Part shown: piece by piece, positions 1 through 64,000 of the stretch
Layout of the letters: every line of letters begins with the position of its first letter
Numbering within the stretch: position 1 is the stretch's first letter
Source of the DNA: Candidatus Anaeroferrophillus wilburensis
Lineage (GTDB): Bacteria > Desulfobacterota > Anaeroferrophillalia > Anaeroferrophillales > Anaeroferrophillaceae
Assembly: GCA_016934315.1 (NCBI GenBank)
Contig: JAFGSY010000021.1
Location: 25,470 to 89,469, forward strand
Reading direction: 5' to 3'
DNA: 64,000 nucleotides
The notes under the pieces: generated by a model
What the model was told of the DNA's origin: nothing
Database searches by the model: none
Seen by the model: only the letters and a program-made list of their open reading frames with translations
Made by a program: the position numbers and the translations under genes

Positions 1-580
1 GGCGGATGGCTTTTTTAATCAGATCCTGGAGCTGCATGACATGATAGGAGGTGGTTCGGGCGACGAAGGAAGCGCCGGCCGCTTCGGCCAGGGCCGAAAT
101 ATTAAAGGGATTTTCAATGTTGCCGGCCCGGCAGGTGGAGCCTTTGGCCCCATGGGGAGTCGTGGGGCTGTACTGGCCGCCGGTCATGCCGTAAATGTAG
201 TTGTTGAAAATAATCGCCGTCATATCAATATTGCGGCGGCAGGCATGGATAAAGTGATTGCCGCCGATGGCGGTGGCATCGCCGTCGCCGGTGGCGATGA
301 TAACGTTGAGCTTTGGTTTTGCCAGTTTCAGCCCGGTGGCAAAGGCAAGAGCCCGGCCATGGGTTGTATGGAGGGTGTTGAAATCAACATAGACCGGTGC
401 CCGACTGGAACAGCCAATGCCGGAGACAAAGGCGATATCATCCTTGGCCAGCCCCAGCCCGTCTATGGCCCGCAGTAAACCACTGAGAATAATACCGTTG
501 CCGCAGCCGGGGCACCAGATATGGGGAAACTTCTTATTGTGACGGCAGTATTTTTTGACCAGTTCAGAGTTGCTGATCAT
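1..580 (-). CDS. 2-oxoacid:ferredoxin oxidoreductase beta (TPP-binding) subunit; 3' end runs off the window
   Basis: My minus-strand translation from the ATG at 580-578 reads MISNSELVKKYCRHNKKFPHIWCPGCGNGIILSGLLRAIDGLGLAKDDIAFVSG...IATGDGDATAIGGNHF, which carries KorB/PorB-type Cys and TPP motifs. There is an ATGA start/stop overlap with the alpha subunit gene. Confidence 0.85.
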   Translation of the reverse strand, partial: MISNSELVKKYCRHNKKFPHIWCPGCGNGIILSGLLRAIDGLGLAKDDIAFVSGIGCSSRAPVYVDFNTLHTTHGRALAFATGLKLAKPKLNVIIATGDGDATAIGGNHFIHACRRNIDMTAIIFNNYIYGMTGGQYSPTTPHGAKGSTCRAGNIENPFNISALAEAAGASFVARTTSYHVMQLQDLIKKAIR

Positions 581-1722
581 CGTGCAGTCCCCTTGATAGC
601 TTTGATAATTTCCTCGGGGGTGATGATTTCCCCGTTGATTTTATTGATTTTTTCAACCACCGAATGGCCGGCGTTGACCCGCAGGACTTCCCGGTAGATC
701 TGCCCCATATTCAATTCGGGCACCAGCAGGGTTTTCAGTTGGGGCAGAAAACGTTCGAGGGCAAACCGGGGGAACGGCCAGAGGGTGCCGAATTTAATCA
801 ATCCTACCTTAATGCCAGCGGCCCGCAGCTGTTCCACTGCCGACTGGGCTGAGAGAACCATGCAGCCATAGGCAACAATGGCGTATTCCGCATCATCCAT
901 GTGGAGATAGTCCACCAGGCAGATCTCTTTGAAGCCCCGTTCAATCTTTTTGAACAAACTGATAATGTTTTCTTGCACTTCCCGGGGTTTACCGGTGGGG
1001 AATCCTTGCATATCATGGACCAGACCGGTGACATGGTAGCGGTAGCCATCACCGAAGCTGGCCATAGGCGAAACACCCATGGAGGTGCGTTCGTAAGGAA
1101 TATACCACTCGGGCGGCATGCTGGGTTTGATCCGGCTGACGGTTTCCACCATCGACCAGGGTGGCAGGTCAACCCGGGCCCGCATGTGGCCGATGACCTC
1201 ATCCATCAGGAGGATGACCGGATTGCGGTATTTTTCAGCAAAATTAACCGCTTTGATGGTGTAATGGAAGGCCTCTTCTACCGACGACGGGCAGAGAACA
1301 ATGATCGGGTGATCACCATGGGTTCCCCAGCGGGCCTGCATGACGTCTCCCTGGGAAGGGCTGGTGGGCAGGCCGGTGGATGGTCCGCCCCGCATGACGT
1401 TGACAATCACAATGGGGATTTCGGTAAGACAGGCGTAGCCAAGATTTTCCTGCATCAGGGAAAAACCGGGGCCGGAGGTTGCCGTCAACGACTTCATGCC
1501 CCCCAGGGATGCCCCGATAATGGCGGCAATGCTGGCGATTTCATCTTCCATCTGGATGAATTTGCCACCCAGGGCCGGCAGCCTGGAGGAGAGAATCTCG
1601 GCAATTTCCGTTGACGGGGTAATGGGGTAACCGGCAAAAAAGCGGACACCGGCGGCCAGTGCCCCTTCGGCCACCGCTTCATTACCCTGCATCAGCCGAT
1701 AGGCATGGGACTTGCTGCTCAT
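577..1722 (-). CDS. 2-oxoacid:ferredoxin oxidoreductase alpha subunit
   Basis: 381-aa ORF. The N-terminus MQGNEAVAEGALAAGVRFFAGYPITPSTEI is typical of KorA/PorA/VorA. It sits between the delta and beta subunit genes with overlapping stops and starts. Confidence 0.9.
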   Translation of the reverse strand: MSSKSHAYRLMQGNEAVAEGALAAGVRFFAGYPITPSTEIAEILSSRLPALGGKFIQMEDEIASIAAIIGASLGGMKSLTATSGPGFSLMQENLGYACLTEIPIVIVNVMRGGPSTGLPTSPSQGDVMQARWGTHGDHPIIVLCPSSVEEAFHYTIKAVNFAEKYRNPVILLMDEVIGHMRARVDLPPWSMVETVSRIKPSMPPEWYIPYERTSMGVSPMASFGDGYRYHVTGLVHDMQGFPTGKPREVQENIISLFKKIERGFKEICLVDYLHMDDAEYAIVAYGCMVLSAQSAVEQLRAAGIKVGLIKFGTLWPFPRFALERFLPQLKTLLVPELNMGQIYREVLRVNAGHSVVEKINKINGEIITPEEIIKAIKGTAR

Positions 1723-2015
1723 CAGACCGTTTCCTCCTTTGTCTTGCCGCTGGCTGTCTGTTCAGGTTCTTTTACCGTGATGGCAAAATCGGGACAGCGA
1801 AGTTCACACATGTGGCAGGCGATGCATTTGTCCGGGTATTTGGCAAAAACCCGGCGGTGCTCGTCCATCGCCAGGACCTGCTGGGGGCAGAAGGCAACGC
1901 AGATGCCGCACTGTTTGCACCAGTCGGTGAAAACGGTGATTTTTGGGAGTGCTTTTGTCGTTGCCGTCGCGGTTTTAACCGGGGTCGCCAGCGTTGTTTC
2001 AAGCTGTTTTTCCAT
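1722..2015 (-). CDS. 2-oxoacid:ferredoxin oxidoreductase delta subunit (2x[4Fe-4S] ferredoxin)
   Basis: 97-aa ORF with two CxxCxxCxxxCP motifs (CKQCGICVAFCP, CIACHMCELRCP). It lies directly upstream of the alpha subunit gene. Confidence 0.85.
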   Translation of the reverse strand: MEKQLETTLATPVKTATATTKALPKITVFTDWCKQCGICVAFCPQQVLAMDEHRRVFAKYPDKCIACHMCELRCPDFAITVKEPEQTASGKTKEETV

Positions 2016-2119
2016 TATAATGTTCCTTCATTGTTGATGCTGCAATGTCCATTCATACCTGCTTGCCTGAAAAATTAAAAGGGAAATATGGTTGCCAATG
2101 GCTGTCCCAGGACGGAAAC

Positions 2120-3535
2120 TCAGGGCGACTGCAGGCTATGCAGCCTTAGCATATTCGTACCGCCTTCCCTTGGCGTGGAACCTGCTATGACAACGATGTT
2201 TTCCCCTCCTTTCAGCCACCGGTTTTCTTTTAGAAATTCTTCCAGTGGGGTCAAATCACCGGCGATATTATAGCTCGTATCCAGCAGTACCGGGGTTATT
2301 CCCCAATAGAGGGCCAGCGCCCGCATCGTCTGTTCGCTGGGAGTCAGTGCGAGAATCTTCACCGCCGGGCGGAAGCTGGACATGACCTTGGCGGTCTGCC
2401 CACTTTTGGTGAATACGACAATGTACCTGGCATTAATTTCCGCCGCCGCATAGTAGGCCGAGTGGCAGATGGATTGTGAGAATTCTCTTATTGCAAAACT
2501 GCGGGATTCAACCGGGTTGAGGCGGAAGTACCTGTCCCTTTTCTCAGCCTCTTTAATGATTGCCTGCATCATGGCAACGGACTGGAGCGGATAGTTCCCG
2601 AAGGCAGTTTCACCGGACAGCATAACGGCATCGCTGCCGTCAAAAATCGCATTTGCAACATCCGATGTTTCGGCACGCGTGGGGATGGGGTTGACAATCA
2701 TTGAATCCAGCATCTGGGTGGCGGTTATGACTGGTTTGCCCGCCAGGAGACATTTTTCAATGATTTCCTTTTGGACGACCGGTACCCGGGAAGCAGGAAT
2801 TTCTACCCCCAGATCCCCCCGCGCTACCATAACGCCATCGGCTGCATGAATTATTTCCTCAAGATTTTCCAGCGCTTCCGGTTTTTCGAGTTTGGCAATT
2901 ACCGGAATTTTTGCACTCCCTATCAACTGTTTGAGCTGGCGGATGCTCTCGGCATCCCTGACAAAGGAGAGGGCGACATAATCGACGCCGTTGGCAAGGC
3001 CGAAGTGCAGATCTTCCTTATCTTTTGCTGTCAGCGATGGTTCTGATATGTGTACCCCCGGCAGGTTGATCCCCCGCCGGTCATAGAGACTGCCGCCGTT
3101 GACAACCTCGCACAGAACATCAGTAGCCGTTTTTTCCGTTACCTGCAGCTTGATCAAGCCGTCGTTGACAAGAATCTGATCGCCGATTGCCACATCGGTG
3201 GCGAGATGTTCATAACTTGTACTGACACAGTGCTCGTTGCCCTGGATACGTTTTGTGGTGATGGTGAACCGGTCGCCGGGATTTAAAATGATCGGCGGGT
3301 CTGCAAACGTGCCAATCCTGATTTTTGGCCCCTGCAGATCCTGGAGAATGGCCACCGGAATGGCCAGTTTCGCGGACAGCCGGCGAATCAGCCTGATTCT
3401 TTTCAGATGCTCGTCATGGGTGCCATGGGAGAAATTGAGCCGGGCAACACTCATGCCCGCTTTGATCAGTGTTGTGACTAATTTTTCCGAATCACAGGCG
3501 GGTCCGATGGTACAGATTATTTTAGCTTTTGCCAT
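2120..3535 (-). CDS. pyk: pyruvate kinase
   Basis: ORF 2120..3589. The likely start is MAKAKIICTIGPA at 3535. Canonical N-terminus IICTIGPAC...MSVARLNFSHG, plus MVARGDLGVEIP. Confidence 0.9.
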   Translation of the reverse strand: MAKAKIICTIGPACDSEKLVTTLIKAGMSVARLNFSHGTHDEHLKRIRLIRRLSAKLAIPVAILQDLQGPKIRIGTFADPPIILNPGDRFTITTKRIQGNEHCVSTSYEHLATDVAIGDQILVNDGLIKLQVTEKTATDVLCEVVNGGSLYDRRGINLPGVHISEPSLTAKDKEDLHFGLANGVDYVALSFVRDAESIRQLKQLIGSAKIPVIAKLEKPEALENLEEIIHAADGVMVARGDLGVEIPASRVPVVQKEIIEKCLLAGKPVITATQMLDSMIVNPIPTRAETSDVANAIFDGSDAVMLSGETAFGNYPLQSVAMMQAIIKEAEKRDRYFRLNPVESRSFAIREFSQSICHSAYYAAAEINARYIVVFTKSGQTAKVMSSFRPAVKILALTPSEQTMRALALYWGITPVLLDTSYNIAGDLTPLEEFLKENRWLKGGENIVVIAGSTPREGGTNMLRLHSLQSP

Positions 3536-3560
3536 GGTCAGTCCCGTCATCAAAAGACAG

Positions 3561-3923
3561 TTATTCCTCTTCCGGTTTGGCAGACACAATCCCTGCGGCC
3601 TCTGCTTCCCGCCTGGCGTTTTCCGCCTTGGCTGCGGCTTTGGCGGCTTTGCGGGCCAGTTTGTCGGCTAGCTTTTCAGCTTCTTCGGCTGCGTGCTCAG
3701 CCCTGGCAATGACTGCCGCCCCGGCGTCCGCAGAAGCTGCTGCAAGTTCCTGCACGTTTTTCCTGGCTTTTTCAGCTTCTTCGGCCGCCTCTGCGGCTTC
3801 GGCGGCTGTAGCAGCTTTGACTTTCTGTGCACTTTGGAGGATGTCAAGGATATGAGCCTGCTCACCGGCTTCTCCCTCTTCGGGCTCTGCAGCCAGGTCA
3901 ATATCCTCGGCCGCCATGACCAT
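3561..3923 (-). CDS. Ala/Glu-rich low-complexity (coiled-coil-like) hypothetical protein
   Basis: ORF 3561..3959 lies between the permease and pyk on the same strand. Composition is strongly biased (AAEAAEAAEEAEKARK...). The start is uncertain (ATGs at 3923 and 3917). Confidence 0.4.
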   Translation of the reverse strand: MVMAAEDIDLAAEPEEGEAGEQAHILDILQSAQKVKAATAAEAAEAAEEAEKARKNVQELAAASADAGAAVIARAEHAAEEAEKLADKLARKAAKAAAKAENARREAEAAGIVSAKPEEE

Positions 3924-6120
3924 TGCCGCCGGCGGTAAAAGGAGGAGGGTCTCCTCCATCGGGTTGCCGAGGGCGGTTATCCTTCAGGCGAAATGGCAGA
4001 AACACCAGGGCGGCATCGGCTGAATATGCTGTAAGGGTGTCCCTATCCTCTTGTTCCACCAGGACGGGTTCCGCTTCAATGCGTACCTCTTCAAGCATGA
4101 TTCGCAGACTGTCAAGGGTTTGCTCTCCGAATTGGGAGTCGTGGACCGCCAATAGTCGGATGCTGGCTTCGCTCCACTGTTCGCTGCGAGTCATCAAGTA
4201 GGCCATCAGCAGCATGAGCCGGCTGGTGGCATTATCCCACCACCAGACATCGATGGTGCAAGCCTCCTTGCCGGCTGCCAGGGATGACCATCGTTCGGTT
4301 TTGGCGTCCAGGATGACCAGGTTGCAGCCATAGAGGCGGGCGGCCCGCAGGTTGCGGCCGAACTCCTGATCAAGGAGATGGAGAATCCGGTTGGACGGCC
4401 GTCCGAGCCAGTTAAGCAGAATAGTGTTCGCCCGCAGTGCACCGATGCCGTAAGCCTGGGCTATCGCCTGGATGCCGGTTTGGAGATCGGGGGCGACCAT
4501 GACCAGGGCAAAGGCCTGGATGCCTTCTCTGGCAATGTCCAGCCGCAGTTGTTTTTCGGTTTCCTCTTTGATCCGCCGCATTTTGATCCCTTCGCCTTCG
4601 AGAATCTGAACGACAGTGCTCAAGCCGCTGCCGCCTTCGATCCACGAAGAAAACTGCAGCAGTTGGCAACAGCGTTCAGGGTTGTCGGAAAAGGCGAGAA
4701 TCTGGGGACGCCAGTCACGCGGATGTTCTGGTTCAGCTTCAGCTGCCAGCAGATGAATTCTGGTTTGCTGCAGGTGGTGTGACCGGCGGCTGTCCGCCCA
4801 GCGTGAGGGTCCTGCAGTGCGCTTGAGGTATTGAAAAATGGCAAATAAAACGGCAACGGCCACGATGCCGGCGGTCAGATCAACCGCCAGCATGGTGCCC
4901 AGGCAGGCCAGCGCCCCCACGAGGCTGAACCACTGGTGGAAATAGCGAAAACGGGGCCGGAAGGACGGACTGTGTGAACGGGCTTCGTAATAGGTGGCGT
5001 AATTCAACAGGCCGTAGGAGATGAGAAAGAACATCGACACCACCGGCGCGATCAGGTTCAGTTCACCGTAGGCAACGGTGGCGTAGGCGATGCCGGTGGA
5101 CAGCAGTACCCCCCTGCGGGGATTGCCGTTCGGTCCCGAACCTTTGGCAAAAAAAGTCAGAAAGGGGAAAATTCGGTCGGCAGCCAACGACTGCAGAATG
5201 CGGGGGGCTCCCAGAAAAGAGGCCATCGCCGATGACAGGGTGGCGGCAATCACGCCGGCCGTAACCAAGCTGCCGAAATAGGCAACTTTGTTCATGGCCG
5301 TGTAGTCGCTGGTCAGCACATCAGCCGGCAGGGCGGCGGCAAAGATTACCGAGGAGAGAATGTAGATGATGATTGAGAGGCCCACGGCGGCAAACGTTCC
5401 GGCAGGCAGACTTTTTCCCGGGTCTTTCAAGTCGCCGGACATGCTCACTCCTTGGGTGAAACCGGTGACCGCCGGGAAAAAAATAGCAAACAGTACCCAG
5501 AAATCCAGACCGGTGCGGGGAGCCGTCCAGTTTTTGGCCAGGAGGCCGGAATCCCAGTGCAAGAAGCCGCCGACAAAGAATGACAGGAGTGCCGCAAAGA
5601 GAACCGCCATCACCACATATTGAAACCGGGTGGCCCAGTCGGCGCCCAACCAGGCAAAAATAAAAAGCAGGGAGACCGCCAGGGCCGCGATAAGCTGGGG
5701 GAAGATGGTCAGGTCGGTAGAGATGAAACCGGCGATAGCCTCACCAAAGCCAAGGCAGTAGAAGGCAATGGAAACCGATTGTGCCAGGAAAAGGACAATT
5801 CCCAGTGCGCCGCCGAATTCATGTCCCAAGGTGCGGGAAATAAGATAATAATCTCCGCCGCCTTTAACTTTCAGGTTGGTGGTGATGGCTGAAAGGGAGA
5901 TGCTGGTCAGGACCGAAATGCCGTTGGCCAGAAGCAGGATCAACAGCGCCTGCGCCAAACCCGCATTGCCGACTACATAACCCAGCCGCAGGAAGAGGAT
6001 GATGCCTAAAATGGTCAGCACGCTGGGAGTAAATACCCCGGCAAAGGTTCCCAAGGTTCCTTTAGGTGCTGGAATCTTGTTTTCTCCCTGTTGTGCGTTG
6101 TTGACGGCCACTTTCTCCAT
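3898..6120 (-). CDS. APC-superfamily permease, cation-chloride cotransporter (SLC12)-like, with a large cytoplasmic C-terminal domain
   Basis: 740-aa ORF. N-terminal motif GTFAGVFTPSVLTILGIILFLRLGYVVGNAG...GGGDYYLISRTLGHEFGG, about 12 hydrophobic segments, then a soluble domain of about 290 aa. Confidence 0.8.
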   Translation of the reverse strand: MEKVAVNNAQQGENKIPAPKGTLGTFAGVFTPSVLTILGIILFLRLGYVVGNAGLAQALLILLLANGISVLTSISLSAITTNLKVKGGGDYYLISRTLGHEFGGALGIVLFLAQSVSIAFYCLGFGEAIAGFISTDLTIFPQLIAALAVSLLFIFAWLGADWATRFQYVVMAVLFAALLSFFVGGFLHWDSGLLAKNWTAPRTGLDFWVLFAIFFPAVTGFTQGVSMSGDLKDPGKSLPAGTFAAVGLSIIIYILSSVIFAAALPADVLTSDYTAMNKVAYFGSLVTAGVIAATLSSAMASFLGAPRILQSLAADRIFPFLTFFAKGSGPNGNPRRGVLLSTGIAYATVAYGELNLIAPVVSMFFLISYGLLNYATYYEARSHSPSFRPRFRYFHQWFSLVGALACLGTMLAVDLTAGIVAVAVLFAIFQYLKRTAGPSRWADSRRSHHLQQTRIHLLAAEAEPEHPRDWRPQILAFSDNPERCCQLLQFSSWIEGGSGLSTVVQILEGEGIKMRRIKEETEKQLRLDIAREGIQAFALVMVAPDLQTGIQAIAQAYGIGALRANTILLNWLGRPSNRILHLLDQEFGRNLRAARLYGCNLVILDAKTERWSSLAAGKEACTIDVWWWDNATSRLMLLMAYLMTRSEQWSEASIRLLAVHDSQFGEQTLDSLRIMLEEVRIEAEPVLVEQEDRDTLTAYSADAALVFLPFRLKDNRPRQPDGGDPPPFTAGGNGHGGRGY

Positions 6121-6702
6121 CCCTTCTGCTCATCAGAGTCCCGGCTCACCATGTGATGTTAGAATCTACCATAGCCTTTTCCTGCTGACCAGCAAAAAGG
6201 GCGCTGAAAATGGGTGCCGGGAGGTTGGCCGGCTGCCGGTAGATGACAGGGATGGTATGAGTTTTATTGTTTTTTATGTTGCGCTAGCATTTTTAATGCT
6301 TTTTTACTTGCCAAGAGGAAAACAAGGGCGTATAAACGGCCTACATAGTACTTTAAGTAGTAGCACACTCCTTCACGTTTCCCGCCACGTTGTTTTCTCT
6401 CACATCGTCCGCCACCGTAGAAGTTTTTTGCTGATTGCTTAAGTTCGTGGAGTACGGCATGAAACTCTCTGTCGGCAATCTTACCTGCATCATGAGCGAG
6501 CTCGAATTGAAAGACTCTCTTCCTTCTATGGCATGGTAGAAAACGCCCACATCATCAGTGCTCATTTCACAAACAATCCAGTAGCCACGTACTCTCAGCT
6601 GCTTATTTCCATGCAGTCAGCCATTGTTGCTGCATGACAGCGGCCAGGACGACAAAGAGAGTTTATCATCCTGGAGGTGGCTGCTTATCACAAGGAGTTT
6701 CC

Positions 6703-7962
6703 ATGAGTTTCACCGCGTTTACGTTCCACCCCCAGATTCAAACAGCCCTGGATGCTTGCGGGTATGAATCACCCACCCCTATCCAGGCAGAGGGCATTCC
6801 TCCGGTGCTTGCCGGCCGCGATCTTCTCGGTCTGGCCCAGACCGGGACCGGCAAGACGGCGGCCTTTGCCCTTCCTATTCTTCAACGGCTTTATGCAGGC
6901 CCCAGGAACAAAGTCCGGGCGCTGATCATTGCCCCCACCAGGGAGCTTGCCGAGCAGATTCATGAGTATTTTGGTAAAATGGCCGTTCACACCCACCTGC
7001 GGAGCATCGTTGTGTATGGCGGAGTCAGCAGACAGGCTCAGGTCAATAAAATCCAGCGGGGGGCGGAGATTGTCGTTGCCTGTCCCGGCCGCCTTCTCGA
7101 CCTGGTGAATGATAAGGTTGTCAATCTGTCGGCTGTGGAAATGCTGGTTCTGGATGAGGCGGATCACATGTTCGACAAGGGGTTTTTGCCGGATATCCGC
7201 CGCATTCTAAGAAATCTGCCCAGACAGCGGCAGACCCTTGTTTTTTCCGCCACCATGCCCAAGGAGATCCGTTCTCTGGCCGAGGACATTCTGACCAATC
7301 CGGTTACCGTGCAGATCGATCACGCCAAGCCGGTGGAAGGCATCTCCCATGTGTTTTATCAGGTTGAGCAGCAGAACAAAATCAGCCTGCTTAAAAAAAT
7401 TCTCCAGGAAAAAGATGTTGCCACCGCGCTTGTTTTTACCAGAACAAAACACAAGGCCAAGAATCTGGCCCTGCAGCTGCAAAAAACGGGCTGTAAAGCC
7501 ACTTCATTGCAGGGCAATCTGTCGCAGCAGAAACGGCAGCTGGCCCTTGATGGCTTTAAACGCGGCACCTACAATATCCTGGTGGCCACCGATATCGCTG
7601 CCCGTGGTATCGACGTGTCCGGGATTTCCCATGTGATCAATTTCGATATGCCTTCAACGGCGGAAACCTATACCCACCGGACCGGCCGTACGGGCCGGGC
7701 CAGCTGCACAGGGACGGCCTTTACCTTTGCTTCCTCCGATGACCGGACGATGGTCAGGGCTCTTGAGCGGACGCTCGGCAGCAACCTGGTTTATGAAAAG
7801 TCTGCTGATTTTCAGCCGACCTCCAGGATTGCCGGCGAAAACGAGGCAAGACAAAGACCGGCTCCAAGGACCGGAAGAGAGTTTGGCACCGCCCGCGGAA
7901 AAAGGAGTTCTCAACGCAGCCGGCCCGCGCTTTCGGCCGTCGGCTTGGCAACCAGGGCGTAA
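6703..7962 (+). CDS. DEAD-box ATP-dependent RNA helicase (RhlE-like)
   Basis: Motifs AQTGTGKT, PTRELA, DEAD (LVLDEADHMF), SAT and HRTGRTGR, with an Arg-rich C-terminal tail. Start chosen at MSFTAFTF within ORF 6634..7962. Confidence 0.9.
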   Translation: MSFTAFTFHPQIQTALDACGYESPTPIQAEGIPPVLAGRDLLGLAQTGTGKTAAFALPILQRLYAGPRNKVRALIIAPTRELAEQIHEYFGKMAVHTHLRSIVVYGGVSRQAQVNKIQRGAEIVVACPGRLLDLVNDKVVNLSAVEMLVLDEADHMFDKGFLPDIRRILRNLPRQRQTLVFSATMPKEIRSLAEDILTNPVTVQIDHAKPVEGISHVFYQVEQQNKISLLKKILQEKDVATALVFTRTKHKAKNLALQLQKTGCKATSLQGNLSQQKRQLALDGFKRGTYNILVATDIAARGIDVSGISHVINFDMPSTAETYTHRTGRTGRASCTGTAFTFASSDDRTMVRALERTLGSNLVYEKSADFQPTSRIAGENEARQRPAPRTGREFGTARGKRSSQRSRPALSAVGLATRA

Positions 7963-8073
7963 TATCATTAATACGGTTTTGGCAACAAAACCGCAATGCC
8001 GGGTTGTCTGTTGATGATCCGGTTCATTAAAAAGCGGTTCCCATCGGAACCCCACACAGAGGAGAAGTAGAAG

Positions 8074-8274
8074 ATGGCACAAGGAACAGTGAAATGGTTT
8101 AACGATTCAAAAGGTTTTGGTTTTATTGAAGAAGATGGCGGCAAAGATGTGTTTGTGCACCATTCAGCAATTCAGGCCGAAGGGTTTAAATCCTTGGATG
8201 AAGGCGCCCGGGTAACCTTCGACATCGTCGATGGCCCCAAGGGACCGTCTGCAGCCAATGTTGTTCGGCAGTAA
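8074..8274 (+). CDS. cspA: cold-shock protein, CspA family
   Basis: 66 aa. RNP1 KGFGFI and RNP2 VFVHHS in [33 protein letters not shown]. Confidence 0.95.
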
Positions 8275-8407
8275 GCATAGCGTCCAAATCACCCAACTCG
8301 GGTGATGCTTTGTTGCCTCCGGCGGTGAAGTCGGCCGGCAACGAGGTGCAGCTTAGGGTGCTATTGCCGGAGCTGGCTGTAACAGCTTATTTTCTTATGT
8401 ACGCAAT

Positions 8408-8441
8408 AAAGAGGGCCACGATTATCGTGGCCCTCTTTATT
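8408..8441. terminator. bidirectional intrinsic-terminator-like hairpin
   Basis: AAAGAGGGCCACG-ATTAT-CGTGGCCCTCTTT is a 13-bp perfect stem flanked by A-run/T-run. It lies between the convergent cspA and a small minus-strand ORF. Confidence 0.7.
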
Positions 8442-8460
8442 GGTGATGATGCCGTTGGCG

Positions 8461-8607
8461 CTACCAATACCGGTCACGGAGATATTTAATATCACGTTTG
8501 ATGGTGGCAGGGGAAACCTCCCTCTCTGCCATAAACCGGGAAGAGGGACGATCTGATTTCCCTTGGGGGGGCAGGTCCATTCGGTAGAAACGCTCGGTAC
8601 AATCCAT
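8461..8607 (-). pseudogene. 48-codon remnant resembling the N-terminal HTH of DeoR/YafY(WYL)-type regulators
   Basis: My translation reads MDCTERFYRMDLPPQGKSDRPSSRFMAEREVSPATIKRDIKYLRDRYW*. The segment VSxxTIxRDIxxLR is HTH-like, and the ORF stops right after the HTH. It is too short for the ORF track. Confidence 0.3.
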
Positions 8608-8723
8608 GCATGCCACCTCCAGGATACTTTTTGCGTGACTATAACATTATTTTATTGTAATAGCCATATTTATATTATGGTTTATGATCTTTAAAAAAAT
8701 GTGCCTGAGAGAGGAGGGGGAGG

Positions 8724-9590
8724 ATGAATGCCCGTGAGTATATCGTTGCCCGCCAGATCAGCTGGGCCGAGAATCGGGGCCTGAGGCTGATCGGCAGCCT
8801 GGGAGTCAAAGGGCGCAAGGCCTATACCGAATGCCTGGCTGATAATCTTTTTGAACCCCTGATGCCGGAGGTGCGCAACAGTTTGTTGGCCGGCGACGGC
8901 AATGAGTTGGGGGCTGATCCCCACCGGCCGGCAAAAATGCAGGCGGTCCACTCCTCTGCCGCCATTGGTATCAACCTGTTCCAGTATTGGCAAAAGATCG
9001 ATCAGGCGCCGGTGATGGCGGCTGCCTGCGGCTTCTGCAACAAGGGTAACTGTACGTCTGAAAGAATTGTCTTTGAGGATAAGTATCCCATCGATTGTTC
9101 CCTGCCTGCAGCTCCCAACATCGATATGGTTTTTCACAATGCTTCCAGTTTCAGATACCAGCGGTTTGCCGTTGAGTGCAGGTTTGCCGAGGCTTATGGT
9201 GGCCGCCAGCATGGCGGTCTCAAACCAGTTTATCTGGAACTGGCAGATCTCTGGCAGGACATTCCCCGGCTTAAGGAACTGGCGCAAGCTATCAGTCCTG
9301 ATGACAAAACGTTCAGCCACCTGCATGCCGCCCAGTTGATCAAGCATATTCTGGGTCTGAAAAAGGCTTTCGGCAGGACCGGTTTCCGGCTGCTCTACCT
9401 GTGGTATGACGCCCTGGGCAAGGAAGGCCATGACCACCGGCGTGAAATCTGCCGTTTTGCCAAAACCACCATTGCTGACGGGATCAAATTCCACGCCCTG
9501 TCATATCAGGACCTCATTGGCAAGTTGGTCCAGGAACACCGGAGCGGGCATCCCGTCTACATTGGCTATATCAGTGGCCGGTATTGGTGA
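8724..9590 (+). CDS. hypothetical protein, possible PD-(D/E)XK nuclease fold
   Basis: 288-aa ORF. VHSSAAIGINLFQYW, then NIDMVF and AVECRFAE, resemble the D...E-x-K core of restriction-endonuclease-like families (here ECR). An AT-rich upstream region gives way to higher GC inside the ORF. The opposite-strand ORF 8691..9494 was judged a shadow. Confidence 0.55.
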   Translation: MNAREYIVARQISWAENRGLRLIGSLGVKGRKAYTECLADNLFEPLMPEVRNSLLAGDGNELGADPHRPAKMQAVHSSAAIGINLFQYWQKIDQAPVMAAACGFCNKGNCTSERIVFEDKYPIDCSLPAAPNIDMVFHNASSFRYQRFAVECRFAEAYGGRQHGGLKPVYLELADLWQDIPRLKELAQAISPDDKTFSHLHAAQLIKHILGLKKAFGRTGFRLLYLWYDALGKEGHDHRREICRFAKTTIADGIKFHALSYQDLIGKLVQEHRSGHPVYIGYISGRYW

Positions 9591-9764
9591 GGTGATCATT
9601 TGTTGTGCATAATTGAGAGAGCTGGGGATCATTGTCTCTAGAGAAACGCCCGGGCAACCCCCGGGGAGTTTTTCTGGTACATTTTTCGATTGCCATTAAC
9701 TCTGAATCCGAGTTTCGGTGATTGGGGCAAAATTTGGTAAAATTTTTAGGGAGAAGGAGAAAAA

Positions 9765-10925
9765 ATGGAATTTTATGGTTATCACAGGCCCGATGGCAGG
9801 GTTGGCTCAAGGAATTACACGGCAATTATCCCGTCGGTTGGTTGCGTTAATAATCTATGCGCTCACTTGGAACGGTTGATTCGAGGCACAAAAGCGATCC
9901 GGCATGATCAGGGTTGTCTGCACCCTCCCGCTGATACTGAACAGGTAACCAGAACGCTCATAAATCTTGGCAAGAATCCGAATGTGGGGGGTGCTCTCGT
10001 TGTGGGTCTTGGTTGTGAAATGGTTGAGGCTGAAAAGATCTATGAAAGCATCAAAGAAACAGGCAAACCGGTAGATATGGTCGTCGTTCATGAGATCGGC
10101 GGCATGATAGATACTTTGGCCAAAGGTGCCCATGCACTGGTGAACATCGTTGCCGAAGTCAGCGGGGTGCAAAGAGAAAAGGCAGGCTTGGATAAATTGG
10201 TTTTTGGAACCAAATGTGGTTCTTCAGATACCACCTCAGGTTTATCCTCAAACTTGGTTACCGGTGAAGTGTGCCGGTTGATGACCCAAAACGGCGGTAA
10301 ATTCATTCAGGGTGAAATTTGCGATATCATGGGCGGAGAATATGCCCTGAAAAAGTTAAGCGTTGATCAACAGCAGGGTGAGGAAATCGTCGATTATGTC
10401 CGTGATCTCTATATGCGGGGTTATTATGTCGGTGCAGACACCAGAGGGTGCCAGATGACTGCGGGAAATGTTGCGGGCGGTTTGACGACCCTGGTGGAAA
10501 AAGCTTTGGGTGCAAATGCCAAGGGGGGCAAGGTTGCAATCCAAGGAACCCTTGATTATGCTGAAATACCCCCTGATAAGCCAGGCAGATACATTATGAA
10601 CTTCCCTGGGCACGGTTTCGAGAATCTTACCGGGTCGGCTGCAGGTGGTGCTGTTGTGCATCTGTTTACTACCGGCAGGGGCGCTCCAAACGGTAATCCG
10701 ATTATGCCTACGGTAAAGGTTTGCGGTAATAGCAAAACCAACAAAACCATGTTAGAACATATCGACGTAGATGTTGCATCGGTAATTGAGGAGACGGAAA
10801 GTATCGAAACTGCGGGTGAGAGATTATACGAGTTTGCCGTGGCTGTGGCTAATGGCAAATTGACCAAATGCGAAATCCTCAATTTTGAAGGCATGGAGAT
10901 TCTTATCAAGGGCCCGGTGATGTAA
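9765..10925 (+). CDS. UxaA-family dehydratase/lyase large (catalytic C-terminal) subunit
   Basis: 386 aa. MEFYGYHRPDGRVGSRNYTAIIPSVGCVN...VVGLGCE is typical of the altronate/galactarate dehydratase C-terminal domain and of SuyB-like subunits. Local GC is lower than the flanks. Confidence 0.85.
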   Translation: MEFYGYHRPDGRVGSRNYTAIIPSVGCVNNLCAHLERLIRGTKAIRHDQGCLHPPADTEQVTRTLINLGKNPNVGGALVVGLGCEMVEAEKIYESIKETGKPVDMVVVHEIGGMIDTLAKGAHALVNIVAEVSGVQREKAGLDKLVFGTKCGSSDTTSGLSSNLVTGEVCRLMTQNGGKFIQGEICDIMGGEYALKKLSVDQQQGEEIVDYVRDLYMRGYYVGADTRGCQMTAGNVAGGLTTLVEKALGANAKGGKVAIQGTLDYAEIPPDKPGRYIMNFPGHGFENLTGSAAGGAVVHLFTTGRGAPNGNPIMPTVKVCGNSKTNKTMLEHIDVDVASVIEETESIETAGERLYEFAVAVANGKLTKCEILNFEGMEILIKGPVM

Positions 10926-10944
10926 CTCAACGGAGGAAATAAAA

Positions 10945-11262
10945 ATGACAAAATATGCAAAAAAAATGGCGGAGCAGGATAACGTGGTGACTGTCGTGGC
11001 AGACTGTGTTGCCGGCGATGAAGTGACTGTGAAATTCCAAGGAAAGGGAACAAACTATACGTGCAATCAGGATATTCCCTTTGGACATAAAATTGCCGCT
11101 GTGGATATGGCAAAAGGAATCAAAATCATTAAATATGGTGAGGTTATCGGCAGCGCATCGCTGGATATCAAAAAAGGTGACTGGGTGCATATCCACAACG
11201 TAAATGATGATTATAAATGTCTCGATACAGACGGCAATCCCTTGCCTGGTCAGGGTGATTAA
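10945..11262 (+). CDS. UxaA-family small subunit (SAF domain)
   Basis: 105 aa. DNVVTVVADCVAGDEV...IPFGHKIAAVDMAKGIKIIKYGEVIGSASLDIKKGDWVHIHNV matches the SAF/UxaA N-terminal domain. It is encoded after, not before, the large subunit. Confidence 0.8.
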   Translation: MTKYAKKMAEQDNVVTVVADCVAGDEVTVKFQGKGTNYTCNQDIPFGHKIAAVDMAKGIKIIKYGEVIGSASLDIKKGDWVHIHNVNDDYKCLDTDGNPLPGQGD

Positions 11263-11472
11263 TGGGGCAGATTATGCATCCTGTCTACCTTTGCTATGTC
11301 AGTGACCGGTTTTAGTGAAAACTGTTTCTGCGACCACTCTTGGGCAAAATAATTTTCTTCCGGCAGCCAATACTTCTTTTGGGGCTAAGAGGTAAAAAAT
11401 TGCGACTGGGCAGAGTCTGGTTTTGAGTCCGGTTTTAGTGGAAACTACCGGATATTAGGGGCTGAAAACAGC

Positions 11473-11503
11473 AAAATGGGAAGTCATAGTGACTTCCCAT
11501 TTT
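11473..11503. terminator. bidirectional terminator hairpin
   Basis: AAAATGGGAAGTCA-TAG-TGACTTCCCATTTT, a 14-bp perfect stem between the UxaA small subunit gene (+) and the tRNA-Gly 3' end (-). Confidence 0.65.
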
Positions 11504-11537
11504 GCGTTCTAACTAACTGAATTTATAAGAATTTTTT

Positions 11538-11612
11538 GGAGCGGGGTACGGGATTCGAACCCGCGACTTTCAGCTTGGGAAGCTGACACTCTACCAGCTG
11601 AGTTAACCCCGC
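11538..11612 (-). tRNA. tRNA-Gly (anticodon CCC), CCA encoded
   Basis: The reverse complement GCGGGGTTAACTCAGCTGGTAGAGTGTCAGCTTCCCAAGCTGAAAGTCGCGGGTTCGAATCCCGTACCCCGCTCCA folds as a cloverleaf. The anticodon stem is TCAGC/GCTGA with loop TTCCCAA. The T-loop GGTTCGAATCC is present. Confidence 0.9.
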
Positions 11613-11897
11613 AGCTAGCAACTGATGAGGCCCTTTTCATACCGGTAAAACCGACAGATTGTCAATGATTTTTTGGCCCCCTTTTGCCAGCGTTGCAAAA
11701 ATATGCTATAGCTTCTTTTTAATCGTTCAGTAACGGATATCCCAGCGCATTCATGCGACGATCATTGCTGCCGGATGGATGCACTTAGGGTGCAGATGGG
11801 TATGCCTTGATATTTCCGTGACAATCCCCATCTTCGGTCACTTGTTCGGCAAATTGCCATTTTTTGCTGAAAACATATACTAATCTAGGGTGCAATC

Positions 11898-13685
11898 ATG
11901 ATTGACTATACAATGTTTACCGCCGAATATCTGACTACCAGTTTCCCCCTTTTTTTCACCATTGCCCGCCAGACCTTTGATCTGGGTCAGGTGCGGGATC
12001 GACTGGCACTGCTGGTGACCCAGCTGGAGAACGACGCCTACCACGGAGCATCTTCTGGTAATAACAGCTCCCGGGTATGCGTCCGTGATTGTGCCAGGGT
12101 CATGCGTGGCATGCTGCGCAAACGTACCGACAGGCTGGCGGGTTTCAGCATTGCCAGGGTTATCAGTGATCTTGCCAAGGGGAAACCGCGTCCTGACTTG
12201 CAAACGGCGTTTTTTGCCGATTTTTATCATGTGCTTGCAGGACTCCACGGTTTGGGGCCAAACCATGTGCTGATGGATATTCCACTTGAGGTTGACGATC
12301 TCCAGGGGCGGGAGGCGGCCGTTGCCCGTTCCCAGCAATTGGACAGCCTTTGGGAGGAAGTGGAACAGCGGCTGGCGCGCTATGTCTGCGGTCTGGAACC
12401 GAAGGTTGTCAAACAGCGGCAGGAGCGGCGGGATGTGATCCTGGCAGGTTTGGCGGGGACTTTATCGCAGTGGCAGGACTGGCGCTGGCAGTTGCGGCAC
12501 GTTGTTCAAGGTGCCGATCAGCTGGCTGATCTGATTACTCTTGATGGCCGTGAGAAAGCCGCCGTGAGCCGGGCTCGCCAACTGAAAGTTCCTTTTGGCA
12601 TCACGCCCCACTACCTCTCGCTGATGGATGCTCAGACAAAAGGGTTGGATCGGTCAATTCGGGCCCAGGTGCTGCCGCCCGCTGACTATGTGGAAAAAAT
12701 CTCAATCTCCCGTTCTGGTGGTGACCTGGACTTCATGCGGGAAGAAGATACCTCGCCCATTGACCTGATAACCCGGCGCTATCCGGCAATTTGCATCTTC
12801 AAGCCCTATAATACGTGTCCCCAAATCTGTGTTTATTGTCAGCGGAATTGGGAAATCGATGATGCCATGGCACCGGGAGCTTTGGCGGCGGAAGAGCAGA
12901 TTGATGCCGCAGTCGACTGGCTTCGAGCCCATCCGGCGATTCGTGAAGTGCTGGTGACCGGCGGCGACCCCCTGGCTCTTGATGATGGTATGCTGGAATC
13001 GATTCTGAGCCGCATTGCTGCTATCCCGACGGTAGACCGGCTGCGAATCGGCACCAGAACGCTGGTGACCATGCCCATGAGGATAACGGCGGAATTGGCC
13101 CGGATGCTTGGTTCATTCAGGAAGCTTGGCCGGCGGGAAGTGGCCGTGGTAACCCATGTCCAGCATGTCTATGAGTTGACTCCCGAGGTCGCTGCGGCCG
13201 TCAATAACCTGCGGCTGGCCGGGATTCCGGTCTATAACCAGCTGGTCTATACGTTCTATACTTCACGGCGTTTTGAAGCGGTGGCCTTGCGGCGTCAGCT
13301 GCGGCTCATCGGCATCGACCCTTACTATACCTTCAATACCAAGGGTAAGGAGGAAACCTTTGCCTACAGGGTTCCCATCGCCCGGTTGCTGCAGGAGCAG
13401 AAAGAGGAAGCTCGGTTGTTGCCCGGCCTTGGGCGAACCGATGAGGCTGTCTACAATGTGCCGGGGCTGGGGAAAAACTACCTGCGAGCCCAGCAGCAGC
13501 GTGACCTGCTTTCCATCCTTCCCGATGGGACCAGGGTGTACGAATTCTATCCCTGGGAACTGAACATTTCCCAGGTCAGCCAGACCTATGTCGGCCATGA
13601 TGTGCCGATTCTGGACTATCTTGAAAGGCTGGAGAAGATTGGTGAGTCGGCTGCGGACTACTGGTCCATCTGGAACTATTACTAG
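11898..13685 (+). CDS. KamA-family radical SAM aminomutase-like protein with a long N-terminal extension
   Basis: 595 aa. The CxxxCxxC cluster motif is CPQICVYCQRNW, preceded by the KamA-type FGITPHYLSLMD and followed by VLVTGGDPL. About 230 aa upstream of the KamA core have no obvious motif. Confidence 0.85.
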   Translation: MIDYTMFTAEYLTTSFPLFFTIARQTFDLGQVRDRLALLVTQLENDAYHGASSGNNSSRVCVRDCARVMRGMLRKRTDRLAGFSIARVISDLAKGKPRPDLQTAFFADFYHVLAGLHGLGPNHVLMDIPLEVDDLQGREAAVARSQQLDSLWEEVEQRLARYVCGLEPKVVKQRQERRDVILAGLAGTLSQWQDWRWQLRHVVQGADQLADLITLDGREKAAVSRARQLKVPFGITPHYLSLMDAQTKGLDRSIRAQVLPPADYVEKISISRSGGDLDFMREEDTSPIDLITRRYPAICIFKPYNTCPQICVYCQRNWEIDDAMAPGALAAEEQIDAAVDWLRAHPAIREVLVTGGDPLALDDGMLESILSRIAAIPTVDRLRIGTRTLVTMPMRITAELARMLGSFRKLGRREVAVVTHVQHVYELTPEVAAAVNNLRLAGIPVYNQLVYTFYTSRRFEAVALRRQLRLIGIDPYYTFNTKGKEETFAYRVPIARLLQEQKEEARLLPGLGRTDEAVYNVPGLGKNYLRAQQQRDLLSILPDGTRVYEFYPWELNISQVSQTYVGHDVPILDYLERLEKIGESAADYWSIWNYY

Positions 13686-15556
13686 CTGAGGGTGCTGACC
13701 GGCAGGGAAAGGGTAAAGGTGGTGCCGTGTCCCGGCCGGCTGGTGGCAAAGATGGTCCCCTGGTGTTGTTCGATGATCCGGTGGGTAATGGAGAGGCCGA
13801 GGCCGGTCCCCTGGCTCTTGGTGGTGAAAAACGGGTCAAAAATGGCATCGAGGTTTTTGTCGTCAATGCCGGGGCCGCTGTCGCTGATCTCCACCACCAG
13901 CTGGTCGGGGGCCGGGGCGCAATAGATCGGCTCCTGGATGGGTGACTCCTGCCACATGGTTTTGATCTGCAGGCTGCCGCCGGCGTTCATGGCATCCAGT
14001 GCATTGATGATAATGTTCAGAAAAACCTGCTGCAGCAGGGCCTTGTCTCCTTGAATCTTTGGCTGGGTGTTTCCGTGGACCACTTCCAGGCTGATATTTT
14101 TCTTGTTCAGCTGATTGGAAACCAGAAACAGGGCGCTGTCGATAATATCCTCAATTCTCAAGGCTTCAAGCTTCGGCGTGTTGGGGCGGGCGAACTGGAG
14201 CAGATTCTTGACAAAGTCATCCAGCCTGACAACCTGTCTGAATACCTCGTTGAAAATTTCGTGGCTGGGGTTCTCCTGGCTGAACTGCTTGCTGAGAATC
14301 TGCAGGGCGCCGGCAATGCCCGCCAACGGGTTTCTGATTTCGTGGGCAATGCCTGACGCCAGCTCACCCAGGGATGCCAGCCGATCCATCCGTGCCAGAT
14401 GGGCTTCCATCTTCTTCCGTTGGGTGATGTCCAGAAAAATGCAGCTTAAGCCGGCCGTCTTGCCATTTTTGTCGGTGATTGTCGAAAAGCATACTTCGGT
14501 GGGCAGCGGATCATCATTTTTGCGGATCATTTCAAATTCAGACAGGTAGCCGGTCCGTGGATCAATGCACTGGCCGCCGCCGGCAAAAATCGTTTTTATC
14601 TCCTCCTCGCCGGCGCTGAACAGGGTATGGATCGGTGCACCAATCAGCTCCTGTTCACTGAATCCCAGCAGGTTGATGGCCGCCTTGTTGACCTGGGTGA
14701 TCTGCAGGCTGTTGTCGGCGGTGACCAGGCCGCTGCGCAGGCACTGAAAAATGCTTTCGTAAAAGCTTTTCAGTTCTTCAATTTCTTCCAGGTGATGGCC
14801 AAGTTCCCGGTTCTGTTTGGCTATCCGCTGCAGCATCTCGTGATGTCTGACCGCCCGTCCGATTGCCGTAGCCGAATGGGCAACGATGGCAGAGGCAATC
14901 CGTGCGTCATCATAGCTTACCGCCGACTTGGCCGTCGGCTTGTCGGCCAGGACATAGCCGTAGAAGTTTTGATTGTCAAAAATGGGGATGATGAGGAAGG
15001 AACGGGCATTGCCGATCAGTGATTCAACCGTCTGGTCGTTATTATGGTAGGTGAGCACTGAGTAGTGCCTGAATTGCCCCTGCTCACTGATAGCGGCATT
15101 CTTGCTGGCGGCGTCGATATCCTTGAAGCAGAGGTTGATGTGGCGGCGCCGGTTCTCCCCCTGCCGGTTGGGATAATCATCCTTGAAGATGCCGCACTTT
15201 ACCGCGGCATCTTTAGGGGGCTGTTCGCCGCTCTTGCTGGGTGATTTCAGGACATTGAGCGGTTCCCGGTCGGCATAGGCCCGTTTCAGCAGACCGTTGA
15301 CCTTGCTGAAAGGAATGCTGATATCGCTGATCTGCTCAAAACCATAGAAAACCCGGCTTTCCAGGTTTTTTTCCTGCTGGTCAAAATAGAGCACCACCAG
15401 CCGCTCAAGGGCAGTGGCCTCAATGACATCCTCGACGATATGGTTCAGCAGGGTATCAACCGTATCGGAACGGGCCATCTTGGTGATGCTGCGATAGAGA
15501 TGGCGAAGATCAATGACCCGTTGTTGAATGACCGGATCCCCAGATGAATGCTCCAT
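13682..15556 (-). CDS. cytoplasmic sensor histidine kinase (GAF + PAS + HisKA + HATPase_c), NtrB-like
   Basis: H-box GIAHEIRNPLAGI, N-box IIINALDAM, G1 DSGPGI, G2 GTGLGL. No hydrophobic TM segment is evident. Start chosen at MEHSSGD within ORF 13682..15622. Confidence 0.85.
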   Translation of the reverse strand: MEHSSGDPVIQQRVIDLRHLYRSITKMARSDTVDTLLNHIVEDVIEATALERLVVLYFDQQEKNLESRVFYGFEQISDISIPFSKVNGLLKRAYADREPLNVLKSPSKSGEQPPKDAAVKCGIFKDDYPNRQGENRRRHINLCFKDIDAASKNAAISEQGQFRHYSVLTYHNNDQTVESLIGNARSFLIIPIFDNQNFYGYVLADKPTAKSAVSYDDARIASAIVAHSATAIGRAVRHHEMLQRIAKQNRELGHHLEEIEELKSFYESIFQCLRSGLVTADNSLQITQVNKAAINLLGFSEQELIGAPIHTLFSAGEEEIKTIFAGGGQCIDPRTGYLSEFEMIRKNDDPLPTEVCFSTITDKNGKTAGLSCIFLDITQRKKMEAHLARMDRLASLGELASGIAHEIRNPLAGIAGALQILSKQFSQENPSHEIFNEVFRQVVRLDDFVKNLLQFARPNTPKLEALRIEDIIDSALFLVSNQLNKKNISLEVVHGNTQPKIQGDKALLQQVFLNIIINALDAMNAGGSLQIKTMWQESPIQEPIYCAPAPDQLVVEISDSGPGIDDKNLDAIFDPFFTTKSQGTGLGLSITHRIIEQHQGTIFATSRPGHGTTFTLSLPVSTLS

Positions 15557-15625
15557 GGTTTTTTTCCGTATAAAAGGCTCCCTGGCGGCTGCCGGAAAAC
15601 TCCGACGGCCGCCAGGAAACATTGT

Positions 15626-16417
15626 TCAGCGATTCAAGTCATGGGCTGTGTTGTGACACTGGCCGCATTGGGGAAATTTACTGAGAATGCCGGCTGAATG
15701 AGGTGTGCCGTGGCAGTCCTGGCAGGCCGGTATTGTTTTATGGTTGGTCTTATGACACTGGGCACAGGGCAGGTCACGGTGTTTGGCGGCGCTGGCAGTC
15801 AGCAGGTTCAAGGCTTCATCATGACAAGCGCCGCATTGCTTCGAGGCGATGTCATCGGCGTAGACCACCACCAGCGGCTTATGGGCCTGGTGGCAGAGAC
15901 CGCAATCGGCCTGCACCATGTCAGTAGCATGGGGTTCATGGCAGCTGACGCAATCGGGGATCTGCCCGTGCTCGTTGTGGCAGGCCGTACAGGCCATGGT
16001 GGAGTGAAAACTTTTGAAACCCTGCAGTTTCTCATTCTGTTCCGTGTGACAGGTGAGGCAGGGAGCGGTCATATCCTTGGTCAGTGTCAGCACCAGCGGC
16101 GCATGGGGGTTGGTATGGCAGCCCAGACAGTTTTCCAGTTGAAAATGGGGGGTGTCACTGTGGCAGGCATTGCAGGCGGGGATGATCTCCCTGACCGTCG
16201 GCGGATGCCCTTCATGACACTCCATACAGGTAACCGCGGTCTTGTGGGCGCCACCCTGGGCGGCCACATCCATGGGGGCTTCCGTATGGCATTTAATGCA
16301 GTCATCATTGCTCAACTGGTCGTTTGCCGCAAAAGCCGCCGACGGTGCAGCAGCGCTGCAGGCCAGCCAAAGACAGACGGCAATCATGGTTGCTGTTAAT
16401 CCTGAAATCCTCTTCAT
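15626..16417 (-). CDS. periplasmic dodecaheme c-type cytochrome
   Basis: 263 aa with a signal peptide (MKRISGLTATMIAVCLWLACSAAAPSAAFA) and 12 CXXCH motifs, each followed by extra His residues (c7/c3-like repeat units). Confidence 0.9.
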   Translation of the reverse strand: MKRISGLTATMIAVCLWLACSAAAPSAAFAANDQLSNDDCIKCHTEAPMDVAAQGGAHKTAVTCMECHEGHPPTVREIIPACNACHSDTPHFQLENCLGCHTNPHAPLVLTLTKDMTAPCLTCHTEQNEKLQGFKSFHSTMACTACHNEHGQIPDCVSCHEPHATDMVQADCGLCHQAHKPLVVVYADDIASKQCGACHDEALNLLTASAAKHRDLPCAQCHKTNHKTIPACQDCHGTPHSAGILSKFPQCGQCHNTAHDLNR

Positions 16418-16485
16418 CGTATCCTCCCTTTGATGGTCTGTATGCCCCGCAGAGATGCCGTCTGCGGGACAAAGATAGTCCAGTG

Positions 16486-16501
16486 TGCAATGATTGTGCC
16501 C
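16486..16501 (-). promoter_or_regulatory. sigma-54 (-24/-12) promoter for the dodecaheme cytochrome / histidine kinase operon
   Basis: The minus strand reads GGGCAC-AATCA-TTGCA against the consensus TGGCAC-N5-TTGCA, with correct GG-N10-GC spacing. It lies about 70 nt upstream of the ATG at 16417. Confidence 0.6.
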
Positions 16502-16580
16502 ACCCCCGTTGCTTCACAGTAATAACCTAATATCATTAACAAACTGTAATGTTAAGATGTTTTATGGCTAAAATGATAGT

Positions 16581-16619
16581 GGGTTATATACCCCTTTGTC
16601 TGGGTCGGATGCCCAATAG
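16581..16619. promoter_or_regulatory. candidate enhancer (UAS): GGGTTATATACCCC ... GATGCCCAATAG
   Basis: A near-palindrome plus a 12-mer. The same 12-mer repeats at 20018-20029 and the palindrome-like box repeats at 19981-19993 and 30121-30133. Each site lies about 85-165 bp upstream of a sigma-54-like promoter. Confidence 0.4.
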
Positions 16620-17051
16620 ATGCTTTTCCTCCCGCTGTCTGCCATCATCAACCGGTAGACAAAATAAAGGAATCCGGTTGCCGGGGTCTTGTGCCTGACC
16701 TCGACTCTCCAGGCGCCGTCCAGGATTTTCAAAACATTGCTTACGGACCCGTTTTTATTGTTTTTACATCGCTTCCGAGGGTTGCCTGCGTTCTATCCCT
16801 TTCGCTCGGTGGCAGATTTGCCGGTGGTATTCTGGTGTTGTTGAGTGTGCCGATGGATGAAGCGTGTGGTTGAAGAACATTGCCCGGGCTCTGCTGTGCA
16901 TGATTATTGCTTGGAGCAGAAAGCAGACAGGAAATAATGTTTTCAGGTTGATTTTAGCTCAGTCAAGCTGGTAGGTAGTATCCTAAGGAGTGCAAGGTTG
17001 CAGATTCTGGCTGGAACGGGGAATGAAGATCATATTCATTGGGAGTGCTGC

Positions 17052-18494
17052 ATGAGTCAAAAACGGATTCTGGTCGTTGATGATGAACATCTGATCCGCT
17101 GGTCGTTGTCGCAGATGCTGGCCGAGGGCGGGTATCTGGTGGAAACGGCTGAAGATGGCCATGAGGCTGACATCAAGCTGCGGCAGTTCAAACCCCACAT
17201 GGTGCTGCTGGATATCTGCCTGCCGGATGCCAATGGCATGGATCTGCTGAAAAAATTCAAAGCGGTTGATGAAGATCTGCTGATCATCATGATTACCGCC
17301 TACTCCCATGCTGATTCGGCCGTCAATGCATTGAAGCTGGGTGCCGAGGACTATATCGGCAAGCCGTTCAACCTGGAAAGTGTTCAGCACTGCATTGATC
17401 AGGTATTTGAAAAATGGCGTCTCAAAGAGGAGAATGCCTTCTACCGGCAGGTCCTGCAGAAAAAATTTGAAACAGACAATCTGGTTGGCAACTGTCCGAA
17501 AATGATCGAAGTGTTCAAAATGATCAAGGTTGCCGCCGATGCCGATGACAAGACGGTCCTGGTCCTCGGGCCAAGTGGTACCGGCAAGGAGCTGGTGGCC
17601 CGGGGCATCCATATGCACAGCAGCCGTGCTGAGCAGCCGTTTATCGAGGTCAACTGCGCAGCCATTCCTGAAACCCTGCTGGAAAATGAATTGTTCGGCC
17701 ATGAACGGGGTGCCTATACGGATGCTTCCCGGAAGCAGAAGGGGATGTTCGAGCTGGCCCAGCGGGGAACGGTGTTTCTTGATGAGATTGGCGATATGCC
17801 CATCGGCATGCAGGCAAAAATTCTGAAAGTGATAGAGGACAAGCGCTACCGTCGCCTGGGCGGTGAGGATGAGGTGGCCATTGATGCCCGGATTATTGCC
17901 GCCACCAACCAGAACCTGCAGAAACTGGTGAAAGAGGGGAAGTTCAGGGCCGACCTTTTTTATCGCCTGGATGTGATGACCATTTCGCTGCCGACCCTGC
18001 GTGAGCGCAAGATGGATATTCCCCAGCTTGTTGCCTATTTCATTGAACGGTTCAACGACGAGTATGGCCGCCAGGTGGAGGATGTTGATGCGCGGGCCAT
18101 GGACTACCTGATGAACTACAGCTGGCCCGGCAATGTCCGGGAGCTCAGGAATACCATTGAGCGGGCGATGATGTTGGAAGAAGGAAGAACCCTGGGGCTT
18201 GATCACCTCTGTGCCGAGGTGGTTCGGCACCATGAAGGCCGTGATGGGGAGGATTGTCGAACGCCGGCCGGCAGCCGGCGCTTCTCCCCGGATCAGCTGG
18301 AACTGCCGGCTGAAGGGATCTCGCTGGAAGAGGTGGAAAAACGGCTCATCCAGCTGGCTTTGGAACGCTGGGACGGCAACCAGACCAAGGCGGCTGAGTG
18401 CCTGCGCATGAGTCGGGATACCCTGCGCTACCGGATTAAAAAGTTCAACTTTGGTAAAGCTGAAAAACAGGGGCGGGATGATAATGGGAACTGA
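17052..18494 (+). CDS. sigma-54-dependent response regulator (NtrC family enhancer-binding protein)
   Basis: REC domain (ILVVDDEHLIR...DICLPD), AAA+ Walker A GPSGTGKE, a GAFTGA-position loop that reads GAYTDA, and a C-terminal Fis-type HTH (NQTKAAECLRMSRDTLRYRIKKF). Start at MSQKRILVV within ORF 16998..18494. Confidence 0.9.
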   Translation: MSQKRILVVDDEHLIRWSLSQMLAEGGYLVETAEDGHEADIKLRQFKPHMVLLDICLPDANGMDLLKKFKAVDEDLLIIMITAYSHADSAVNALKLGAEDYIGKPFNLESVQHCIDQVFEKWRLKEENAFYRQVLQKKFETDNLVGNCPKMIEVFKMIKVAADADDKTVLVLGPSGTGKELVARGIHMHSSRAEQPFIEVNCAAIPETLLENELFGHERGAYTDASRKQKGMFELAQRGTVFLDEIGDMPIGMQAKILKVIEDKRYRRLGGEDEVAIDARIIAATNQNLQKLVKEGKFRADLFYRLDVMTISLPTLRERKMDIPQLVAYFIERFNDEYGRQVEDVDARAMDYLMNYSWPGNVRELRNTIERAMMLEEGRTLGLDHLCAEVVRHHEGRDGEDCRTPAGSRRFSPDQLELPAEGISLEEVEKRLIQLALERWDGNQTKAAECLRMSRDTLRYRIKKFNFGKAEKQGRDDNGN

Positions 18495-19842
18495 ACAGCG
18501 TTGTGTTCTGGTGGTGCTGTTGGTGATTGTACTGGGCTGTATAGTGTCGGCAGGCGAGGGGTGGGCCGGTTGCATCACCACCGAATGTCACCAGACTCTG
18601 GGTCAAATGACCCTTGCCCATGCGCCGGTGGCCGAAGGGGAGTGTCTTGCCTGCCATCGACAGCAAAAATCCGAGCATCCGCTCAAGGGGGAAAAATCCT
18701 TCGGTTTGACCGCTGACGGTGCCGCCCTTTGTTTTTCCTGCCATGAACGGTTCCCGGCCGGCACAACGGCCCATGCGCCGGTGGCCGAGGGGAACTGCCT
18801 CAGCTGCCACAACCCCCACGGCGACCTGGGCGAAGCCCGCTTGGTGGTGAAGGATGGCCAGCAGGCATTGTGTTTCCAGTGTCATGATGCGGCCATGGTT
18901 GGAGAGCAGTTTGTCCATGGTCCCGCTGGGGCCGGGGCCTGCAGCCAGTGCCACAACCCCCATGGTGCGGATCAGCCGGCCTTGTTGCGCCAGGAATCGC
19001 GGCAGTTGTGTCTGTCCTGTCACCAGGAGCTGGCCGCCGGCGAGCGGCAGGCAGCCGTTCTCCATCAGCCGTTCGCCAAAAAGCCCTGCACCGCCTGCCA
19101 TGGCGCCCATGGTGCTGCCAACCCGGGTCTGCTGACCGAGAAGTATCCTGACTTGTGCTTTACCTGCCATCGGCAGGTTGGCAAAATCTATCAGCAGGCC
19201 AGGGTGAAGCACACCGCCCTCTACAAGGATGACCGCTGCGGCAACTGTCATGCGGCTCATTTCTCCAAGGTTTCCGGGCTGCTGCAGGAGCGTGAGCAGG
19301 ATCTCTGCCTGCGCTGCCACGGGGTGGACGATACGAAACGATCCAAACCTCTGAAAAATATCGCCAAGGAACTCCAGGATAAAAAGGTTCTTCATGGGCC
19401 CGTGGCGGACGGCCGCTGCGCCGCCTGTCACCAGCCCCATGGTTCCGATTATTTCCGCCTCTTAAGCGCCGCCTACCCGGAATCCTTTTATGCCCCCTAC
19501 CGGGACAGCGACTATGATTTCTGCCTCTCCTGCCATGAAAAAAACCTCCTCCGTTTTGCCGATACCACCATTTATACCAGCTTTCGTAATGGCAAACAGA
19601 ATCTCCACTACCTTCATGTGGCCAACCGCCGCAAAGGGCGGACCTGCCGTGCCTGCCACCAGGCCCATGCAAGCAATGGCGAGAAATTGATCAATCAGGA
19701 AGGGGCAGCTTTCGGTGACTGGCGGATTCCCCTGCGCTTGGCCCTGACCCCCACCGGCGGCAGCTGTGCCCCCGGCTGCCACAGCCGCAAGGCCTATGAC
19801 CGCCAGCAGCCGGTTGATTATGGCAGCAAAGAGGTCCAATAG
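18478..19842 (+). CDS. multiheme c-type cytochrome (13 CXXCH plus CX4CH and CX3CH)
   Basis: Signal-like N-terminus (RCVLVVLLVIVLGCIVSAGEGWA), 13 CXXCH motifs, CITTECH near the N-terminus and CAPGCH near the C-terminus. It overlaps the end of the EBP gene, so it is probably co-transcribed. The exact start is uncertain (18451-18484). Confidence 0.85.
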   Translation: MIMGTEQRCVLVVLLVIVLGCIVSAGEGWAGCITTECHQTLGQMTLAHAPVAEGECLACHRQQKSEHPLKGEKSFGLTADGAALCFSCHERFPAGTTAHAPVAEGNCLSCHNPHGDLGEARLVVKDGQQALCFQCHDAAMVGEQFVHGPAGAGACSQCHNPHGADQPALLRQESRQLCLSCHQELAAGERQAAVLHQPFAKKPCTACHGAHGAANPGLLTEKYPDLCFTCHRQVGKIYQQARVKHTALYKDDRCGNCHAAHFSKVSGLLQEREQDLCLRCHGVDDTKRSKPLKNIAKELQDKKVLHGPVADGRCAACHQPHGSDYFRLLSAAYPESFYAPYRDSDYDFCLSCHEKNLLRFADTTIYTSFRNGKQNLHYLHVANRRKGRTCRACHQAHASNGEKLINQEGAAFGDWRIPLRLALTPTGGSCAPGCHSRKAYDRQQPVDYGSKEVQ

Positions 19843-19980
19843 GATTATAGCAGTTCTTATCTTTGCCCCATTACCCAGCCAAGGTTAGCGTGGTTGTCTC
19901 TTTACTCTTTTCTCGCCGCTCGCTTCTCATGATCTCCCTGTATTTGATCAGCCCAGTCTCTATTTGGTAAAAGATGTGTT

Positions 19981-20029
19981 GGGTATTTACCCCAGTCCTT
20001 GATGGTGGTGTGGGGTAGATGCCCAATAG
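19981..20029. promoter_or_regulatory. candidate enhancer (UAS): GGGTATTTACCCC ... GATGCCCAATAG
   Basis: Second copy of the motif pair seen at 16581-16619, located 130-175 bp upstream of the sigma-54 promoter at 20157. Confidence 0.4.
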
Positions 20030-20156
20030 TCATATCGGTCTTTCTTGGTCTACGTCTTGGCAAATTCAGCCCCTCTCCTTCGTATTTTTGTGCATCTGTT
20101 TGAATTGTTAATAGTTTTTAATAATATTTGACAATAACAGTAGGCGTTGAGTGCTT

Positions 20157-20172
20157 TGGCACGTATTGTGCA
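20157..20172 (+). promoter_or_regulatory. sigma-54 (-24/-12) promoter for the tetraheme cytochrome gene
   Basis: TGGCAC-GTATT-GTGCA with GG-N10-GC spacing, in an AT-rich region about 150 nt upstream of the ATG at 20325. Confidence 0.65.
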
Positions 20173-20324
20173 AAGTTTCATTTTGTAAGAGCCAAGTGAC
20201 CCTCTTTTGGGGAAGGGAGTCGCAGCAGGAAAGAGGAATTTTTTTAAAGTTCGTAAGAAGAAGGCCAATGTAAGGGAGAAAAGGTTTAACTTTTTATAAT
20301 GGATGGAAGTAAAGGAGAGGAACA

Positions 20325-20984
20325 ATGAAGAAATTAATGATGGCGTTAAGCATTATGGCTTTGGTGCTGGTTGCGGTGCCGGCGTTTGCCCTTCCCGGTG
20401 ATGGAATAGTGGGTTCCCCGCACGATATGAATGTTGTTTCAAACCCTGATGGTCAGGGACGGGTGTGCGCTTTCTGTCATACGCCACACCATGCTTTGGA
20501 TGATGCAAATGCCGATTATCTGCCGCTGTGGTCCCATACGATGACTACACAGACTTTTACTCCCTATGACAGCGTTACTTTGGATGCTGCGGTTACTGAT
20601 GTTCTGGCGGGTCCTTCCCGCCTGTGCATGAGCTGCCACGACGGGGCCATTGCCGTTGATCAGCATTATGCCATTGTCGGTACGGACTACCGGACCGGTG
20701 ATTCCTGGGGCAATATCGCTGTTGGCCAAAATGGCGACCTGACCAACGACCATCCCATCGGTTTTGACTATACCGCAGTCGCCGCGGTGGACGATGAGAT
20801 CAGGCCTGAAACAACCGCGACTACCAATCCGGCCATTCCCACTATTGCCGACCTGCTGCTGGATGGTCAGATCATGACCTGCTCCTCCTGTCATGATGTC
20901 CATAATACTGATAATAATGATGTGGATTTCCTGATCAATCTGCAAGCCGGTTCCGCTATCTGTCTGACCTGCCATGATAAATAG
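20325..20984 (+). CDS. tetraheme c-type cytochrome (paired-CXXCH type)
   Basis: 219 aa. Signal peptide MKKLMMALSIMALVLVAVPAFA. Heme motifs CAFCHTPHH, CMSCHDG, CSSCHDVH and CLTCHDK. Confidence 0.9.
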   Translation: MKKLMMALSIMALVLVAVPAFALPGDGIVGSPHDMNVVSNPDGQGRVCAFCHTPHHALDDANADYLPLWSHTMTTQTFTPYDSVTLDAAVTDVLAGPSRLCMSCHDGAIAVDQHYAIVGTDYRTGDSWGNIAVGQNGDLTNDHPIGFDYTAVAAVDDEIRPETTATTNPAIPTIADLLLDGQIMTCSSCHDVHNTDNNDVDFLINLQAGSAICLTCHDK

Positions 20985-21027
20985 GGTTCAGGAGTTGTGA
21001 ACAGTGCCGGATGTACATGTTAATCAG

Positions 21028-21062
21028 GGCAGCCGCCGGTGAACCGGCGGCTGCCTTTTTTT
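21028..21062 (+). terminator. intrinsic terminator
   Basis: GGCAGCCGCCGG-TGAA-CCGGCGGCTGCC followed by a T7 run. Confidence 0.75.
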
Positions 21063-21135
21063 GACTTGCGCTGCCGGTGGTCAGGGTGCTATCGTCAATT
21101 AAAGCAATCTGAAAGGCGAAGATTGATTTGGAAGG

Positions 21136-22251
21136 GTGCGAGGCAGGATCATGCAGAAGGTAAAGCAGAAAACGGGCAGGATCGGGTGGACATTCCTTGT
21201 TATGCTGCTGGTTGTGGGTAGTTTGTGGGGTTGTGCCGGTCCCCAGGTGGTTGAGGACCACGGTCCGGTTTTCTTTCCGCCGCCGCCGAATCCGCCACGG
21301 CTGCAGTATCTTACCAGCATCTCCTCCTCCCGCGATGTTGACCAGAAGAAGAGCAGCGGCTTTGCCCTGCTGGCGGTGGGTGATGTCCAAGCTGATCAGG
21401 TGAAGCCGGTCGCTAAACCTTATGGTCTGGCGGTTTTTGGTACGAAGCTTTATGTTTGTGATACCGGGTCGGCGCGGGTCATCGTCATTGATTTTGCCGC
21501 CAAAACCTTCGAATATCTCAAAGGGGACTACAGCTTTGGCAAGCTGAAAAAGCCCATCAATCTGGCCGTCGACCGGGAAGGGACGCTTTATGTTGCCGAT
21601 ACGGCCCGTCAGGAGATCCTCGTCTATGGCCCCAGCGGTAATTTTTTGCGGACCATCGGTCGGGAACAGGAGTTGAGACCGGTTGATCTTGCTGTTGATG
21701 GTGACTTTCTTTATGTCACTGATGTCAAAAAGCATCAGGTGATGATTTATGACCGGTTGACCGGCACATTCCTCCAGGGAGTGGGGAACCATCCTGAAAC
21801 ACCTTCGGAAAGTTTGTCCATGCCTTTGGGGTTGGCCGTCGACAGCAAGGGCAGCCTGTTCCTCTCCAACATGGGGCACGGACGGATGATCAATCTTGAC
21901 CGCGACGGCCATTTTCTTGGCTCATTCGGTAAAATGGGAGATGGCTTTGGTCAGTTTGCCCGGCCCAAAGGGGTGGCTATCGATGACCGGGACCGCATCT
22001 ATGTGGTTGATGCCGGCCACCAGAATGTTCAGATTTTCAACCATGAAGGACGTTTGTTGATGTTCTTCGGTGATCCGGGATTGCCTCTTGGTTCCATGAA
22101 CCTGCCGGCCGGCATCGCCGTCACCAGTGAAATGATTGACTTTTTTCAGCCGTATGTTGATCCTTCATTTCGCGTTGAACAGCTGATTTTTGTCACCAAC
22201 CAGTTTGGTGACCACAAGATTACCGTTTATGCCCTTGGTGAACTGAAATAG
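21136..22251 (+). CDS. NHL-repeat six-bladed beta-propeller lipoprotein
   Basis: Lipobox LWGC. Repeated P.GLAVD..G.LYV.D / I.V.D motifs (KPYGLAVFGTKLYVCD, PINLAVDREGTLYVAD, PVDLAVDGDFLYVTD, PLGLAVDSKGSLFLSN, PKGVAIDDRDRIYVVD). Confidence 0.85.
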   Translation: MRGRIMQKVKQKTGRIGWTFLVMLLVVGSLWGCAGPQVVEDHGPVFFPPPPNPPRLQYLTSISSSRDVDQKKSSGFALLAVGDVQADQVKPVAKPYGLAVFGTKLYVCDTGSARVIVIDFAAKTFEYLKGDYSFGKLKKPINLAVDREGTLYVADTARQEILVYGPSGNFLRTIGREQELRPVDLAVDGDFLYVTDVKKHQVMIYDRLTGTFLQGVGNHPETPSESLSMPLGLAVDSKGSLFLSNMGHGRMINLDRDGHFLGSFGKMGDGFGQFARPKGVAIDDRDRIYVVDAGHQNVQIFNHEGRLLMFFGDPGLPLGSMNLPAGIAVTSEMIDFFQPYVDPSFRVEQLIFVTNQFGDHKITVYALGELK

Positions 22252-22267
22252 TACTTATGGTTAGCGA

Positions 22268-22303
22268 GGGGACAGCCGCAGTGCTGTCCCCTTTTGTTTT
22301 TTT
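22268..22303 (+). terminator. intrinsic terminator-like hairpin
   Basis: GGGGACAGC-CGCAGT-GCTGTCCCC followed by TTTTGTTTTTTT. Confidence 0.65.
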
Positions 22304-22317
22304 AACCCACATGTTCC

Positions 22318-22935
22318 GTGAATGGAATGGCTGGCATGCCTGGGAAACAATGGTCGATTCTGGTGCTGGGGAGCATCGCTCTGGTGTTGCTGCTTCTTGC
22401 TGGTTGCGATCCCACAACCCGCCATAAGGTTCTGACTACCATTTTTGACGGGGTTCCCAGTCCGCTGCCGCCAGAGCAGGTGCTGGAAGACTATTACCGG
22501 CAGCGGCTGGCGGCGGAGGCGGAGCAGGCTGCCCAGACAAATGCCGGTGTGGCAGTTGGTGGCCTGGCGATCGGTTCCCGTCATCGGCCCTATACGGAAA
22601 AGAAATGTACCGACTGCCATGATTTCAGCAGTGCCGTCGGCCTGGTTCGTCCTCCTCGTGAATTGTGTGTCATGTGCCACCGTGATTTTGTGCTTCAGGG
22701 AAAAGGGCTTCATGTTCATGGGCCGGTGGCCATCGGCGACTGTTCTGCCTGCCACCTGCCCCATACCTCTGTCCATGGCTCCCTGCTGGAGCAAGATAAA
22801 ACCGACATTTGCAGCAAGTGCCACCAGGAACAGCGGCTGGCGGCTCTTATGCATGATCGGGTCGTGACCCGTGGGATGGCCTGCACCGACTGCCATGATC
22901 CCCATTATGGCGCCGCCCGGTATTTCCTCAAGTAG
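22318..22935 (+). CDS. pentaheme c-type cytochrome lipoprotein
   Basis: 205 aa with lipobox LLAGC and 5 CXXCH motifs (CTDCH, CVMCH, CSACH, CSKCH, CTDCH). Confidence 0.85.
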   Translation: MNGMAGMPGKQWSILVLGSIALVLLLLAGCDPTTRHKVLTTIFDGVPSPLPPEQVLEDYYRQRLAAEAEQAAQTNAGVAVGGLAIGSRHRPYTEKKCTDCHDFSSAVGLVRPPRELCVMCHRDFVLQGKGLHVHGPVAIGDCSACHLPHTSVHGSLLEQDKTDICSKCHQEQRLAALMHDRVVTRGMACTDCHDPHYGAARYFLK

Positions 22936-22944
22936 GGCCCGGTA

Positions 22945-24933
22945 ATGTGGCGTCTGAGCGGGGTACTGATCGGTATTGTTCTCTGTGGACTGCTTGTTCA
23001 TGTCACCCCGGTTGCCGCCCGGCCAAGGGTATTGTTGATGGTTCGGGACTTCCATAATTGGCTCGATTTCTCCTATGAGTATGACGCCCGGGAAAGCACC
23101 GGTGGTCGAGGTGAGGACCTGCAGGAGCGGGATCACCGGCTGGAGGAAGTCTACCATTTCGATATGGCCTATGCCGTCTATCATCCCCGGCTGGTGAACG
23201 GCCGCCTGGGCATTGACCTCGGCCTGAATGAAAATTGGTATGACGGCGGCAACGGCGAGTCGGAGAGTGATGTGGGCACGCTGCTGGAATATGACCTGAC
23301 GGGAACCTTTTTTGACCGTCGGCCCTGTCCGATAAGTTTTTTTTCCCGGTCTGCAAGACGATCTATCCAGCGCCGTTTTGCCGGTAACTATGATTTGGAT
23401 ACGGTCAATCATGGTCTTTCCCTGACATGGCGCAATCAGCAGCTGCCCATCAGCCTGGGTTTTCGCCGCTACAGCAGTGAAACCGATGGCCTGGAGCTTG
23501 ACCGGCAGCAGACCAGCGACACGGTGACCGCCTCGGCTTCCCATTTTTATGGTGACCTGAGCCGTACGGAGTTCAGTTTATATCATGCTGACGATGAAAC
23601 GGATTATGGTGTTTTTGGCCGGACTGAGGATAATCGAACAACCGAGTACAATTTGACCAATGCCCTCACCTGGGGCGATCATAATCGGCCCAGTACTCTC
23701 TCCTCTGCTTATCTCTACCGCAATGAAAACGGAACCAACGATTCCTCATCGTCTGACTGGCGGGAGTTGCTGCGGCTGCAGCTGGGCAAGGCTTTGCGCT
23801 GGACCCTTGACTATGACCAGCGCCGGAATGAGTATGAGGATGTAGAACGGCGGGAGGAGACTGTTGGCAGCCGGTTGGAGCACCAGCTATATGACAGTCT
23901 TTCTACCCGCCTTTCCTATGAAGAGCGGACCCTTGAGATTGACGACGGCTCGGAAGATGAGTGGGAAGGCGGCATCGGCTTCTCCTATCAGAAACAACTG
24001 CCGGCGGCAAGCCACCTTGCCCTTGGCTATGATTTTACCTACGGCGAAACCGATCGCCGCGGGACCGCCGATGACCGGTTTGTCATCGGCGAACCACTGA
24101 TCATGGAGCTCCTGGGGCCTAATGACTTGGTTTTTGCCGATGTGGTTGCTGGCAGCATCACCGTGCTTTCCGCCGATCGCCTAGTTACCTATGTGGAGGG
24201 TGTTGATTACACGATTACCCAGATGGGCCGACAGACGGAACTGCTGCTTACCGCCGGCAGCCTCATCAGCCCAGGGGACCAGGTTGTGGTTGATTACCGC
24301 TATCGGGTTGATCCCGGCATCTCTTTTGCCACCACCACCAACCAGGCATTTGCTTCCTTGTCGCTTTTTTCCCGTCGTTACCGTCTCTATGCCAGCTTCT
24401 ACAATCTTGACCAGGAGCTGCTTTCAGCCAATTCTGGCAGCGGTGACCCCATGCTGCTCAGCGCGGTGACCAGTACTATGCTGGGAATGGAGGCTGTGAG
24501 GGGTTACCATACCTGTGGTTTGGAGATTGCCGATTATGACTCAACTACCGATGCCAGGCAGTATGTCCAGGGGGTCTGGCGCTATGCCCGCTATTTCCGG
24601 ATCCATTACCTGATGCTGATGGTCCGTGACCGTTATACCCGCTATGAGGCGATGGCTGAGGATGTTGGTGGTGATGACGGGGAAAATGTTCTGGACGCCG
24701 GTTTTGCCTACCGGCGGCGCCTGCCCTATGGCGCCATGGCCGGGTTCAGCGTTAATTATCTCAACCAGCGTGGCCGGGATAATGACCGTGACGAGCTGGA
24801 TATTGATTGTTCCTACAAGCTGCGGGTCGGCCGTTTGGAGCTGGAGCTGCAGGCCACCCAGCAGTGGGAGTGGCAGGCCAGCCGCCGCGACCGGGACGAC
24901 CGGGTAATGCTGACGTTCCGCCGCTATCTCTAA
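22945..24933 (+). CDS. putative outer-membrane beta-barrel protein (porin-like partner of the cytochromes)
   Basis: 662 aa with a signal peptide (VHVTPVAARP) and no Cys or heme motifs. It is rich in alternating aromatic/polar stretches and in Y/R/D/G (LDFSYEYDARES, GLSLTWRN, FSLYHADDE, GIGFSYQKQ, AGFAYRRRL, VMLTFRRYL). Its position between cytochrome genes mirrors porin-cytochrome clusters. The fold is not proven. Confidence 0.5.
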   Translation: MWRLSGVLIGIVLCGLLVHVTPVAARPRVLLMVRDFHNWLDFSYEYDARESTGGRGEDLQERDHRLEEVYHFDMAYAVYHPRLVNGRLGIDLGLNENWYDGGNGESESDVGTLLEYDLTGTFFDRRPCPISFFSRSARRSIQRRFAGNYDLDTVNHGLSLTWRNQQLPISLGFRRYSSETDGLELDRQQTSDTVTASASHFYGDLSRTEFSLYHADDETDYGVFGRTEDNRTTEYNLTNALTWGDHNRPSTLSSAYLYRNENGTNDSSSSDWRELLRLQLGKALRWTLDYDQRRNEYEDVERREETVGSRLEHQLYDSLSTRLSYEERTLEIDDGSEDEWEGGIGFSYQKQLPAASHLALGYDFTYGETDRRGTADDRFVIGEPLIMELLGPNDLVFADVVAGSITVLSADRLVTYVEGVDYTITQMGRQTELLLTAGSLISPGDQVVVDYRYRVDPGISFATTTNQAFASLSLFSRRYRLYASFYNLDQELLSANSGSGDPMLLSAVTSTMLGMEAVRGYHTCGLEIADYDSTTDARQYVQGVWRYARYFRIHYLMLMVRDRYTRYEAMAEDVGGDDGENVLDAGFAYRRRLPYGAMAGFSVNYLNQRGRDNDRDELDIDCSYKLRVGRLELELQATQQWEWQASRRDRDDRVMLTFRRYL

Positions 24934-24960
24934 GGGCTTTGTAAACAGTCCATGTAAGAA

Positions 24961-25090
24961 GCTGTCAGGTTTCAGGTTTGTGGTCATTCTCGCCTGCCAT
25001 CCCTGGCCGGCTCCGAGGTGTCCGCCGCGAATCACCATCCGGGTGATTCGTCCGGCGGCCAAAACCGCTTAAAACCTGAAACCTGACAGC
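24961..25090 (+). repeat. intergenic palindromic element, copy 1 (130 nt)
   Basis: The outer 19-bp perfect stem GCTGTCAGGTTTCAGGTTT / AAACCTGAAACCTGACAGC encloses the conserved core ...TCATTCTCGCCTGCCATCCCTGGCCGGCTCCGAGGTGTCCGCCGCGAATCACCATCCGGGTGATTCGTCCGGCGGCCAAAACCGCT. Confidence 0.9.
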
Positions 25091-25159
25091 GTATTTCCCC
25101 CGGCTCATGTGCCATAGGTTTATGTCAAGAAAAGCGGAAAAATTGACGAAGGGATAGCT

Positions 25160-25729
25160 ATGATGGCCGATATTGAACCCACCTATAGACGTCGTTTTAT
25201 CCTCAAAATCTGTACTTGCTTTCTGGTGACCGTTGCTGCCGTCAGTTTTGGCCTCTACGGTTATCTTGATCGGCCATTTGCCGGCGGTTATCTGGCTGCC
25301 ATTTCCACTCTCGACCAGCTGCAGCATGATATTCTTCTCGGTGTTGTGGTGTCCATTGCCGTTCAGCTGCTGGTGTTTGCCGTGCTGGTGTTTGCCATCT
25401 CTCTTTTCTGGACCCATAAAATTGCCGGTCCTCTCTATCGCCTGAAAAAAACCTTTTGCCGTATTGGTGTCGGAGACTTTTCTCCCATGGCGGGGCTGCG
25501 CCGCGGTGATCAGCTCCAGGAGGTGCCGTCCCAGTTCAATGCCGGCCTGGCGGTCTATGGGGAGACCATGGCCCGGACCAGCCGGGAACTGCAGGCCCTG
25601 CTGGACGAGCTTGCGACCATGGAACGAGATGTCCCTACCGCCCGGATGGTCGAGCGGGAGCGGCTGTCGGGGGTTGATGCCCGTATCCAGGCACTTATAC
25701 TCGAACAGGAACGGCTGCTGCATGCGTAA
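25160..25729 (+). CDS. small 2-TM membrane protein with a HAMP-like linker (paralog of 26582..27172)
   Basis: 189 aa. Two hydrophobic segments, then WTHKIAGPLYRLKKTFCRIGVGDFSPMAGLRRGDQLQEV (HAMP-like) and a short coiled-coil tail. Confidence 0.6.
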   Translation: MMADIEPTYRRRFILKICTCFLVTVAAVSFGLYGYLDRPFAGGYLAAISTLDQLQHDILLGVVVSIAVQLLVFAVLVFAISLFWTHKIAGPLYRLKKTFCRIGVGDFSPMAGLRRGDQLQEVPSQFNAGLAVYGETMARTSRELQALLDELATMERDVPTARMVERERLSGVDARIQALILEQERLLHA

Positions 25730-26585
25730 AACTCTTGGCCTGATAGTTATGTTGCTGGTGGTTTCGTTGTTTCTTTGCCAGCTGGGATCAGAAAATACCA
25801 ATCCTCACTTGGGGGAGGTGGCCTGCGATGAATGTCACCTGGGTGTCCCGACGGCCGGCGATGCCGGCAGCAAGCTGTTTGTTGCCGATATCGAGACCCT
25901 CTGCCTCCGCTGCCACCGCGATATTACCCTCGCCATGTCTCATCCCGTGGCCCTCAAGCCCACGTTTTCCCTGCCTGTCGATATGCCTCTTGACTGGAAA
26001 GGGGAACTGACGTGCTCCACCTGCCATTACATGCATGAGCATGATGACCAGCCGTACCATGACCAGGCTGTTTTTCTCCGACGCAATTCGGTCGGCCAGG
26101 CGTTCTGTCAGGAGTGCCACCAGCAGGGCTTCATGATGAATCGGACCCTCGGTCACAGCCTGGCCAAAAGTGATGCCCATTACACGCCCTATGGCAGCAG
26201 TGCCGCCGCCGACAGTTTCGGTGGAACTGATGCATCCCCTCTGCTGGATGAGTCGTCATCGGCCTGCCTCACCTGCCACGATGGTTCCATAGCCCGTGAT
26301 GAAGGGACAACGGAGATGAGTGCCGGGGCAATCTCCCTGGGAGCAGGAATCTGGCGTCATGACGGTGATTACGGCCGCAACAGCCATCCCTTGGGGGTCA
26401 GGTATGGTGATGCCCGACGCCGGCGCAGCGGCTACCGTGATGCCGCCATGCTGCCCAGCGTCATCCGGTTGCCGGGGGGGAAGGTTGAATGTGTTTCCTG
26501 CCATAATCCTTACTCTACCAATGATTCACTGCTGGTTATTGACAATCGCGGGAGTCGGTTATGTCTGACATGCCATCTCAAATGA
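25722..26585 (+). CDS. heptaheme c-type cytochrome
   Basis: Start at MRKTLGLIVMLLVVSLFLCQ, overlapping the upstream stop codon. There are 7 CXXCH motifs. The C-terminal part (CLTCHDGSIA...SHPLGVRY...CVSCHNPY...CLTCHLK) resembles the 20325 tetraheme module. Confidence 0.85.
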   Translation: MRKTLGLIVMLLVVSLFLCQLGSENTNPHLGEVACDECHLGVPTAGDAGSKLFVADIETLCLRCHRDITLAMSHPVALKPTFSLPVDMPLDWKGELTCSTCHYMHEHDDQPYHDQAVFLRRNSVGQAFCQECHQQGFMMNRTLGHSLAKSDAHYTPYGSSAAADSFGGTDASPLLDESSSACLTCHDGSIARDEGTTEMSAGAISLGAGIWRHDGDYGRNSHPLGVRYGDARRRRSGYRDAAMLPSVIRLPGGKVECVSCHNPYSTNDSLLVIDNRGSRLCLTCHLK

Positions 26586-27172
26586 AGAAAAAGTCCTATG
26601 TCCGGCGAACCTACCTGGTTGACCGGACTTTCCAGGTTCGTTTTTCGCTGCTTTTTTTCGGTGGCGTAATGGTGCTCGGCCTGCTGGCCGGGGTGGCCAC
26701 CTATGTGCCGGCCAGAAATATGCTTGTCCGCCATCTCTATTCACCCCATATTTCCTTTGCCGCCTCCGGCGAGATTCTCGCCAGGCTGTTTATCTGGCTG
26801 AATGTCGGTTTTGCCTTACCGTTGATTGTCTTTTCTCTGATGCTGGTTACCTGGTATGTCCGGCGGACGGCCGGTTCTCTGCAAAGGCTGCGGGCCAGCC
26901 TGGCAGTCTTGGCCGCCGGCCGGATTCCCCCAGCGCTTTTTTTTCGCCGTCGTGACCCTTTAAACGCTGTTGCGGCGGACCTCAACCTGATGGTCGTGAG
27001 CTTTAGGGACCGCCAGCAGATCATTATCCAACACCTGCAGGCTGCCAGAGCGTTGTTGAAGATTGAGGATGAGCGTGAAGGTTTGTCTCAGCCTTTACCA
27101 GTCTTGGAACAGGTGCGGCGGGAGGTTCAGGCAGCCCTGGAGGTCATTCCCGAGAGGGAGGCTCTGCTATGA
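26582..27172 (+). CDS. small 2-TM membrane protein with a HAMP-like linker (paralog of 25160..25729)
   Basis: ATGA overlap with the cytochrome stop. The N-terminus is KKKSYVRRTYLVDRTFQVRFSLLFFGGVMVLGLL, a second TM follows, then WYVRRTAGSLQRLRASLAVLAAGRIP. Confidence 0.6.
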   Translation: MKKKSYVRRTYLVDRTFQVRFSLLFFGGVMVLGLLAGVATYVPARNMLVRHLYSPHISFAASGEILARLFIWLNVGFALPLIVFSLMLVTWYVRRTAGSLQRLRASLAVLAAGRIPPALFFRRRDPLNAVAADLNLMVVSFRDRQQIIIQHLQAARALLKIEDEREGLSQPLPVLEQVRREVQAALEVIPEREALL

Positions 27173-28215
27173 AGGGGGGATGTGGCGAACAGTGGCGATG
27201 CATCCTTTTTCTGATGTTGTTTATGCTGGCCTCCTGTTCAACCGGAACCCTGCAGGAACAAGGTGGCCTCGAGCCCGTGCCGGTGTGGCCGGCACCGCCT
27301 GCAGCAGCTCGGATTGTCTGGGTAGAGGAGGTCAGCCGGTTTCAGGATATTTGTGGCCAGCCAGGCTTCTGGCAGCGGCTCAAAGAGGTCCTGGTGGGCA
27401 AAATAAGCACCGGCATGGTTAAACCCTATGGCATCTATATAGACGAGGAACAACGTCTGTACGTGGTTGATTCAGGCAGCGGTTTCATCCACCTGATGGA
27501 TCCTAATGCCGGCTGCTACCGGGCCATCCCCGGGCCGGATGACGGCTTGGTGCTGCCGTCGCCCATCGGTGTTGCCGGTGATGATCAGGGGCAGGTGTTT
27601 ATCACCGATTCCAAGTTGGGGAAGGTGTACCGCTACCTTCCCGATGATGGTTCCCTGCAGCCGCTGACCAGGATGACCCTCAAGCGGCCCGCCGGGATTG
27701 CCTACCACCGGCTCAACCGGCTGCTCTATGTGGCTGAAGCGGGTGTACACCAGGTGGTGGCCTTTGACCGTCAGGGGATCGAACAGTTTCGTTTTGGCAG
27801 CCATGGCAAGAGGCCGGGAGAATTTAACTTCCCTACTGCTGTCTGTGTCGATCAGCGGGGCCAGGTACTGGTGACGGACGCCCTTAATGCCCGGGTGCAG
27901 ATATTTACCCCTGAAGGCCAGTTTGTCGCTGCTTTCGGGGAGCCCGGTGATACTTCCGGGACCTTTGCCAAACCGAAAGGGGTGGCGGTCGACAGCGAGG
28001 GGCATGTCTACGTCTGTGATGCCCTGTTTGATGCCGTCCAGATCTTTGACCAGGAGGGCAGGCTGTTGCTAACCTTCGGCCAGAGTGGCTCTGCGCCCGG
28101 AGAGTTCTGGATGCCCAGCGGTATCAGTATTGACAGCCGCGATTATATCTATGTTGCTGATTCCTATAATCGCCGGGTCCAGGTATTCAGATATGTGAGG
28201 GAAGGCGAAAGGTGA
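27169..28215 (+). CDS. NHL-repeat beta-propeller lipoprotein (second copy)
   Basis: Lipobox LASC. NHL blades include PYGIYIDEEQRLYVVD, PIGVAGDDQGQVFITD, PAGIAYHRLNRLLYVAE, PTAVCVDQRGQVLVTD, PKGVAVDSEGHVYVCD and PSGISIDSRDYIYVAD. Confidence 0.85.
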   Translation: MKGGCGEQWRCILFLMLFMLASCSTGTLQEQGGLEPVPVWPAPPAAARIVWVEEVSRFQDICGQPGFWQRLKEVLVGKISTGMVKPYGIYIDEEQRLYVVDSGSGFIHLMDPNAGCYRAIPGPDDGLVLPSPIGVAGDDQGQVFITDSKLGKVYRYLPDDGSLQPLTRMTLKRPAGIAYHRLNRLLYVAEAGVHQVVAFDRQGIEQFRFGSHGKRPGEFNFPTAVCVDQRGQVLVTDALNARVQIFTPEGQFVAAFGEPGDTSGTFAKPKGVAVDSEGHVYVCDALFDAVQIFDQEGRLLLTFGQSGSAPGEFWMPSGISIDSRDYIYVADSYNRRVQVFRYVREGER

Positions 28216-28265
28216 AAGGCGAAAGGTTGAAGGATCAAGGCTCAAGGATAAGAGAGAAAGGTTGA
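28203..28265 (+). repeat. heptad-periodic array (9 x 7 nt, AGG-phased)
   Basis: AGGCGAA AGGTGAA AGGCGAA AGGTTGA AGGATCA AGGCTCA AGGATAA GAGAGAA AGGTTGA. It spans the NHL gene stop and the spacer before the next cytochrome gene. Confidence 0.8.
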
Positions 28266-28325
28266 TGGCTGGCGGAAAGGGACTGTCGGGTGAGTCGGAG
28301 ACTGCGGGATAAAGGTAGGAAGCAG

Positions 28326-29972
28326 ATGAAAAAGAATGCTGAAGGTTGCAGGATGGTGTTGGCGGTTGTCCTGGTGATGCTGCTGGGTATCTCGACGGGA
28401 TGGGCGGCCGGGGTTGCCGATACCCGGCACAATTTGTCGGTGAGTGGCCCCGGCGAGATTGTAGCCACCGCTGAGGTGCGGATCTGTATCTTCTGCCATA
28501 CGCCCCACCATGCCAGTCCCACCCAGCCGTTGTGGAGCCGGGAGCTGAGCGGAGCTTCCTACGACCTTTATGCCTCGACCACCATCAAGGCCCAGCCGGG
28601 GCAGCCCACCGGCGCCTCCCGTCTCTGTCTCAGCTGTCATGACGGCACCGTGGCCCTCGGGCTGCTCCACGATGCCGCAGTACCGATCACCATGGCCGGC
28701 GGCATCACGACCCTGCCGTCGTCCCGATCCACCAACTTGCAGACCGATCTTGCCGATGATCATCCCATCTCCTTTGCCTACACCGCTGCTCTGGCTGCTG
28801 TTAATGGTGAACTGCGGGATCCCGCAACCCTGCCGGCGGCCATTAAATTGGAGGAGGGCAGCCAGCTCCAGTGCACCGCCTGCCACAACCCCCATAAGGA
28901 TCCATACGGCAAGTTCCTGGTGATGGACAACGCCGGCGCGGCGCTCTGCGTCGCCTGCCATGATAAAACCGGCTGGGCATCAAGCACCCACGCCACGGCT
29001 TCGGGGGTTGCCGGCCAGGGCTGCAATGCCTGCCATGTACCCCATAATGCCGGCGGCCGGGAGCGGCTGTTGAAAAGTCAGCAGGAAGAGCAGAACTGTT
29101 TTCCCTGCCATGACACCAGCGGCAGCGAGATCGATGTGCTGACCGATTTTACCAAGTTGCACCATCACCCGGTGGAGGCAACAGCCGGTGAGCATGATCC
29201 CCTGGAGGACCCGCTCACTGCCCTCTATCACGTGGAGTGCAGCGACTGTCACAATCCCCACCGGCTCAACGACACGGCGGCGACGCCGCCTTTAGTGACC
29301 GGCCAACTGGCTGGCGTCAAGGGGGTTACCATTGCCGGTCTGGTGGTGGCCGAATCCCAGTACCAGTATGAGATCTGCTTCCGCTGCCACGCCGACAACT
29401 CCTTTTCCCCGGTGGTCGCCATTCCCCGGCAGATCCAGGAAGTCAACGAGCGGCTCCGCTTTGACCCGGCCAATCCCTCCTACCATCCGGTGGCCGCCAT
29501 CGGCAAACAGCCCTCGGTTCCCAGCCTGAGGCCGGAGTATTCGTCTGCCAGCATGATCTACTGCAGCGACTGTCATAACAGCGACACCGGAAGCATGGTC
29601 GGTGGTGCCGGGGCTGATGGCGTCCATGGCTCCAGCAATCCCCGGCTGCTGGTGGCCCGCTATGAGCAGGATGCCTACCCGCTGAGCTACGCGGAAAGCA
29701 ATTATGCCCTCTGTTTCCGCTGCCATGATCCCAATGTGCTCATGGACCGTTTCCGGTCCAACTTTCCCAGTCACCGTAGTCATGTGATTGCCAAGCAGAC
29801 TCCCTGCTCCGTCTGTCACGATCCCCATGGGGTGCCGCTGGTGGGGGGCGCTACCACCACCGGCAACGCCCATCTGATCAACTATGATAGCCGCTTTGTT
29901 ACCGGCACCTATAATTCGGTGACCCGCAGCTGCACGGTAAACTGTCATATGATGAACCCCCGCAGTTATTAA
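28326..29972 (+). CDS. multiheme c-type cytochrome (11 CXXCH plus a C-terminal CX3CH)
   Basis: Start at MKKNAEGCRMVLAVVLVMLLGISTGWA within ORF 28290..29972. The first 210 aa or so are homologous to the 20325 tetraheme protein (CIFCHTPHH, CLSCHDG, DHPISFAY, CTACHNPH, CVACHDK). The C-terminus is SCTVNCH. Confidence 0.85.
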   Translation: MKKNAEGCRMVLAVVLVMLLGISTGWAAGVADTRHNLSVSGPGEIVATAEVRICIFCHTPHHASPTQPLWSRELSGASYDLYASTTIKAQPGQPTGASRLCLSCHDGTVALGLLHDAAVPITMAGGITTLPSSRSTNLQTDLADDHPISFAYTAALAAVNGELRDPATLPAAIKLEEGSQLQCTACHNPHKDPYGKFLVMDNAGAALCVACHDKTGWASSTHATASGVAGQGCNACHVPHNAGGRERLLKSQQEEQNCFPCHDTSGSEIDVLTDFTKLHHHPVEATAGEHDPLEDPLTALYHVECSDCHNPHRLNDTAATPPLVTGQLAGVKGVTIAGLVVAESQYQYEICFRCHADNSFSPVVAIPRQIQEVNERLRFDPANPSYHPVAAIGKQPSVPSLRPEYSSASMIYCSDCHNSDTGSMVGGAGADGVHGSSNPRLLVARYEQDAYPLSYAESNYALCFRCHDPNVLMDRFRSNFPSHRSHVIAKQTPCSVCHDPHGVPLVGGATTTGNAHLINYDSRFVTGTYNSVTRSCTVNCHMMNPRSY

Positions 29973-30042
29973 GCCCCTACCTCTCGCCGGCATTTGTCCG
30001 TCTTCCCTGCTGGAGCAGATCCCTTGTGCCAGGGTGATTCGT

Positions 30043-30079
30043 AAAAAACCGCCGCTGTTTTGCCGCCGGCGGTTTTTTT
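30043..30079 (+). terminator. intrinsic terminator
   Basis: AAAAAACCGCCG ... CGGCGGTTTTTTT hairpin directly after the 11-heme cytochrome gene. Confidence 0.75.
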
Positions 30080-30271
30080 ATGGCCGCGGCGGGTCAAATC
30101 CCCCTTAAGGGGAAGGGGATGGGTTATTTAGCCTGTGCTCTATCCTGTCATCATGAGTTATATCCCTCTCTCCACTCACTTGCCTTCTTAGTTCCTTGCA
30201 TATCTCATTAAAATTATTGATTTTATTAGATCCTGAAAAAAATTAAAGAAAGTTAAGAATATTCTGTTCTA

Positions 30272-30287
30272 CGGTATACATTGTGCA
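30272..30287 (+). promoter_or_regulatory. possible sigma-54 promoter for the giant cytochrome gene (weak -24 box)
   Basis: CGGTAT-ACATT-GTGCA has correct GG-N10-GC spacing. The -12 half ATTGTGCA is identical to that of the 20157 promoter. It lies about 220 nt upstream of the ATG at 30509 in AT-rich DNA. Confidence 0.35.
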
Positions 30288-30508
30288 TTTTAACTCAGTC
30301 ACAGTTGCAAGGCCTTCTTCAGGTTGTAACAGTAATCTGCCCTTAACGTCATCCCCATACCCCAATATGAGTGATGATCAAAAGCGGCTGGCTTTATGGA
30401 GGTGAACTGCAAAAAAAAGAGATTACCGAACAGATGATATGCAAGCAACCAGTCTGTGGCGAATAGTGATGCCGCCGGCAGACAACGGAAAACTTTTGGA
30501 GGGGAACA

Positions 30509-33500
30509 ATGAAAAAAATTCATCTAACCACCGCTTTGCTGGCGGCAGTGATTCTGCTGTTTGGTATGGTGGGCAGTTCCATGGCAATCCATCCCGACAT
30601 TGATTTGTTGGATGCCGACGGAAATCCCATTTCCTCGGCCGGTGGGCTGCAGCCGGCATTCAGTTATAAAACAACCTGTGGCGCCTGCCACAACGGGGTC
30701 AACCTTGACGGCGAGGGCAATGTCCTGCTGAGCTACGATGACATCGAACAGCACAGCCTGCATGCCCAATTGTCTGCCAACCAGTTCATGGGTTGGAACA
30801 TCTGGAATCCCGATTCAGCCAATTCCTACAAAAAAGGCCCGGCTCCGAAAGGCAAGAACTGGGTCCAGAGTCCCGGCCATTTCGGCAAGTGGTGACCGCC
30901 GTCAGCGCGCCAGTTGGCGCATCTTTTTGCTGACGCTTCAAATCCCACCTACGATGCCGCGAGCGCCAAATATAATGACGGCGGCATGAATCTAAACTTT
31001 ACTCCTTATAATTTTGGCAGCGAGGCTGCTTTTAAACAGCAGGTTGACCTGGCCATTGCCGGCATGATGCAGGATTGCGCCGAGTGCCATGTGGGCGGCG
31101 GGGCGATGGAATATGTTCCGGCCCCGACGGCCAACGCCAATGACCGGGTTTCTCTGCGTGACATCTATGCCACGCCGCTCAGCTATACCAAAGATTCCGG
31201 CGGCAATACAGTTCCTTTCGGGCCGTTTGACAGCAATATGTTTACCGCCTTCAACAAGTTCATCGATACTTTCGATGTTGACGGCGACGGTGATAAGCTG
31301 GAAGTGCTGGATGCCGACTGGCCGAATACCGGAGTCATCGAAATGGACTGTTTCCTCTGCCACCTCCAGGGCTACAAGTACCAGGACCGGGTTGCCGCCC
31401 AGCGGGCAGCCAAGTTCGACGTCTCCCGGGTGGTCGGCAGCGGTGTCGGGACGGCCAACACGCTTGCCTGGGATCCGAATTCCACCGTGCCGCCTGAAGG
31501 CTATGGTACCGACGTGACCTATAACAACTATGTTCAGGATAATGGTTCCGGCAACCTTAAATTCCACTATGCCATCAACTATTACCTGAAGGAATTTCCC
31601 CCCAGTGACAACTGTGCCTTCTGCCACTTCGGCAAACCCGCCGTCGACTGGAAGAAGCGCGGCGACAACTGGGCCAATGCCACCCAGACCTATGAGGTCC
31701 ATAAGGCTGTTGGCTGCATAGGCTGTCACCAGGCTAAAGTTGGCACGGTGATCGGTACTGACAACGTTGCCGACGGCAACCTCGGTCAGTGCGATCCGGC
31801 CAAGGGGATTGCCCCCTACAGCAGTGCCTGGAATAATACCGACGGTACCGTCAAGACCTGCGAAGACTGCCATCTCAATTACGGTTATGATGAAGATCTC
31901 GGCACCTACAGCCCCGCATACGGCGCTCCCAACCCAACCGGTGCCCATCAGGCTGCCGGGTTGACGGCGGTGCTCTGTCAAACCGGTGAAAATGGGGTGG
32001 CCAACGCCAGCCACCTGGATATTATCGACTGTGCCGCCTGTCACGTTCGCAAAATTGCCGATCCGGCCACCAACCCCTGGAACACCGGCGGTGCCATCGT
32101 TGATGCCACTGGCGCTGACATCGAAGGCCGCATGGCTGACCATGAAAACGAATATGTCCATCGGGAGATGTATGACCCCGACGACGATGCCACCAACATC
32201 ACCTTTTCCTGGCTGCAGGGCAAAATTATTGCCACCAGCGTCCTGAACACCGTCTACTGGCGCGACAAGAATGATGTCAACCACGACGTCAACGCTGATG
32301 GTCGCGGGGGCGGCATGGACACACCGCTGACCACCCATGTCCTGGCGGTCAATGAAGTCAACGGTTGGACAAACCTGGCCGAAGACAACCATGGTCATAT
32401 TACTAGTACGGAGATTGGTGCCCGGATCACTGCGCTGGAGAATGGACTGCCGGCTCTAACCGGCAAACCTGGTACGCCGGTCATCAAAATCTCAACCATG
32501 GCCGTGCCTTTCAAGGTCAATCACAACATCGCTCCGAAGCAGTACGCCATCGGCAAGCAGTGTACCGACTGCCATGGCAATACTGCTGATCTTGACAGCG
32601 ATGGCGACGGCATCAGCAACGGCGGCATCTTCAACGGCGCCTACACAATGCAGGGCGTCAATATGGATATGACCAATCTTGCTACTCAGGTAACGCCACT
32701 GACTAAGGCGAACTCCTTTGAGGATGTGACAGACTTCCATCCCAACACCAAGAACAAGTTGGCTACCCGGACCATTCCCATCAAAAACTGGAGTGGCCTG
32801 ACCACCATGCGTGCTGTGGACCGCAGTGAAACCCTGTGGGAAAACACCTTCAGGGCCCGTAATACCACTTGGCATGCCAACGGTGATCCCATCGTCGGCG
32901 GCGCCATCCCCTTCCCGGCTCCGGGGTCAACCGGTGCCAACACCAAGGGTCTGTGGCTCAAGGTCGAAGTTGACACCAATCTGGACGGCGTTACGGATGT
33001 GACCCGGACCCGGATGGTCAATTCCTTTGTTGACAGTACGGCTGGTATGTCTGGTCTGTTGAATGACCTTGGCTCCGGTGCTACTGATGGAACAGACTTC
33101 ACCGATGACTTCGAATTTGTGATTTCCGACAATGGTGCCGGCGGTCTGCAGATTGAAGCCAAGGCCGGCAATCAGATCCGTCTGAATCCGGCAACCACCT
33201 CCGGAGCCACGGGGCTCAATTTGGTGGGTTATGTCTGGACGCCGACCCCGATTATCGGTGTAGACGGCAATCCATATCCTGGTCGAACCGAGTGGGTTGC
33301 CTATCTGAATTCCATTAATCCAAACGATGTCGGTATCGGGCTTGATCCGATTGCCGATATCGCCACCATCGATGGTCAGGATCCTGATCTGGTGCTGCCT
33401 TACATTGAGATCATTAAGGGTAGTACGGTAACCTTGGTTGCCGACGATCCCGCTGCCGCCGGGGTTTTCAGGTATACCTGGACCTTCAGTGACAGCACTG

Positions 33501-33910
33501 CGGTTGGTGAGGCACAGTCGGTCCAGTATACCTTCAATACTACCGGCCTGGTTACCGTTTTCCTGACGGTCATCGACGAAGAGAACAAACTTTCCCAGCA
33601 GTCGGTCAAGGTCAATGTCATTGTGCCGCCGCCGGTAACGGGTCTTACCTATGATGCAACGGCCGGCGATCCGAATGTCACCTTGCATCTGGTCGGTCTG
33701 CCAACCCATGATAGACTTTATTTCTACTATGGTGACGGCCTCAGGCAGCAGATCTATGACTCTGCAGATTCCTTTGACTTGGTTCACACCTATCGTTTCA
33801 AAAGCAAGTATCTTACGGGAGGGAACTACAGCTACAATACCTCGGTACGGATCTACAATGGCAGCACCCTGGTTGAAACGCTGCAGGAAAACGTGCTGAT
33901 CCCTCAATGA
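30509..33910 (+). CDS. giant secreted octaheme c-type cytochrome with a PKD-like C-terminal domain; reading frame interrupted by one in-frame TGA (30893-30895), so either a candidate selenoprotein or a pseudogene
   Basis: ORFs 30509..30895 (signal peptide plus CGACH) and 30914..33910 (7 CXXCH, no signal peptide, no ATG/RBS) are in the same frame, separated only by a TGA. A hairpin follows the TGA. The C-terminal segment FRYTWTFSD...YTFNTTGLVTVFLTVIDEEN is PKD-like. Confidence 0.6.
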
Positions 33911-33993
33911 GCGAACTTTAGCCCAGGAGGCCGTTTCTCCGCGGCTTCCGATCCTGCTGTCGATGCCAGACGGCAGGACTCTCCTTGAAGTGG

Positions 33994-34027
33994 CGGTCCG
34001 GGAAGAAATTCCCGGGCCGTCTTTTTT
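33994..34027 (+). terminator. intrinsic terminator
   Basis: CGGTCCGGGAA-GAAA-TTCCCGGGCCG (11 bp with one G-U) followed by TCTTTTTT. Confidence 0.75.
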
Positions 34028-34043
34028 CATCCTTCGATTGCCC

Positions 34044-34072
34044 TTGACAGCAACCGGATGATGGTGTAAAAA
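34044..34072 (+). promoter_or_regulatory. sigma-70-like promoter of the trp operon
   Basis: TTGACA (34044-34049), a 17-nt spacer, then TAAAAA (34067-34072). This would place the transcription start at or next to the leader ATG. Confidence 0.4.
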
Positions 34073-34080
34073 ACGCTATT

Positions 34081-34152
34081 ATGAAATCAGCAACGTGGCG
34101 AAAATTCTGGTGGTGCACCGTATTGTTTTCAGGGATGGATATCCACTGCTGA
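34081..34152 (+). CDS. trpL: trp operon leader peptide (23 aa, 3 Trp including tandem WW)
   Basis: My translation reads MKSATWRKFWWCTVLFSGMDIHC*. A terminator hairpin follows and trpE is downstream. Confidence 0.6.
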   Translation: MKSATWRKFWWCTVLFSGMDIHC

Positions 34153-34181
34153 TTGCTGACTATGTAACGAGAATATGTCAA

Positions 34182-34210
34182 AGCCGTGGATGATCACCAC
34201 GGCTTTTTTT
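34182..34210 (+). terminator. trp attenuator terminator
   Basis: AGCCGTGG-ATGATCA-CCACGGCT followed by T7. Upstream ATCCAC (34141-34146) can instead pair with GTGGAT (34186-34191), giving an antiterminator option. Confidence 0.7.
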
Positions 34211-34236
34211 GTGCTAAGTGACGGTCATTGTATGAA

Positions 34237-34368
34237 GCTGTCAAGGGTACAGGTTCCCGCTCATTCTCGCCGGCCAACCATGGCCGGCTCCGAGGTGTCC
34301 GCCGCGAATCACCATCCAGGTGATTCGCCAAGCGCCAAAAACCGCTCGAAACCTGTACCCTTGACAGC
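34237..34368 (+). repeat. intergenic palindromic element, copy 2 (132 nt)
   Basis: Outer 19-bp perfect stem GCTGTCAAGGGTACAGGTT / AACCTGTACCCTTGACAGC with the same core as copy 1. It lies between the attenuator and the trpE ATG. Confidence 0.9.
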
Positions 34369-34401
34369 TTACAATCCCGATACCACCCAGGTGAGGTATT
34401 C

Positions 34402-35886
34402 ATGAACATGGAGCTGCTGCCTTCTGCTGCCGAGTTTGAAGAGCTGGCCTGCCGTCATTCCTATGTTCCCCTCATGTGCGAGGTGGTGGCCGATCTCGAT
34501 ACGCCTTTGTCGCTCTATCGCAAGGTTGCCCGGGGCTCCCATTCCTTTCTCCTGGAAAGTATGGAGGGGGGGGAGCGCTGGGGCCGCTACAGCATGATCG
34601 GCCTTGATCCTCACCTGGTGTTCTGCCAGCGGGGCGATACAGTGACCATTGTCCGACGGGGGCAGACGGAACAGCTTGATCATCAGGGGGATCCCCTAGA
34701 GTCCCTCAAAAATCTACTGGCCGAATTTGCTCCGGCTACCTTTTCCGGGCTGCCCGGCTTTTATGGCGGTGCGGTGGGCTTCCTTGCCTATGATACGGTC
34801 AAATATTTTGAACACCTGCCGAACAGCGCTGCCGATGATACCGGTTTTGCCGATGCCTTTTTCATGGTTCCCGGTCTCCTGCTGGTCCATGACAACCTGA
34901 AGAACAGCCTGACGATCATTGCCCTGGTGAAGGTCGGGCCCGGCGATGATGGAGCGGCATGCTATCGTCGGGGAGTTGCAACGATCAGCGAGCTCCATGA
35001 CCGGCTGCGGGCGCCCTTTGCCTACGAGGCGGCGGTGCCGGTGGATGGCGACCTGAGCATCACCGCCAATGTGAGTCGGGACGATTTCGTCGCGATGGTT
35101 GATCGGGCGACCGAATATGTCCGGGCCGGTGACGTCATCCAGGTGGTCCTTTCCCAGCGCTTCTGCTGCGCCGAACAGATCGATCCCTTCACCCTCTACC
35201 GGGCCCTGCGGCTGGTTAACCCCTCCCCCTACCTGTATTATTTGCAGTTTGATGATGAACTGCTGGTGGGCTCTTCGCCGGAGCTCCTGGTCCGCAAGAA
35301 GGAGCGGACGGTGGAGGTGCGGCCGATTGCCGGCACCCGGCCCCGGGGGCGGACGGCGGCTGAAGATCAGGAGTTCGAAGCGGAACTGCTCGCCGATCCC
35401 AAGGAGCGGGCCGAGCACATCATGCTGGTTGACCTGGGGCGCAACGATGTGGGCCGGATTGCCGCCTATGGCCAGGTTCAGGTGGATGAGCTGATGGCCA
35501 TCGAACGCTATTCCCATGTCATGCACCTGGTCTCCCATGTCCAGGGGCAGTTGCAGGACGATCTTGATATGTTTGATGCCTTCCGGGCCTGCTTCCCGGC
35601 CGGTACGGTGAGTGGCGCACCGAAGATCCGGGCGATGGAGATTATCGATGAACTGGAGCCCACCCGGCGGGGACCCTATGCCGGGGCGGTGGGCTATTTC
35701 GGTTTTTCCGGCAACATGGATTTTGCCATTGCCATTCGTACCGTCATGATTAAAAACGGCACCATCTATTTTCAGGCCGGGGCGGGTATCGTGGCGGATT
35801 CCGATCCTCTCAAGGAGTACGAGGAAACGGTCAACAAGGCGATGGCCATCAGAAAGGCGCTGGAGCGGGCGGCGAAAGGATTGTGA
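34402..35886 (+). CDS. trpE: anthranilate synthase component I
   Basis: 494 aa. LLESMEGGERWGRYS, GAVGYFGFSGNMDFAIAIRT and other TrpE hallmarks. Confidence 0.95.
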   Translation: MNMELLPSAAEFEELACRHSYVPLMCEVVADLDTPLSLYRKVARGSHSFLLESMEGGERWGRYSMIGLDPHLVFCQRGDTVTIVRRGQTEQLDHQGDPLESLKNLLAEFAPATFSGLPGFYGGAVGFLAYDTVKYFEHLPNSAADDTGFADAFFMVPGLLLVHDNLKNSLTIIALVKVGPGDDGAACYRRGVATISELHDRLRAPFAYEAAVPVDGDLSITANVSRDDFVAMVDRATEYVRAGDVIQVVLSQRFCCAEQIDPFTLYRALRLVNPSPYLYYLQFDDELLVGSSPELLVRKKERTVEVRPIAGTRPRGRTAAEDQEFEAELLADPKERAEHIMLVDLGRNDVGRIAAYGQVQVDELMAIERYSHVMHLVSHVQGQLQDDLDMFDAFRACFPAGTVSGAPKIRAMEIIDELEPTRRGPYAGAVGYFGFSGNMDFAIAIRTVMIKNGTIYFQAGAGIVADSDPLKEYEETVNKAMAIRKALERAAKGL

Positions 35887-35890
35887 AAAA

Positions 35891-35939
35891 ACGGTGCACG
35901 GTATACGGTGTACGGTGAAAGGCTGAGGGGGGAAAGGCG
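35891..35939 (+). repeat. heptad-periodic array in the trpE-trpD spacer (7 x 7 nt)
   Basis: ACGGTGC ACGGTAT ACGGTGT ACGGTGA AAGGCTG AGGGGGG AAAGGCG, then the ATG of trpD. Confidence 0.75.
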
Positions 35940-37004
35940 ATGATCAGACACTATATCGAACAGGTGGTGCAGCGGCATGATCTGAGCGAAGCTGAGATGA
36001 TTGCAGCGATGACCGAAATTATGGAAGGTCGGGCCAGCGACGCTCAAATAGCCGCTTTTATTACCGGTCTGCGGATGAAGGGTGAAACCATTGACGAGAT
36101 CACTGGGGCGGCCCGGGTAATGCGCCAGAAGGCAACGCCGGTGCCGGTGGCCGGCGCCGCAGTGAGTCTTGATCGGGATGATATTACCATTGATGAGGAA
36201 ACCATCGTCGATACCTGCGGTACCGGTGGCGACGGCACCAACACCTTCAATATTTCCACCGCCACCGCCTTCGTGGTGGCGGCGGCCGGCCTTAAGGTGG
36301 CCAAACACGGCAACCGCTCGGTTTCCAGCCAGTGCGGCAGTGCCGATGTCATCCGGGCTCTGGGGGTGAATCTCGATCTGAGCCCGGAACAGGTGGGGTG
36401 CTGTGTTGCCGAGGTGGGAATCGGTTTCCTGTTTGCGCCGCTGCTCCACTCGGCGATGAAATATGCCATCGGTCCCCGGCGGGAGATAGGCATCCGGACG
36501 ATCTTCAACCTTCTGGGGCCGCTGACCAATCCGGCCGGAGCCGGGGTCCAGGTGCTGGGTGTCTATGATCCGGCCCTGACGATGGTTATCGCCGGGGTTC
36601 TGCAGCGTCTGGGGGCGCGCCATGCCATGGTTGTCCATGGTGAAGGCTGCCTTGATGAAATGAGTCTGGTGGGGGCCACCAGGATTTCCCGTCTGCAGGA
36701 GGGGGAAATAACCACCTTTTCCCTGACGCCTGAAGATGCGGGCCTGGCATCGGCGCCATTGTCGGCGGTCAAGGGCGGTGATGCCACGGCTAATGCCAGG
36801 ATTCTGCTGGATATCTTCGCCGGCCAGCTGGGACCCCGGCGTGATGTGGTGTTGCTCAACGCGGCGGCGGTGTTTGTCACTGCCGGTTTGGCGGCGGATT
36901 TCCGCCGGGGGGTAACAATAGCCGCCGAAGCCATCGACAGCGGCAAGGCGCTGAGCAAGGTGGAGCGCCTGATAGCCTTCAGCAATCAGCTGGCCGGGGA
37001 GTAG
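35940..37004 (+). CDS. trpD: anthranilate phosphoribosyltransferase
   Basis: 354 aa. [18 protein letters not shown] and KHGNRSVSS motifs. Confidence 0.95.
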
Positions 37005-37034
37005 CATCCGGCATTCTAACGCCTGACTTCCGGA

Positions 37035-37817
37035 ATGAACGTCGTGAATATTCTCGAAAAAATAGTGATCTGTAAAAGGGATGAGGTTGCCCGGCTGAAA
37101 AAAACGGGGGTTATGACTGCCCCGGCCGGTGCCGATGCCGATCGGCGTTCCCTGCTGGCTGCTTTGTCCCAAAAACCCCAGCCACGGATTATTGCCGAGG
37201 TGAAAAAGGCCTCACCGTCAGCCGGTCTGCTCAGCGATGATTTTGATCCACTGGCTCTGGCAATGACCTATGAGCAGGGCGGCGCCGCGGCAATTTCGGT
37301 GGTCACTGATGAAGCCTTTTTCCAGGGTCGGCTTGACTGGTTGGCCATGGTGAAAAAGGTGGTCTCCCTGCCGCTTTTGCGCAAGGATTTTATCATCGAC
37401 CCGCTGCAGCTTGAACAGTCCCGGGCTGCCGGGGCCGACGCGGTCTTGCTGATTGCCGCCATTCTCAGCCTCGCTGACCTGCAGCTGCTGCTGGACAAAG
37501 CGGCGGCGCTGGGGCTGGAATGCCTGGTGGAGGTCCACAATGAGTCTGAACTGGAAAAGGTGCTGGCCACCCCGGCGGCGATGATCGGCATCAACAACCG
37601 CAATCTCAAGGATTTTTCCATCGATCTGGGGACGACGTTACGTCTGCGCACCCTGATTCCCGCCGACCGCCTGGTGGTCAGCGAGAGCGGCATCGATAGC
37701 CATGGACAGCTGCAGCGGCTGGGTGCTGCCGGCGTCCAGGGGGTGCTCATCGGCAGCAGCCTGGTAAAGGCTGCCGGCCGGCTGCATAAACTGCGGCAAT
37801 TGCAGGGTATGGCATGA
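37035..37817 (+). CDS. trpC: indole-3-glycerol phosphate synthase
   Basis: 260 aa. IIAEVKKASPSAG, LRKDFIIDPLQ and GINNRNLKDF motifs. Confidence 0.9.
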   Translation: MNVVNILEKIVICKRDEVARLKKTGVMTAPAGADADRRSLLAALSQKPQPRIIAEVKKASPSAGLLSDDFDPLALAMTYEQGGAAAISVVTDEAFFQGRLDWLAMVKKVVSLPLLRKDFIIDPLQLEQSRAAGADAVLLIAAILSLADLQLLLDKAAALGLECLVEVHNESELEKVLATPAAMIGINNRNLKDFSIDLGTTLRLRTLIPADRLVVSESGIDSHGQLQRLGAAGVQGVLIGSSLVKAAGRLHKLRQLQGMA

Positions 37818-37845
37818 CCCCGCATTGGCGCTGGTGAGGTGAACA

Positions 37846-38481
37846 ATGGTGCGAACCAGAGTAAAGATCTGCGGCTTGACCAACCTTGAAGATGCCCTGC
37901 TGGCGGCGAAGGCCGGGGCTGATCTGCTGGGTTTTATCTTTGCCCCCAGCCCCCGGCGGGTAGATCCGCTGACCGCGGCCACGATGATCGCCAAACTCCC
38001 GCCGTTGGTCCAGACAGTGGGGGTCTTTGTCGATGAACAACCGGCTACCGTGATGGCGGTGGCCGATCGCTGCCGGCTGGATTTTCTGCAGTTATCAGGT
38101 GCTGAAACCCCGGCCGACTGTCTGCTACTCGACGGCCGGAAAATCATTAAAACCATCCACGTGGGCGGCGATGGTCTGCCGGAGTTGGAACTGTACCGGG
38201 ACCATTGTGATCTCTTGCTGTTTGACACCCGGGTTGCCGGTCTGGCCGGCGGCAGCGGCCGGACTTTTGACTGGCAGCTGGTCAATCAAACCGGGGTGGA
38301 CGATCCCTTTATGCTTGCCGGCGGTTTGACCCCCGACAATGTGGGACAGGCGATTGCCACGGTGCATCCCTGGGCGGTGGACGTCAGCTCCGGGGTGGAA
38401 CGGGAGCCGGGTCGCAAGGACCCGGAAAAGATTAATGCGTTTATGGATGCAGTGAGGAAAGCTGATGACTATGCCGGATGA
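37846..38481 (+). CDS. trpF: phosphoribosylanthranilate isomerase
   Basis: 211 aa. [22 protein letters not shown] and VDVSSGVE motifs. Confidence 0.9.
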
Positions 38482-39649
38482 ATGCGGTCATTTCGGTCCC
38501 TATGGCGGCCGTTTTGTCCCCGAAACCCTGATGGCCGCCCTGGCCGAACTGGAAGCTGCCTATCAACAGTATCGGCATGACCCCGAGTATATCCGCCAGC
38601 TGACCATGCTGCTGGCCGACTACTGCGGCCGGCCGACGCCGCTCTATCATGCCGTCCGCCTGGGAGCGGTGCTGGGGGTTGAAAAACTCTATCTCAAGCG
38701 GGAAGATCTGGCCCATACCGGCGCCCACAAAATCAACAATACCATGGGCCAGGTGCTGCTGGCGGCGCGGATGGGCAAAAAGCGGATTATTGCCGAGACC
38801 GGTGCCGGCCAGCATGGGGTGGCCACCGCCACCGCCGCCGCCCTTTTTGGCCTTGGGTGCGAGGTCTACATGGGCGAGAAAGATATGGTCCGTCAGCAGA
38901 TGAATGTTTTCCGCATGCAGCTGCTGGGGGCCCGGGTGATTCCGGTGACATCCGGCAGCCAGACCCTCAAAGATGCCACCAATGAGGCGATCCGTGACTG
39001 GGTTACCAATGTCGCCACCACCCACTACATCATCGGTTCGGTGGTCGGTCCCCATCCCTATCCGCTCATTGTCCGTGACCTGCAGGCGGTCATCGGTGCG
39101 GAAACCAGACAGCAGATGATGGCCCGGGAGGGTCGGTTGCCTGAGGTGCTGATGGCTTGTGTCGGCGGCGGCAGCAATGCCATCGGCTTGTTTTATCCGT
39201 TCATTGACGACAATGTGGTCATGATCGGCATTGAGGCGGCCGGCGAGGGACTGGACAGCGGCCGCCACGCGGCTCCTTTGACCGCCGGCATTCCGGGGGT
39301 GCTGCACGGTTGTCTAAGCTATCTGCTCCAGGATGATTCCGGTCAGGTCCAGGAGGCCCATTCGGTATCGGCCGGTCTTGACTATCCCGGTGTCGGTCCT
39401 GAGCACAGCTATCTCAAGGATCAGGAGCGGGTTTTCTATGGTTCGGTGACCGATGATGAGGCTCTGGCTGCATTTCATCTCCTGGCCCGCACCGAGGGCA
39501 TTATTCCGGCGCTGGAAAGCGCCCATGCCCTGGCCGGGGTGAAAAAATATGCCCACCGGCTGGTTGACAAACTGGTGGTGGTCAACCTTTCCGGTCGTGG
39601 GGACAAGGATGTGGCCACCGTCGCGGCCCTGGAAGGGGGGAACTCATGA
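38465..39649 (+). CDS. trpB: tryptophan synthase beta chain
   Basis: 394 aa. [30 protein letters not shown] and GGGSNAIG motifs. Confidence 0.95.
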
Positions 39650-40449
39650 ACCGGCTCAACAGCACCTTTGATCGCCTGCGACAGGCTGGCCGCAAGGCAC
39701 TGATTACCTTCATTACCGCCGGCGATCCCTCCCTGGAAACCACCGCTACGCTGGTGGCAACCCTAGCTGAAAATGGTGCCGATATCATCGAGCTCGGGGT
39801 GCCGTTCTCCGATCCGCTGGCCGATGGTCCCACCATCCAGGCGGCTTCCCTGCGCGCCCTGCAGCGGGGAACCACACTGGCCAAGATCCTGGTGCTGGTT
39901 CAGAAGATCCGCCGCACCAGCCAGGTTCCCCTGGTGCTTATGTCCTACTATAATCCTATCCTGCGCTATGGGGTGGAGCGGTTTGTGGCGGCGGCGGTGG
40001 AGGCGGGGGTGGACGGGGTGATTGTTCCCGACTTGCCGCTGGAGGAGGGGGCGGCATTGCGCCAGGCGGCAGAGGCCAAAGGACTGGCGGTGATTCAGCT
40101 GGTGGCGCCCACCAGCTCGCCGGAGCGGATGGCCAGCCTGTGCCGGGCGAGCCGCGGTTTTGTCTATTATGTCACCGTCACCGGTATCACCGGCGCCCGC
40201 CGGGAACTGCCGGTTGCCATTGCCGATTCCCTGCAGCAGCTGCAATCTTTTACCGACACCCCCATTGCCGCAGGATTTGGCATCTCCACCCCCGAGCAGG
40301 CGTCTGAAGTGGGGCGCCATGCGGACGGGGTTATTGTCGGCAGCACCCTGGTGAAACTGATCGCCGATGGGGGTGATGATCCGCAAATGTTGGAAAAGCT
40401 TGGCGCTCAGGTAAGGGCTCTGCGGACTGGATTGGATGGTATCAGGTAA
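39646..40449 (+). CDS. trpA: tryptophan synthase alpha chain
   Basis: 267 aa. [17 protein letters not shown] and GFGIS motifs, with an ATGA overlap with trpB. Confidence 0.95.
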
Positions 40450-40450
40450 C

Positions 40451-40492
40451 GGTGCAAGGTGAAGGGTGCAAGGTTTGTGGTTTACGGAGATT
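40451..40492 (+). repeat. heptad-periodic GGT array (6 x 7 nt) between the trpA and ogt stops
   Basis: GGTGCAA GGTGAAG GGTGCAA GGTTTGT GGTTTAC GGAGATT. The string GGTTTGTGGT is identical to part of the left arm of palindromic element copy 1 (24975-24984). Confidence 0.6.
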
Positions 40493-41072
40493 TCAGCTGG
40501 TGATCGGCAAGGATGGTTCCACGCCGGTCAAAGGTGATGCCCTCCTTTGCCAGCAGTGATTGTTTCAGTACCGTGCCGCCGCCGTATTGGCCAACTTGGC
40601 CATCGGCTCTGATGACCCGGTGGCAGGGGTAGAAGAGGGGAAAGGGGTTGGCGGCCATCACCCGGCCCACCGCCCTGGCTGCACCGGGGTAGCCGGCCAT
40701 GGTTGCCAGGGTACCGTAGGTGATGACCGTTCCCCGGGGGACGGTCAGTAAGTGTATCATGATTGCCCGGGCAAAAGGGGTGAATCGTTCGTTGCCGGCG
40801 AACAGGGTTTCATCGATGGCCGGAGGCTCTGCGGTGCCGTAGTGCCGGAGAAAATCAGTTGCCTGGGCGACCTTGTGCTGCAGTGCCGGTTGGGTGCTCA
40901 GGTCGAGCTGTCGCCCTGCGTCCAGGGGTGCCGGGCCGACACCGGGCAGAAAAAGCTGCCACAGACCGCTGTCCCCGGGGTCGTACTTCCAGAACAGCAG
41001 CAGCTCACCGAAAAGCCACTCCACCCGCTGCCAGCCGAGATTTTTTGAAACTATCACCTTCCTTGTTGTCAC
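40482..41072 (-). CDS. ogt: methylated-DNA--protein-cysteine methyltransferase (Ogt/MGMT) with an N-terminal extension
   Basis: Active-site PCHRVI in FYPCHRVIRADGQVGQYGGG, and the DNA-binding helix TYGTLATMAGYPGAARAVG. Confidence 0.85.
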   Translation of the reverse strand: MTTRKVIVSKNLGWQRVEWLFGELLLFWKYDPGDSGLWQLFLPGVGPAPLDAGRQLDLSTQPALQHKVAQATDFLRHYGTAEPPAIDETLFAGNERFTPFARAIMIHLLTVPRGTVITYGTLATMAGYPGAARAVGRVMAANPFPLFYPCHRVIRADGQVGQYGGGTVLKQSLLAKEGITFDRRGTILADHQLKSP

Positions 41073-41096
41073 CTTTTGCCGTCTGCTCCCTGCCTT

Positions 41097-42521
41097 CTAT
41101 CTCTTATCTTCCAATTCCTGCTCCCTGTCTTCCGGCTTCAGCTGGCGACTCCGGTGGGTGCCGGAATCCAGGTCCCGATGGTAATCAAAATCGGGATCGG
41201 TGTCGGTGGTATGGCAGTTCAGGCAGGTTTGCTTGGCCACCGGCCGCAGGATTGATGCCTTTGGCTCCTGGGGGTGACCGGCCGCCGGACCGTGGCAGGC
41301 TTCACACTGGACATTGGTCAGTCGCGGGGTTTCTCTCAGGGTGCGGAAGCCGGCGGCAACATTGGTGTGGTTCATGCCGGTCACATGGCAGGGCAGGCAG
41401 GCGGGATCAAGCTCCTTCTGCCGCCGGATCAGGGTGATGATCGCCCGGGCGTGGCGGGTCTGCCGCCAATGCTGGAACTGCTGCTGGTGGCAGGGGACGC
41501 AGGCCTGGATGCCGAGGTAGGCGGTGCCGGGCTTGAACGTTTGTTGCTCACCATTTTCCTGCTGCATGGGCCTGGTACTGGTCCGTTGTTGGCTCTGCTG
41601 CTGGAGATGCCGGTGCCGCCAGGTGTCGTATTCGGCAACCATCGTTTTGATCTGCTGATCTTCACCGGTGTTCTTGGTGTCAAGCCGGCGGCAGTGGGGG
41701 GCGGACAGGGTCCAGCCTTTCGGTTGCGGCTGGCAGTCAATGTGGCTGACATATTGACTGCCTCTGACATTGTTGTTGACGATCATCGTCTGACGGTAGA
41801 TCTCACGCTGTCGACTGAGTCCCGGCTGGTGACCCTGGATCACCAGGTCAATGCCGGCAACCCGGTCGAGCCAGGCAGTCAGGCTGGGGCGTTCGGCGTG
41901 GGCCATGACGATGAAAAGATCGTGGTTGACCGAGCGTTGAATGTTGGTGAGGGCAGCCACCGGGTCGGTGATGGTCAGCGGCTCGCGGTGCAGATAATCT
42001 CCATACTGGGGATCGATGACAGCGGTGATCAAGACCCTTTTGCCGCCTTTGCGCAAAAGGAGATAGGGCAAAAAGTAGTTCTGCTGCTGTTCCCGGTCGA
42101 CCAGATTGGCGCACAGAAGATTGACCGGTGAACCGGCTGCCAGCCGGCGGAGAAAAGGGGCACCAAAGTTGTATTCCTTCTCGCCGATGCCGATGGCGTC
42201 AACCCTCATCATGGCGTAGGCGGCAACAATGAGCTCCGCTTTCTTCTCCTCCACCGGTCCCGATTGGAGGAAGTTGTCACCGGTGTTGAGGATGATGGTA
42301 TGTTCCCGCCCGCTGCCGTCAACCAGCTGGTCATAGGCGGTTTTCTGCCGGGCGAGCCCACCCGCCTGCTTACCGTGTCAGCCGCAGGGTTCAATGGTTC
42401 CGAGAAGATTGCCGCTGTAGATGATCCTGATGGCCTGATCGTCGGCCAGGCAGGGAATGGCAAGAGGTGCTGCCAGGAGTAAGAGGGTGTAGAGGATCAG
42501 CCGGCAGACTGCGACAGTCAT
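41097..42521 (-). CDS. secreted metallophosphoesterase/5'-nucleotidase-like domain fused to a tetraheme cytochrome (c554-like); one in-frame TGA (42380-42378), candidate selenocysteine
   Basis: ORF 41097..42254 lacks a signal peptide. Extending upstream in the same frame through the TGA gives MTVAVCRLILYTLLLLAAPLAIPCLADDQAIRIIYSGNLLGTIEPCG-TGA-HGKQAGGLARQKTAYDQL...PVEEKKAELIV. There are 4 CXXCH motifs at the C-terminus (CVPCH, CLPCH, CEACH, CLNCH). Confidence 0.6.
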
Positions 42522-42616
42522 TGCTGAGGTGGCATGGGTCATAATGGGTGCACCGTCCGGAAGAATGGTGGCGTGTTAGCTCCTGAATAACATGGACTCA
42601 GGAGAAGTGCAAGGTG

Positions 42617-43933
42617 CTATCCGGTTTCCTGGTCCAAGGGACCAGTGGGCAGAATCCGCCGGACTTTCCGGGGCGCTGCCAGCCAGAAAGCCAGGCATGA
42701 CAGCCAGAGGGCGGTCATGATAACCAGGAATGCCGGTTCATAGCTGTGGGTGACGTCAAAAACCCGGCCGGCCGCCCAGGCGCCTGCGGCACCTCCCAGG
42801 CCGAGAAAAAGTGACAGAAGGCCGAAAATCCGCCCGAAGGTGGGGCCCTGGAAGAGATCGGCGGCGATCGAGGGAAAGAGCGGTGCTGCGGCGCCGTAGC
42901 CGAGGCCGAAGAAGGCTGCAAAAAGGTAGGCGAATACCTGTGGCTGCTGTTGTACCGCCAGCAGGGCGATGATGCCCAGAGAAGCGGCCGCCATACCGAT
43001 GCTGTTGGCGGTTTCCCGCTGCCAGCGATCGGCCAGGAAGCCGAGGATGATTTTGCCGCCGGAACCGCAGATGCCCAGGATGCCCAGGACAGCGGCCGCC
43101 TGTCGGGAAGGAATGCCGTTGTCGATCAGGCAGGCTACCGCGTGGAGCAGGGTCCCCTGGATGGCAAAGGGACCGAAGAAGAAACCCGCTGCCAGCAGCC
43201 AGAACCGTCGGGTGCGCAGGGCTTTCCCAGCATCCCAGCTGGTGTCAGCCCAGTCATGGTCAAGGACAACCATTCTTTTGCTCCGGGTTGCCGGGCTGCC
43301 TGCCGGCGCTGGTGCCCGGGTGCCATCCGGTACGGTGCCCACCTGCCGGGGATCCCGGCGCTGCAGGAGGATATTAAGGGGAATGGCCACCAGCATCAGC
43401 AGGGCGAGGACGCGGTAGGCGGCCCGCCAGCCATGGCTGGCGATGATATGTTCCATCCCCGGCGGGATGAGCAGCATACCCAGGCCGATGCCGGACATGG
43501 CCATGCCGACCGCCAGCCCCCGGCGGCGGATAAACCAACGGGGCAGCAGGGCGGCATGGGGGACAAAACCCATAAAGCTGACCCCGGCCGCGGCGCCGAT
43601 GCCGTAGCTGAGATAAAAGTGCGGCAGGGTGGTGGCCCGGGAAACGGCAAACAGGGCAATGCTCAGCCAGAGGGCGCCGGCAGGAATCAGCCAGCGGGGG
43701 CCGTAGCGGTCGACCATGATGCCGGCGACCATGGCACATAGATAGTGACTGATGATGAAGAGGCTGAAAATGCTTGCCGTGGCGCTGCGGTTCCAGCCAA
43801 AATCTTTAATGATGGCGACGAAAAAGACCGAGAAGGAGTACCAGACGCCAAAGGAGAGACCGAGGGTTACAAAAGAAACGGCGACGATGATCCAGCCGTA
43901 ATAAAAGGGCAGGTGGCGGGGCAACTTTTTCAT
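42617..43933 (-). CDS. MFS transporter (oxalate/formate antiporter-like)
   Basis: Start at MKKLPRHLPFYYGWIIVAVSF (43933) within ORF 42617..44143. About 12 TM segments, with the MFS loop motif DRYGPRW. Confidence 0.85.
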   Translation of the reverse strand: MKKLPRHLPFYYGWIIVAVSFVTLGLSFGVWYSFSVFFVAIIKDFGWNRSATASIFSLFIISHYLCAMVAGIMVDRYGPRWLIPAGALWLSIALFAVSRATTLPHFYLSYGIGAAAGVSFMGFVPHAALLPRWFIRRRGLAVGMAMSGIGLGMLLIPPGMEHIIASHGWRAAYRVLALLMLVAIPLNILLQRRDPRQVGTVPDGTRAPAPAGSPATRSKRMVVLDHDWADTSWDAGKALRTRRFWLLAAGFFFGPFAIQGTLLHAVACLIDNGIPSRQAAAVLGILGICGSGGKIILGFLADRWQRETANSIGMAAASLGIIALLAVQQQPQVFAYLFAAFFGLGYGAAAPLFPSIAADLFQGPTFGRIFGLLSLFLGLGGAAGAWAAGRVFDVTHSYEPAFLVIMTALWLSCLAFWLAAPRKVRRILPTGPLDQETG

Positions 43934-44084
43934 TGCGAAATCGTTCTGGTGGGTTATAATCAGCCGTTGGTGGCGGTCCCTAATGGGGTCATCGGTTATC
44001 TGTTGTTGGTGTCTATCAGTTTCGGTAGGATTGTGGCAATGATTATGTTGAACTTCTTTTTCCCGTTTGTCAGATATGGAGATA

Positions 44085-45278
44085 ATGATGGTGTGCAATG
44101 GCCGGCGATGTCTGCTGTTTGTGCTGTTTATTGTGATTCTCATGGGTGGTTGTAAAACAATGGAGTCCTGCGGGGTGCCCGCCGGGTCTCCCTACCGGAA
44201 CCCGGCAGAGCTGGAACGCGGTGAGATTATCCATGTGCCCACCGGTCTCAGCGTCAGTGAGGCGGAGTTTTTTGACCTGACGGCCGGCAACCGGCTTTTC
44301 TACATTGGCGAAGCCCATGATAATATCTATGATCACCGGCTGGAGCTGAAGATTATCAGGGAACTGCAGCGGCGCTTTCCCGGCCGGCTGGCGGTGGGCA
44401 TGGAGATGCTCGGCCGCCAGAGCCAGGAGGAGATCGACCGCTGGCTGGCGGGAGAGCTGGATGAGAAGGCATTTCTGGAGGTTTTTGGCCGCGATTGGGG
44501 GGTGCTGGATTTTCCTTACTATCGTGAACTGCTGGAATTTATCAGGAGCAACCACATCCCTTTGCTGGCTATCAACGTCAGCAAGGCTGAAAGGATGTCT
44601 TTGGTCCAGGAGCGGCGGGAATTGCTCGGGGGGAGCTATCCCGAACCCGATGACCCCTATCAGAAAGAGGCGCTGGCCGCCATGTTCAGCGGCCATGACC
44701 ATGGGCACCTGGAGTTGTTTTATGCCATGCAGCTGCTCTGGGAGGAGACGATGGCTGAATCGTTGGTCAGTTACCTGGACAGCGATGCCGGCCGGGATAA
44801 AAAGATGGTGGTCATTACTGGAGGTTTTCACTCGGCCTACGGTTTCGGCGTTCCCCGAAAGGTTCTGCGGCAGTGCAAATGGCCCTATGTCATTGTTGCG
44901 TCAACCACCCCTGCTGCACTGGTGGAAAATGAGCGGCAGTTGATGGAGGTGGATTTCCCCTCTCTCCCCCTCTATGTTGCCGACTACCTCTGGTGTGTGC
45001 CTTACCGTAACTTGAAGGATGACCAGGTTCGCCTCGGCGTCCATCTGAGTGACCTTGAAGATCGGGTGAAGGTGGCGGCGGTGCAGCCGGATAGTGCCGC
45101 GGCTCGTGCCGGTGTCCAGGCTGAAGACCTGATCGTCGTTATCGACGGTCAGCCGGTATCCCGCAGCCTTGATGTTCAGTTTGCCGTTCTGGGGAAAAAA
45201 GCCGGTGACCGCTGCCGGCTTATCCTCAGCCGCGACGGACAGGAATTTGAGGTTACCGTTGAGTTCAGGTCGAACTGA
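44085..45278 (+). CDS. ChaN/Tiki-family lipoprotein with a C-terminal PDZ domain
   Basis: Lipobox LMGGC. The ChaN-type motif is FYIGEAHDNIYDHRLELKIIREL...GMEM. The C-terminal segment VRLGVHLSDLEDRVKVAAVQPDSAAARAGVQAEDLIVVIDGQPV is PDZ-like. Confidence 0.7.
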   Translation: MMVCNGRRCLLFVLFIVILMGGCKTMESCGVPAGSPYRNPAELERGEIIHVPTGLSVSEAEFFDLTAGNRLFYIGEAHDNIYDHRLELKIIRELQRRFPGRLAVGMEMLGRQSQEEIDRWLAGELDEKAFLEVFGRDWGVLDFPYYRELLEFIRSNHIPLLAINVSKAERMSLVQERRELLGGSYPEPDDPYQKEALAAMFSGHDHGHLELFYAMQLLWEETMAESLVSYLDSDAGRDKKMVVITGGFHSAYGFGVPRKVLRQCKWPYVIVASTTPAALVENERQLMEVDFPSLPLYVADYLWCVPYRNLKDDQVRLGVHLSDLEDRVKVAAVQPDSAAARAGVQAEDLIVVIDGQPVSRSLDVQFAVLGKKAGDRCRLILSRDGQEFEVTVEFRSN

Positions 45279-45298
45279 GTTTTTTTTCCGAAAACAAT

Positions 45299-45424
45299 CA
45301 GCCAGGGAGTAGTTCCCGCTCATTGTCGCCGGCCATTCATGGCCGGCTCCGAGGTGTCCGCCGCGAATCACCATCCAGGTGATTCGTTAGGCGGCCAAAA
45401 CCGCTTGGAACTACTTCCTGGCTG
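45299..45424 (+). repeat. intergenic palindromic element, copy 3 (126 nt)
   Basis: Outer stem CAGCCAGGGAGTAGTTCC / GGAACTACTTCCTGGCTG (18 bp, one G-U), with the same core as copies 1 and 2. Confidence 0.9.
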
Positions 45425-45480
45425 GTTGTCAGGGCAATAATTGTCCAGGATCGATTTTTTTGAAAAAACAAGAAGGTAGC

Positions 45481-46131
45481 ATGATGGCTGATTCCCAATG
45501 GCCGGCGGATCCGGAGGATAATCGCCAGTACTGTCGTCTTGACCAGCTCAATTCCGGCTGGTGGCAGGAGGCGGAAATGCTGCTGGCGCGCGGACAGGGG
45601 AATTTTCCCCACCTGACCGTGACCAGGGAAGGCATTGAACTGCCCTGGTGGGGCCAGCCGGTACTGGTTGTTCCCGCGGCAAAGCGGATGGTTCCCCTTG
45701 CCGGCCAGCAGCCCCTTACCTACCAGGAGGGTCTGGTTATCCTCGGTCTCCTGGGTTATGCCGTCCGCCATGATCAGCTGCCGCCGGCGACCGGTCTGGT
45801 GAGTGCCGAGCATCTCACCGGCGGCACGACCTTTTTCCGTGGTCCCCATGTGATGGCCTCGGTTCTTATCAGCCGCCGCTTTGCCCGCGACGGGGCGGCC
45901 TTTCTGACCCTGGGGCAGGCAGTGGGAGGCCAGCCGGCCGCTTACGGGGAGTATGGGCTAGCGTTTTCTTGGTATCCCGGCCTGACGTGGATTGTCGCCC
46001 TTTGGGAGGAAGACGAGGAGTTTGCCGCCCGGGCCATGTATCTCTTTGACCGCAGCATTGAGCAGCTCTTTGCCCTTGACGTCATCTGGGCGCTGGGCAA
46101 CGTGGTGGCCAGGAAAATGGCGGCGCCGTAA
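45481..46131 (+). CDS. hypothetical protein (weak resemblance to DUF3786-type proteins)
   Basis: The ATG at 45481 is preceded by GAAGGTAG. 216 aa. The family assignment comes from memory of motif spacing (HLTGGTTFFRGPH) only. Confidence 0.5.
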   Translation: MMADSQWPADPEDNRQYCRLDQLNSGWWQEAEMLLARGQGNFPHLTVTREGIELPWWGQPVLVVPAAKRMVPLAGQQPLTYQEGLVILGLLGYAVRHDQLPPATGLVSAEHLTGGTTFFRGPHVMASVLISRRFARDGAAFLTLGQAVGGQPAAYGEYGLAFSWYPGLTWIVALWEEDEEFAARAMYLFDRSIEQLFALDVIWALGNVVARKMAAP

Positions 46132-46161
46132 AAACCATTTTTGGGGATTATTGTTCCGACG

Positions 46162-46230
46162 TGGCCGGCTCCAAGGCGTCCGCCGCGAATCACCATCCAG
46201 GTGATTCGTTAGGCGGCCAAAACCGCTTGG
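46162..46230 (+). repeat. intergenic palindromic element, copy 4 (5'-truncated, core only)
   Basis: TGGCCGGCTCCAAGGCGTCCGCCGCGAATCACCATCCAGGTGATTCGTTAGGCGGCCAAAACCGCTTGG. The right two-thirds of the core are nearly identical to copy 3. The left core and the outer stem are missing. Confidence 0.8.
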
Positions 46231-46358
46231 GGACAGGCCTCTACCTCACCACTGAGAATTTTCAGGGGAAAAGCTTGCTGGTTCAGGTCCTGCCCTTCCC
46301 TGCTTGCCTCCAGCGGGAAGAGGTTCCCGACAAACGCAGCAGCTGGAACGCCCGTCAA

Positions 46359-46997
46359 TTAACGGCCGTAGGTTTTGAAGCGTTCGTGGGCCTGACGCAT
46401 CTCTTCTTGGCTGAGGATTTGCGGGGTGCCGATTGCCCGGGCCCGGTAGTACAGTTTTGCCACCTCCTCAACGTGCAGGGCAATGGTGTAGGCGCGGTGG
46501 ATATCCGGGGCGATGGCCAGGAGACCGTGATTGGCCAGCAGGATGGCGTTATCCCGGGCCAGGCCGGCAGCCGCCTGCCGGGCCAGTTCTTCGGTGCCGA
46601 AGGTGGCGTAGGGGGCGACCCGGACGCTGTTGCTGCCGGTAACAGCAATCAGGTAGTGGCAGGCTGGAATTTCCTCCCGCAGGACGGCAAACGTGGTGGC
46701 GTAGGGGGAGTGGGTGTGGACAATGGCGCTGATGTCGGGGCGGGCCCGGTAGATCGCCAGGTGCATGGGCCATTCGCTGGATGGCGCTTTTCCCTGCCGG
46801 AGGCTGCCGTCAGGGTTGATGACGCTGATTTCCCCGAGGGTCAGCTGCTCATAGGGCAGCCCGCTGGGGGTGATGGCCGTCAGTCCGTGCTTCCGGTCAA
46901 AAATGCTCAGGTTGCCGCCGGTGCCGGTGGTCAGCCGGTCGGCTGCCAGCCGTCGGCCGTACTCGCAGAGCAGCTGAAGAGACTGTTTCTGGATCAT
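46359..46997 (-). CDS. class II aldolase/adducin-family protein (L-fuculose-phosphate aldolase-like)
   Basis: 212 aa. TGTGGNLS, AIVHTHSPYAT and LLANHGLLA motifs. Confidence 0.85.
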   Translation of the reverse strand: MIQKQSLQLLCEYGRRLAADRLTTGTGGNLSIFDRKHGLTAITPSGLPYEQLTLGEISVINPDGSLRQGKAPSSEWPMHLAIYRARPDISAIVHTHSPYATTFAVLREEIPACHYLIAVTGSNSVRVAPYATFGTEELARQAAAGLARDNAILLANHGLLAIAPDIHRAYTIALHVEEVAKLYYRARAIGTPQILSQEEMRQAHERFKTYGR

Positions 46998-47395
46998 TGC
47001 TGCATCGCCGGAGCCATAGCCTTCATGGATTCAGGCATGGGAATGCTTTTCCGCCGTTGCAGGTCGAACATGACAAAGGTCACCCGGGCATCGCAGACTC
47101 GTTCGCCGGTTTTTTTGTTGGTGATGGTCTGGGTGATGACACCCACCTTATCATTCCTGATTTCGCTCACCTTGGCATCCACCAGCAGCACATCGTTCAT
47201 CCGGCTTTCCTTGCGGTAGTTGATATCCAGGTGGACCACTGCCGGGCCGATTCCCTCCGCGGCCAGGGCCAGCAGGTCGATGCCATGGTCTTCGGCCATC
47301 CGGACGCGGCTCCATTCCAGAAACTCGATGTAGGTGGCGTTGTTGACGTGGCCGAACATGTCGATGTGGGTTGAGCGAACGGTGATTTCAATCAT
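46994..47395 (-). CDS. acyl-CoA thioesterase (YbgC/4HBT hotdog fold)
   Basis: 133 aa. VRSTHIDMFGHVNNATYIEFLE is typical of 4HBT thioesterases. Confidence 0.85.
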   Translation of the reverse strand: MIEITVRSTHIDMFGHVNNATYIEFLEWSRVRMAEDHGIDLLALAAEGIGPAVVHLDINYRKESRMNDVLLVDAKVSEIRNDKVGVITQTITNKKTGERVCDARVTFVMFDLQRRKSIPMPESMKAMAPAMQQ

Positions 47396-47456
47396 GGGTA
47401 TTCCTTATTGATGATGCCGAATGTACCACGGTCAGGGTTCACGGAGCAGCAACCGT

Positions 47457-48302
47457 TCACTTCCGGGTCGCAAATCGATCGATTTCCGCCAGCAGGATTG
47501 CCTGCAGCCGGCTGACCTCGGCAGCGGTTCCCTGCCAGAGATCAAAGCCGAACTTTAACAGCCGGGAGAGCTCCAGCGGAATGGCCAGCCGATGGACCGG
47601 CTCCGACGTGGCGTGGGGTGTCGGGGTGCTGTTTTCAGGTCGGTACTGCTGCAGCAGCCGTTGCCTCAGGCAGCGGTATGCTTGGTGATCCGCTGCCAGA
47701 TCAGCAATTGACCGGCGCTTGAGATACTCATTGATCAGCCAGCCATCGAGCCGGTAGTCAAGGTGCTGCCAGAAAAATCCGTAGCAGGCGGCAAAATTTT
47801 CTCGGGTTCCCAGTTTGCCCTTTTGTTGGTCGAAGATTTTTGCCAGTACCATGGTTCCCCAGGGCAGAATCTTCATCAGGGGGTTATGGCGGCGACTGGA
47901 ATAGTGAAATGAATCAAGGTTGTCGGCCAAGGTCAGGTAGAAGCGCTGCTGGACAGGATTCAGCCGGGAAAAGGTAACGGCTTCAAGACACAAGGTGCCG
48001 GCACACTTGCTCTGGTAGCCGGTCAAACTGCGCAGATCAGTACCACCGTTTTGGTATGGATGCAGGAGACAGCCGACCTGGTGCTCGCCGTCGTCAAGAA
48101 AACCCAACCCCCAGCAGGAATCTCCGTAAATTTCACCTGCCTGGTTCAGATTTTTATTCAAATCAAGGCGGTTGCGGCGAAAGAGTTCCTTTTTCCTGTC
48201 CAGCTGATTGAGGGCGTCGGCTTCCGGATCCCTGATGGGCGGGCAACAGGCAAAACAACTTTTGCCGCCGTCAGGGAAACAGAGAGATGAAGACCGGAAC
48301 AT
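47457..48302 (-). CDS. Cys-rich hypothetical protein (CFACCPPIRD motif)
   Basis: 281-aa ORF with an N-terminal Cys cluster SLCFPDGGKSCFACCPPIRD. No confident family assignment. Confidence 0.6.
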   Translation of the reverse strand: MFRSSSLCFPDGGKSCFACCPPIRDPEADALNQLDRKKELFRRNRLDLNKNLNQAGEIYGDSCWGLGFLDDGEHQVGCLLHPYQNGGTDLRSLTGYQSKCAGTLCLEAVTFSRLNPVQQRFYLTLADNLDSFHYSSRRHNPLMKILPWGTMVLAKIFDQQKGKLGTRENFAACYGFFWQHLDYRLDGWLINEYLKRRSIADLAADHQAYRCLRQRLLQQYRPENSTPTPHATSEPVHRLAIPLELSRLLKFGFDLWQGTAAEVSRLQAILLAEIDRFATRK

Positions 48303-48342
48303 GGGGAAATGCCGCTGCTTGCCGACAGCCGCTCAGCGGCCC

Positions 48343-48990
48343 TTATGAGCCGCTGTAGAGAACAGCCATGATCATTGCCGGCTGGTCGGTATTGCTGGTT
48401 ACCAGATGAGGTGCGGTTGATTTGAGATAAAAAGCATCTCCCATGGAAAGAATTTCTTCATGTTCTTCAATGGTTATCTTCACTTCGCCGTCCAGGACAT
48501 AAATGAATTCCTCTCCTTCGTGAACCGCCGGCGCCAAGGTCTTGTTTTTCACCGGGTTCAGCTTGACGATGAAAGGATCCATGTGCCGGTCTTCCAGGTC
48601 AGTGCCAACGGGGATGTAGCTGTGGTCGCTGACTTTTCCCAGGGGCAGGGGGGCGCTCTTCTGATCTTTTGCCCGCAGAACGCTGTAGGTCTTGTTGCCG
48701 GCCTTCTCACTGATAATGGAGCTCATCAGGGTATTCAAGGCCCGGGAAAGTTTCATCATGGTTCCCAGCGGCGGAGTAATGGCTTCCTTTTCAATGTTTT
48801 CCAGCATCTCGACCTTGAAGCCGGTTTTCTCGGCCAGGTCCTCCAGCGTCAGACGCTGTTTTTCCCGCAGGTGGCGGATTTTTTCACCAACATGGATGGG
48901 GGCTTTCTGCTCTTTGCTCTGGTCGAAATGATCGGACAGATCAGATAAATATTTTTCGTAATAATCGTTGCGTTTGTCTGTGGGGATCAT
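48343..48990 (-). CDS. XRE-family HTH transcriptional regulator with a C-terminal cupin domain
   Basis: HTH: GEKIRHLREKQRLTLEDLAEKTGFKVEMLENIEKE. Cupin: GEEFIYVLDGEVKITIEEHEEILSMGDAFYL. Confidence 0.85.
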   Translation of the reverse strand: MIPTDKRNDYYEKYLSDLSDHFDQSKEQKAPIHVGEKIRHLREKQRLTLEDLAEKTGFKVEMLENIEKEAITPPLGTMMKLSRALNTLMSSIISEKAGNKTYSVLRAKDQKSAPLPLGKVSDHSYIPVGTDLEDRHMDPFIVKLNPVKNKTLAPAVHEGEEFIYVLDGEVKITIEEHEEILSMGDAFYLKSTAPHLVTSNTDQPAMIMAVLYSGS

Positions 48991-49224
48991 TGTTCATTCT
49001 CCTTACTGCCGTAATGACGCCATGAGATTATGTTTCCGGTGAATGCCTCCAGCCTTGTGCCGGCCGGCATGGAACTGACCGGAGCAAGAGGTGCGCCCGA
49101 CGCAAAGTGCGCAGTTGGCAAATTCAGTTGCCGGATTTCAGTGATTATAGATGGTTGTTCTTTATCTTGGCAAGTTATTTTTTGGTTATGTGTATTTTTT
49201 TACATGGTTGCCGGGTGAAAAAAC

Positions 49225-49254
49225 TTGACAATGCAGAGATAATTAGCTAGCTAA
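49225..49254 (+). promoter_or_regulatory. sigma-70-like promoter overlapped by a 12-bp perfect palindrome (candidate MarR operator)
   Basis: TTGACA (49225-49230), a 17-nt spacer, then TAGCTA. The palindrome TTAGCTAGCTAA (49243-49254) covers the -10 box, 30 nt upstream of the marR-like ATG. Confidence 0.35.
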
Positions 49255-49283
49255 GCAATAACCTTTTCCGGAGACCGCTGTCG

Positions 49284-49709
49284 ATGAAACTTCATGACTG
49301 TACCTATTTTCTTGCCAACCGCCTGACCAGAAGCCTGAAGAGGGCTTTTGACCTCCGGCTGGAGGTGCATGGGCTCACTGCTGCCACCTGGTGTGCCATG
49401 ATGGCCCTGGCGGAAAAGGGTCCCCTGACCCAGAAGGAGTTATCCGAAATTTTGGCGCTGGAGAACCCGACGGTAACCAGGACCGTTGACCGCCTGGTGG
49501 AGAAAGGTTTCATTGAGCGGCGCCTGGTTCCCCATGACCGGCGTTATTCGGTTGTCTCAATGACGGGCAAGGGTGCGGCTATCCTCGGCCAGATAGAAGA
49601 GGTGGGCAGTTGTTTCATGGGCTGGGTGACCCGTGATCTGGATGATGAAGAGGTCAGGGTTTTGAAACAGCTGCTGATACGCATTCATGACCATGTGGTT
49701 GCCGGCTGA
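49284..49709 (+). CDS. MarR-family transcriptional regulator
   Basis: 141 aa. The winged-HTH segment is GPLTQKELSEILALENPTVTRTVDRLVEKGFIERRLVPHDRR. Confidence 0.85.
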   Translation: MKLHDCTYFLANRLTRSLKRAFDLRLEVHGLTAATWCAMMALAEKGPLTQKELSEILALENPTVTRTVDRLVEKGFIERRLVPHDRRYSVVSMTGKGAAILGQIEEVGSCFMGWVTRDLDDEEVRVLKQLLIRIHDHVVAG

Positions 49710-49720
49710 TTGTTTCTGCC

Positions 49721-50398
49721 ATGGATAGCGCCGAACGTTTATACTGCTATCGTGACCTCTGCCGGCGGGTTAACCGGTTTTTTGCCGACCATGTGGCTGA
49801 TTATTGCCGCCACTGTCAGCAGGTCATGGACCGGGTGCCGGGCGGCGGTATGGCCTATGAACTGCGCTCGGGGGTGTTCCCCGGCTGCTGTCATCGAGGG
49901 GCCGGCGATATTTTCCGGCTGGAGGGGGTGACCGATCCCTCCCGGCTTGCCGATGGGCTGGTCGATCTTCTCCAGGTGGAGCGGCAGAAGGTTGTCGCTG
50001 CCCGGCGAACGAGTGCTGCGACCTATGAGCTGATCAGCCGGGAAACCGGCGCGCGGCTTCATGGTGAACACTGCCGCTATTTTGGCGCCGAAGGGTGTCT
50101 GCTGGGAGATCTGAAGGGGCCTTTGTGCATTAATTTTATCTGCCCACCTATCCGCGCCGACTTGCTGCAGGTGGTGGACGGTGACGAGTCGGTCATCGGG
50201 CCGGAATACGATTTTTTATGGATATACCAAACCCTGGCGGCAATCAGCGCCGGGGGAAGGCCTGAGATCGAGGATCAACTGCTCGTCTTAGATCAACACT
50301 TGGAACGATTGACGCAAGCCTGTCGGCACTATCTGGAAGCGGCGGCTGAATATTCTCTTTTTGCCTGTTTCTGCTGTGGTGCTGCCGACCGGGGCTGA
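49721..50398 (+). CDS. Cys-rich hypothetical protein (CINFICPPIRAD motif)
   Basis: 225-aa ORF with several Cys pairs (CYRDLC, CRHC, GCCH, CFCC). It shares the C-x3-CPPIR motif with the 47457..48302 protein. Confidence 0.55.
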   Translation: MDSAERLYCYRDLCRRVNRFFADHVADYCRHCQQVMDRVPGGGMAYELRSGVFPGCCHRGAGDIFRLEGVTDPSRLADGLVDLLQVERQKVVAARRTSAATYELISRETGARLHGEHCRYFGAEGCLLGDLKGPLCINFICPPIRADLLQVVDGDESVIGPEYDFLWIYQTLAAISAGGRPEIEDQLLVLDQHLERLTQACRHYLEAAAEYSLFACFCCGAADRG

Positions 50399-50468
50399 TG
50401 GTCAGCGAATGGCATGTCCTGCACGGTGGTTGGCGGTTTGCTGAAAAAGATTGGGGGAGAGGTTATCG

Positions 50469-51029
50469 ATGTCAGATAGATGTGACCATGACCAGGAAAT
50501 TGATCTGGAGGAACAGCAGATCCTGGCTGCCATTGAAGCGGCTCTGCCGGCGATGCCTACCGATAGACACCAGCTGATTCCGCTGTTGCAGCATATTCAG
50601 GGCACCCATGGCTACCTGCCGCTGGGCGGCATTGCCCTGGTGGCTCGACATCTCAAGATGGCGGCTTCAAAGGTGTACGGGGTTGCCACCTTTTATAACC
50701 AGTTTCGTTTCAACCCGCCGGGCCGTCACCCTCTCAAGGTATGCCTGGGTACTGCCTGCCATGTGAAGGGCGGGGAGATTATCCTGGAAAATTTCAGCCG
50801 CCGGCTTGGCATTGCCGAAGGGGAGACCACCAAGGACCGGGAATACAGTTTGGAGCGGGTTGCTTGTGTCGGCTGCTGTGCCCTGGCGCCGGTGGTGATG
50901 GTGGGGGAAAAAACCGAGTCGTACGTGACCCCCAGTAAGGTTGAGGGGATTATTACCGAGATTGAAATCCAGAACGAAATAGCTGAGCGAGCGAAGGAAA
51001 AGCATGAACCAGAATCCGACACCCAGTGA
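50469..51029 (+). CDS. NuoE/HoxE-like [2Fe-2S] thioredoxin-fold subunit
   Basis: The ATG is preceded by GGAGAGG. Cluster ligands are CLGTACHVKG and CVGCCALAP. Confidence 0.85.
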   Translation: MSDRCDHDQEIDLEEQQILAAIEAALPAMPTDRHQLIPLLQHIQGTHGYLPLGGIALVARHLKMAASKVYGVATFYNQFRFNPPGRHPLKVCLGTACHVKGGEIILENFSRRLGIAEGETTKDREYSLERVACVGCCALAPVVMVGEKTESYVTPSKVEGIITEIEIQNEIAERAKEKHEPESDTQ

Positions 51030-52947
51030 ACAGTTAGATCGTCTGCGGCAACCGGCCAAGGAGAGCTGGCACGCCCTGCAGGATTCTGATGTTCCGGTCA
51101 TTTATGTGGGTCATGCCACCTGCGGCCGGGCAGCCGGATCCCAGGAGACCATCGAAGGGTTTGAACAGGCGTTGGCGGACAAGGGAATTGCCGCCGAAAT
51201 CAGGACGGTTGGCTGCCTGGGTCATTGTTATGCCGAACCCCTGGTGATTATCCATTATCCAGGATTTCCGCCGCTCATGTACCAGAAGATTGGCGCCGGC
51301 GAGGCGCGGGTGCTGGTAAACTCATTTCTCCAGGCCGGCGAAGATCCCTGCTTTGAATATCTGCTGGGGGCTCTGGAACCCAATGAGATGTTTCCGACCC
51401 TGATGGACTACCCCCGTTATCTGTATGAAAAACGGGTGATTATGGCTCACTGCGGTCGTATCGATCCGGAAAACATCGATCATTATCTGGCGCTGGACGG
51501 CTATCAGGCCCTGGCCAAGGCGCTGGAGCAGGGCGGCCAATGGGTTGTGGATGAGGTCAAGGCGGCGCACCTGCGGGGCCGGGGCGGTGCCGGGTTCCCG
51601 GCCGGCATCAAGTGGGAGATTGCCCGCCATGCGGAAAAGCAGCCCAAGGTGGTGATCTGCAACGGTGACGAGGGTGATCCGGGAGCCTACATGGACCGGA
51701 CGCTGATGGAAAGCAACCCCCACCAGGTGCTGGAGGGGCTGGCCATTGCCGCGCTGGCCGTGGGGGCTGAGCGGGCCATTCTCTACATTCGGGCGGAGTA
51801 TCCGCTGGCGGTGCGGACAATCCAGCAGGCGATTTATGCGGCCCGGGAAAAGAAACTTCTTGGCGACCATATCCTCGGCACGGATTTCAGCCTTGATATC
51901 TCAATTTTTCAAGGATCTGGTGCCTTTGTCTGCGGTGAGGAAACCGCCCTGATTCAGTCTGTCGAGGGCCATCGGGGGATGCCTCAGTACCGGCCTCCCT
52001 ATCCGGCGGTCGAGGGGCTGGATGGTCTGCCGACGGTAATCAACAATGTCAAAACCCTGGCCACTGTCCCGGCCATCATCAGCAAAGGCAGTGACTGGTT
52101 TAAAACCATCGGTACGGAAAAAACTCCCGGTACAGCGATCTTTTCGGTGGTTGGTGAAGTGGAGTATCCCGGACTGGTGGAAGTTCCCATGGGTGTCAGT
52201 CTGGAGCACCTGATCTATGAAGTATGTGGTGGCATCAAGGATGGCAAGCCGTTCAAGGCAGTCCAGATCGGCGGTCCTTCCGGCGGCTGTCTGCCGGAAA
52301 GCGAGTTGGGAACCGCCATTGATTTTGATTCCCTGAAACAGGCCGGTGCCATGATGGGTTCCGGCGGTATGGTGGTCATGAATGCCGATGCCTGCATGGT
52401 GGAGGTGGCCCGCTACTTTGTTGATTTCACTCAAAAGGAATCCTGCGGCAAATGTACCTTCTGCCGCATCGGCACCCGCCATTTGCTGGCCATTCTGGAG
52501 GATTTCACCAAAGGTGTTGGTAGTGATGATGACCTGCAGGAGCTGAAATCCCTCAGCGAGGGGATCATCAAGGGATCATTGTGCAGCCTGGGGAAAACAG
52601 CGCCCAATCCGGTGTTGACCACCCTCAAATTTTTCCCTGATGAGTATCTGGCCCACATCCATGAACAGCGTTGTCCGGCAATGATGTGCCGGGCGCTGAC
52701 GGCCTTCTACATTGATCTTGAAGCCTGTGCCCGGGGGTGTGACGCCTGCGTGGCCTGCTGCCCGACGGAAGCGATTTTTACCACCAGCAACCGCAAGAAG
52801 GCGATCGACCAGGAAAAATGTGTCAAGTGCGGCGAATGTGTCTATGCCTGTCCGCCGGAGTATGATGCGGTGCGCCGGGTATCGCCGCCCGGGATGATTC
52901 CGGACCAGGGAATCAAACCGCTGGTTGAGACCAAAGAGGAGCAATAA
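51004..52947 (+). CDS. NuoF-like NAD(P)H-binding FMN/Fe-S subunit with an N-terminal 2Fe-2S domain and a C-terminal 2x[4Fe-4S] domain
   Basis: 647 aa. GRGGAGFPAGIKW (FMN/NADH site), ESCGKCTFCRIG, and the C-terminal CDACVACCP and CVKCGECVYACP. Confidence 0.9.
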   Translation: MNQNPTPSEQLDRLRQPAKESWHALQDSDVPVIYVGHATCGRAAGSQETIEGFEQALADKGIAAEIRTVGCLGHCYAEPLVIIHYPGFPPLMYQKIGAGEARVLVNSFLQAGEDPCFEYLLGALEPNEMFPTLMDYPRYLYEKRVIMAHCGRIDPENIDHYLALDGYQALAKALEQGGQWVVDEVKAAHLRGRGGAGFPAGIKWEIARHAEKQPKVVICNGDEGDPGAYMDRTLMESNPHQVLEGLAIAALAVGAERAILYIRAEYPLAVRTIQQAIYAAREKKLLGDHILGTDFSLDISIFQGSGAFVCGEETALIQSVEGHRGMPQYRPPYPAVEGLDGLPTVINNVKTLATVPAIISKGSDWFKTIGTEKTPGTAIFSVVGEVEYPGLVEVPMGVSLEHLIYEVCGGIKDGKPFKAVQIGGPSGGCLPESELGTAIDFDSLKQAGAMMGSGGMVVMNADACMVEVARYFVDFTQKESCGKCTFCRIGTRHLLAILEDFTKGVGSDDDLQELKSLSEGIIKGSLCSLGKTAPNPVLTTLKFFPDEYLAHIHEQRCPAMMCRALTAFYIDLEACARGCDACVACCPTEAIFTTSNRKKAIDQEKCVKCGECVYACPPEYDAVRRVSPPGMIPDQGIKPLVETKEEQ

Positions 52948-53648
52948 TGAACGAGATGGTGACCATAACCGTTGATGGCCTGGAAATTACCGTTCCCCGG
53001 CGAACCAGACTGCTGCAGGCCTGCCTTGACAACGGCATTTATATCCCCAATCTTTGCTATTTGGAGGGTATGGACCAGCCGCCGGCATCGTGTCGCCTGT
53101 GCCTGGTGGAAATCGAAGGCCGTCCGGGGCCGGTACCATCCTGCAGCCTGGAGGTGGAAGCAGGGATGGTGGTGCATACCAATACGGACGAGGTGCAGAA
53201 ACTCCAGAAGATGGCTTTCCGCCTGCTGGTCTGCACCAACGAGGGGCAGTGCCGGATGTGCATGGCCAATAAGCGGTGTGAACTGCAGCGGATTGCCAAG
53301 TTTCTCCACATGCCCCTGCGAACCAAGAGGCTGCGCCATCTGCCCAAGGACCTGCCGGAGGTTATCGAGGATCATCCCTGCATCGTCTACGAACCCAACA
53401 AGTGTGTCCTCTGCGGTCGCTGCGTCTATGTCTGCGCACAGCAGGGCAATGATTTTTCCCTCAGCTTTGCCAACCGGGGTTTCAACACGGTGATCTCATT
53501 TTTCGGCAGCCAGAACGAAGGGCAGGGCGATGCCTGTCTCGACTGTCAGGCTTGTGTCGATATCTGTCCCGTTGGTGCTCTCAACCTTAAGGACGATCGC
53601 CGCCGACATCTGCGCAAAATGGCGGCCAAAGCCAAAGCCCGTGGTTGA
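52947..53648 (+). CDS. NuoG N-terminal-like Fe-S protein (2Fe-2S plus 4Fe-4S domains only, no catalytic domain)
   Basis: 233 aa. TVDGLEITVPRRTRLLQACLDNGIYIPNLCY...CRLCLVEI, then CVLCGRCVYVC and CLDCQACVDICP. Confidence 0.8.
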   Translation: MNEMVTITVDGLEITVPRRTRLLQACLDNGIYIPNLCYLEGMDQPPASCRLCLVEIEGRPGPVPSCSLEVEAGMVVHTNTDEVQKLQKMAFRLLVCTNEGQCRMCMANKRCELQRIAKFLHMPLRTKRLRHLPKDLPEVIEDHPCIVYEPNKCVLCGRCVYVCAQQGNDFSLSFANRGFNTVISFFGSQNEGQGDACLDCQACVDICPVGALNLKDDRRRHLRKMAAKAKARG

Positions 53649-54367
53649 ACGTGGTTGAGAAAGTCCGTCTGACGGTAGTTTACAACAATGTGGCGGGTGA
53701 TCCCCACCTGACCACCGACTGGGGTTTCGCCTGTCTGGTTGCCGGTGAGGGCCTGACAATCCTTTTTGATACCGGGGCCAATGGCCGCGTGCTGCTTCAT
53801 AACCTGCAAAAACTCGGCATCGATCCACAGACGATTGATGCCGTTTTTTTATCCCATGACCACTGGGATCACACCGGTGGTCTGGCAGCCTTGCTGGCCG
53901 TCAAGCCGCAGCTGCCGGTTGTTCTGCCGGCGAGCTTTTCTCCCCTGTTTCAGCGGGACCTGATAGATCGTGAGGTGCCGGTGCGCCTGGTGCATGACTG
54001 TGAGGAACTTTTTCCAGGGGTATTCAGTACCGGTCCCCTGGGGGAGGAGATCCCTGAGCAGGGGCTGATGATTGCCCATCGGCGAGGGCCGGTGCTGATC
54101 ACCGGCTGTGCCCACCCGGGAATTGCCATGATGGTCGACAAGGCGGCGGCGATCTTTTCGCAGCCGCCGCTGCTGGTTATGGGTGGATTTCACCTGTTGT
54201 CAGCCGGTCCGGCTGACATTGAGCGTGCATCTTCTTCTCTCCAGCGTCAGAAGGTTGAACTGCTGGCTCCCAGCCACTGTACTGGCAGCCACGCGCTGGC
54301 GGCCTTTCGTTGTGCCTGGGGCGACAACCTGTTGGCCGGCGGCTGCGGCGTGGTGCTGGAGGTCTGA
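53645..54367 (+). CDS. MBL-fold metallo-hydrolase (COG1237-like)
   Basis: 240 aa. FLSHDHWDHTGG metal motif and a TDWGFACLV start typical of this subgroup. The start codon is non-ATG per the ORF track. Confidence 0.8.
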   Translation: MNVVEKVRLTVVYNNVAGDPHLTTDWGFACLVAGEGLTILFDTGANGRVLLHNLQKLGIDPQTIDAVFLSHDHWDHTGGLAALLAVKPQLPVVLPASFSPLFQRDLIDREVPVRLVHDCEELFPGVFSTGPLGEEIPEQGLMIAHRRGPVLITGCAHPGIAMMVDKAAAIFSQPPLLVMGGFHLLSAGPADIERASSSLQRQKVELLAPSHCTGSHALAAFRCAWGDNLLAGGCGVVLEV

Positions 54368-54449
54368 CTCCAGGCGTCCAGCACCTCTTTGAGCCTGGTC
54401 ATAGACACCTTCCCAACACTCTTCGATACCTCTTCCTTCTTTATCACCT

Positions 54450-55163
54450 TTACAGCTGTTTTTTCAGAAAAGCCAGCATTCTGGTCCAGGAATCCCGGCG
54501 GGCTTCCGGGTGGTAGCGCCGGTTGCCGGGCCAGATGAAGGAGTGATCAACGCCGGGATAGATATGGTACGGGTGCTTGATTCCCAGCCGGCGGCAGGCG
54601 TTATCGAGCAGATAGGTGTTTTCCACCGGGACAACGGTATCCCGGTTGCCATGGAATGAGATGACCGGACAGGGCAGCCGGCTGAGAAAATCAAGATGGT
54701 CGTCGGAGTTGAGCGGCAGTTGTTTGAAACTGTCCATGCCGCCATGCCAGCAGGTGAGGCCGAAGAAATTGACGACCGTCCGCACACCTGAAATAACGGT
54801 GCCGGCATAGAGGGCCAGACCGCCGCCCCGGCTGGCTCCCAGCAGGGCCAGGTGCCGGTCATCTACGGCCTCCGCCGCTCCTATCCAGCCGCCCATGGCG
54901 GCCAAGTCTTCCGGCGGCAGCATGTCCCAGCTCCGCCGCCGGGGCAGCTGATCGCCGAACCATTCCGGCACCAGCACGGCGTAGCCTTCCCGGGCCAGAG
55001 TGGCTGCCAGTTCCCGGTGCTGTGGCTGGAAACCGTCGGTGCCGTGAAACACGATGACGGCGGCAAACGGTCCGCCGGTTTCCGGCCGGCAAAAAAAACC
55101 GGGGATGGAGATCTCCCCGGCTGGAATGACGACATTTTTCTTGATGATCGTGGTCTTGGTCAT
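54450..55163 (-). CDS. dienelactone hydrolase-family alpha/beta hydrolase
   Basis: 237 aa. The nucleophile elbow is GASRGG, and FHGTDG and HGNRD are typical of DLH-like proteins. Confidence 0.8.
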   Translation of the reverse strand: MTKTTIIKKNVVIPAGEISIPGFFCRPETGGPFAAVIVFHGTDGFQPQHRELAATLAREGYAVLVPEWFGDQLPRRRSWDMLPPEDLAAMGGWIGAAEAVDDRHLALLGASRGGGLALYAGTVISGVRTVVNFFGLTCWHGGMDSFKQLPLNSDDHLDFLSRLPCPVISFHGNRDTVVPVENTYLLDNACRRLGIKHPYHIYPGVDHSFIWPGNRRYHPEARRDSWTRMLAFLKKQL

Positions 55164-55166
55164 CAG

Positions 55167-56522
55167 CTACCTGCCGGTATACAGCTTTTCCTTGATATGC
55201 AGGGTGGCAAAGTTGAACTCGCCTCCCAGGGTGATGGCGGCGCAGGCGGCGGCAAAATCCTTGGAACATTCAATGCCGGCTACCTTTGCCACTTCCCGGG
55301 AGAGGGGCGGGACGATGCCTTCCGGGCCGGAGGGGAATCCCACCTCAAGGTTGGGGAGTTCAACCCCGAAAATCATTTCGTCGCCACGGGTTTCCACATA
55401 GACCTTCTGCAGCGATGAAACCAGGTAGGGGCGCGGGTTGTTTTTCATTGTCCGGTAGAAAGCGGGAATGATTTCACCGCCCATGCCGCTGTAAGCCGGC
55501 CAGCCGGTTTCTTCCAGGACCCCCTGGCGGTCCAGCTCGATGTAGGAGAGGAAATCATCAATGGGGCGGCCGATATTCTGTTCATACTCCTTGATGGGTA
55601 TCCGCTGCTGGGCGGAGACGTAGCGGCCCCGGCGATTGCGTGGTGAAGGTTTCAGATCGCCGTCACGGCCCATGCCGATGACTGACAGCCGGCAGGCAAT
55701 CTGGTGTTCTTTGAACAGGTTGTCAATATAATTTTTGGCACCGCCCACCGCTTTCGAGGTGCAGCCGTGACCGCGATATTCGGTAAACCGGGTGTAGAAG
55801 CAGCAGTGCAGAATCCGGTCGCCATGGTGCTGCTTGTCGAGAAAATCGACATTGTAGACCTGACCGGCAAAGGGTTGCAGGAAATCCCCGGTCATCAGCG
55901 TGATGATGCCATCCAGGTTGTCCTTGATCAGCTTTCTGGCCCTTTCCCGCTCCTTCTCCGTGCCAAAGACAAAGGCCAGGTTGCGGGCGGCACCGGCCCA
56001 ATCGGCAACCTTGATCTCCACGGGCCCGTACTTGTTGAGCTGGAAGCAGCCGACGCTGATTCCCAGATGGCCGACACCGGGACCATAGCAGAGGATGTTC
56101 TGGAAGGTTTTGTTGACGTCGCCGCCGACTGCCACTTCGCCCGCATAGCTGAAATAGTCCTCGTCGCCGCCGATATAGTTGTTTACCAGGGGCTGATAGC
56201 TGGTTTTGCCGTCAACCAGTGGCGCCAAGGGGGTGTCACACATGCCGCAGCGGGTAAAATCGTCGCCGGCTGCCAGCATCCAGTGGCTGTTGTCCCGGGG
56301 GCAGCGGTATTCAATGCTGTAGGGTTTTGCCGGCATCACCAGATGATGAAACGCGACGCCGCTTTTGGCCTCGAGAAAAAAGCGGCGGGCCAGGGTGCCG
56401 ACGATGAACGTATCCGGCGCCCCAATTCCTGCCTCCAGCGCTTTCTCTTCAGTTTTCCAGGGAGCAACCTCACCCCGTAGCATGGCTTCGCTGATGTTTT
56501 TTGCAACCTCAGTATAATTCAT
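55167..56522 (-). CDS. conserved hypothetical protein, 451 aa (embedded CPxx...CxxC knuckle; C-terminus faintly HMG-CoA-reductase-like)
   Basis: Long ORF on the same strand and tightly packed with the hydrolase gene. Contains YRCPRDN...FTRCGMCD. The tail AACAAITLGGEFNFATL recalls the HMGR C-terminal helix. No confident assignment. Confidence 0.65.
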   Translation of the reverse strand: MNYTEVAKNISEAMLRGEVAPWKTEEKALEAGIGAPDTFIVGTLARRFFLEAKSGVAFHHLVMPAKPYSIEYRCPRDNSHWMLAAGDDFTRCGMCDTPLAPLVDGKTSYQPLVNNYIGGDEDYFSYAGEVAVGGDVNKTFQNILCYGPGVGHLGISVGCFQLNKYGPVEIKVADWAGAARNLAFVFGTEKERERARKLIKDNLDGIITLMTGDFLQPFAGQVYNVDFLDKQHHGDRILHCCFYTRFTEYRGHGCTSKAVGGAKNYIDNLFKEHQIACRLSVIGMGRDGDLKPSPRNRRGRYVSAQQRIPIKEYEQNIGRPIDDFLSYIELDRQGVLEETGWPAYSGMGGEIIPAFYRTMKNNPRPYLVSSLQKVYVETRGDEMIFGVELPNLEVGFPSGPEGIVPPLSREVAKVAGIECSKDFAAACAAITLGGEFNFATLHIKEKLYTGR

Positions 56523-56633
56523 CTGTTTCCTCCTCCGCTGTTCTGCCGGACAGTATCGTTGCCTTTATGGGTTGTCGGTGTTGCGGTTGTGATTGTTGAG
56601 TCTTTTTTTGAACAGCTGTTTGTCAAGGGTGGA

Positions 56634-58382
56634 TCAATCAAGGATGACCGGCAGGGTCTTTCTGGAGCGGACGTCGTACAGACCTTTGTCGGTCAGCCGC
56701 AGAAAAGGAAGGCCGGTGAAGGAGAGAGTCTGGTAGTGGAAAAAGGGATTGTCCAGCTCTGAGCCCAGTGACTTCAGGGCATTTTCGATCGCTTCCTCCC
56801 GTGTATTGATCTCTTCCAGCGGCAGATCGGCATAAATGCCGCCGATGGGCAGCGGCAGTTCGGCCAGAATAGTTTGCCCCTCGACCACCACAATGCCGCC
56901 CTGGAGTTCCAGCAGTCGGTTGAAAGCTGTGGCCATCTCAGCCTCACTAGCGCCATAAACGGTTGGCTGGTAGGCTTCCCAGTTCAAAGTTGAGGCTACG
57001 GCACCCCGCCTGATGCCGGTGCCGGCGAGAAAGCCTATGCTGATTGTCTGTCGGCCATGGCGATTGACAATGGCGTATTTCAGGATACTGTGCTGGGGGT
57101 CAGGAACGATATTGCCGTCGATCACCGGCAGGGTGACACGCTCTTCGTGGGTGACCATGCTGCCGATTTCAGGCCGGATGGCCCGCACCCTAGCTTCGCT
57201 GCCGGTGGACGGGTAATGAAAAGTGTCTGCGGTCACCGGGGCCAGGGGCAGAGAATGGTAGGCAGCCTCGGGGTAGATATAGGGTTCCAAAGAAACTTGC
57301 AAGGAGCCTTTTTCAGCGACGATCCGGCCGCCGGCCACCACCAGGGAAGGTGAGAATGTTGCCAGGTCGGGGACGATTTGCAGATCGGCGCGGAAATGGG
57401 GGGCAATCGCCCCCAGGTCACGGAGACCAAAGGCAGCCGCGGCGTTGATGGTCAGCATCTGGACCACGGTAACCGGCGAAAAACCAAGGGCTACCGCTTT
57501 GCGGGCAATAACGTCAAGATGTCCTTCAGTCAGCAGCCGGGAGGTGGTGACGCCGTCGGTGGAGATGGAAACCTGCCTGAAATCATTGATCATCTCCCTG
57601 ATGGGTGCAACCCCTTCCAGATCCTGGCGGATGCTTCCCTCCCGGATCATCAAGTAGAGCCCCAGGCGCAGCCGTTCCAAGGCTTCCTCAGCGGTGATCG
57701 GTTCATGGCAGGAGGAGATGCCGGCCGCCGCAAAGGCCTGCAGTTTTTCCCGTCGGGCACCGGCCGAATGTCCCTGAACCGGGAGGTTGTGCTGCCAGGC
57801 CAAGGACAGCAATGCCAGCGTCCGTTCATCCGGATCAATGATCCGGGGCCAATAGGCTTCGCCAATGCCCACGACCCGTTGGTCGGCAAAGAGTTTGGCG
57901 TATTCTGCCAGCGAAAAAGGGTGAACGGTTTCCAGTTCCGGAAACGGGGGTGAAAAACAAGGGGCGGTAGCCAAGATGTTCATCGGCTGCCGACCGGCTT
58001 CCTCAAGAAACCAGCTGACGCCGGCGGCGCCCAGAGAATTCCCCAGCTCGGTCACCTCAGTGACCACGGTGGTGGTTCCCCGGGGCAGGACCAGACGGAC
58101 AAAATCATGGAGGCGGAAAACATTGGCGATGTGGGTATGGGTTTCAACGAAACCGGGCAGCAGATAGGCACCGTCGGCATCGATGACCCTCGTTTGTTCG
58201 CCCCTGACGGCGGCGCATAGCTCACCAACCGCCACAAACCGTTCCCCCCTGATGGCCACTGCGGTCCGGGGGATGACTTCAGCGGTGAACACATTGACCA
58301 GGGTGCCGTTGGTGATGATCAGGTCGGCCGGTTCATGACCAAGCGCGGTATGAACTGCTTGGGAGATTGCTTCAGGACGCAT
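56634..58382 (-). CDS. ade: adenine deaminase
   Basis: Start at MRPEAISQ (58382). ADLIITNGTLVNV...IDADGAYLLPGFVETHTHI matches the amidohydrolase/Ade N-terminus, and the length of about 580 aa fits. Confidence 0.85.
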   Translation of the reverse strand: MRPEAISQAVHTALGHEPADLIITNGTLVNVFTAEVIPRTAVAIRGERFVAVGELCAAVRGEQTRVIDADGAYLLPGFVETHTHIANVFRLHDFVRLVLPRGTTTVVTEVTELGNSLGAAGVSWFLEEAGRQPMNILATAPCFSPPFPELETVHPFSLAEYAKLFADQRVVGIGEAYWPRIIDPDERTLALLSLAWQHNLPVQGHSAGARREKLQAFAAAGISSCHEPITAEEALERLRLGLYLMIREGSIRQDLEGVAPIREMINDFRQVSISTDGVTTSRLLTEGHLDVIARKAVALGFSPVTVVQMLTINAAAAFGLRDLGAIAPHFRADLQIVPDLATFSPSLVVAGGRIVAEKGSLQVSLEPYIYPEAAYHSLPLAPVTADTFHYPSTGSEARVRAIRPEIGSMVTHEERVTLPVIDGNIVPDPQHSILKYAIVNRHGRQTISIGFLAGTGIRRGAVASTLNWEAYQPTVYGASEAEMATAFNRLLELQGGIVVVEGQTILAELPLPIGGIYADLPLEEINTREEAIENALKSLGSELDNPFFHYQTLSFTGLPFLRLTDKGLYDVRSRKTLPVILD

Positions 58383-58800
58383 GGAACAGATTGTTCTCTT
58401 TTTTCCGATAGGCGGTAGCCTGGGCGCTGGCAATCAGGTGGCCATGGTTGTCGGTGACTTCAATATGGTAGGTGGCAATCCGGGGATTGCGGGATACTTC
58501 CCGGGATGCCGCCCTGAGTGGGACGTCCACTGCCGGTGCCCGCAGATAGGTGACGTTGACATTCAGGGCCACCGCCAGGGTGCCGTGGGTATTGCAGGAT
58601 ACCTGGAACGCTTCATCGATGAGGGCGAAAATTGCCCCACCATGCACCATCTTGAAAAGGTTGGTGGTTTCACAGGTAGGGGTCATCTCCACCAGGGCGT
58701 AACCGGGGGAGCAGTCAACCAGCTGGATGTTGAAGAGGCGGGCAAATGGCTCTTGGCCAACTGCAGCCGCGGCGGTGTGTCGGAGATCGTCATTGATCAT
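58372..58800 (-). CDS. PaaI-type hotdog thioesterase
   Basis: Start at MINDDLRH (58800) within ORF 58372..59025. NLFKMVHGGAIFALIDEAF is the PaaI/YbdB signature. Confidence 0.8.
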   Translation of the reverse strand: MINDDLRHTAAAAVGQEPFARLFNIQLVDCSPGYALVEMTPTCETTNLFKMVHGGAIFALIDEAFQVSCNTHGTLAVALNVNVTYLRAPAVDVPLRAASREVSRNPRIATYHIEVTDNHGHLIASAQATAYRKKENNLFHAS

Positions 58801-59443
58801 AATGGTCTCTTCCTGCTTCCTGCCAACGCTCAAGCCTTTCGGTACCATATTTTTCCTCATAGGTGGCCATAATCTGCTCAAAAGGCAGGTCGCTGAATGG
58901 TTCGCGGTGGCGGATATATTCGATATGCAGTTTGCCGTCTTTGCTGTGCAGGTCGAAGACGGCATCCCGGCTGCCGTCGAAGTCAACCGGATTGATCCCC
59001 AGCCGCTGGCACATGAACCGGTCAAAGGTGGGGGTAGCCTTGACCCACCGGTTATTCAACCACAGTTCGTTATAGCCGTGGCAGAGAAAAATGTTCGTCT
59101 GCATGACCTCCATCAGGTTGCCGGGAACCTGATAGTTTTTGATATCAGCCAGCAGCAGTCGGGTGGGGATGCCGACAGCCCGGCAGAGGGCGGTCAGTAA
59201 AACCGCCTTCTGCACGCAGTATCCCTTGCCCCGGGCCAGAATAGCATGGGCCTGGTAGTTTTCCCGCCTGGTGGAGAAGGTGTAGGGGTTATAGCGGATC
59301 TCATCCCGGACGAAAAGAAACAGCGCCCTGGCCTTTGCCATAGCAGCATCCAGGCTCCCGGTTAAGAGCTGAACTTGTGCCATGATCGCCGGGTGGTCGC
59401 AATCAAAAAAATAGGTTGGCTGCAGATATTCTTCCATGGTCAA
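58790..59443 (-). CDS. transglutaminase-like (Cys protease fold) domain protein
   Basis: 217 aa. RGKGYCVQKAVLLTALCRAVGIPTR (catalytic Cys context), then HGYNELW (His). Confidence 0.8.
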   Translation of the reverse strand: MTMEEYLQPTYFFDCDHPAIMAQVQLLTGSLDAAMAKARALFLFVRDEIRYNPYTFSTRRENYQAHAILARGKGYCVQKAVLLTALCRAVGIPTRLLLADIKNYQVPGNLMEVMQTNIFLCHGYNELWLNNRWVKATPTFDRFMCQRLGINPVDFDGSRDAVFDLHSKDGKLHIEYIRHREPFSDLPFEQIMATYEEKYGTERLERWQEAGRDHYDQ

Positions 59444-59672
59444 TGACGGGATGATTTTATCCTTTTCGGTTATGGATTCAATGCTGTGGCCATGTTCATG
59501 CTAAGTTAGTAAAACACATTTTTATTTTGTGCCATCATACCGGTGCCAGTTGCAGATGTCAAGAATTTGGTGTGCCATTCTCGCGTTTTTGCTACCTTTT
59601 TCTGGCCGGCAAAGATCTACTTTTCCCTTGACAAACCGTAGAAATGGAGTTAGCCTCTCATCTTCTTTGTTC

Positions 59673-59745
59673 GGGCCCATAGCTCAGCTGGCAGAGCCAC
59701 CGGCTCATAACCGGTAGGTCCCTGGTTCGAACCCAGGTGGGCCCA
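59673..59745 (+). tRNA. tRNA with anticodon CAU (elongator Met or lysidine-modified Ile2); CCA not encoded
   Basis: GGGCCCATAGCTCAGCTGGCAGAGCCACCGGCTCATAACCGGTAGGTCCCTGGTTCGAACCCAGGTGGGCCCA. The acceptor stem is GGGCCCA/TGGGCCC and the anticodon stem is ACCGG/CCGGT with loop CTCATAA. It lacks the initiator features (C1-A72 mismatch, GGG/CCC anticodon stem). Confidence 0.85.
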
Positions 59746-59903
59746 TCGGCTTTATTGCAGTGGATGATGGTATATTTCAAGAAAAATTGTCTTGCGGACC
59801 ACGGGAGGAGCAGCACCCCTCCGCAGAGGCGGACATCTGAGAAGTAAAAGTGCACCCGAAAACAGGGTGCACTTTTTTTATTCCGGCGGTAAGGGAACGA
59901 GGG

Positions 59904-61043
59904 ATGACCACCCATGGGGAGCTGATCTCCTTTATTGAAGAGCTTGTCCCGCTGCGCTACAGCGAGGCCTGGGATAATTGCGGCCTGCAGTTGGGCGATC
60001 CCCATTGGCCCCTGAAGGGCATTCTGCTGGCCCTTGATGTGACCCCTGAGGTGGTGGCTATGGCGCAAGAATTGGGGGCCAATTTTATTTTTTCTCACCA
60101 TCCGCTGCTGCTGACACCGGTCAAAACCATTCGTGCCGACCAGTTTCCCGGTACGGTTGTCCAAGCGGCGTTGACCAACGGGATCAGTGTTTATGCAGCC
60201 CATACCAATCTGGATGTGATTCCCGGCGGCGTGAACGACGTCCTTGCGGACCTGTTGGGATTGATCAACTGCAAGGTCTTGAGTCCCACCAGTGAAGTTG
60301 CCCGCTATAAGCTGGTAGTCTTTGTGCCGCCGGAAAATCTCGAAGAGGTATCCGATGCTGTTTTTGCTGCCGGTGCCGGGAAAATCAACCATTACAGCCG
60401 TTGCTCGTTTGCCGGCGCCGGTACCGGTACCTTTTATCCCATGGCCGAAGCAACCCCCTATTACGGGGAAGTAGAAGAGATGAACGAGGTGGAGGAATTC
60501 CGCCTTGAAGTCAGCGTCGAGGAGTATGAGCTGGGACAGGTCATTGCCGCCTTGCTGGATGCCCACCCGTATGAATCCCCGGCGTTTGATGTCTATGCCC
60601 TGGAGCAGACGGGCGAGGCATTGGGGCTTGGACGGCTTGGTGAATTTCCTCATGCCATGAGCCTGGGGGCGGCAGTAGGATTGATTAAGGGGAAGCTGGC
60701 TCTTGCCGGGGTTCGGGTTATTGGTGCCGGAGCGCCGGGTGGTGAGCGCCAGGAGGGGCAGGTCAAGCGGATAGCCGTATGCGGCGGCAGCGGGTTTTCC
60801 CTCTACCAGTCGGCGGTGGCTGCCGGGGTTGACCTTTATGTGACCGGCGATGTGAAATACCATGATGCCCGTCTGGTGGAAGCGATGGGCGTGCCGGTGG
60901 TCGATGCGGGGCATTATGCCACCGAAGTTCCAGTTCTGACAGTCATGCAGGAGGAGTTCCGGCGTTTTCTCCGCCGCCGCGATGATGGGCAGATCAAGGT
61001 TGATGTGTGTGCCCGGGAAAGTGATCCTTTCCAGGGATGGTAA
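59904..61043 (+). CDS. Nif3-family dinuclear metal centre protein (with PII-like insert)
   Basis: Start at MTTHGELISFIEELVP. Contains WDNCGLQLGD, FSHHPLL and YAAHTNLD motifs. About 379 aa. Confidence 0.85.
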   Translation: MTTHGELISFIEELVPLRYSEAWDNCGLQLGDPHWPLKGILLALDVTPEVVAMAQELGANFIFSHHPLLLTPVKTIRADQFPGTVVQAALTNGISVYAAHTNLDVIPGGVNDVLADLLGLINCKVLSPTSEVARYKLVVFVPPENLEEVSDAVFAAGAGKINHYSRCSFAGAGTGTFYPMAEATPYYGEVEEMNEVEEFRLEVSVEEYELGQVIAALLDAHPYESPAFDVYALEQTGEALGLGRLGEFPHAMSLGAAVGLIKGKLALAGVRVIGAGAPGGERQEGQVKRIAVCGGSGFSLYQSAVAAGVDLYVTGDVKYHDARLVEAMGVPVVDAGHYATEVPVLTVMQEEFRRFLRRRDDGQIKVDVCARESDPFQGW

Positions 61044-61087
61044 AAGAACATGAAAAAAGTAATACAATTGGTTGAGGAGGAACTATT

Positions 61088-61801
61088 TTGGAAGACCAGA
61101 TTCAGTCTTTATGGCGGTTGCAGGAAATTGATCTCACTCTTGGAACCTTGCGGGCGCAGCAGGATACGTTTGGGGCCGCCCTGGCCCAGCTGAAACAGGA
61201 AGTGGCCGAGCTTGAACAGGTGCTGACCGGCCTGCAGGCAGAGATTGAAAAAAAGCGTTTCGATCGACAGAAGATTCAGCACGAGATTGAACGGCTGCGG
61301 GAGATGGTCAAGCAGTCAAAAGTAAAACAGTCCCAGATTAAAACCAATAAAGAATATTTTGCCGCCTTGAAAGAGATTGAAACCTGTGAGAAAGAGATCA
61401 ATATCCAGGAAACCGCTCTCCTCGAACTGATGGAAGAGATTGATACGCTGCAGAGTAAGGCTGATGACCAGGCAAAAGTACTGGCGGACAAGCAGGAAGT
61501 CGTTGCCGTCCAAGAAGGCAGCATGGCTCAAAGGACGGCTGAACTTGACCAGGAGATAAATGGCTGTGCGCAGGAGCGCCAGGCGGTGGTTGATGTCCTT
61601 AATGATCGGCTGCTGGCTCGTTATAATCGTATACGGGGCCGTTTTGCCAACGCGGTGGTCAGGGTTGAAAACGGGACATGCATGGGCTGTCACGTCAATG
61701 TCCCTCCCCAAGTCTATATCAATCTTCTTAAAGGCGAGGATATCCTCAATTGTCCCAACTGCCAGCGGATTATGTTCTGTGAACCGGAAAAACAGGACTG
61801 A
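61088..61801 (+). CDS. coiled-coil plus C4 zinc-ribbon protein (COG1579 type)
   Basis: 237 aa. Long coiled coil, then CMGCHVNVPPQ...CPNCQRIMF. TTG start per the ORF track. Confidence 0.8.
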   Translation: MEDQIQSLWRLQEIDLTLGTLRAQQDTFGAALAQLKQEVAELEQVLTGLQAEIEKKRFDRQKIQHEIERLREMVKQSKVKQSQIKTNKEYFAALKEIETCEKEINIQETALLELMEEIDTLQSKADDQAKVLADKQEVVAVQEGSMAQRTAELDQEINGCAQERQAVVDVLNDRLLARYNRIRGRFANAVVRVENGTCMGCHVNVPPQVYINLLKGEDILNCPNCQRIMFCEPEKQD

Positions 61802-61832
61802 AGCGGCCATTCAGCATGAAGCACTGCAGGCG

Positions 61833-62435
61833 TTGCAGGTACTGGTGGAAACCAAAAGCTTTTCTGCCACCGTCGCTGCCCTTCCCGGGCTGACCACCGA
61901 GCGCTTGGTTGCCTTGCTGCGGACATTTCTGCCGGAAACGCCGGGATCACCGGAGTCGCAGGTCGGTACCGAAAGACAGGAGGGACCCCGGCACGATGAC
62001 CGAAATATTGCGGTTCTGGTCGCCGGGCAGAAAACGATTCTGTTTACCGATGGTGCTTCGCGGGGAAACCCCGGCTTGGCCGGGGCCGGCTATCTGGTGA
62101 CCCTTGCCGATGGTACCGTGGTCCGCGAGGGAAAACGTTTTCTCGGTGAGCGGACCAACAACGAGGCCGAGTATGATGCCTTGATTGACGGGCTGCAGCT
62201 GGCGCAGAAACTTGGTTGTCGGGAATTGGAGGTGCGTGCCGATTCTCAACTGATGATCCGCCAGTTGACCGGCCACTACCGGGTGAAGAATCAACGTCTC
62301 ATTCCGTTGGTGCTGGCGGTGAAAAAGCTGGCAGCGGCCTTTGACCGGATTTCCTATGTCCATATTCCCCGCAGTGACAATCAGCTGGCTGATGCCCTGG
62401 CCAATCAGGCCATTGATGCGGTGCTGAAAAAATAG
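61833..62435 (+). CDS. rnhA: ribonuclease HI-family protein
   Basis: The C-terminal 140 aa are LFTDGASRGNPGLAGAGY...TNNEAEYDALIDGLQLA...VRADSQLMIRQL...HIPRSDNQLADALAN (DEDD residues). There is no in-frame ATG after the upstream gene stop, so the start is assumed at TTG 61833 or GTG 61845. Confidence 0.7.
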   Translation: MQVLVETKSFSATVAALPGLTTERLVALLRTFLPETPGSPESQVGTERQEGPRHDDRNIAVLVAGQKTILFTDGASRGNPGLAGAGYLVTLADGTVVREGKRFLGERTNNEAEYDALIDGLQLAQKLGCRELEVRADSQLMIRQLTGHYRVKNQRLIPLVLAVKKLAAAFDRISYVHIPRSDNQLADALANQAIDAVLKK

Positions 62436-62491
62436 TTGTGCCGCCGATTCCCTTTCCCTTTTTCCTGTGTTATACTTGTGTGGTAAATGTG

Positions 62492-62888
<397 letters not shown>

Positions 62889-62910
62889 CGTTTTGATCTT
62901 TTGAGGAACG

Positions 62911-63135
62911 ATGATGAATCACCTGCATGGTCTGGGTAAACTGCTGCTTGCTGCCGGTCTCTGCATGGCTGTTCTTGGCCTGGTGCTGGTTTTTGCCGGC
63001 CAGATTCCATTTCTTGGTCGGTTGCCGGGAGATATTCTTATCAAAAAAGATGAGACAACGTTCTTTTTCCCCCTGACAACCTGTATTATTGTCAGTATTC
63101 TGGTGTCCCTGGTGTTCTATCTGTTTCGCCGTTAA
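62911..63135 (+). CDS. small 2-TM membrane protein (DUF2905-like)
   Basis: 74 aa. LGRLPGDILIKKDETTFFFPLTTCIIVSILVSL is characteristic of DUF2905. Confidence 0.7.
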   Translation: MMNHLHGLGKLLLAAGLCMAVLGLVLVFAGQIPFLGRLPGDILIKKDETTFFFPLTTCIIVSILVSLVFYLFRR

Positions 63136-63145
63136 GGAGGGTCTG

Positions 63146-63442
63146 ATGATCAGGAAAAGCTATTCCAAAACAGGCAGGGTATGCCGGGTTACCTTCCGGT
63201 TGCCGGCTGAGGTAGGGGCTGCTACCGCGGCTCTTTGCGGTGAGTTCAATGATTGGGATGTGGCTGCCAATCCGATGAAGTGCCTGAGTGACGGCTGCTT
63301 CAGTATTACCATTTCCTTGGCTGCCGGCCATAACTACCGCTTCCGCTATCTGCTGGATGGCGACCGCTGGGAGAATGACGGCCAGGCGGACGGCTATGTT
63401 TTCAATGTCTTCGGCAGCGAGGATTTCATTGTCGGGGTCTAA
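63146..63442 (+). CDS. isoamylase N-terminal / CBM48-like glycogen-binding domain protein
   Basis: Start at MIRKSYSKTG within ORF 63089..63442. VTFRLPAEVGAATAALCGEFNDWD...HNYRFRYLLDGDRWEND is an AMPK-beta/CBM48-type pattern. Confidence 0.7.
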   Translation: MIRKSYSKTGRVCRVTFRLPAEVGAATAALCGEFNDWDVAANPMKCLSDGCFSITISLAAGHNYRFRYLLDGDRWENDGQADGYVFNVFGSEDFIVGV

Positions 63443-63790
63443 GGGGGGAAACAGGCGCTGATGCGCCCCCTCCACCTTGGGTTCCCAGCCTGGCTTGCTG
63501 GATCCGCACCAACGGGCACAAAAACGCCTTGAAAACCGGCTGGCGCACCGTGACGACTCTCGATTCGCGGCGGCTTTACTGTACGGCAATAAAGATGGGG
63601 TTGTTATAGGGCCATCATTTTTAGCTGAATGATGCCCGTTAGTTCGCTGATGCACATTCTTCGGACATGTTCCCCCATTGTTTCAAGGGCAGGGGTAACA
63701 AAGCCAGTGGTGCTGATGATGTCCTGGTGGTCAACATGGGGGTGATTCCCGGGGTTGCTGGCGGCATGATGGTTGAAGCGTCTGCAGCGA

Positions 63791-64000
63791 TTATTTTCCA
63801 TGATCGCCATTTTCTGCATCGTCGTCACTGTCGTAGAGTTCGGGATAGAGTTTTTTCGTGCATTCCGGGCAGATGCCGTGGGTGAACTCCGCCTGGGTGC
63901 GCTGCTCCAGGTATGATTCAATCCGGTTCCAGTAGCCTTGGTCGTCGCGGATCTTTTTGCAGGAGGCGCAGATGGGCAGCAGACCGCTGAGGGTTTTTAC
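63791..64000 (-). CDS. C-terminal end of a signalling protein carrying the LPICASCKKIRDD...HGICPEC zinc-knuckle tail; 5' part lies outside the window
   Basis: My minus-strand translation reads VKTLSGLLPICASCKKIRDDQGYWNRIESYLEQRTQAEFTHGICPECTKKLYPELYDSDDDAENGDHGK*. It is absent from the ORF track because the start lies beyond 64000. Confidence 0.6.
   Translation of the reverse strand, partial: VKTLSGLLPICASCKKIRDDQGYWNRIESYLEQRTQAEFTHGICPECTKKLYPELYDSDDDAENGDHGK

What the first reader, a model, noticed from the sequence alone, without database searches (positions are those of the whole stretch)
18478..33910. Atypical multiheme-cytochrome / NHL-propeller / beta-barrel island: candidate new extracellular electron transfer conduit
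Within about 15 kb there are seven c-type cytochromes on one strand, with 13, 4, 5, 7, 11 and 8 CXXCH (plus non-canonical sites). They are interleaved with two NHL six-bladed beta-propeller lipoproteins, a 662-aa heme-free signal-peptide protein with beta-barrel-like composition, and two small 2-TM HAMP-like proteins. The island ends with a secreted cytochrome of about 1130 aa carrying a PKD-like domain. A porin plus periplasmic and lipoprotein cytochromes recalls the Mtr and Geobacter Pcc/Ext conduits. However, the gene order, the paired NHL propellers and the HAMP-like membrane proteins are not part of those described systems. The neighbouring dodecaheme cytochrome, GAF-PAS kinase and sigma-54 activator suggest a dedicated regulatory circuit.
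Basis: inference. Interest (0 to 1): 0.8.

Follow-up and report, generated by a model that had tools for sequence, protein, structure and literature searches.

The report
OmcE/Uet-type electron conduit with selenocytochrome
The island is a real, widely conserved outer-membrane electron-transfer gene cluster of an already described kind (the OmcE "nanowire" and Uet clusters), but its last gene looks like an undescribed selenocysteine-containing eight-heme cytochrome.

Summary
The 662-aa protein models as a barrel of about 30 strands. The whole cluster is conserved in order in relatives, so neither computational refutation test is met.

The cluster is not a new kind of conduit:
- The 4-heme protein is a full-length homolog of the solved OmcE filament subunits.
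- The N-terminal 214 residues of the 11-heme protein are also OmcE-like.
- The 13-heme protein is an MtrA homolog.
- An OmcE-like cytochrome, two propeller lipoproteins, a large barrel and further multiheme cytochromes are the published signature of omcE clusters.
- A Candidatus Tenderia uet cluster fetched here has homologs of the 4-heme, both NHL and 11-heme proteins.

The same core occurs in Geomonas, Malonomonas, Dissulfurirhabdus and MAGs labelled with at least six other phyla. It is best called a new variant. It has an MtrA-like 13-heme protein, a 5-heme lipoprotein, a barrel family with no detectable similarity to the omcE or Uet barrels, and a TM–7-heme–TM insert.

That TGA is conserved in nine genes and is followed by a conserved hairpin. 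Homologs carry Cys or Asp there, so it is probably selenocysteine.

The parts
13682..15622 (-). Cytoplasmic PAS histidine kinase with no predicted TM segment and a weak GAF match. It is the sensor of the island's two-component pair.
   Evidence: Pfam PAS_9, HisKA and HATPase_c. No hydrophobic segment. Conserved at the same position in L001 and L002.
15626..16417 (-). 12-heme cytochrome with a signal peptide. Probably a periplasmic electron carrier or store.
   Evidence: 12 CXXCH. Pfam Cytochrom_c3_2 and Cytochrome_C7. No PDB sequence match. Conserved next to the kinase in L001 and L002. One to three copies occur in L009-L011.
16486..16501 (-). Sigma-54 (-24/-12) promoter-like site upstream of the 12-heme gene.
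   Evidence: GGGCACAATCATTGCA. Sites at the equivalent position in L001 (3368) and L002 (3497).
17052..18494 (+). Sigma-54-dependent response regulator (receiver, AAA+ and Fis-type HTH domains).
   Evidence: Pfam Response_reg, Sigma54_activat (E=6.5e-67) and HTH_8. Conserved upstream of the 13-heme gene in L001, L002, L009-L011 and L013.
18478..19842 (+). 13-heme MtrA/DmsE-like cytochrome. Proposed to be the barrel-threading periplasmic wire.
   Evidence: 13 CXXCH. Seven Paired_CXXCH_1 stretches (E=4e-75). MtrA chain 6r2q_A, E=4e-15. TIGR03508, E=5.6e-40, which is below that model's cut-off.
20157..20172 (+). Sigma-54 (-24/-12) promoter about 150 bp upstream of the OmcE-like gene.
   Evidence: TGGCACGTATTGTGCA. 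A GG-N10-GC site lies at the equivalent position in L001, L002, L009, L010, L011, L012 and L109.
20325..20984 (+). OmcE-like tetraheme cytochrome. Candidate extracellular filament subunit, and counterpart of UetA.
   Evidence: Full-length match to OmcE filament chains 7tfs_A (E=5.9e-21) and 9yuq (E=4.5e-20). Four CXXCH plus H33, H55, H143 and H193 are invariant against both solved OmcEs. 30% identical to Tenderia UetA-like, E=7e-23.
21151..22251 (+). NHL six-bladed beta-propeller lipoprotein 1.
   Evidence: Pfam NHL, E=1.2e-24. Lipobox ..SLWGC. Conserved immediately upstream of the 5-heme lipoprotein in almost all related loci.
22336..22935 (+). 5-heme lipoprotein cytochrome (lipobox LLAGC, Asp at +2).
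   Evidence: 5 CXXCH. Paired_CXXCH_1, E=1e-23. Always directly upstream of the barrel gene.
22945..24933 (+). Outer-membrane beta-barrel of about 30 strands, with a small inserted domain at residues ~387-445.
   Evidence: AF2 mean pLDDT 82.8, with 18 + 12 long antiparallel strands. No Pfam or NCBIfam family. Foldseek finds only generic large barrels; the best TM-score is MtrB 6r2q_B at 0.39. 13 close homologs and distant ones in 20 GTDB genomes, always inside the same cluster.
25160..25729 (+). Small 2-TM protein with a HAMP-like motif (KIAGPLYRL), called TM1 here.
   Evidence: Two hydrophobic helices. Paralog of TM2, E=1e-7. No Pfam hit. Travels with the 7-heme gene and TM2 as one module.
25722..26585 (+). 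7-heme cytochrome with an N-terminal signal or anchor. Its C-terminal half is OmcE-like.
   Evidence: 7 CXXCH. Residues 178-287 match the D. soudanensis OmcE 9yuq, E=8.6e-8. Flanked by TM1 and TM2 in every locus that has it.
26561..27172 (+). Small 2-TM HAMP-like protein, called TM2 here.
   Evidence: Pfam HAMP, E=0.002, below the cut-off. Two TM helices.
27169..28215 (+). NHL six-bladed beta-propeller lipoprotein 2, counterpart of UetI.
   Evidence: Pfam NHL, E=9.4e-32. Lipobox ..LASC. 34% identical over 357 aa to the Tenderia UetI-position protein, E=2e-57.
28326..29972 (+). 11-heme cytochrome: an N-terminal OmcE-like 4-heme domain fused to 7 more hemes. Counterpart of UetJ.
   Evidence: 11 CXXCH. 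Residues 15-214 match OmcE 7tfs, E=1.7e-27. All eight OmcE heme ligands are conserved. 29% identical to the Tenderia 11-heme UetJ-position protein, E=8e-46. It is the best-conserved protein of the cluster across phyla, at 40-60% identity.
30509..33910 (+). Octaheme cytochrome of 1133 codons with a signal peptide, an in-frame UGA at codon 129 and C-terminal PKD/Ig-like domains. Candidate selenoprotein and surface terminal redox enzyme.
   Evidence: 8 CXXCH. PKD_4, E=8e-7. The part after the UGA has 7 CXXCH but no signal peptide. Foldseek on a homolog's model hits only Ig/FN3-like C-terminal domains. No match to ExtKL, GSU2204 or OTR selenoprotein models.
30893..30895 (+). In-frame UGA, proposed to encode selenocysteine (motif GH-x-G-x-W-U-P-P-S).
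   Evidence: Same position and TGA in 9 of 9 genes with DNA in hand, from 6 genomes or contigs. 22 of 23 short representative proteins end right after the invariant Trp. Sense-codon homologs carry Cys or Asp. TGA is a normal stop for other island genes.
30907..30920 (+). SECIS-like hairpin GCGCC-AGUU-GGCGC, starting 11 nt after the UGA.
   Evidence: Four invariant pairs sit on synonymous codon positions. The closing pair covaries: UA x4, GC x3, CG x1, and 1 mismatch. 97.8% of cells are paired, against 31-76% when the 3' partners are slid. Loop is A-G-N-U.

Best explanation
The island is a sigma-54-controlled trans-outer-membrane electron-transfer module. It belongs to the same modular kind as the Geobacter/Desulfuromonas omcE nanowire clusters and the Tenderia uet cluster.

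Proposed mechanism (only the homologies and the conserved gene order are shown; the rest is inferred):
1. Periplasmic electrons are buffered by the divergently transcribed 12-heme cytochrome.
2. They enter the MtrA-like 13-heme cytochrome, which threads a barrel of about 30 strands.
3. The 5-heme lipoprotein and the two NHL-propeller lipoproteins sit on the outer membrane as scaffold, docking or assembly factors.
4. Outside the cell, the 11-heme protein's N-terminal 4-heme OmcE fold would let it join to, or nucleate, a polymer of the OmcE-like 4-heme subunit.
5. The PKD/Ig-tailed octaheme protein is a surface-exposed catalytic end-point. Its in-frame UGA is read as selenocysteine.

The direction of electron flow (reduction of an external acceptor, or uptake from an external donor) cannot be read from the sequence. 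The TM1-7-heme-TM2 insert is an optional accessory module of unknown role.
For: - Fold and homology: OmcE homology of c4 and of the c11 N-terminus, with all eight heme ligands invariant. MtrA homology of c13. A barrel of about 30 strands predicted with high confidence. NHL lipoproteins.
- Match to published systems: the literature definition of the minimal omcE cluster matches the core found here. A Tenderia uet locus (L240: 4h, 335-aa ORF at the published UetB position, 608-aa ORF at the UetC position, 3h, 3h, 514 aa, 3h, NHL, NHL, 11h) has homologs of c4, NHL1/2 and c11.
- Conservation: the core order c4-NHL-5h lipoprotein-barrel-NHL-11h, usually with the 13h gene, is kept in Malonomonas rubra, Desulfuromusa, Geomonas oryzae, G. 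paludis, Geomesophilobacter and Dissulfurirhabdus thermomarina. It is also kept in MAGs labelled Omnitrophota, Bacteroidia, Verrucomicrobiota, Acidobacteriota, Planctomycetota and Sumerlaeota.
- Regulation: -24/-12 promoter sites upstream of c4 in 8 loci and upstream of c12 in 3 loci, next to a sigma-54 activator.
- Selenocysteine: a conserved UGA, a hairpin with covariation, Cys/Asp homologs, and no signal peptide on the downstream part. The octaheme gene follows the cluster in four further genomes or contigs.
Against: - No experiment exists for this variant. Filament formation, localisation and electron direction are all inferred.
- The barrel has no detectable sequence similarity to the barrels of Geobacter omcE loci, of a Gallionellaceae uet-like locus or of Tenderia uet (hhalign E=0.055, 0.49 and 0.3), nor to MtrB/PioB models. 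A shared role is therefore by analogy.
- The 5-heme lipoprotein has Asp at +2, which in E. coli means inner-membrane retention.
- Selenocysteine: two full-length sense-codon homologs and one fragment have Asp and only one has Cys. The Asp paralog of Malonomonas keeps a similar hairpin. Rfam gives no SECIS hit. No sel genes or tRNA-Sec lie in the window.
- The octaheme gene is not universal. L001 carries a different 17-heme PKD protein at that position.
Confidence: 0.6

Rival explanations
1. A plain Mtr/Pcc-like porin-cytochrome conduit with no filament. The 13-heme protein sits inside the barrel. The 4-heme and 11-heme proteins are monomeric surface cytochromes, as UetA and UetJ were originally proposed to be.
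For: MtrA homology of c13. A large barrel. The Uet authors modelled UetA and UetJ as extracellular cytochromes inserted in UetC.
Against: c4 keeps every ligand that builds the OmcE filament, including the N-terminal His. It meets the criteria the OmcE authors used to pick nanowire-competent homologs, namely an adjacent barrel and propeller lipoprotein. That paper notes tetraheme OmcE-like sequences are widespread and restricted its own analysis to those next to a barrel and propeller gene.
Confidence: 0.25
2. The barrel and the NHL propellers are mainly a secretion and assembly machine (usher-like) for the OmcE-like subunits, as proposed for the osc cluster of OmcS. Electrons would reach the filament by another route.
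For: The OmcE preprint describes the barrel as 'secretion or anchor' and cites Shen et al. 2025 for a porin-like mounting pathway for OmcS. Two propellers with no redox cofactor are conserved in every variant.
Against: An MtrA-like cytochrome and a lipoprotein cytochrome are encoded right beside the barrel in this variant, as in true conduits. No PPIase or chaperone gene lies in the island, unlike uetB. The Shen et al. paper could not be read here.
Confidence: 0.2
3. The module works inward, taking electrons from Fe(II), sulfide minerals, a cathode or a partner cell, as proposed for Uet and for the D. ferrophilus DFE operons. This concerns direction only and is compatible with the architecture above.
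For: Uet is tied to cathode oxidation. DFE operons are induced under electron-donor limitation. The class holding one of the window's two closest TrpB matches was predicted to use DFE-type operons for iron oxidation.
Against: The same core occurs in classical Fe(III) and S0 reducers and a sulfur disproportionator (Geomonas, Desulfuromusa, Dissulfurirhabdus). OmcE filaments are described in iron- and electrode-reducing bacteria. The only characterised Sec multiheme cytochrome is a reductase (PMC13510729).
Confidence: 0.3
4. The last cytochrome gene is a pseudogene or two separate genes, and the TGA is a true stop.
For: Gene callers annotate two ORFs in every genome. No SECIS family hit in Rfam.
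Against: - The stop is at the same codon in 9 genes and about 22 diverged representative clusters, which is not how pseudogenes decay.
- The frame and the peptide W-x-PPS-x-RQ-x-A continue across it.
- The downstream 1004 codons have 7 heme motifs but no export signal.
- Full-length homologs with Cys or Asp exist.
Confidence: 0.05

Closest known systems
omcE cytochrome-nanowire gene cluster (G. sulfurreducens OmcE, PDB 7TFS; D. soudanensis DSOUD_2954, PDB 9YUQ; bioRxiv 10.1101/2025.10.22.684050)
   Same: A tetraheme OmcE homolog with identical heme ligation pattern. A large outer-membrane barrel gene. Two beta-propeller lipoproteins. Further multiheme cytochromes with doubled-CXXCH motifs.
   Different: - Geobacter loci have 9-heme and 8-heme cytochromes, and the order is 9h-8h-NHL-OmcE-barrel followed by glycosyltransferases (L029). 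Here the order is 13h(MtrA-like)-OmcE-like-NHL-5h lipoprotein-barrel-NHL-11h.
- The barrels show no detectable sequence similarity.
- An OmcE-domain-containing 11-heme protein and the Sec-octaheme protein were not seen in the two Geobacter omcE loci examined here (L028, L029).
uet (undecaheme electron transfer) cluster of Candidatus Tenderia electrophaga (bioRxiv 10.1101/2022.05.06.490989); Gallionella Uet (PMC10734462)
   Same: A tetraheme (UetA), a barrel (UetC), two NHL proteins (UetH/I) and an 11-heme protein (UetJ). Homology of four of these to the window proteins was shown against a Tenderia sp. locus and a Gallionellaceae locus.
   Different: The PPIase (UetB), three triheme c7 proteins (UetD/E/G), cupredoxin (UetF) and adjacent ccsAB are absent here. 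The MtrA-like 13h, 5h lipoprotein, TM1-7h-TM2 and Sec-octaheme are absent there. UetJ-type proteins are about 900 aa against 548 aa here. The barrels are not detectably related.
MtrCAB porin-cytochrome complex (PDB 6R2Q)
   Same: An MtrA-like periplasmic multiheme wire (E=4e-15) encoded with a very large barrel. MtrB gives the best TM-score among PDB barrels (0.39).
   Different: About 30 strands instead of 26. No MtrB/PioB family match. No MtrC/OmcA-type decaheme. 13 hemes instead of 10. The NHL propellers and OmcE-like proteins have no Mtr counterpart.
Desulfovibrio ferrophilus DFE_0448-0451 / DFE_0461-0465 cytochrome-NHL operons (PMC5815863), and the same annotation in Ca. Anaeroferrophillalia (bioRxiv 10.1101/2021.03.22.436540)
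   Same: Multiheme cytochromes co-transcribed with NHL beta-propellers and proposed to form an outer-membrane complex. The window's TrpB is 80% identical to that of a MAG labelled Ca. Anaeroferrophillacea.
   Different: The passages retrieved from those papers mention no barrel in the operons. Sequence-level comparison with the DFE proteins was not done here.
MccSep / ExtKL (GSU2937-2936), the characterised selenocysteine multiheme cytochrome (PMC13510729)
   Same: A multiheme c-type cytochrome with one in-frame UGA, a downstream stem-loop and an Ig-like C-terminal domain. Found in Desulfobacterota of sulfur and iron environments.
   Different: Five hemes and about 40 kDa, against eight hemes and 1133 residues. 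Sec motif D-G-U-P near the C-terminus, against W-U-P-P-S at codon 129. No NF040886 hit and no PDB sequence match. MccSep is periplasmic, whereas this protein has PKD/Ig surface-type domains.

Membership tests
OmcE-type nanowire cluster | Tetraheme OmcE homolog with four CXXCH and four conserved distal His | tested here: met
   7tfs_A E=5.9e-21 and 9yuq E=4.5e-20, both full length. H33, H55, H143, H193 and all CXXCH are invariant.
OmcE-type nanowire cluster | Adjacent large outer-membrane beta-barrel gene | tested here: met
   Barrel of about 30 strands, pLDDT 82.8. Homology to the Geobacter omcE-locus barrel was not detected (hhalign E=0.055).
OmcE-type nanowire cluster | Two beta-propeller lipoproteins in the cluster | tested here: met
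   Two NHL proteins with lipoboxes. 30-36% identical to the NHL proteins of Geobacter omcE loci.
OmcE-type nanowire cluster | Two accompanying multiheme cytochromes (9-heme and 8-heme in the Geobacter loci examined here) | tested here: inconclusive
   Accompanying cytochromes exist but are 13-heme, 5-heme and 11-heme. The Geobacter 9h and 8h proteins hit c13 at only 28-39% identity.
OmcE-type nanowire cluster | Subunit polymerises into an extracellular filament | not testable with these tools
   Needs cryo-EM or biochemistry.
Uet cluster | Tetraheme UetA, NHL pair UetH/I and undecaheme UetJ | tested here: met
   Against Tenderia sp. L240: c4 vs the 4h protein, 30% identity, E=7e-23. NHL2 vs the UetI-position protein, E=2e-57, and vs the UetH-position protein, E=1.5e-17. 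c11 vs the 11h protein, E=8e-46.
Uet cluster | UetC-type barrel | tested here: inconclusive
   A barrel is present, but hhalign against the Tenderia and Gallionellaceae barrels gives E=0.3 and 0.49. These were single-sequence targets, so sensitivity was low.
Uet cluster | PPIase UetB, triheme c7 UetD/E/G and cupredoxin UetF | tested here: not met
   No such domains in any island protein.
MtrCAB / MtrB-PioB porin-cytochrome | MtrB/PioB-family barrel | tested here: not met
   No Pfam or NCBIfam family hit for the 662-aa protein. Foldseek TM to 6r2q_B is 0.39.
MtrCAB / MtrB-PioB porin-cytochrome | MtrA/DmsE-family decaheme | tested here: inconclusive
   Homologous to MtrA (E=4e-15). It has 13 hemes, and its TIGR03508 score of 137 is below the 192 cut-off.
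MtrCAB / MtrB-PioB porin-cytochrome | MtrC/OmcA-type surface decaheme | tested here: not met
   Only sub-threshold TIGR03507 hits.
Bacterial selenoprotein (the octaheme gene) | Conserved in-frame UGA with conserved flanks | tested here: met
   9 of 9 genes have TGA at the same codon. 22 of 23 representative N-terminal fragments end after the invariant Trp.
Bacterial selenoprotein (the octaheme gene) | SECIS-like hairpin shortly downstream of the UGA | tested here: met
   A 5-bp stem with a 4-nt A-G-N-U loop, 11 nt after the UGA. The closing pair is UA/GC/CG. Covariation score is 0.211 against 0.053 in shuffles, reached by 5 of 500 shuffles. Caveats: a similar hairpin occurs in one Asp paralog, and Rfam gives no hit.
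Bacterial selenoprotein (the octaheme gene) | Cys-containing homologs at the Sec position | tested here: met
   One Cys homolog, D. thermomarina L108 19226-22195 (GGW-C-PTG). Two full-length homologs and one fragment have Asp.
Bacterial selenoprotein (the octaheme gene) | selA/selB/selD and tRNA-Sec in the genome | not testable with these tools
   None in the 64-kb window. The rest of the genome is not available.
MccSep/ExtKL selenocytochrome | Match to NF040886, five-heme architecture and D-G-U-P site | tested here: not met
   No NCBIfam hit. Eight hemes. No PDB sequence hit beyond a weak HAO match.

The most novel reading that the evidence does not exclude
The terminal gene (30509-33910) would found an undescribed selenoprotein family: large, PKD/Ig-tailed octaheme c-type cytochromes with a selenocysteine in a GH-x-G-x-W-U-P-P-S motif. 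The genes are physically linked to OmcE/Uet-type outer-membrane conduits in Desulfobacterota (the window, Geomonas paludis, Malonomonas rubra, Dissulfurirhabdus thermomarina). On this reading, the conduit delivers electrons to, or takes them from, a cell-surface selenoenzyme acting on an insoluble or chalcogen substrate. It would be the extracellular counterpart of the periplasmic polysulfide reductase MccSep. The Sec/Cys/Asp alternation at one site would mark a ligand or active-site residue. Separately, the 11-heme protein with an OmcE-fold N-terminal domain would be the missing base or tip subunit of an OmcE-type filament.
Probability: 0.45. Interest if true: 0.75.

Novelty: new variant of a known kind. 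Interest (0 to 1): 0.55.

Why it matters
1. The analysis ties together systems that were named separately: OmcE cluster, Uet and probably the DFE operons (not compared by sequence here). Occ is a further NHL-plus-undecaheme cluster known only from its paper. OmcE and Uet share an OmcE-like cytochrome, two NHL propellers and a very large barrel. The window's variant of this core occurs in cultured Desulfobacterota and in MAGs labelled with at least six other phyla. Cultured carriers (Geomonas, Malonomonas, Dissulfurirhabdus) are identified in which it can be tested.

2. In this variant an MtrA-like wire and an OmcE-like subunit are encoded around one barrel. That makes a current open question directly testable: are cytochrome nanowires mounted on, and charged through, a porin?

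3. The 11-heme OmcE-fusion protein is a concrete candidate for the filament base or tip that the OmcE authors said they could not find.

4. If the UGA is selenocysteine, this is a new multiheme selenoprotein family beyond the three cytochrome-related families in a 2026 review (only ExtKL/MccSep characterised), and it sits at the cell surface. It is currently mis-annotated as two ORFs in every genome seen here.

Tried and rejected
- A single-sequence scan of GTDB genomes with the barrel found nothing. The alignment-based scan was needed.
- MtrB/PioB membership of the barrel was rejected.
- Sequence relatedness of the barrel to the omcE-locus and Uet barrels was sought with hhalign and not found. 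The targets were single sequences, so this is weak negative evidence.
- An NCBIfam 'phage tail tube' hit to the barrel's inserted domain (E=8e-6, below cut-off) was treated as noise.
- The pseudogene or split-gene reading of the last cytochrome was rejected.
- MccSep/ExtKL, GSU2204-family and OTR-family selenocytochrome membership were rejected.
- Rfam gave no SECIS match.
- AF2 of a full-length Asp-type homolog left residues 1-130 below pLDDT 50. The Sec position therefore could not be placed relative to the hemes. Foldseek returned only Ig/FN3-like C-terminal hits.
- The OmcE scan did not return G. sulfurreducens itself, so G. hydrogenophilus and a 78%-identical Geobacter MAG were used as canonical omcE loci.
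- Shen et al. 2025 (osc cluster) is not held, so the osc comparison rests on a citation only.
- A possible equivalence of c4 and c11 to Geobacter OmcP and OmcO (Gmet_0557/0558, with the NHL protein Gmet_0556) was considered but could not be tested.
- The count of sigma-54 sites in the window is not above chance on its own (2 found, 3.35 expected). Only their conserved positions carry weight.

Full report
**Observation**

The + strand between 18478 and 33910 carries six cytochrome genes with 13, 4, 5, 7, 11 and 8 CXXCH motifs. It also carries the following:
- Two NHL-repeat proteins with lipoprotein signal sequences (Pfam NHL E=1e-24 and 9e-32; N-termini).
- A heme-free 662-aa protein with a signal peptide and no Pfam or NCBIfam family.
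- Two small proteins with two hydrophobic helices each. They are paralogs of one another (E=1e-7). Their HAMP similarity is weak.

Upstream lie a 12-heme cytochrome and a PAS histidine kinase on the other strand, and a sigma-54-dependent response regulator.

There are six cytochrome genes on this strand, not seven. The 'about 1130-aa' cytochrome contains an in-frame TGA at 30893-30895 (…GHFGKW*PPSARQLAHLF…).

Neither test is met.

The first test was the barrel. AlphaFold2 on an alignment of the 13 database homologs gives mean pLDDT 82.8. It shows 18 + 12 long antiparallel strands, a barrel of about 30 strands, interrupted by a small low-confidence inserted domain at residues ~387-445. Foldseek against the PDB returns only generic large barrels. 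The highest TM-score is for MtrB (6r2q_B, 0.39).

The second test was conservation of the unit. The complete order is kinase / 12h / sigma-54 activator / 13h / 4h / NHL / 5h lipoprotein / barrel / TM1 / 7h / TM2 / NHL / 11h. It is kept in metagenomic contigs whose barrels are only 57% and 44% identical (L001, L002). L001 also shares the flanking radical-SAM and trpE genes.

More distant loci (barrel 21-33% identical) keep a core of 4h / NHL / 5h lipoprotein / barrel / NHL / 11h, usually preceded by the 13h gene. These loci are:
- Cultured strains: Malonomonas rubra, Geomonas oryzae, G. paludis, Geomesophilobacter sediminis and Dissulfurirhabdus thermomarina.
- MAGs labelled Desulfuromusa, Omnitrophota, Bacteroidia, Verrucomicrobiota, Acidobacteriota, Planctomycetota and Sumerlaeota.

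The TM1-7h-TM2 block is optional. It sits elsewhere in L009 and L010 and is absent in L005, L006, L011 and L012.

**What the parts are**

- The 4-heme protein aligns over its full length with the two solved OmcE filament subunits: G. sulfurreducens 7TFS (E=5.9e-21) and D. soudanensis 9YUQ (E=4.5e-20). All four CXXCH motifs and the four other heme-ligating histidines (H33, H55, H143, H193) are invariant.
- The first 214 residues of the 11-heme protein are also OmcE-like (E=1.7e-27) and carry the same eight ligands.
- The C-terminal half of the 7-heme protein is OmcE-like as well (E=8.6e-8).
- The 13-heme protein is homologous to MtrA, the cytochrome that threads MtrB (6r2q_A, E=4e-15).

GG-N10-GC sigma-54 promoter sites lie upstream of the OmcE-like gene (20157-20172) and of the 12-heme gene (16486-16501). 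Their number in the window is not above chance. However, sites recur at the same relative position in seven and two other loci respectively, next to a sigma-54 activator.

**Comparison with what is known**

A 2025 preprint on the D. soudanensis OmcE nanowire gives the minimal omcE cluster. [quoted passage not shown] It treats the barrel as a putative secretion pore or anchor.

The uet cluster of Candidatus Tenderia is made of the following:
- UetA: tetraheme cytochrome
- UetB: PPIase
- UetC: barrel, predicted to have 28 strands
- UetD, UetE, UetG: triheme cytochromes
- UetF: cupredoxin
- UetH, UetI: NHL proteins
- UetJ: undecaheme cytochrome

I fetched a Tenderia sp. locus whose ORF sizes and heme counts follow this published order (L240). 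Window proteins match it as follows:
- c4 against its 4-heme protein: 30% identity, E=7e-23.
- NHL2 against its two NHL proteins: E=2e-57 and 1.5e-17.
- c11 against its 11-heme protein: E=8e-46.

A Gallionellaceae locus with a putative 648-aa barrel, four triheme proteins, two NHL proteins and two 11-heme proteins behaves the same way. Canonical Geobacter omcE loci (L028, L029) read ResB / 9h / 8h / NHL / OmcE / 752-aa barrel / glycosyltransferases.

NHL-plus-cytochrome operons were also described in D. ferrophilus. The same type was annotated in Ca. Anaeroferrophillalia. The window's TrpB is 80% identical to that of a MAG labelled Ca. Anaeroferrophillacea and 82% to a Thermodesulfobacteriota MAG.

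The island is therefore a member of an already recognised kind.

**How this variant differs**

- It has an MtrA-like 13-heme wire and a 5-heme lipoprotein where Geobacter has 9h and 8h proteins and Tenderia has triheme proteins, a cupredoxin and a PPIase.
- Its barrel family has no detectable sequence similarity to the omcE-locus, Gallionellaceae or Tenderia barrels (hhalign E=0.055, 0.49 and 0.3), nor to the MtrB/PioB models. This is weak negative evidence, because the targets were single sequences.
- It can carry the TM1-7h-TM2 insert.
- It ends with the octaheme gene.

**The octaheme gene**

Evidence that the TGA is recoded:
- The TGA sits at the same codon, after an invariant Trp, in nine genes from six genomes or contigs: the window, L007, L111, M. 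rubra ×2, D. thermomarina ×2 and G. paludis ×2.
- An exhaustive HMMER search with the 128-residue N-terminal part found 35 representatives. Of the 23 short ones retrieved, 22 end exactly at …G-x-W.
- About 85 homolog clusters of the downstream part begin just after this point.
- The peptide continues in frame (PPS-x-RQ-x-A) and carries seven more CXXCH motifs, but has no signal peptide of its own.
- Homologs with a sense codon at this position exist: Cys (TGC) in a third D. thermomarina paralog, and Asp (GAT) in M. rubra and a metagenomic protein.
- Eleven nucleotides after the UGA lies a hairpin, N-CGCC-AGNU-GGCG-N'. Its four inner pairs are invariant although they fall on synonymous codon positions. 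Its closing pair is U-A (4), G-C (3), C-G (1) or mismatched (1). Pairing is 97.8%, against 31-76% when the partners are slid. Five of 500 shuffles reach the covariation score.
- TGA ends other genes of the island normally.

Evidence against, or missing:
- Asp is more frequent than Cys among the few sense-codon homologs.
- One Asp paralog keeps a similar hairpin.
- Rfam has no match.
- No sel gene or tRNA-Sec is in the window.

The protein matches none of the cytochrome-related selenoprotein models listed in a 2026 review (ExtKL NF040886, GSU2204 family NF041027, OTR TIGR04315). It is unrelated in sequence to the characterised MccSep/ExtKL. Its only PDB similarity is a weak HAO-like stretch (E=0.003). 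A model of an Asp-type homolog is confident except for residues 1-130, and Foldseek recognises only its C-terminal Ig/FN3-like domains.

In D. thermomarina, G. paludis, M. rubra and the L007 contig this gene directly follows the same cluster. The three cultured strains each carry a second copy, and in the first two a LuxR-type two-component pair lies between the copies.

**Mechanism (inferred)**

Periplasmic electrons are buffered by the 12-heme protein. They would pass through the MtrA-like 13-heme protein inside the ~30-strand barrel. By simple barrel geometry this barrel should be roughly 5.5 nm across Cα atoms, against about 4.8 nm for a 26-strand barrel (my estimate). The 5-heme lipoprotein and the two NHL lipoproteins would serve as docking or assembly factors.

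Outside, the 11-heme protein could use its OmcE-fold domain to join a polymer of the 4-heme subunit. The OmcE authors noted that they found no such base or tip candidate in their operons. The octaheme PKD protein would be a surface catalytic terminus. Direction of flow is open: Uet and DFE were proposed for electron uptake, OmcE for reduction.

Rival readings are listed with their tests: a plain porin-cytochrome conduit without a filament, a barrel and propellers that act only as an assembly machine, and inward electron flow.

**Verdict**

The EET interpretation is broadly right, but the claim of a new kind of conduit is not. It is a new variant of the OmcE/Uet kind.

Noticed in passing
window 30893-30920: In-frame TGA followed 11 nt later by a conserved hairpin inside the large cytochrome gene. 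It is conserved in nine genes, and every public annotation seen here splits the gene into a ~130-aa ORF and a ~1000-aa 'PKD domain-containing protein'.
   Followed up: yes
L108 19226-22195; L110 3001-6354; L111 2692-6078: Paralogs of the octaheme protein with a sense codon at the UGA position: Cys in D. thermomarina, Asp in M. rubra and in a metagenomic contig. A Sec/Cys/Asp alternation is unusual and hints at a ligand or active-site residue.
   Followed up: partly
L108 and L109 (D. thermomarina GCA_012979235.1; Geomonas paludis CP096574.1): Both cultured strains carry the full cluster, then the UGA-octaheme gene, a LuxR-type two-component pair and a second UGA-octaheme copy. G. paludis also has a SurA-like PPIase just downstream.
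   Followed up: partly
window 25722-26585: The C-terminal half of the 7-heme protein is OmcE-like (9yuq, E=8.6e-8). The island therefore holds three OmcE-related cytochromes.
   Followed up: partly
window 22945-24933, residues ~387-445: A small low-confidence beta domain is inserted between strands 18 and 19 of the barrel. It gives a sub-threshold NCBIfam hit to a phage tail-tube model (E=8e-6). Its conserved motif is EGVDY. Function unknown.
   Followed up: no
window 22336-22935: The 5-heme lipoprotein has Asp at position +2 after the lipobox Cys (LLAGC-D). In E. coli this is an inner-membrane retention signal, so its membrane location is uncertain.
   Followed up: no
L081, L088, L100, L106 (Gammaproteobacteria MAGs): Another variant of the same kind: NHL / ~1020-aa 24-heme / 5-heme OmcE-like / NHL / ~700-aa 11-heme. 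The 5-heme OmcE-like proteins match the 'possible new OmcE nanowire family' mentioned in the 2025 preprint.
   Followed up: no
window 11898-13685 and 34402-40449: The island is flanked by a radical-SAM gene and a trp operon beginning with trpE. The same radical-SAM and trpE flanks occur in L001, so the island is stably placed in this lineage. Its GC content (0.51-0.60) is not atypical for the window.
   Followed up: partly
window 41097-42254 (-), 44067-45278 (+), 51004-52947 (+): Other redox- or heme-related genes outside the island: a 4-CXXCH cytochrome c554-like protein, a ChaN-type heme-binding protein with a PDZ domain, and a NuoF-like flavoprotein with Fe-S domains.
   Followed up: no
window 38465-39649: TrpB is 82% identical to that of an uncultured Thermodesulfobacteriota MAG and 80% to a MAG labelled Candidatus Anaeroferrophillacea (Zodletone spring). 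The source is probably an uncultured Desulfobacterota lineage near that class.
   Followed up: partly
PDB 6r2q chain A: The local PDB table names the MtrA chain 'Cystathionine beta-synthase'. This looks like a labelling error in the table, not a biological signal.
   Followed up: no

Follow-up and report, generated by a model that had tools for sequence, protein, structure and literature searches.

Among the small repeats of bacteria, the Correia element of Neisseria has a 26-bp terminal inverted repeat (TIR) and a TA duplication. The BIMEs of E. coli and the BOX elements of Streptococcus pneumoniae are modular mosaics of small palindromic modules, and the ERIC (IRU) sequences of enterobacteria are imperfect palindromes of about 126-130 nt that lie in transcribed intergenic regions in either orientation. 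REPINs are hairpin-forming mobile DNA in which compensatory stem changes have been documented, and this precedent makes compensation within a stem compatible with mobile DNA (PMC3116915).

In this study, four copies of a hairpin-forming repeat from Candidatus Anaeroferrophillus wilburensis were analyzed, together with their relatives elsewhere, in the window, which is the whole stretch of 64,000 nucleotides under analysis. The best explanation, given a probability of roughly 0.6, is an undescribed family of small non-coding hairpin-forming mobile repeats of Desulfobulbia-type Thermodesulfobacteriota, which is MITE-like, has a BIME-like mosaic organization and maintains its foldback at the DNA level. 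The membership of the window repeats in the repeat family is certain, and they are most likely selfish mobile DNA rather than a dedicated functional RNA. A literature search found no description of this repeat family. What is new is the family, a set of small palindromic repeats between genes of Desulfobulbia-like bacteria, while the kind itself, mobile repeats, is known; for these poorly studied bacteria of marine sediments and vents, the analysis yields a well-delimited repeat family with a consensus and a covariance model.

Copies in the window

The copies and their hairpins, H1 and H2, were located as follows.

24961-25090, + strand: copy 1, full; left arm 24961-24979, core 24980-25071, right arm 25072-25090
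24992-25011, + strand: hairpin H1 of copy 1, GCCTGCC / GGCCGGC, with one mismatch
25028-25050, + strand: hairpin H2 of copy 1, CGAATCACC-ATCCG-GGTGATTCG, lengthened by CCGCCG/CGGCGG
34237-34368, + strand: copy 2, full; the perfect stem reaches 34235-34255 / 34350-34370; 121.9 bits (covariance model)
34269-34288, + strand: hairpin H1 of copy 2, GCCGGCC-AACCAT-GGCCGGC
34305-34327, + strand: hairpin H2 of copy 2, from the H2 sequence pattern and the fold
45299-45424, + strand: copy 3, full; the stem reaches 45294-45316 / 45407-45429 with two G·T pairs; 135 bits
45328-45347, + strand: hairpin H1 of copy 3, GCCGGCC-ATTCAT-GGCCGGC
45364-45386, + strand: hairpin H2 of copy 3, from the H2 sequence pattern and the fold
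46162-46230, + strand: copy 4, partial, 5'-truncated; 56.5 bits, model positions 30-115

An earlier note on this DNA had described three full copies and one truncated copy, all intergenic and in one orientation; the sequences were present at these coordinates, and all four lay on the + strand between ORFs. With the covariance model R1, copy 1 scored 131.5 bits over 24957-25095. The 25-nt H2 pattern occurred four times in the window against 0.00 expected from 100 shuffles, and copies 1, 2 and 3 were the three strongest inverted repeats of the 64 kb. Neither a fifth copy (covariance model search) nor core-less arms were found in the window.

A near-invariant core of about 90 nt had been proposed, and the cores of the window copies were indeed near-identical. 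The outer stem was copy-specific yet complementary, as had been claimed, with 19/19 bp in copy 1 and 21/21 bp in copy 2, while the stem of copy 3 comprised 18 bp with one G·U pair, or 23 bp with two G·U pairs when extended. The 7-bp hairpin H1 had been ascribed to copies 2 and 3 and was found there; it was also present, with one mismatch, in copy 1, which the earlier account had left out. Folding of the + strand of the full copies gave -76 to -79 kcal/mol (z = -9.7 to -11 against dinucleotide shuffles), and both strands folded into a long closing stem round a branched core. The ends of the window copies read GCTGTCA…/…TGACAGC or CAGCCAGG…/…CCTGGCTG, and the stem terminus (A)AGCTGTCA(A)GG was common to copies 1 and 2 only. 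By eye, the arm of copy 3 bore a distant resemblance to those of copies 1 and 2, and the window arms may be diverged homologues rather than unrelated sequences. Copy 4 began in the 3' half of H1 and continued through H2 and the tail without either arm. The variants TTAGGCGGCC and CCGCTTGG, specific to copy 3 among the full copies, recurred in copy 4, which suggests a local duplication or conversion. Copies 3 and 4 also form direct repeats on either side of a DUF3786 gene (45460-46131) and are a substrate for its deletion.

The copies occupied short spacers of co-directional genes, 9-11 kb apart, among housekeeping operons such as trp. Copy 2 filled the spacer between an intrinsic terminator (34180-34206) and the start of trpE at 34402. 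The neighbours were mutually unrelated, including a multihaem cytochrome/NHL cluster, the trp operon leader, ChaN-PDZ, DUF3786 and an aldolase. Since copies sit in operon spacers (the multihaem cytochrome cluster, the trp leader, DUF3786), they may affect transcript processing or promote rearrangements.

Several other features of the window were recorded. Copy 1 lies inside a region of repeated gene modules (18451-33910) encoding DmsE/GSU2203-like multihaem cytochromes, NHL-repeat proteins and large unannotated proteins; these modules look like duplicated extracellular electron-transfer conduits. The trp operon that follows copy 2 (34402-40449) included identified trpE, trpD, trpC, trpF, trpB and trpA genes, the scan having covered the operon apart from the stretch between trpE and trpD where trpG is expected. 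Rfam models identified a full-length bacterial class A RNase P RNA at 62494-62888 (+ strand, 319.7 bits) and a cspA thermoregulator 5'UTR match at 7998-8314 (+ strand, 79.6 bits against a gathering threshold of 78), and a perfect 19-bp palindrome at 8404-8442 is probably a terminator. Ahead of the RNase P RNA gene, a weak match (61849-62074) was rejected as a family member.

Relatives, composites and mosaic structure

Relatives were collected with H2-centred patterns in one scan of GTDB species genomes and one of JGI metagenomes, and their genomes were sampled around the copies (~650 kb of loci, given here as L numbers). The 102 loci were reduced to 92 distinct copies from three MAGs (CAYZIS01 'Thermodesulfobacteriota', DQWO01 HyVt-111 and JAOZRP01) and about 14 metagenomes, and only six of the 92 overlapped a crude ORF call. 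The shared unit consisted, in order, of the left arm, (C)CGCTCATTCTC, H1, the linker C(T)TCCGAGGYG, H2 (CGAATCACC-N5-GGTGATTCG, lengthened by CCGCCG/CGGCGG), the tail CCAAAACCGCT and the right arm, so that arms of about 19-23 bp enclosed some 90 nt of core. Conservation was also strong in unpaired linkers, among them GCTCATTCTC and GAGGCG. In most relatives the arms read GGATGTTCCGGCATGGCTC / GAGCCAAGCCCGAACATCC and kept a mismatch at two pairs (C·C and A·A), and window-like arms (CTGTCAGGG…) were found in L015 and L086.

Many relatives carried two further modules outside the arms, ending CTCAACTTTCTGA(G/C)TTG…TCAGAAAGTTGAG, which formed the TIR of a composite of ~210 bp. Among 72 evaluable copies, 20 had these outer TIRs on both sides, 28 on one side and 24 on neither. 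Moreover, the composites were flanked by AT-rich direct repeats of ~7 bp, such as TATTTTA, TTATTGT, TTACAGT, AAGTTAA and ATTAAAC. These target-site duplications (TSDs) matched at no fewer than six of seven positions in 13 of 22 composites, against a mean of 1.2 and a maximum of 5.2 in 500 permutations of the flanks. Together, TIRs and TSDs are a signature of insertion by a transposase. The earlier note had named conserved TIRs, TSDs and a cognate transposase as the marks of an ordinary MITE; the first two were found in the relatives and the third was not.

The window copies themselves had no outer TIR modules beside them according to a module-only HMM and 28 alignments of flanks with modules (all p>0.05 against shuffles). 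Decayed outer modules A or B were considered for copies 1 and 3, where a weak nhmmer extension reached into module A, and were rejected because neither the module-only HMM nor the shuffle tests were significant. The absence of a TSD noted earlier for the window copies was upheld, the observed values equalling the control at 4, 5, 7 and 9 nt; the other TIR-less copies gave the same result at the same lengths. No clean empty site was recovered among the loci.

The family was also strongly mosaic. Nested palindromic modules comprised CTGCCTGTCGGCAGACACGGC, tandem GCCGTGCCTGTC and GGGGTGCGCTAAAGCAATGTCCCC, the first two sitting between the core and the right arm, and one module, CCTGTGGGGTGCGCTAAAGCAATGTCCCC, was placed between H1 and H2. 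The inner unit occurred in either orientation relative to the outer modules (L017, L007), and a core-less hairpin formed by the arms was found at L045:8590-8740. Derivatives in L055, L101 and L023 resembled deletions between two copies of a nested module, L049 and L043 carried internal deletions, and truncated copies of both the 5' and the 3' kind were present. The notion that the core is a separately mobile unit inserting into hairpin loops was rejected, since the window has no core-less arms and the sole core-less hairpin (L045) is no clean empty site; a retro-element reading of the 5' truncations was likewise rejected, since 3'-truncated copies also exist.

Additional small units were observed in the relatives, the first two of those below being absent from the window. 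A separate palindromic module of ~21 nt, CTGCCTGTCGGC(A/G)GACACGGC, occurred with tandem GCCGTGCCTGTC in L007, L014, L055, L101, L019 and L021 at varying positions (inside outer module A, or after the core), and the two behave like another tiny mobile or slippage-prone unit. The small hairpin module GGGG(T/A)GCGCTAAAGCAAT(G/A)TCCCC was found at L010:600-640, in L055 and in the right flank of L067; it lay inside the core between H1 and H2, or reverse-complemented outside an element. At L019:5977-6290 (= L100), outer module A contained an insertion of ~290 nt flanked by the direct repeat ACTTGCGCT, which is a nested insertion of yet another element. Furthermore, an acyl-CoA dehydrogenase-EtfA-EtfB operon recurred near elements in L015, L049, L098 and L099. 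The L015 element lay between etfB and etfA, and L099 had copies on both sides of the operon; because their orientations differ, these are probably independent insertions.

Conservation was highest in the centre of the repeat. Core identity was 86-93% in all comparisons, and remained 80-91% after removal of the 26 positions that were fixed by the search patterns and to which part of the core conservation is due. The arms were 39-83% identical, with low values of 39-58% where window-type arms were compared with those of the main type. The window from 46.3 to 62.4 kb (46362-62432) was syntenic with L029 377-12257 of the metagenome contig Ga0307991_1000311, with proteins 55-84% identical, so that the two genomes are related but well diverged. 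Within the syntenic block, L029 has an element at 9762-9942 and the window has none at that place. At such divergence, neutral intergenic DNA should be unalignable, so the core identity of ~90% requires an explanation: either subfamilies spread horizontally in recent times, or modules were exchanged, or the core is under purifying selection. Module exchange was amply evident in the family.

No source of mobility was identified in the DNA that was searched. As had been reported earlier, a scan of about 48 window proteins revealed no transposase; the ~650 kb of loci yielded no cognate one, and no transposase family recurred near the copies. A candidate autonomous insertion sequence (IS) in L043, with two TIR matches 1.47 kb apart, was discarded because the second match falls inside ftsH. 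BLAST of copy 2 against a plasmid collection and of the L016 composite against a phage collection returned nothing, nor did a scan of viral contigs. Tyrosine-recombinase genes (Phage_integrase + SAM_4) were seen at L036:7333-8187, adjoining an element about 50 nt from the composite end, and at L030:257-1171. The L030 gene has an element fragment at the edge of its contig as a neighbour, about 70-160 nt off, and the catalogued L030 copy is 2.2 kb distant. Mutual identity among the four recombinases of that cluster was only 27-38% and the other two lay more than 3 kb from elements, so that the proximity is probably a coincidence.

Under the preferred reading of mobile DNA, a transposase acting in trans would insert the composites in double-stranded form, and a parental IS with a DDE transposase would be bounded by CTCAACTTTCTGAGTTG. 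After insertion, composites would be remodelled by inversion and deletion and would acquire further small palindromic modules. The window copies would represent a subfamily without the outer ends and the duplications, either as relics or as products of another route of spread. The complementarity of the arms, H1 and H2 would be kept at the DNA level, through selection for the foldback in propagating lineages or through quasi-palindrome template switching that copies one arm onto the other. Any effects on neighbouring genes, for example where read-through transcripts form a stable hairpin, would be incidental.

Covariation and alternative readings

For the analysis of covariation, 53 full copies were aligned and a hand-drawn structure (P0, P1a, H1 and P2/H2) was imposed, in which 97.4% of the cells pair. 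The claim of a covarying stem was borne out, since double changes occurred in 20 pairs, where column shuffles gave 6.2±1.9 (none of 500 reached the observed value) and slid controls 8-10. Covarying pairs made up 16 of 17 in P0 and four of seven in H1, which occurred as GCCGGCC/GGCCGGC, GCTGCACA/TGTGCAGC, GCGGCACA/TGTGCCGC and GCCGCACA/TGTGCGGC. The H2 stem was fixed by the search pattern, and its variants come from unconstrained finds of the covariance model: two G-C to A-T double changes at L014:3896-4031, and a symmetric stem shorter by one pair, CGAATCAC-ATCGT-GTGATTCG, in five copies. The hairpin tips were of two types. Type I read CC-GTCCAT-GG in H1 and CC-ATCCA-GG in H2, and type II read CACATCGTGTG in both; an H2 loop xTCGT was present in 10 of the 12 copies with H1 of type II and in 17 of the 64 with H1 of type I. 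This association could reflect lineage, conversion between both hairpins or one protein that recognizes both.

The earlier note had taken this covariation as the signature of a folded functional RNA and not of a MITE. That inference was not sustained, since the composites of the relatives hold core and arms within TIRs and ~7-bp TSDs. It is also opposed by a random orientation and by the lack of an excess of G·U over A·C. Relative to the flanking ORFs, 19 copies were opposite/opposite, 14 same/same (12 fully intergenic and two with an ORF call overlapping the element), 12 same/opposite and 11 opposite/same. For local GC skew, comparison of the element strand with the G-rich strand gave 35 to 30. 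G·U-type and A·C-type stem mismatches were comparable (roughly 13 to 21 cells in a hand tally), so that neither strand is favoured. Given the random orientation in relatives, the same-strand arrangement of the four window copies is likely to be chance. Strong compensatory covariation can thus arise in mobile foldback DNA and is no proof of a functional RNA, a point that matters for the automated discovery of non-coding RNAs.

Against the mobile reading must be counted the window copies without TIR modules or TSD, the presence of TIRs at both ends in only 20 of 72 copies, the missing transposase and clean empty site, and a core that is ~90% identical where syntenic proteins are 55-84% identical. 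It is accordingly conceivable, though fairly unlikely, that the two-hairpin core of ~90 nt is a selectively maintained structured module, either an RNA or a single-stranded DNA recognized by a dedicated protein, which is closed by any available stem and carried by several mobile vehicles. If so, the covariation would reflect function and not only the biology of mobile DNA, and the core would be a new structured nucleic-acid module.

An unlikely reading is that the repeat is a single-stranded foldback mobilized by an HUH/Y1 enzyme (RAYT or IS200/IS605-like), analogous to REPIN or PATE, with H1 and H2 as the recognized hairpins. The outer stem with two side-by-side hairpins resembles the REPIN 'clover' (PMC3116915), window-type and other TIR-less copies have no TSD, and compensatory changes would be expected if mobility needs the hairpin. 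The tips of H1 and H2 are alike and change together, although this association may reflect lineage only. However, insertion of the IS200/IS605 type into the lagging-strand template would give an orientation bias, and none was seen with respect to GC skew or genes. Furthermore, the arms are not palindromic REPs, conservation is reversed in comparison with REPINs (a conserved centre and variable ends), and no Y1 transposase was present among the proteins scanned in the window and in the loci around copies.

About equally unlikely is the reading that core and stem are a selected structured RNA, such as a cis-acting element of mRNA processing or stability, a small ribozyme or a protein-binding RNA, domesticated or hitch-hiking in mobile vehicles. 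In its favour, three helices covary strongly, the folds are predicted to be very stable and the unpaired linkers (GCTCATTCTC, GAGGCG) are highly conserved. In addition, the core is kept across the diverged genomes while the arms are replaced, and the window copies, lying between co-directional genes, would be transcribed. These points are outweighed by a gene-relative orientation that is random in the 92 copies, by the absence of a G·U over A·C asymmetry on both strands, by unrelated neighbouring genes, by the TIRs and TSDs of the relatives and by the many truncated or rearranged copies. Rfam also provided no match, whether the gathering threshold or relaxed E-values were applied. In line with the earlier statement that the repeat fits no known family, nothing in the window corresponding to it reached the gathering threshold. 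The best hit to copy 2 at E up to 10 was 'Bacillus-plasmid', an unrelated family that matched the outer stem with 20 bits, below its gathering threshold of 31, and a composite gave no match at E up to 1. The covariance models of hammerhead, twister, HDV-like, pistol, hatchet and all other Rfam 15 families gave no match. A coding reading was rejected directly from the sequence, since a short reverse-strand ORF loses its frame between copies through a CTTCC/CTCC indel.

A host-maintained DNA site, that is a cruciform or a nucleoid- or recombination-protein site such as an attC-like tyrosine-recombinase site, is very improbable: the structure is equally conserved on both strands, the two halves of the 9-bp H2 inverted repeat stand 5 nt apart, and tyrosine-recombinase genes lie beside the L036 element and near the L030 contig-edge fragment, but the window-copy ends have no attC R''/R' core sites (RYYYAAC / GTTRRRY), the copies stand 9-11 kb apart in housekeeping operons and form no cassette arrays, orientation is random, the shortened H2 variant alters half-site spacing by trimming both half-stems symmetrically while keeping the hairpin, and the recombinases share only 27-38% identity, two of the four being more than 3 kb away.

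Comparison with known repeat systems

The described systems resemble the mobile repeat family proposed here to differing degrees. Unlike integron attC sites, the window copies have no R'' (RYYYAAC) or R' (GTTRRRY) sites at their ends and no one-orientation cassette arrays, and unlike the IS200/IS605-derived PATE, the family has no strand bias (35 to 30 against the G-rich strand, 14 to 19 against gene direction). With REPINs it has in common that it is hairpin-forming mobile DNA with frequent compensatory stem changes (PMC3116915), that its TIR-less copies are without TSD and that a two-hairpin 'clover' is available as an alternative fold. However, REPINs have conserved ends and a variable spacer, whereas this family has a conserved centre (86-93%) and variable arms (39-83%) that are not self-palindromic; moreover, unlike in REP-RAYT systems, no RAYT was found among the proteins scanned in the window and around the copies.

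ERIC/IRU sequences share with the family their size, the imperfect palindrome, the transcribed intergenic setting and the occurrence in either orientation, but they show no sequence resemblance by inspection, belong to a different phylum and lack a two-hairpin core closed by a copy-specific stem. As in MITEs, for example the Correia element (CREE) of Neisseria, the repeats are small, non-coding, multi-copy and intergenic, form a long hairpin and lie in either orientation, and relatives of the window repeats have conserved TIRs and TSDs. They differ from MITEs in that the window copies lack conserved ends and a TSD, the most conserved part of the family is its centre and no parental IS was identified, and from the Correia element in that the TSDs of the family are about 7 bp and not TA. 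As in BIME and BOX elements, the number and order of palindromic modules vary round a conserved unit; the sequences and the hosts are unrelated, and in contrast to those mosaics some composites of this family carry clear TIRs and TSDs.

What the first reader, a model, noticed from the sequence alone, without database searches (positions are those of the whole stretch)
30509..33910. Giant octaheme cytochrome interrupted by a single in-frame UGA followed by a SECIS-like hairpin
ORF 30509..30895 encodes a Sec-type signal peptide and the first heme motif (CGACH), and ends ...SPGHFGKW-TGA. ORF 30914..33910 (7 more CXXCH, PKD-like end) is in the same frame, has no ATG, no Shine-Dalgarno sequence and no signal peptide. 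A periplasmic or extracellular c-type cytochrome cannot mature without one, so the two ORFs must be one polypeptide of about 1133 codons reading W-[UGA]-PPSARQLAHLF. A two-tier hairpin begins 5 nt after the UGA. The lower stem is CGUCAGC/GCUGACG (30900-30906 with 30929-30935). The upper stem is GCGCC/GGCGC (30907-30911 with 30916-30920), with apical loop AGUU. The upper stem starts 11 nt after the UGA, which is the spacing described for the E. coli fdhF SECIS. The options are selenocysteine insertion, a very recent nonsense mutation or pseudogene, or a sequencing error. Desulfobacterota are known to be rich in selenoproteins, but I know of no established Sec-containing multiheme cytochrome of this type.
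Basis: partly seen in the sequence, partly recalled or inferred. Interest (0 to 1): 0.75.

Follow-up and report, generated by a model that had tools for sequence, protein, structure and literature searches.

The report
Unannotated selenocysteine octahaem cytochrome family
The in-frame TGA is almost certainly a selenocysteine codon in one large exported eight-haem cytochrome, and that cytochrome belongs to a widespread family (two copies in Geobacter sulfurreducens) that databases still split into two genes and that is missing from current lists of selenoproteins.

Summary
Bases 30509-33910 form one gene of 1133 codons: a signal peptide, eight CXXCH motifs, C-terminal PKD/Ig domains, and UGA at codon 129.

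- **Conservation of the TGA.** 48 of 50 informative homologous loci from Desulfobacterota have TGA at exactly this codon, in frame on both sides. The others have Cys (TGT) or Asp. More distant continuous homologues have W-C-P at the site.
- **Conservation of the motif.** WVQSPGHFGKW-U-PPS is the most conserved stretch of the whole protein.
- **Hairpin.** It lies at a fixed distance after the UGA in every Sec form, is 90% paired, and shows compensatory changes. It uses otherwise rare codons: TTG in 42 of 42 Leu codons against 8% background, and AGA.
- **Independent model.** A covariance model trained without the window hits 30893-30931 at 46.6 bits.
- **Ordinary stops.** TGA ends 7 of 18 well-supported genes in the window.

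The family does not match MccSep/ExtKL, the OTR octahaem family or the GSU2204 family. It is absent from a 2026 inventory of 119 selenoprotein families, and RefSeq annotates it as "cytochrome C" plus "PKD domain-containing protein".

Not shown: selenium in the protein, sel genes in this MAG, the position of Sec relative to the haems, and the substrate.

The parts
30509..33910 (+). One gene of 1133 codons plus stop, encoding an exported octahaem c-type cytochrome selenoprotein
   Evidence: Reading frame is continuous except for UGA at codon 129. Homologues are conserved in frame on both sides of the TGA. Continuous Cys and Asp forms exist.
30509..30586 (+). Signal peptide: 26 aa, with a predicted SPase I site SMA/IH and no lipobox
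   Evidence: Read from the sequence by eye. All 50 homologous upstream ORFs start with a comparable n-h-c region. No signal-peptide predictor was run.
30677..30691 (+). Haem-1 binding motif CGACH (residues 57-61)
   Evidence: The two Cys and the His are invariant in the N-terminal fragment alignment. The spacing between the Cys residues varies across the family.
30860..30907 (+). Codons for WVQSPGHFGKW-U-PPS(A), the most conserved block of the protein
   Evidence: It is the top-scoring 15-residue conservation window (0.90) across 37 reconstructed full-length members, above every haem motif.
30893..30895 (+). UGA read as selenocysteine (residue 129)
   Evidence: TGA in 48 of 50 loci, TGT in 1 and GAT in 1. 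Cys in P0232, P0256, P0302, P0304 and P0311.
30900..30935 (+). SECIS-type hairpin. Lower stem 30900-30906 with 30929-30935 (specific to this clade). Upper stem 30907-30911 with 30916-30920 (conserved across the family). Loop AGUU at 30912-30915.
   Evidence: Fold. Family stem is 90.4% paired, with 3 pairs showing compensatory changes. Codon skew. Covariance-model hit at 30893-30931, 46.6 bits. The lower stem keeps 6 of 7 pairs in L006, with one A-U to G-C double change (read from the alignment).
31076..32575 (+). Region holding haem motifs 2-8: CAECH, CFLCH, CAFCH, CIGCH, CEDCH, CAACH and CTDCH
   Evidence: The motifs are invariant in the family alignment.
31790..31792 (+). Cys428 in LGQ-C-DPAKG. 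This position is Cys in about 22 members and His in about 14, so it is a candidate axial haem ligand.
   Evidence: The role is inferred only.
33416..33616 (+). PKD domain within a C-terminal region of Ig/FN3-like beta-sandwiches
   Evidence: Pfam PF18911 and PF00801. Confident beta-sandwich domains in the AF2 model of homologue P0028. Foldseek hits to tandem FN3/Ig proteins.
18451..29972 (+). Conserved upstream cluster: multihaem cytochromes (18451-19842, 20325-20984, about 25700-26585, 28290-29972), two NHL beta-propellers (21136-22251, 27169-28215), a 662-aa signal-peptide protein with no known domain (22945-24933), and small proteins of 189 and 203 aa
   Evidence: Pfam. The same gene order lies next to the homologues in G. 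sulfurreducens, Dissulfurirhabdus thermomarina and Malonomonas rubra.

Best explanation
Bases 30509-33910 are a single gene for an exported c-type cytochrome of about 120 kDa with eight haems. UGA at codon 129 is recoded to selenocysteine by the standard bacterial route: SelB with Sec-tRNA(Sec) binds the hairpin that begins 10-11 nt after the UGA, inside the coding sequence.

Steps shown here:
- The UGA, the reading frame on both sides and the hairpin with its spacing are conserved across Desulfuromonadia, Desulfobulbia and relatives.
- Homologues have Cys at the site.
- The hairpin is under selection at the nucleotide level.

Steps inferred:
- Sec sits in the most conserved motif, G-(H/M)-x-G-x-W-U-P-P-S-x-R-Q, five residues after a position that alternates between His and Met. 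It is therefore probably a redox-active residue beside a haem.
- It most likely acts as a nucleophile on a chalcogen or metalloid substrate, as in MccSep.
- It may work together with the Cys/His-alternating residue 428.
- Less likely, Sec is itself a ligand to a metal or to haem iron.
- The protein would be the terminal member of a conserved extracytoplasmic electron-transfer cluster of NHL propellers, multihaem cytochromes and a possible outer-membrane protein.
- When Sec insertion fails, only the 128-aa monohaem fragment would be made.
For: - TGA at the aligned codon in 48 of 50 loci, with TGT in one.
- Every locus has a signal-peptide ORF of about 115-150 aa, then TGA, then an in-frame ORF of about 1000 aa with 7-9 CXXCH motifs and no signal peptide of its own.
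- About 90 C-terminal and about 110 N-terminal database proteins are cut at exactly this point.
- Continuous Cys forms have W-C-P.
- The Sec-centred 15-mer is the most conserved segment of the protein.
- The hairpin is 90.4% paired, against 30-65% in slid controls. Twelve cells in three pairs show compensatory change. There are no indels between the UGA and the stem in 49 sequences.
- Codon skew: Leu+7 is TTG in 42 of 42 cases against 8% background. Arg+9 is AGA or AGG in 32 of 38 cases against 7% AGA. Ala+8 is GCG in 42 of 45 cases against 14%.
- The Cys form L059 has lost the stem through synonymous changes. Two of the five non-Sec forms are not detected by the covariance model.
- The model, trained without the window's clade, hits 30893-30931 at 46.6 bits. 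The next best hit in the window is 16 bits.
- TGA is an ordinary stop in 7 of 18 genes in the window.
- G. sulfurreducens carries two copies with the same UGA and hairpin. That organism is experimentally shown to insert Sec at a UGA in another multihaem cytochrome (PMC13510729).
Against: - No direct evidence of selenium in the protein.
- selA, selB, selC and selD were not found in the 64-kb window, and the rest of the MAG could not be searched.
- Three homologues have Asp, not Cys, at the site.
- The hairpin overlaps strongly conserved codons (ARQLA), so part of its conservation comes from the protein.
- Covariation involves only three pairs, and the +2 slid control scores as high on the covariation measure.
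- RNAalifold did not recover the stem on its own.
- Hairpin remnants persist in some non-Sec forms, and one Sec form (L015) has the same AGAU loop as a Cys form.
- Both AF2 models leave the Sec region below pLDDT 50, so its position relative to the haems is unknown.
Confidence: 0.88

Rival explanations
1. Two separate genes. The UGA is a true stop that ends a small secreted monohaem cytochrome, and the large protein starts independently, for example by reinitiation at the TTG in the hairpin loop (30914).
For: Gene callers and RefSeq annotate it this way. A start-capable codon (TTG or ATG) lies at codon +7 in 43 of 49 Sec forms.
Against: - The six codons between the TGA and the TTG (PPSARQ) are among the most conserved in the protein and stay in frame.
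- Six Sec forms have GCG, TGG or TTT at +7 and so have no start there.
- The downstream protein has 7-9 CXXCH motifs but no signal peptide. By established knowledge, cytochrome c maturation needs export of the apoprotein.
- The Cys and Asp forms are continuous polypeptides.
- The conserved TTG is explained by the hairpin loop.
Confidence: 0.05
2. Programmed UGA readthrough without selenocysteine, for example near-cognate Trp or Cys insertion stimulated by the hairpin.
For: The comparative data prove that the UGA is conserved and functional. They do not prove which residue is inserted. The sel genes were not verified in this MAG.
Against: - The replacement in continuous homologues is Cys, the classic Sec counterpart, in at least six lineages.
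- The hairpin's position, size and G-containing apical loop fit the bacterial SECIS pattern. Those criteria are recalled from memory (Zhang and Gladyshev 2005; E. coli fdhF).
- All identified hosts belong to Sec-using Desulfobacterota lineages (PMC1794560, PMC13510729).
Confidence: 0.05
3. Pseudogene, recent nonsense mutation, or sequencing or assembly error.
For: None beyond the presence of the stop codon itself.
Against: The same TGA occurs in 48 other genomes and in both G. sulfurreducens paralogues. It also appears in three independent assemblies of this organism. Both halves are under strong purifying selection.
Confidence: 0.01

Closest known systems
MccSep / ExtKL (GSU2937-2936), the Sec-containing pentahaem polysulfide reductase of G. 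sulfurreducens (PMC13510729; NCBIfam NF040886)
   Same: It is an exported multihaem c-type cytochrome. Its gene was long annotated as two ORFs split by an in-frame UGA followed by a SECIS-like hairpin. Sec is followed by Pro, Sec and Cys forms coexist, and it occurs in the same sulfur- and iron-reducing Desulfobacterota. It is the best functional analogy for a catalytic Sec working beside a haem.
   Different: - No detectable sequence relationship: no NF040886 hit even at E<=10.
- Eight haems and about 1133 aa here, against five haems and about 49 kDa.
- Sec lies at residue 129, before seven of the eight haem motifs. In MccSep it lies in a C-terminal Ig-like domain.
- No invariant Cys ligand outside the CXXCH motifs, only a Cys/His alternation at residue 428.
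- A minority of members have Asp at the Sec site.
- The family has C-terminal PKD/Ig domains and a different gene neighbourhood.
Tetrathionate-reductase-family octahaem cytochrome, selenoprotein variant (TIGR04315; listed in PMC13188914)
   Same: An octahaem c-type cytochrome with an annotated Sec-containing subset.
   Different: TIGR04315 gives no hit to the window protein and 10.6 bits, against a cutoff of 375, for a G. sulfurreducens copy. All eight motifs here are CXXCH, with no CXXCK. The CXXCK feature of OTR is recalled from memory.
GSU2204-family CXXCH-containing (seleno)protein (NF041027; PMC13188914)
   Same: A Geobacter selenoprotein linked to extracellular electron-transfer clusters.
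   Different: No NF041027 hit. That family is described as an MtrB/PioB-type outer-membrane beta-barrel, not a multihaem PKD protein.
Bacterial SECIS elements, such as E. coli fdhF
   Same: A hairpin inside the coding sequence just 3' of the UGA. The upper stem starts 10-11 nt after the UGA, and the small apical loop carries G-U (AGUU or AGGU). The E. coli details are recalled from memory.
   Different: The sequence is specific to this family. No Rfam family matches. SelB binding was not tested.
MtrC/OmcA-type outer-surface multihaem cytochromes
   Same: A marginal Pfam MtrC/MtrF domain II/IV hit (32.2 bits against a cutoff of 30). Beta-sandwich domains are combined with haem domains, and the gene context suggests extracellular electron transfer.
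   Different: TIGR03507 scores 7-8 bits against a cutoff of 209. This family has eight haems rather than ten, no lipobox, and a Sec residue.

Membership tests
Bacterial selenoprotein gene (UGA recoded through a SECIS) | In-frame UGA conserved at the same codon in orthologues, with coding conservation on both sides | tested here: met
   48 of 50 loci plus the window. Two copies each in G. sulfurreducens and Dissulfurirhabdus. The flanking motif is the conservation maximum of the protein.
Bacterial selenoprotein gene (UGA recoded through a SECIS) | Homologues with Cys at the aligned position | tested here: met
   TGT in L008. W-C-P in P0232, P0256, P0302, P0304 and P0311. Three Asp forms also exist.
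Bacterial selenoprotein gene (UGA recoded through a SECIS) | Stem-loop just downstream at fixed spacing, with a small apical loop that has G in its first two positions (criteria recalled from memory, bSECISearch) | tested here: met
   The loop AGUU starts 16 nt after the UGA. The stem is 5-6 bp. There are no indels in 49 sequences.
Bacterial selenoprotein gene (UGA recoded through a SECIS) | RNA-level selection on the hairpin: covariation, and constraint on synonymous sites | tested here: met
   90.4% paired, with 3 pairs showing compensatory changes. TTG, AGA and GCG are strongly enriched. The stem is lost through synonymous changes in Cys form L059. Caveat: there are few covarying pairs and RNAalifold found no stem.
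Bacterial selenoprotein gene (UGA recoded through a SECIS) | selA, selB, selC and selD present in the same genome | not testable with these tools
For G. sulfurreducens, which carries two copies, Sec decoding is established (PMC13510729, PMC1794560).
Bacterial selenoprotein gene (UGA recoded through a SECIS) | Selenium incorporated in the polypeptide | not testable with these tools
   Needs 75Se labelling or mass spectrometry.
MccSep / ExtKL | Match to the family model NF040886 | tested here: not met
   No hit at E<=10 for the window protein, P0028, P0033 or either G. sulfurreducens copy.
MccSep / ExtKL | Five conserved CXXCH motifs, then a C-terminal Ig-like domain carrying the Sec/Cys site (PMC13510729) | tested here: not met
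   Eight CXXCH motifs, with Sec at residue 129, upstream of seven of them.
MccSep / ExtKL | Strictly conserved Cys as distal ligand of the active-site haem | tested here: inconclusive
   No invariant Cys outside the CXXCH motifs. Residue 428 alternates between Cys and His, and its role is unknown.
OTR-family octahaem cytochrome (TIGR04315) | Match to TIGR04315 above its cutoff | tested here: not met
   No hit for the window protein. 10.6 bits against 375 for the G. sulfurreducens copy.
GSU2204-family CXXCH (seleno)protein (NF041027) | Match to NF041027 | tested here: not met
   No hit at E<=10.
MtrC/OmcA decahaem cytochromes | Match to TIGR03507, and ten haems | tested here: not met
   7-8 bits against a cutoff of 209. 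Eight haems. Only the Pfam domain PF22113 passes, and only just.

The most novel reading that the evidence does not exclude
This would be a second, evolutionarily independent class of selenium-haem enzyme. It is an exported octahaem cytochrome of about 120 kDa in which Sec (replaceable by Cys or Asp) works at, or is bound to, a haem or metal centre whose distal ligand can be His or Cys. It would serve as the terminal reductase of a conserved, so far uncharacterised electron-transfer cluster (probably GSU3221-3233) in Geobacter, Desulfuromonas, cable-bacteria relatives and sulfur disproportionators. Both G. sulfurreducens copies have gone unrecognised as selenoproteins.
Probability: 0.35. Interest if true: 0.85.

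Novelty: new variant of a known kind. Interest (0 to 1): 0.7.

Why it matters
Sec-dependent multihaem cytochromes were only established experimentally in 2026, with MccSep, where Sec turned out to be the key to elemental-sulfur respiration.

A second, unrelated and much larger Sec-cytochrome family would matter for three reasons:
- It would show that pairing selenium with haem chains is a recurrent solution in anaerobic respiration.
- It would correct a systematic annotation error. Hundreds of database entries are split into "cytochrome C" of about 130 aa and "PKD domain-containing protein" of about 1000 aa.
- It would give an immediate experimental handle. The cluster in the genetically tractable G. 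sulfurreducens is reported to be induced by iron-oxide minerals, with GSU3228 up 8-fold (PMC4070692).

It also implies a selenium requirement for part of the extracellular electron-transfer machinery of these bacteria.

Tried and rejected
- **Rfam.** No SECIS family matched, at gathering or permissive thresholds.
- **PDB sequence search.** Only a weak haem-motif match to HAO, E = 0.0014.
- **RNAalifold on the 49-sequence alignment.** It did not return the hairpin, so I counted pairs on an explicitly specified structure instead.
- **First combined alignment.** MAFFT misplaced the N-terminal fragments in A4. Local tests showed they align correctly only when four or fewer C-terminal rows are present.
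- **AF2 job 1.** Target was the Asp-form homologue P0028 with a deep C-terminal alignment. It gave pLDDT 81.9, but residues 65-130, which include the Sec-equivalent site, stayed below 50.
- **AF2 job 2.** This used a deep N-terminal alignment. Residues 11-110 were resolved, but 111-144 stayed below 50 and the rest collapsed.
- **Model coordinates.** They are not exposed, so no Sec-to-haem distances could be measured.
- **Foldseek against the PDB.** It returned only FN3/Ig tandem proteins, matching the C-terminal domains.
- **Third homologue search with a junction-spanning profile.** It returned mostly N-terminal fragments and did not list the known full-length forms, so it cannot be used to count non-Sec forms. 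The exhaustive HMMER search was used for that instead.
- **Scan of the window for other TGA-split frames.** No other selenoprotein candidate was found.
- **Megablast of the RNase P gene against plasmids.** An uninformative search.
- **Genome-wide TGA reassignment.** Rejected, because TGA ends 7 of 18 well-supported genes.
Full report
**1. The observation**

The window has TGG-TGA at 30890-30895. Translating 30509-33910 in one frame gives 1133 codons with a single internal stop at codon 129.
- The first 128 codons carry a typical signal peptide, judged by eye, and the motif CGACH.
- The remaining 1004 codons carry seven more CXXCH motifs.
- Pfam places PKD domains near the C-terminus and gives a marginal MtrC/MtrF domain hit.
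- On this sequence alone it is only moderately unusual: -19.7 kcal/mol, z = -2.1.
- One detail needs correcting. An in-frame ATG exists at 30986 and one gene caller used it. No possible start gives the large ORF a signal peptide.

**2. Comparative evidence for recoding**

A protein search found about 90 homologues. Nearly all cover only the part of the query after the TGA. Searches with the N-terminal part found more than 100 proteins of 113-158 aa that end in ...GKW, which is at the TGA.

I fetched DNA for 52 loci from species-representative genomes and read the aligned codon.
- It is TGA in 48 of the 50 informative loci.
- It is TGT (Cys) in a Desulfocapsa MAG.
- It is GAT (Asp) in one Malonomonas rubra paralogue.
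- Every locus has the same layout: a signal-peptide ORF of about 115-150 aa, the TGA, then an in-frame ORF of about 1000 aa with 7-9 CXXCH motifs.

An exhaustive HMMER search of 1.84 billion representatives with the N-terminal profile found continuous proteins with W-C-P at the site: P0232, P0256, P0302, P0304 and P0311. It also found three Asp forms.

Across 37 reconstructed full-length members, the most conserved 15 residues of the whole protein are WVQSPGHFGKW-U-PPS, above any haem motif.

TGA ends 7 of 18 well-supported genes in the window, including this gene's own stop, so the recoding is site-specific.

The same TGA-terminated ORF is present in the NCBI MAG (GCA_016938755.1, contig JAFGTY010000019.1) and in two Logan assemblies from different runs.

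**3. The RNA element**

In an ungapped alignment of 49 Sec forms, a 6-bp stem (columns 17-22 with 27-32) closes a loop that is AGUU in most members.
- 90.4% of cells pair, against 30-65% when the 3' partner is slid.
- Three pairs show changes on both sides. Examples are U-A to G-C, made by the Ala wobble base together with an AGA/CGN Arg switch, and C-G to A-U.
- The codons in the element are abnormal for these genes. Leu is TTG in 42 of 42 cases (8% elsewhere). Arg is AGA or AGG in 32 of 38 cases (AGA 7% elsewhere). Ala is GCG in 42 of 45 cases (14% elsewhere). Gln is CAG in 49 of 49 cases.
- This also explains why gene callers found a TTG "start" there.
- The distance from the UGA to the stem never varies.

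The lower stem of the window's hairpin is specific to its clade. It is kept in L006 with one A-U to G-C double change (read).

Among the five non-Sec forms for which I obtained DNA:
- The Cys form L059 has lost the stem through synonymous changes (-2.8 kcal/mol, against a mean of -10.1 for Sec forms).
- The others have altered loops.
- With n = 5, and one Sec form (L015) sharing the AGAU loop, this evidence is only supportive.

A covariance model built from 31 distant members, leaving out the window's clade, hits the window at 30893-30931 with 46.6 bits. The next best hit in the window is 16 bits. It also finds the untrained G. sulfurreducens and Dissulfurirhabdus sites, and misses two of the non-Sec forms.

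Weaknesses:
- RNAalifold did not recover the stem.
- The +2 slid control has a similar covariation score.
- The element overlaps conserved codons.
- Rfam has no matching family.

**4. What the protein is**

It matches none of the three haem-related selenoprotein families listed in the 2026 inventory (PMC13188914).
- There is no hit to ExtKL NF040886 or to GSU2204-family NF041027.
- There is at most 10.6 bits, against a cutoff of 375, to OTR TIGR04315.
- None of the 119 families in that table corresponds to it.
- A 2007 stop-codon screen found only GSU2937+2936 (PMC1914089).
- Searches for selenocysteine together with this kind of protein found nothing.

G. sulfurreducens PCA has two copies, each with the UGA and the hairpin.
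- Copy 1: AAR36618 (137 aa) plus AAR36619 (991 aa).
- Copy 2: AAR36623 (121 aa) plus AAR36624 (1063 aa).
- GenBank, RefSeq and UniRef name them "cytochrome C" or "Cytochrome c, 1 heme-binding site" and "PKD domain-containing protein".
- From accession order and the published list of cytochrome genes, I infer these are GSU3227+3228 and GSU3232+3233. This mapping was not verified by a tool.
- Kato et al. report GSU3221, 3223, 3226, 3228 (8-fold), 3232 and 3233 as induced by haematite and magnetite (PMC4070692).

The neighbourhood is conserved in G. sulfurreducens, Dissulfurirhabdus and Malonomonas. The window itself has the upstream part of it, from the paired-CXXCH cytochromes through to the split gene, and is then followed by the trp operon. 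The order in the three genomes is:
- paired-CXXCH cytochromes
- an unknown protein of about 650 aa
- NHL propellers
- a multihaem cytochrome of about 550 aa
- the split gene
- a LuxR/PAS-HisKA_3 two-component pair
- a second split paralogue

**5. Mechanism**

Shown: a conserved UGA, a SECIS-like hairpin, Cys counterparts, and an exported multihaem context.

Inferred:
- Sec is a functional redox residue near a haem. It lies in the conservation maximum, five residues after a position that is His in most members and Met in others. Both are haem axial ligands.
- Nine His residues outside the CXXCH motifs are conserved, for eight haems.
- Residue 428 is either Cys (as in the window) or His, inside the invariant DPAKG motif. 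A second haem ligand may therefore switch between His and Cys, which would echo the His/Cys haem next to Sec in MccSep (PMC13510729).
- The Sec/Cys/Asp alternation is also the pattern seen for metal ligands in molybdoenzymes (from memory). A ligand role therefore cannot be excluded.

The geometry remains untested. The substrate is unknown.

**6. Verdict**

What is new is that this is a distinct, widespread and currently mis-annotated selenoprotein family. It is analogous to the recently characterised MccSep but not related to it.

Direct proof of selenium incorporation, and the sel genes of this MAG, remain to be checked.

Noticed in passing
window 30677-30691; N-terminal fragments P0113-P0329: The first haem-binding motif has variable Cys spacing across the family. 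CX2CH occurs in 95 fragments, CX4CH in 21 and CX5CH in 21, with rarer spacings including CX8CH in 4. The G. sulfurreducens copy has TCFGTAGCH. This may explain why some N-terminal ORFs were not recognised as cytochromes.
   Followed up: partly
window 31790-31792 (Cys428): Inside the invariant motif LG-x-DPAKG, the family splits cleanly into [Q/L/M]-Cys (about 22 members) and His (about 14). This is the pattern expected for an axial haem ligand that switches between Cys and His.
   Followed up: partly
L057 (Malonomonas rubra) and L060 (metagenome SRR13394436): The Asp-type continuous paralogues sit in tandem with Sec-type split paralogues, separated by a divergently transcribed LuxR-type response regulator and a PAS/HisKA_3 kinase. 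Malonomonas has at least four paralogues in a row. L060 comes from the same sequencing run as one assembly of the window's own contig.
   Followed up: partly
window 22945-24933: A 662-aa protein with a signal peptide, no Pfam domain and strand-like hydrophobic alternation is conserved in the cluster (677 aa in G. sulfurreducens, 654 aa in Dissulfurirhabdus). It may be an outer-membrane beta-barrel of a porin-cytochrome conduit.
   Followed up: partly
L055 4880-5953 (G. sulfurreducens CP010430.1): In this strain an IS element (DDE transposase) interrupts the 677-aa gene of the cluster, leaving a 178-aa remnant.
   Followed up: no
L038 (Geotalea toluenoxydans JCM 15764): The ORF after the TGA runs only 113 codons before another stop. 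This is probably a frameshift or draft-assembly error, or a decaying copy.
   Followed up: no
L024 (MAG labelled Thiobacillaceae), L021 and L031 (labelled Proteobacteria/Pseudomonadota): Typical Geobacter-like Sec forms of the gene occur in MAGs with non-Desulfobacterota labels. The contigs may be mis-binned, or the labels may be outdated.
   Followed up: no
window 15622-15628, minus strand: A 263-aa ORF and the 646-aa PAS histidine kinase lie in the same frame, separated by a single TGA. The sequence after it has a very stable predicted fold (-32 kcal/mol over 47 nt). It was treated as two adjacent genes and not examined further.
   Followed up: no
window 7998-8314; 62494-62888; 34402-40449: There is an Rfam cspA-thermoregulator match just above threshold (79.6 bits against 78) and a bacterial RNase P class A RNA (319.7 bits). 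A trp gene cluster (trpE, D, C, F, B, A by Pfam) lies directly downstream of the cytochrome gene.
   Followed up: no
window 42697-42717 (-), 59104-59196: The family SECIS covariance model gives weak hits here (14-16 bits, rough E of 4e-4 to 4e-3). They are short gapped alignments and probably chance matches.
   Followed up: no
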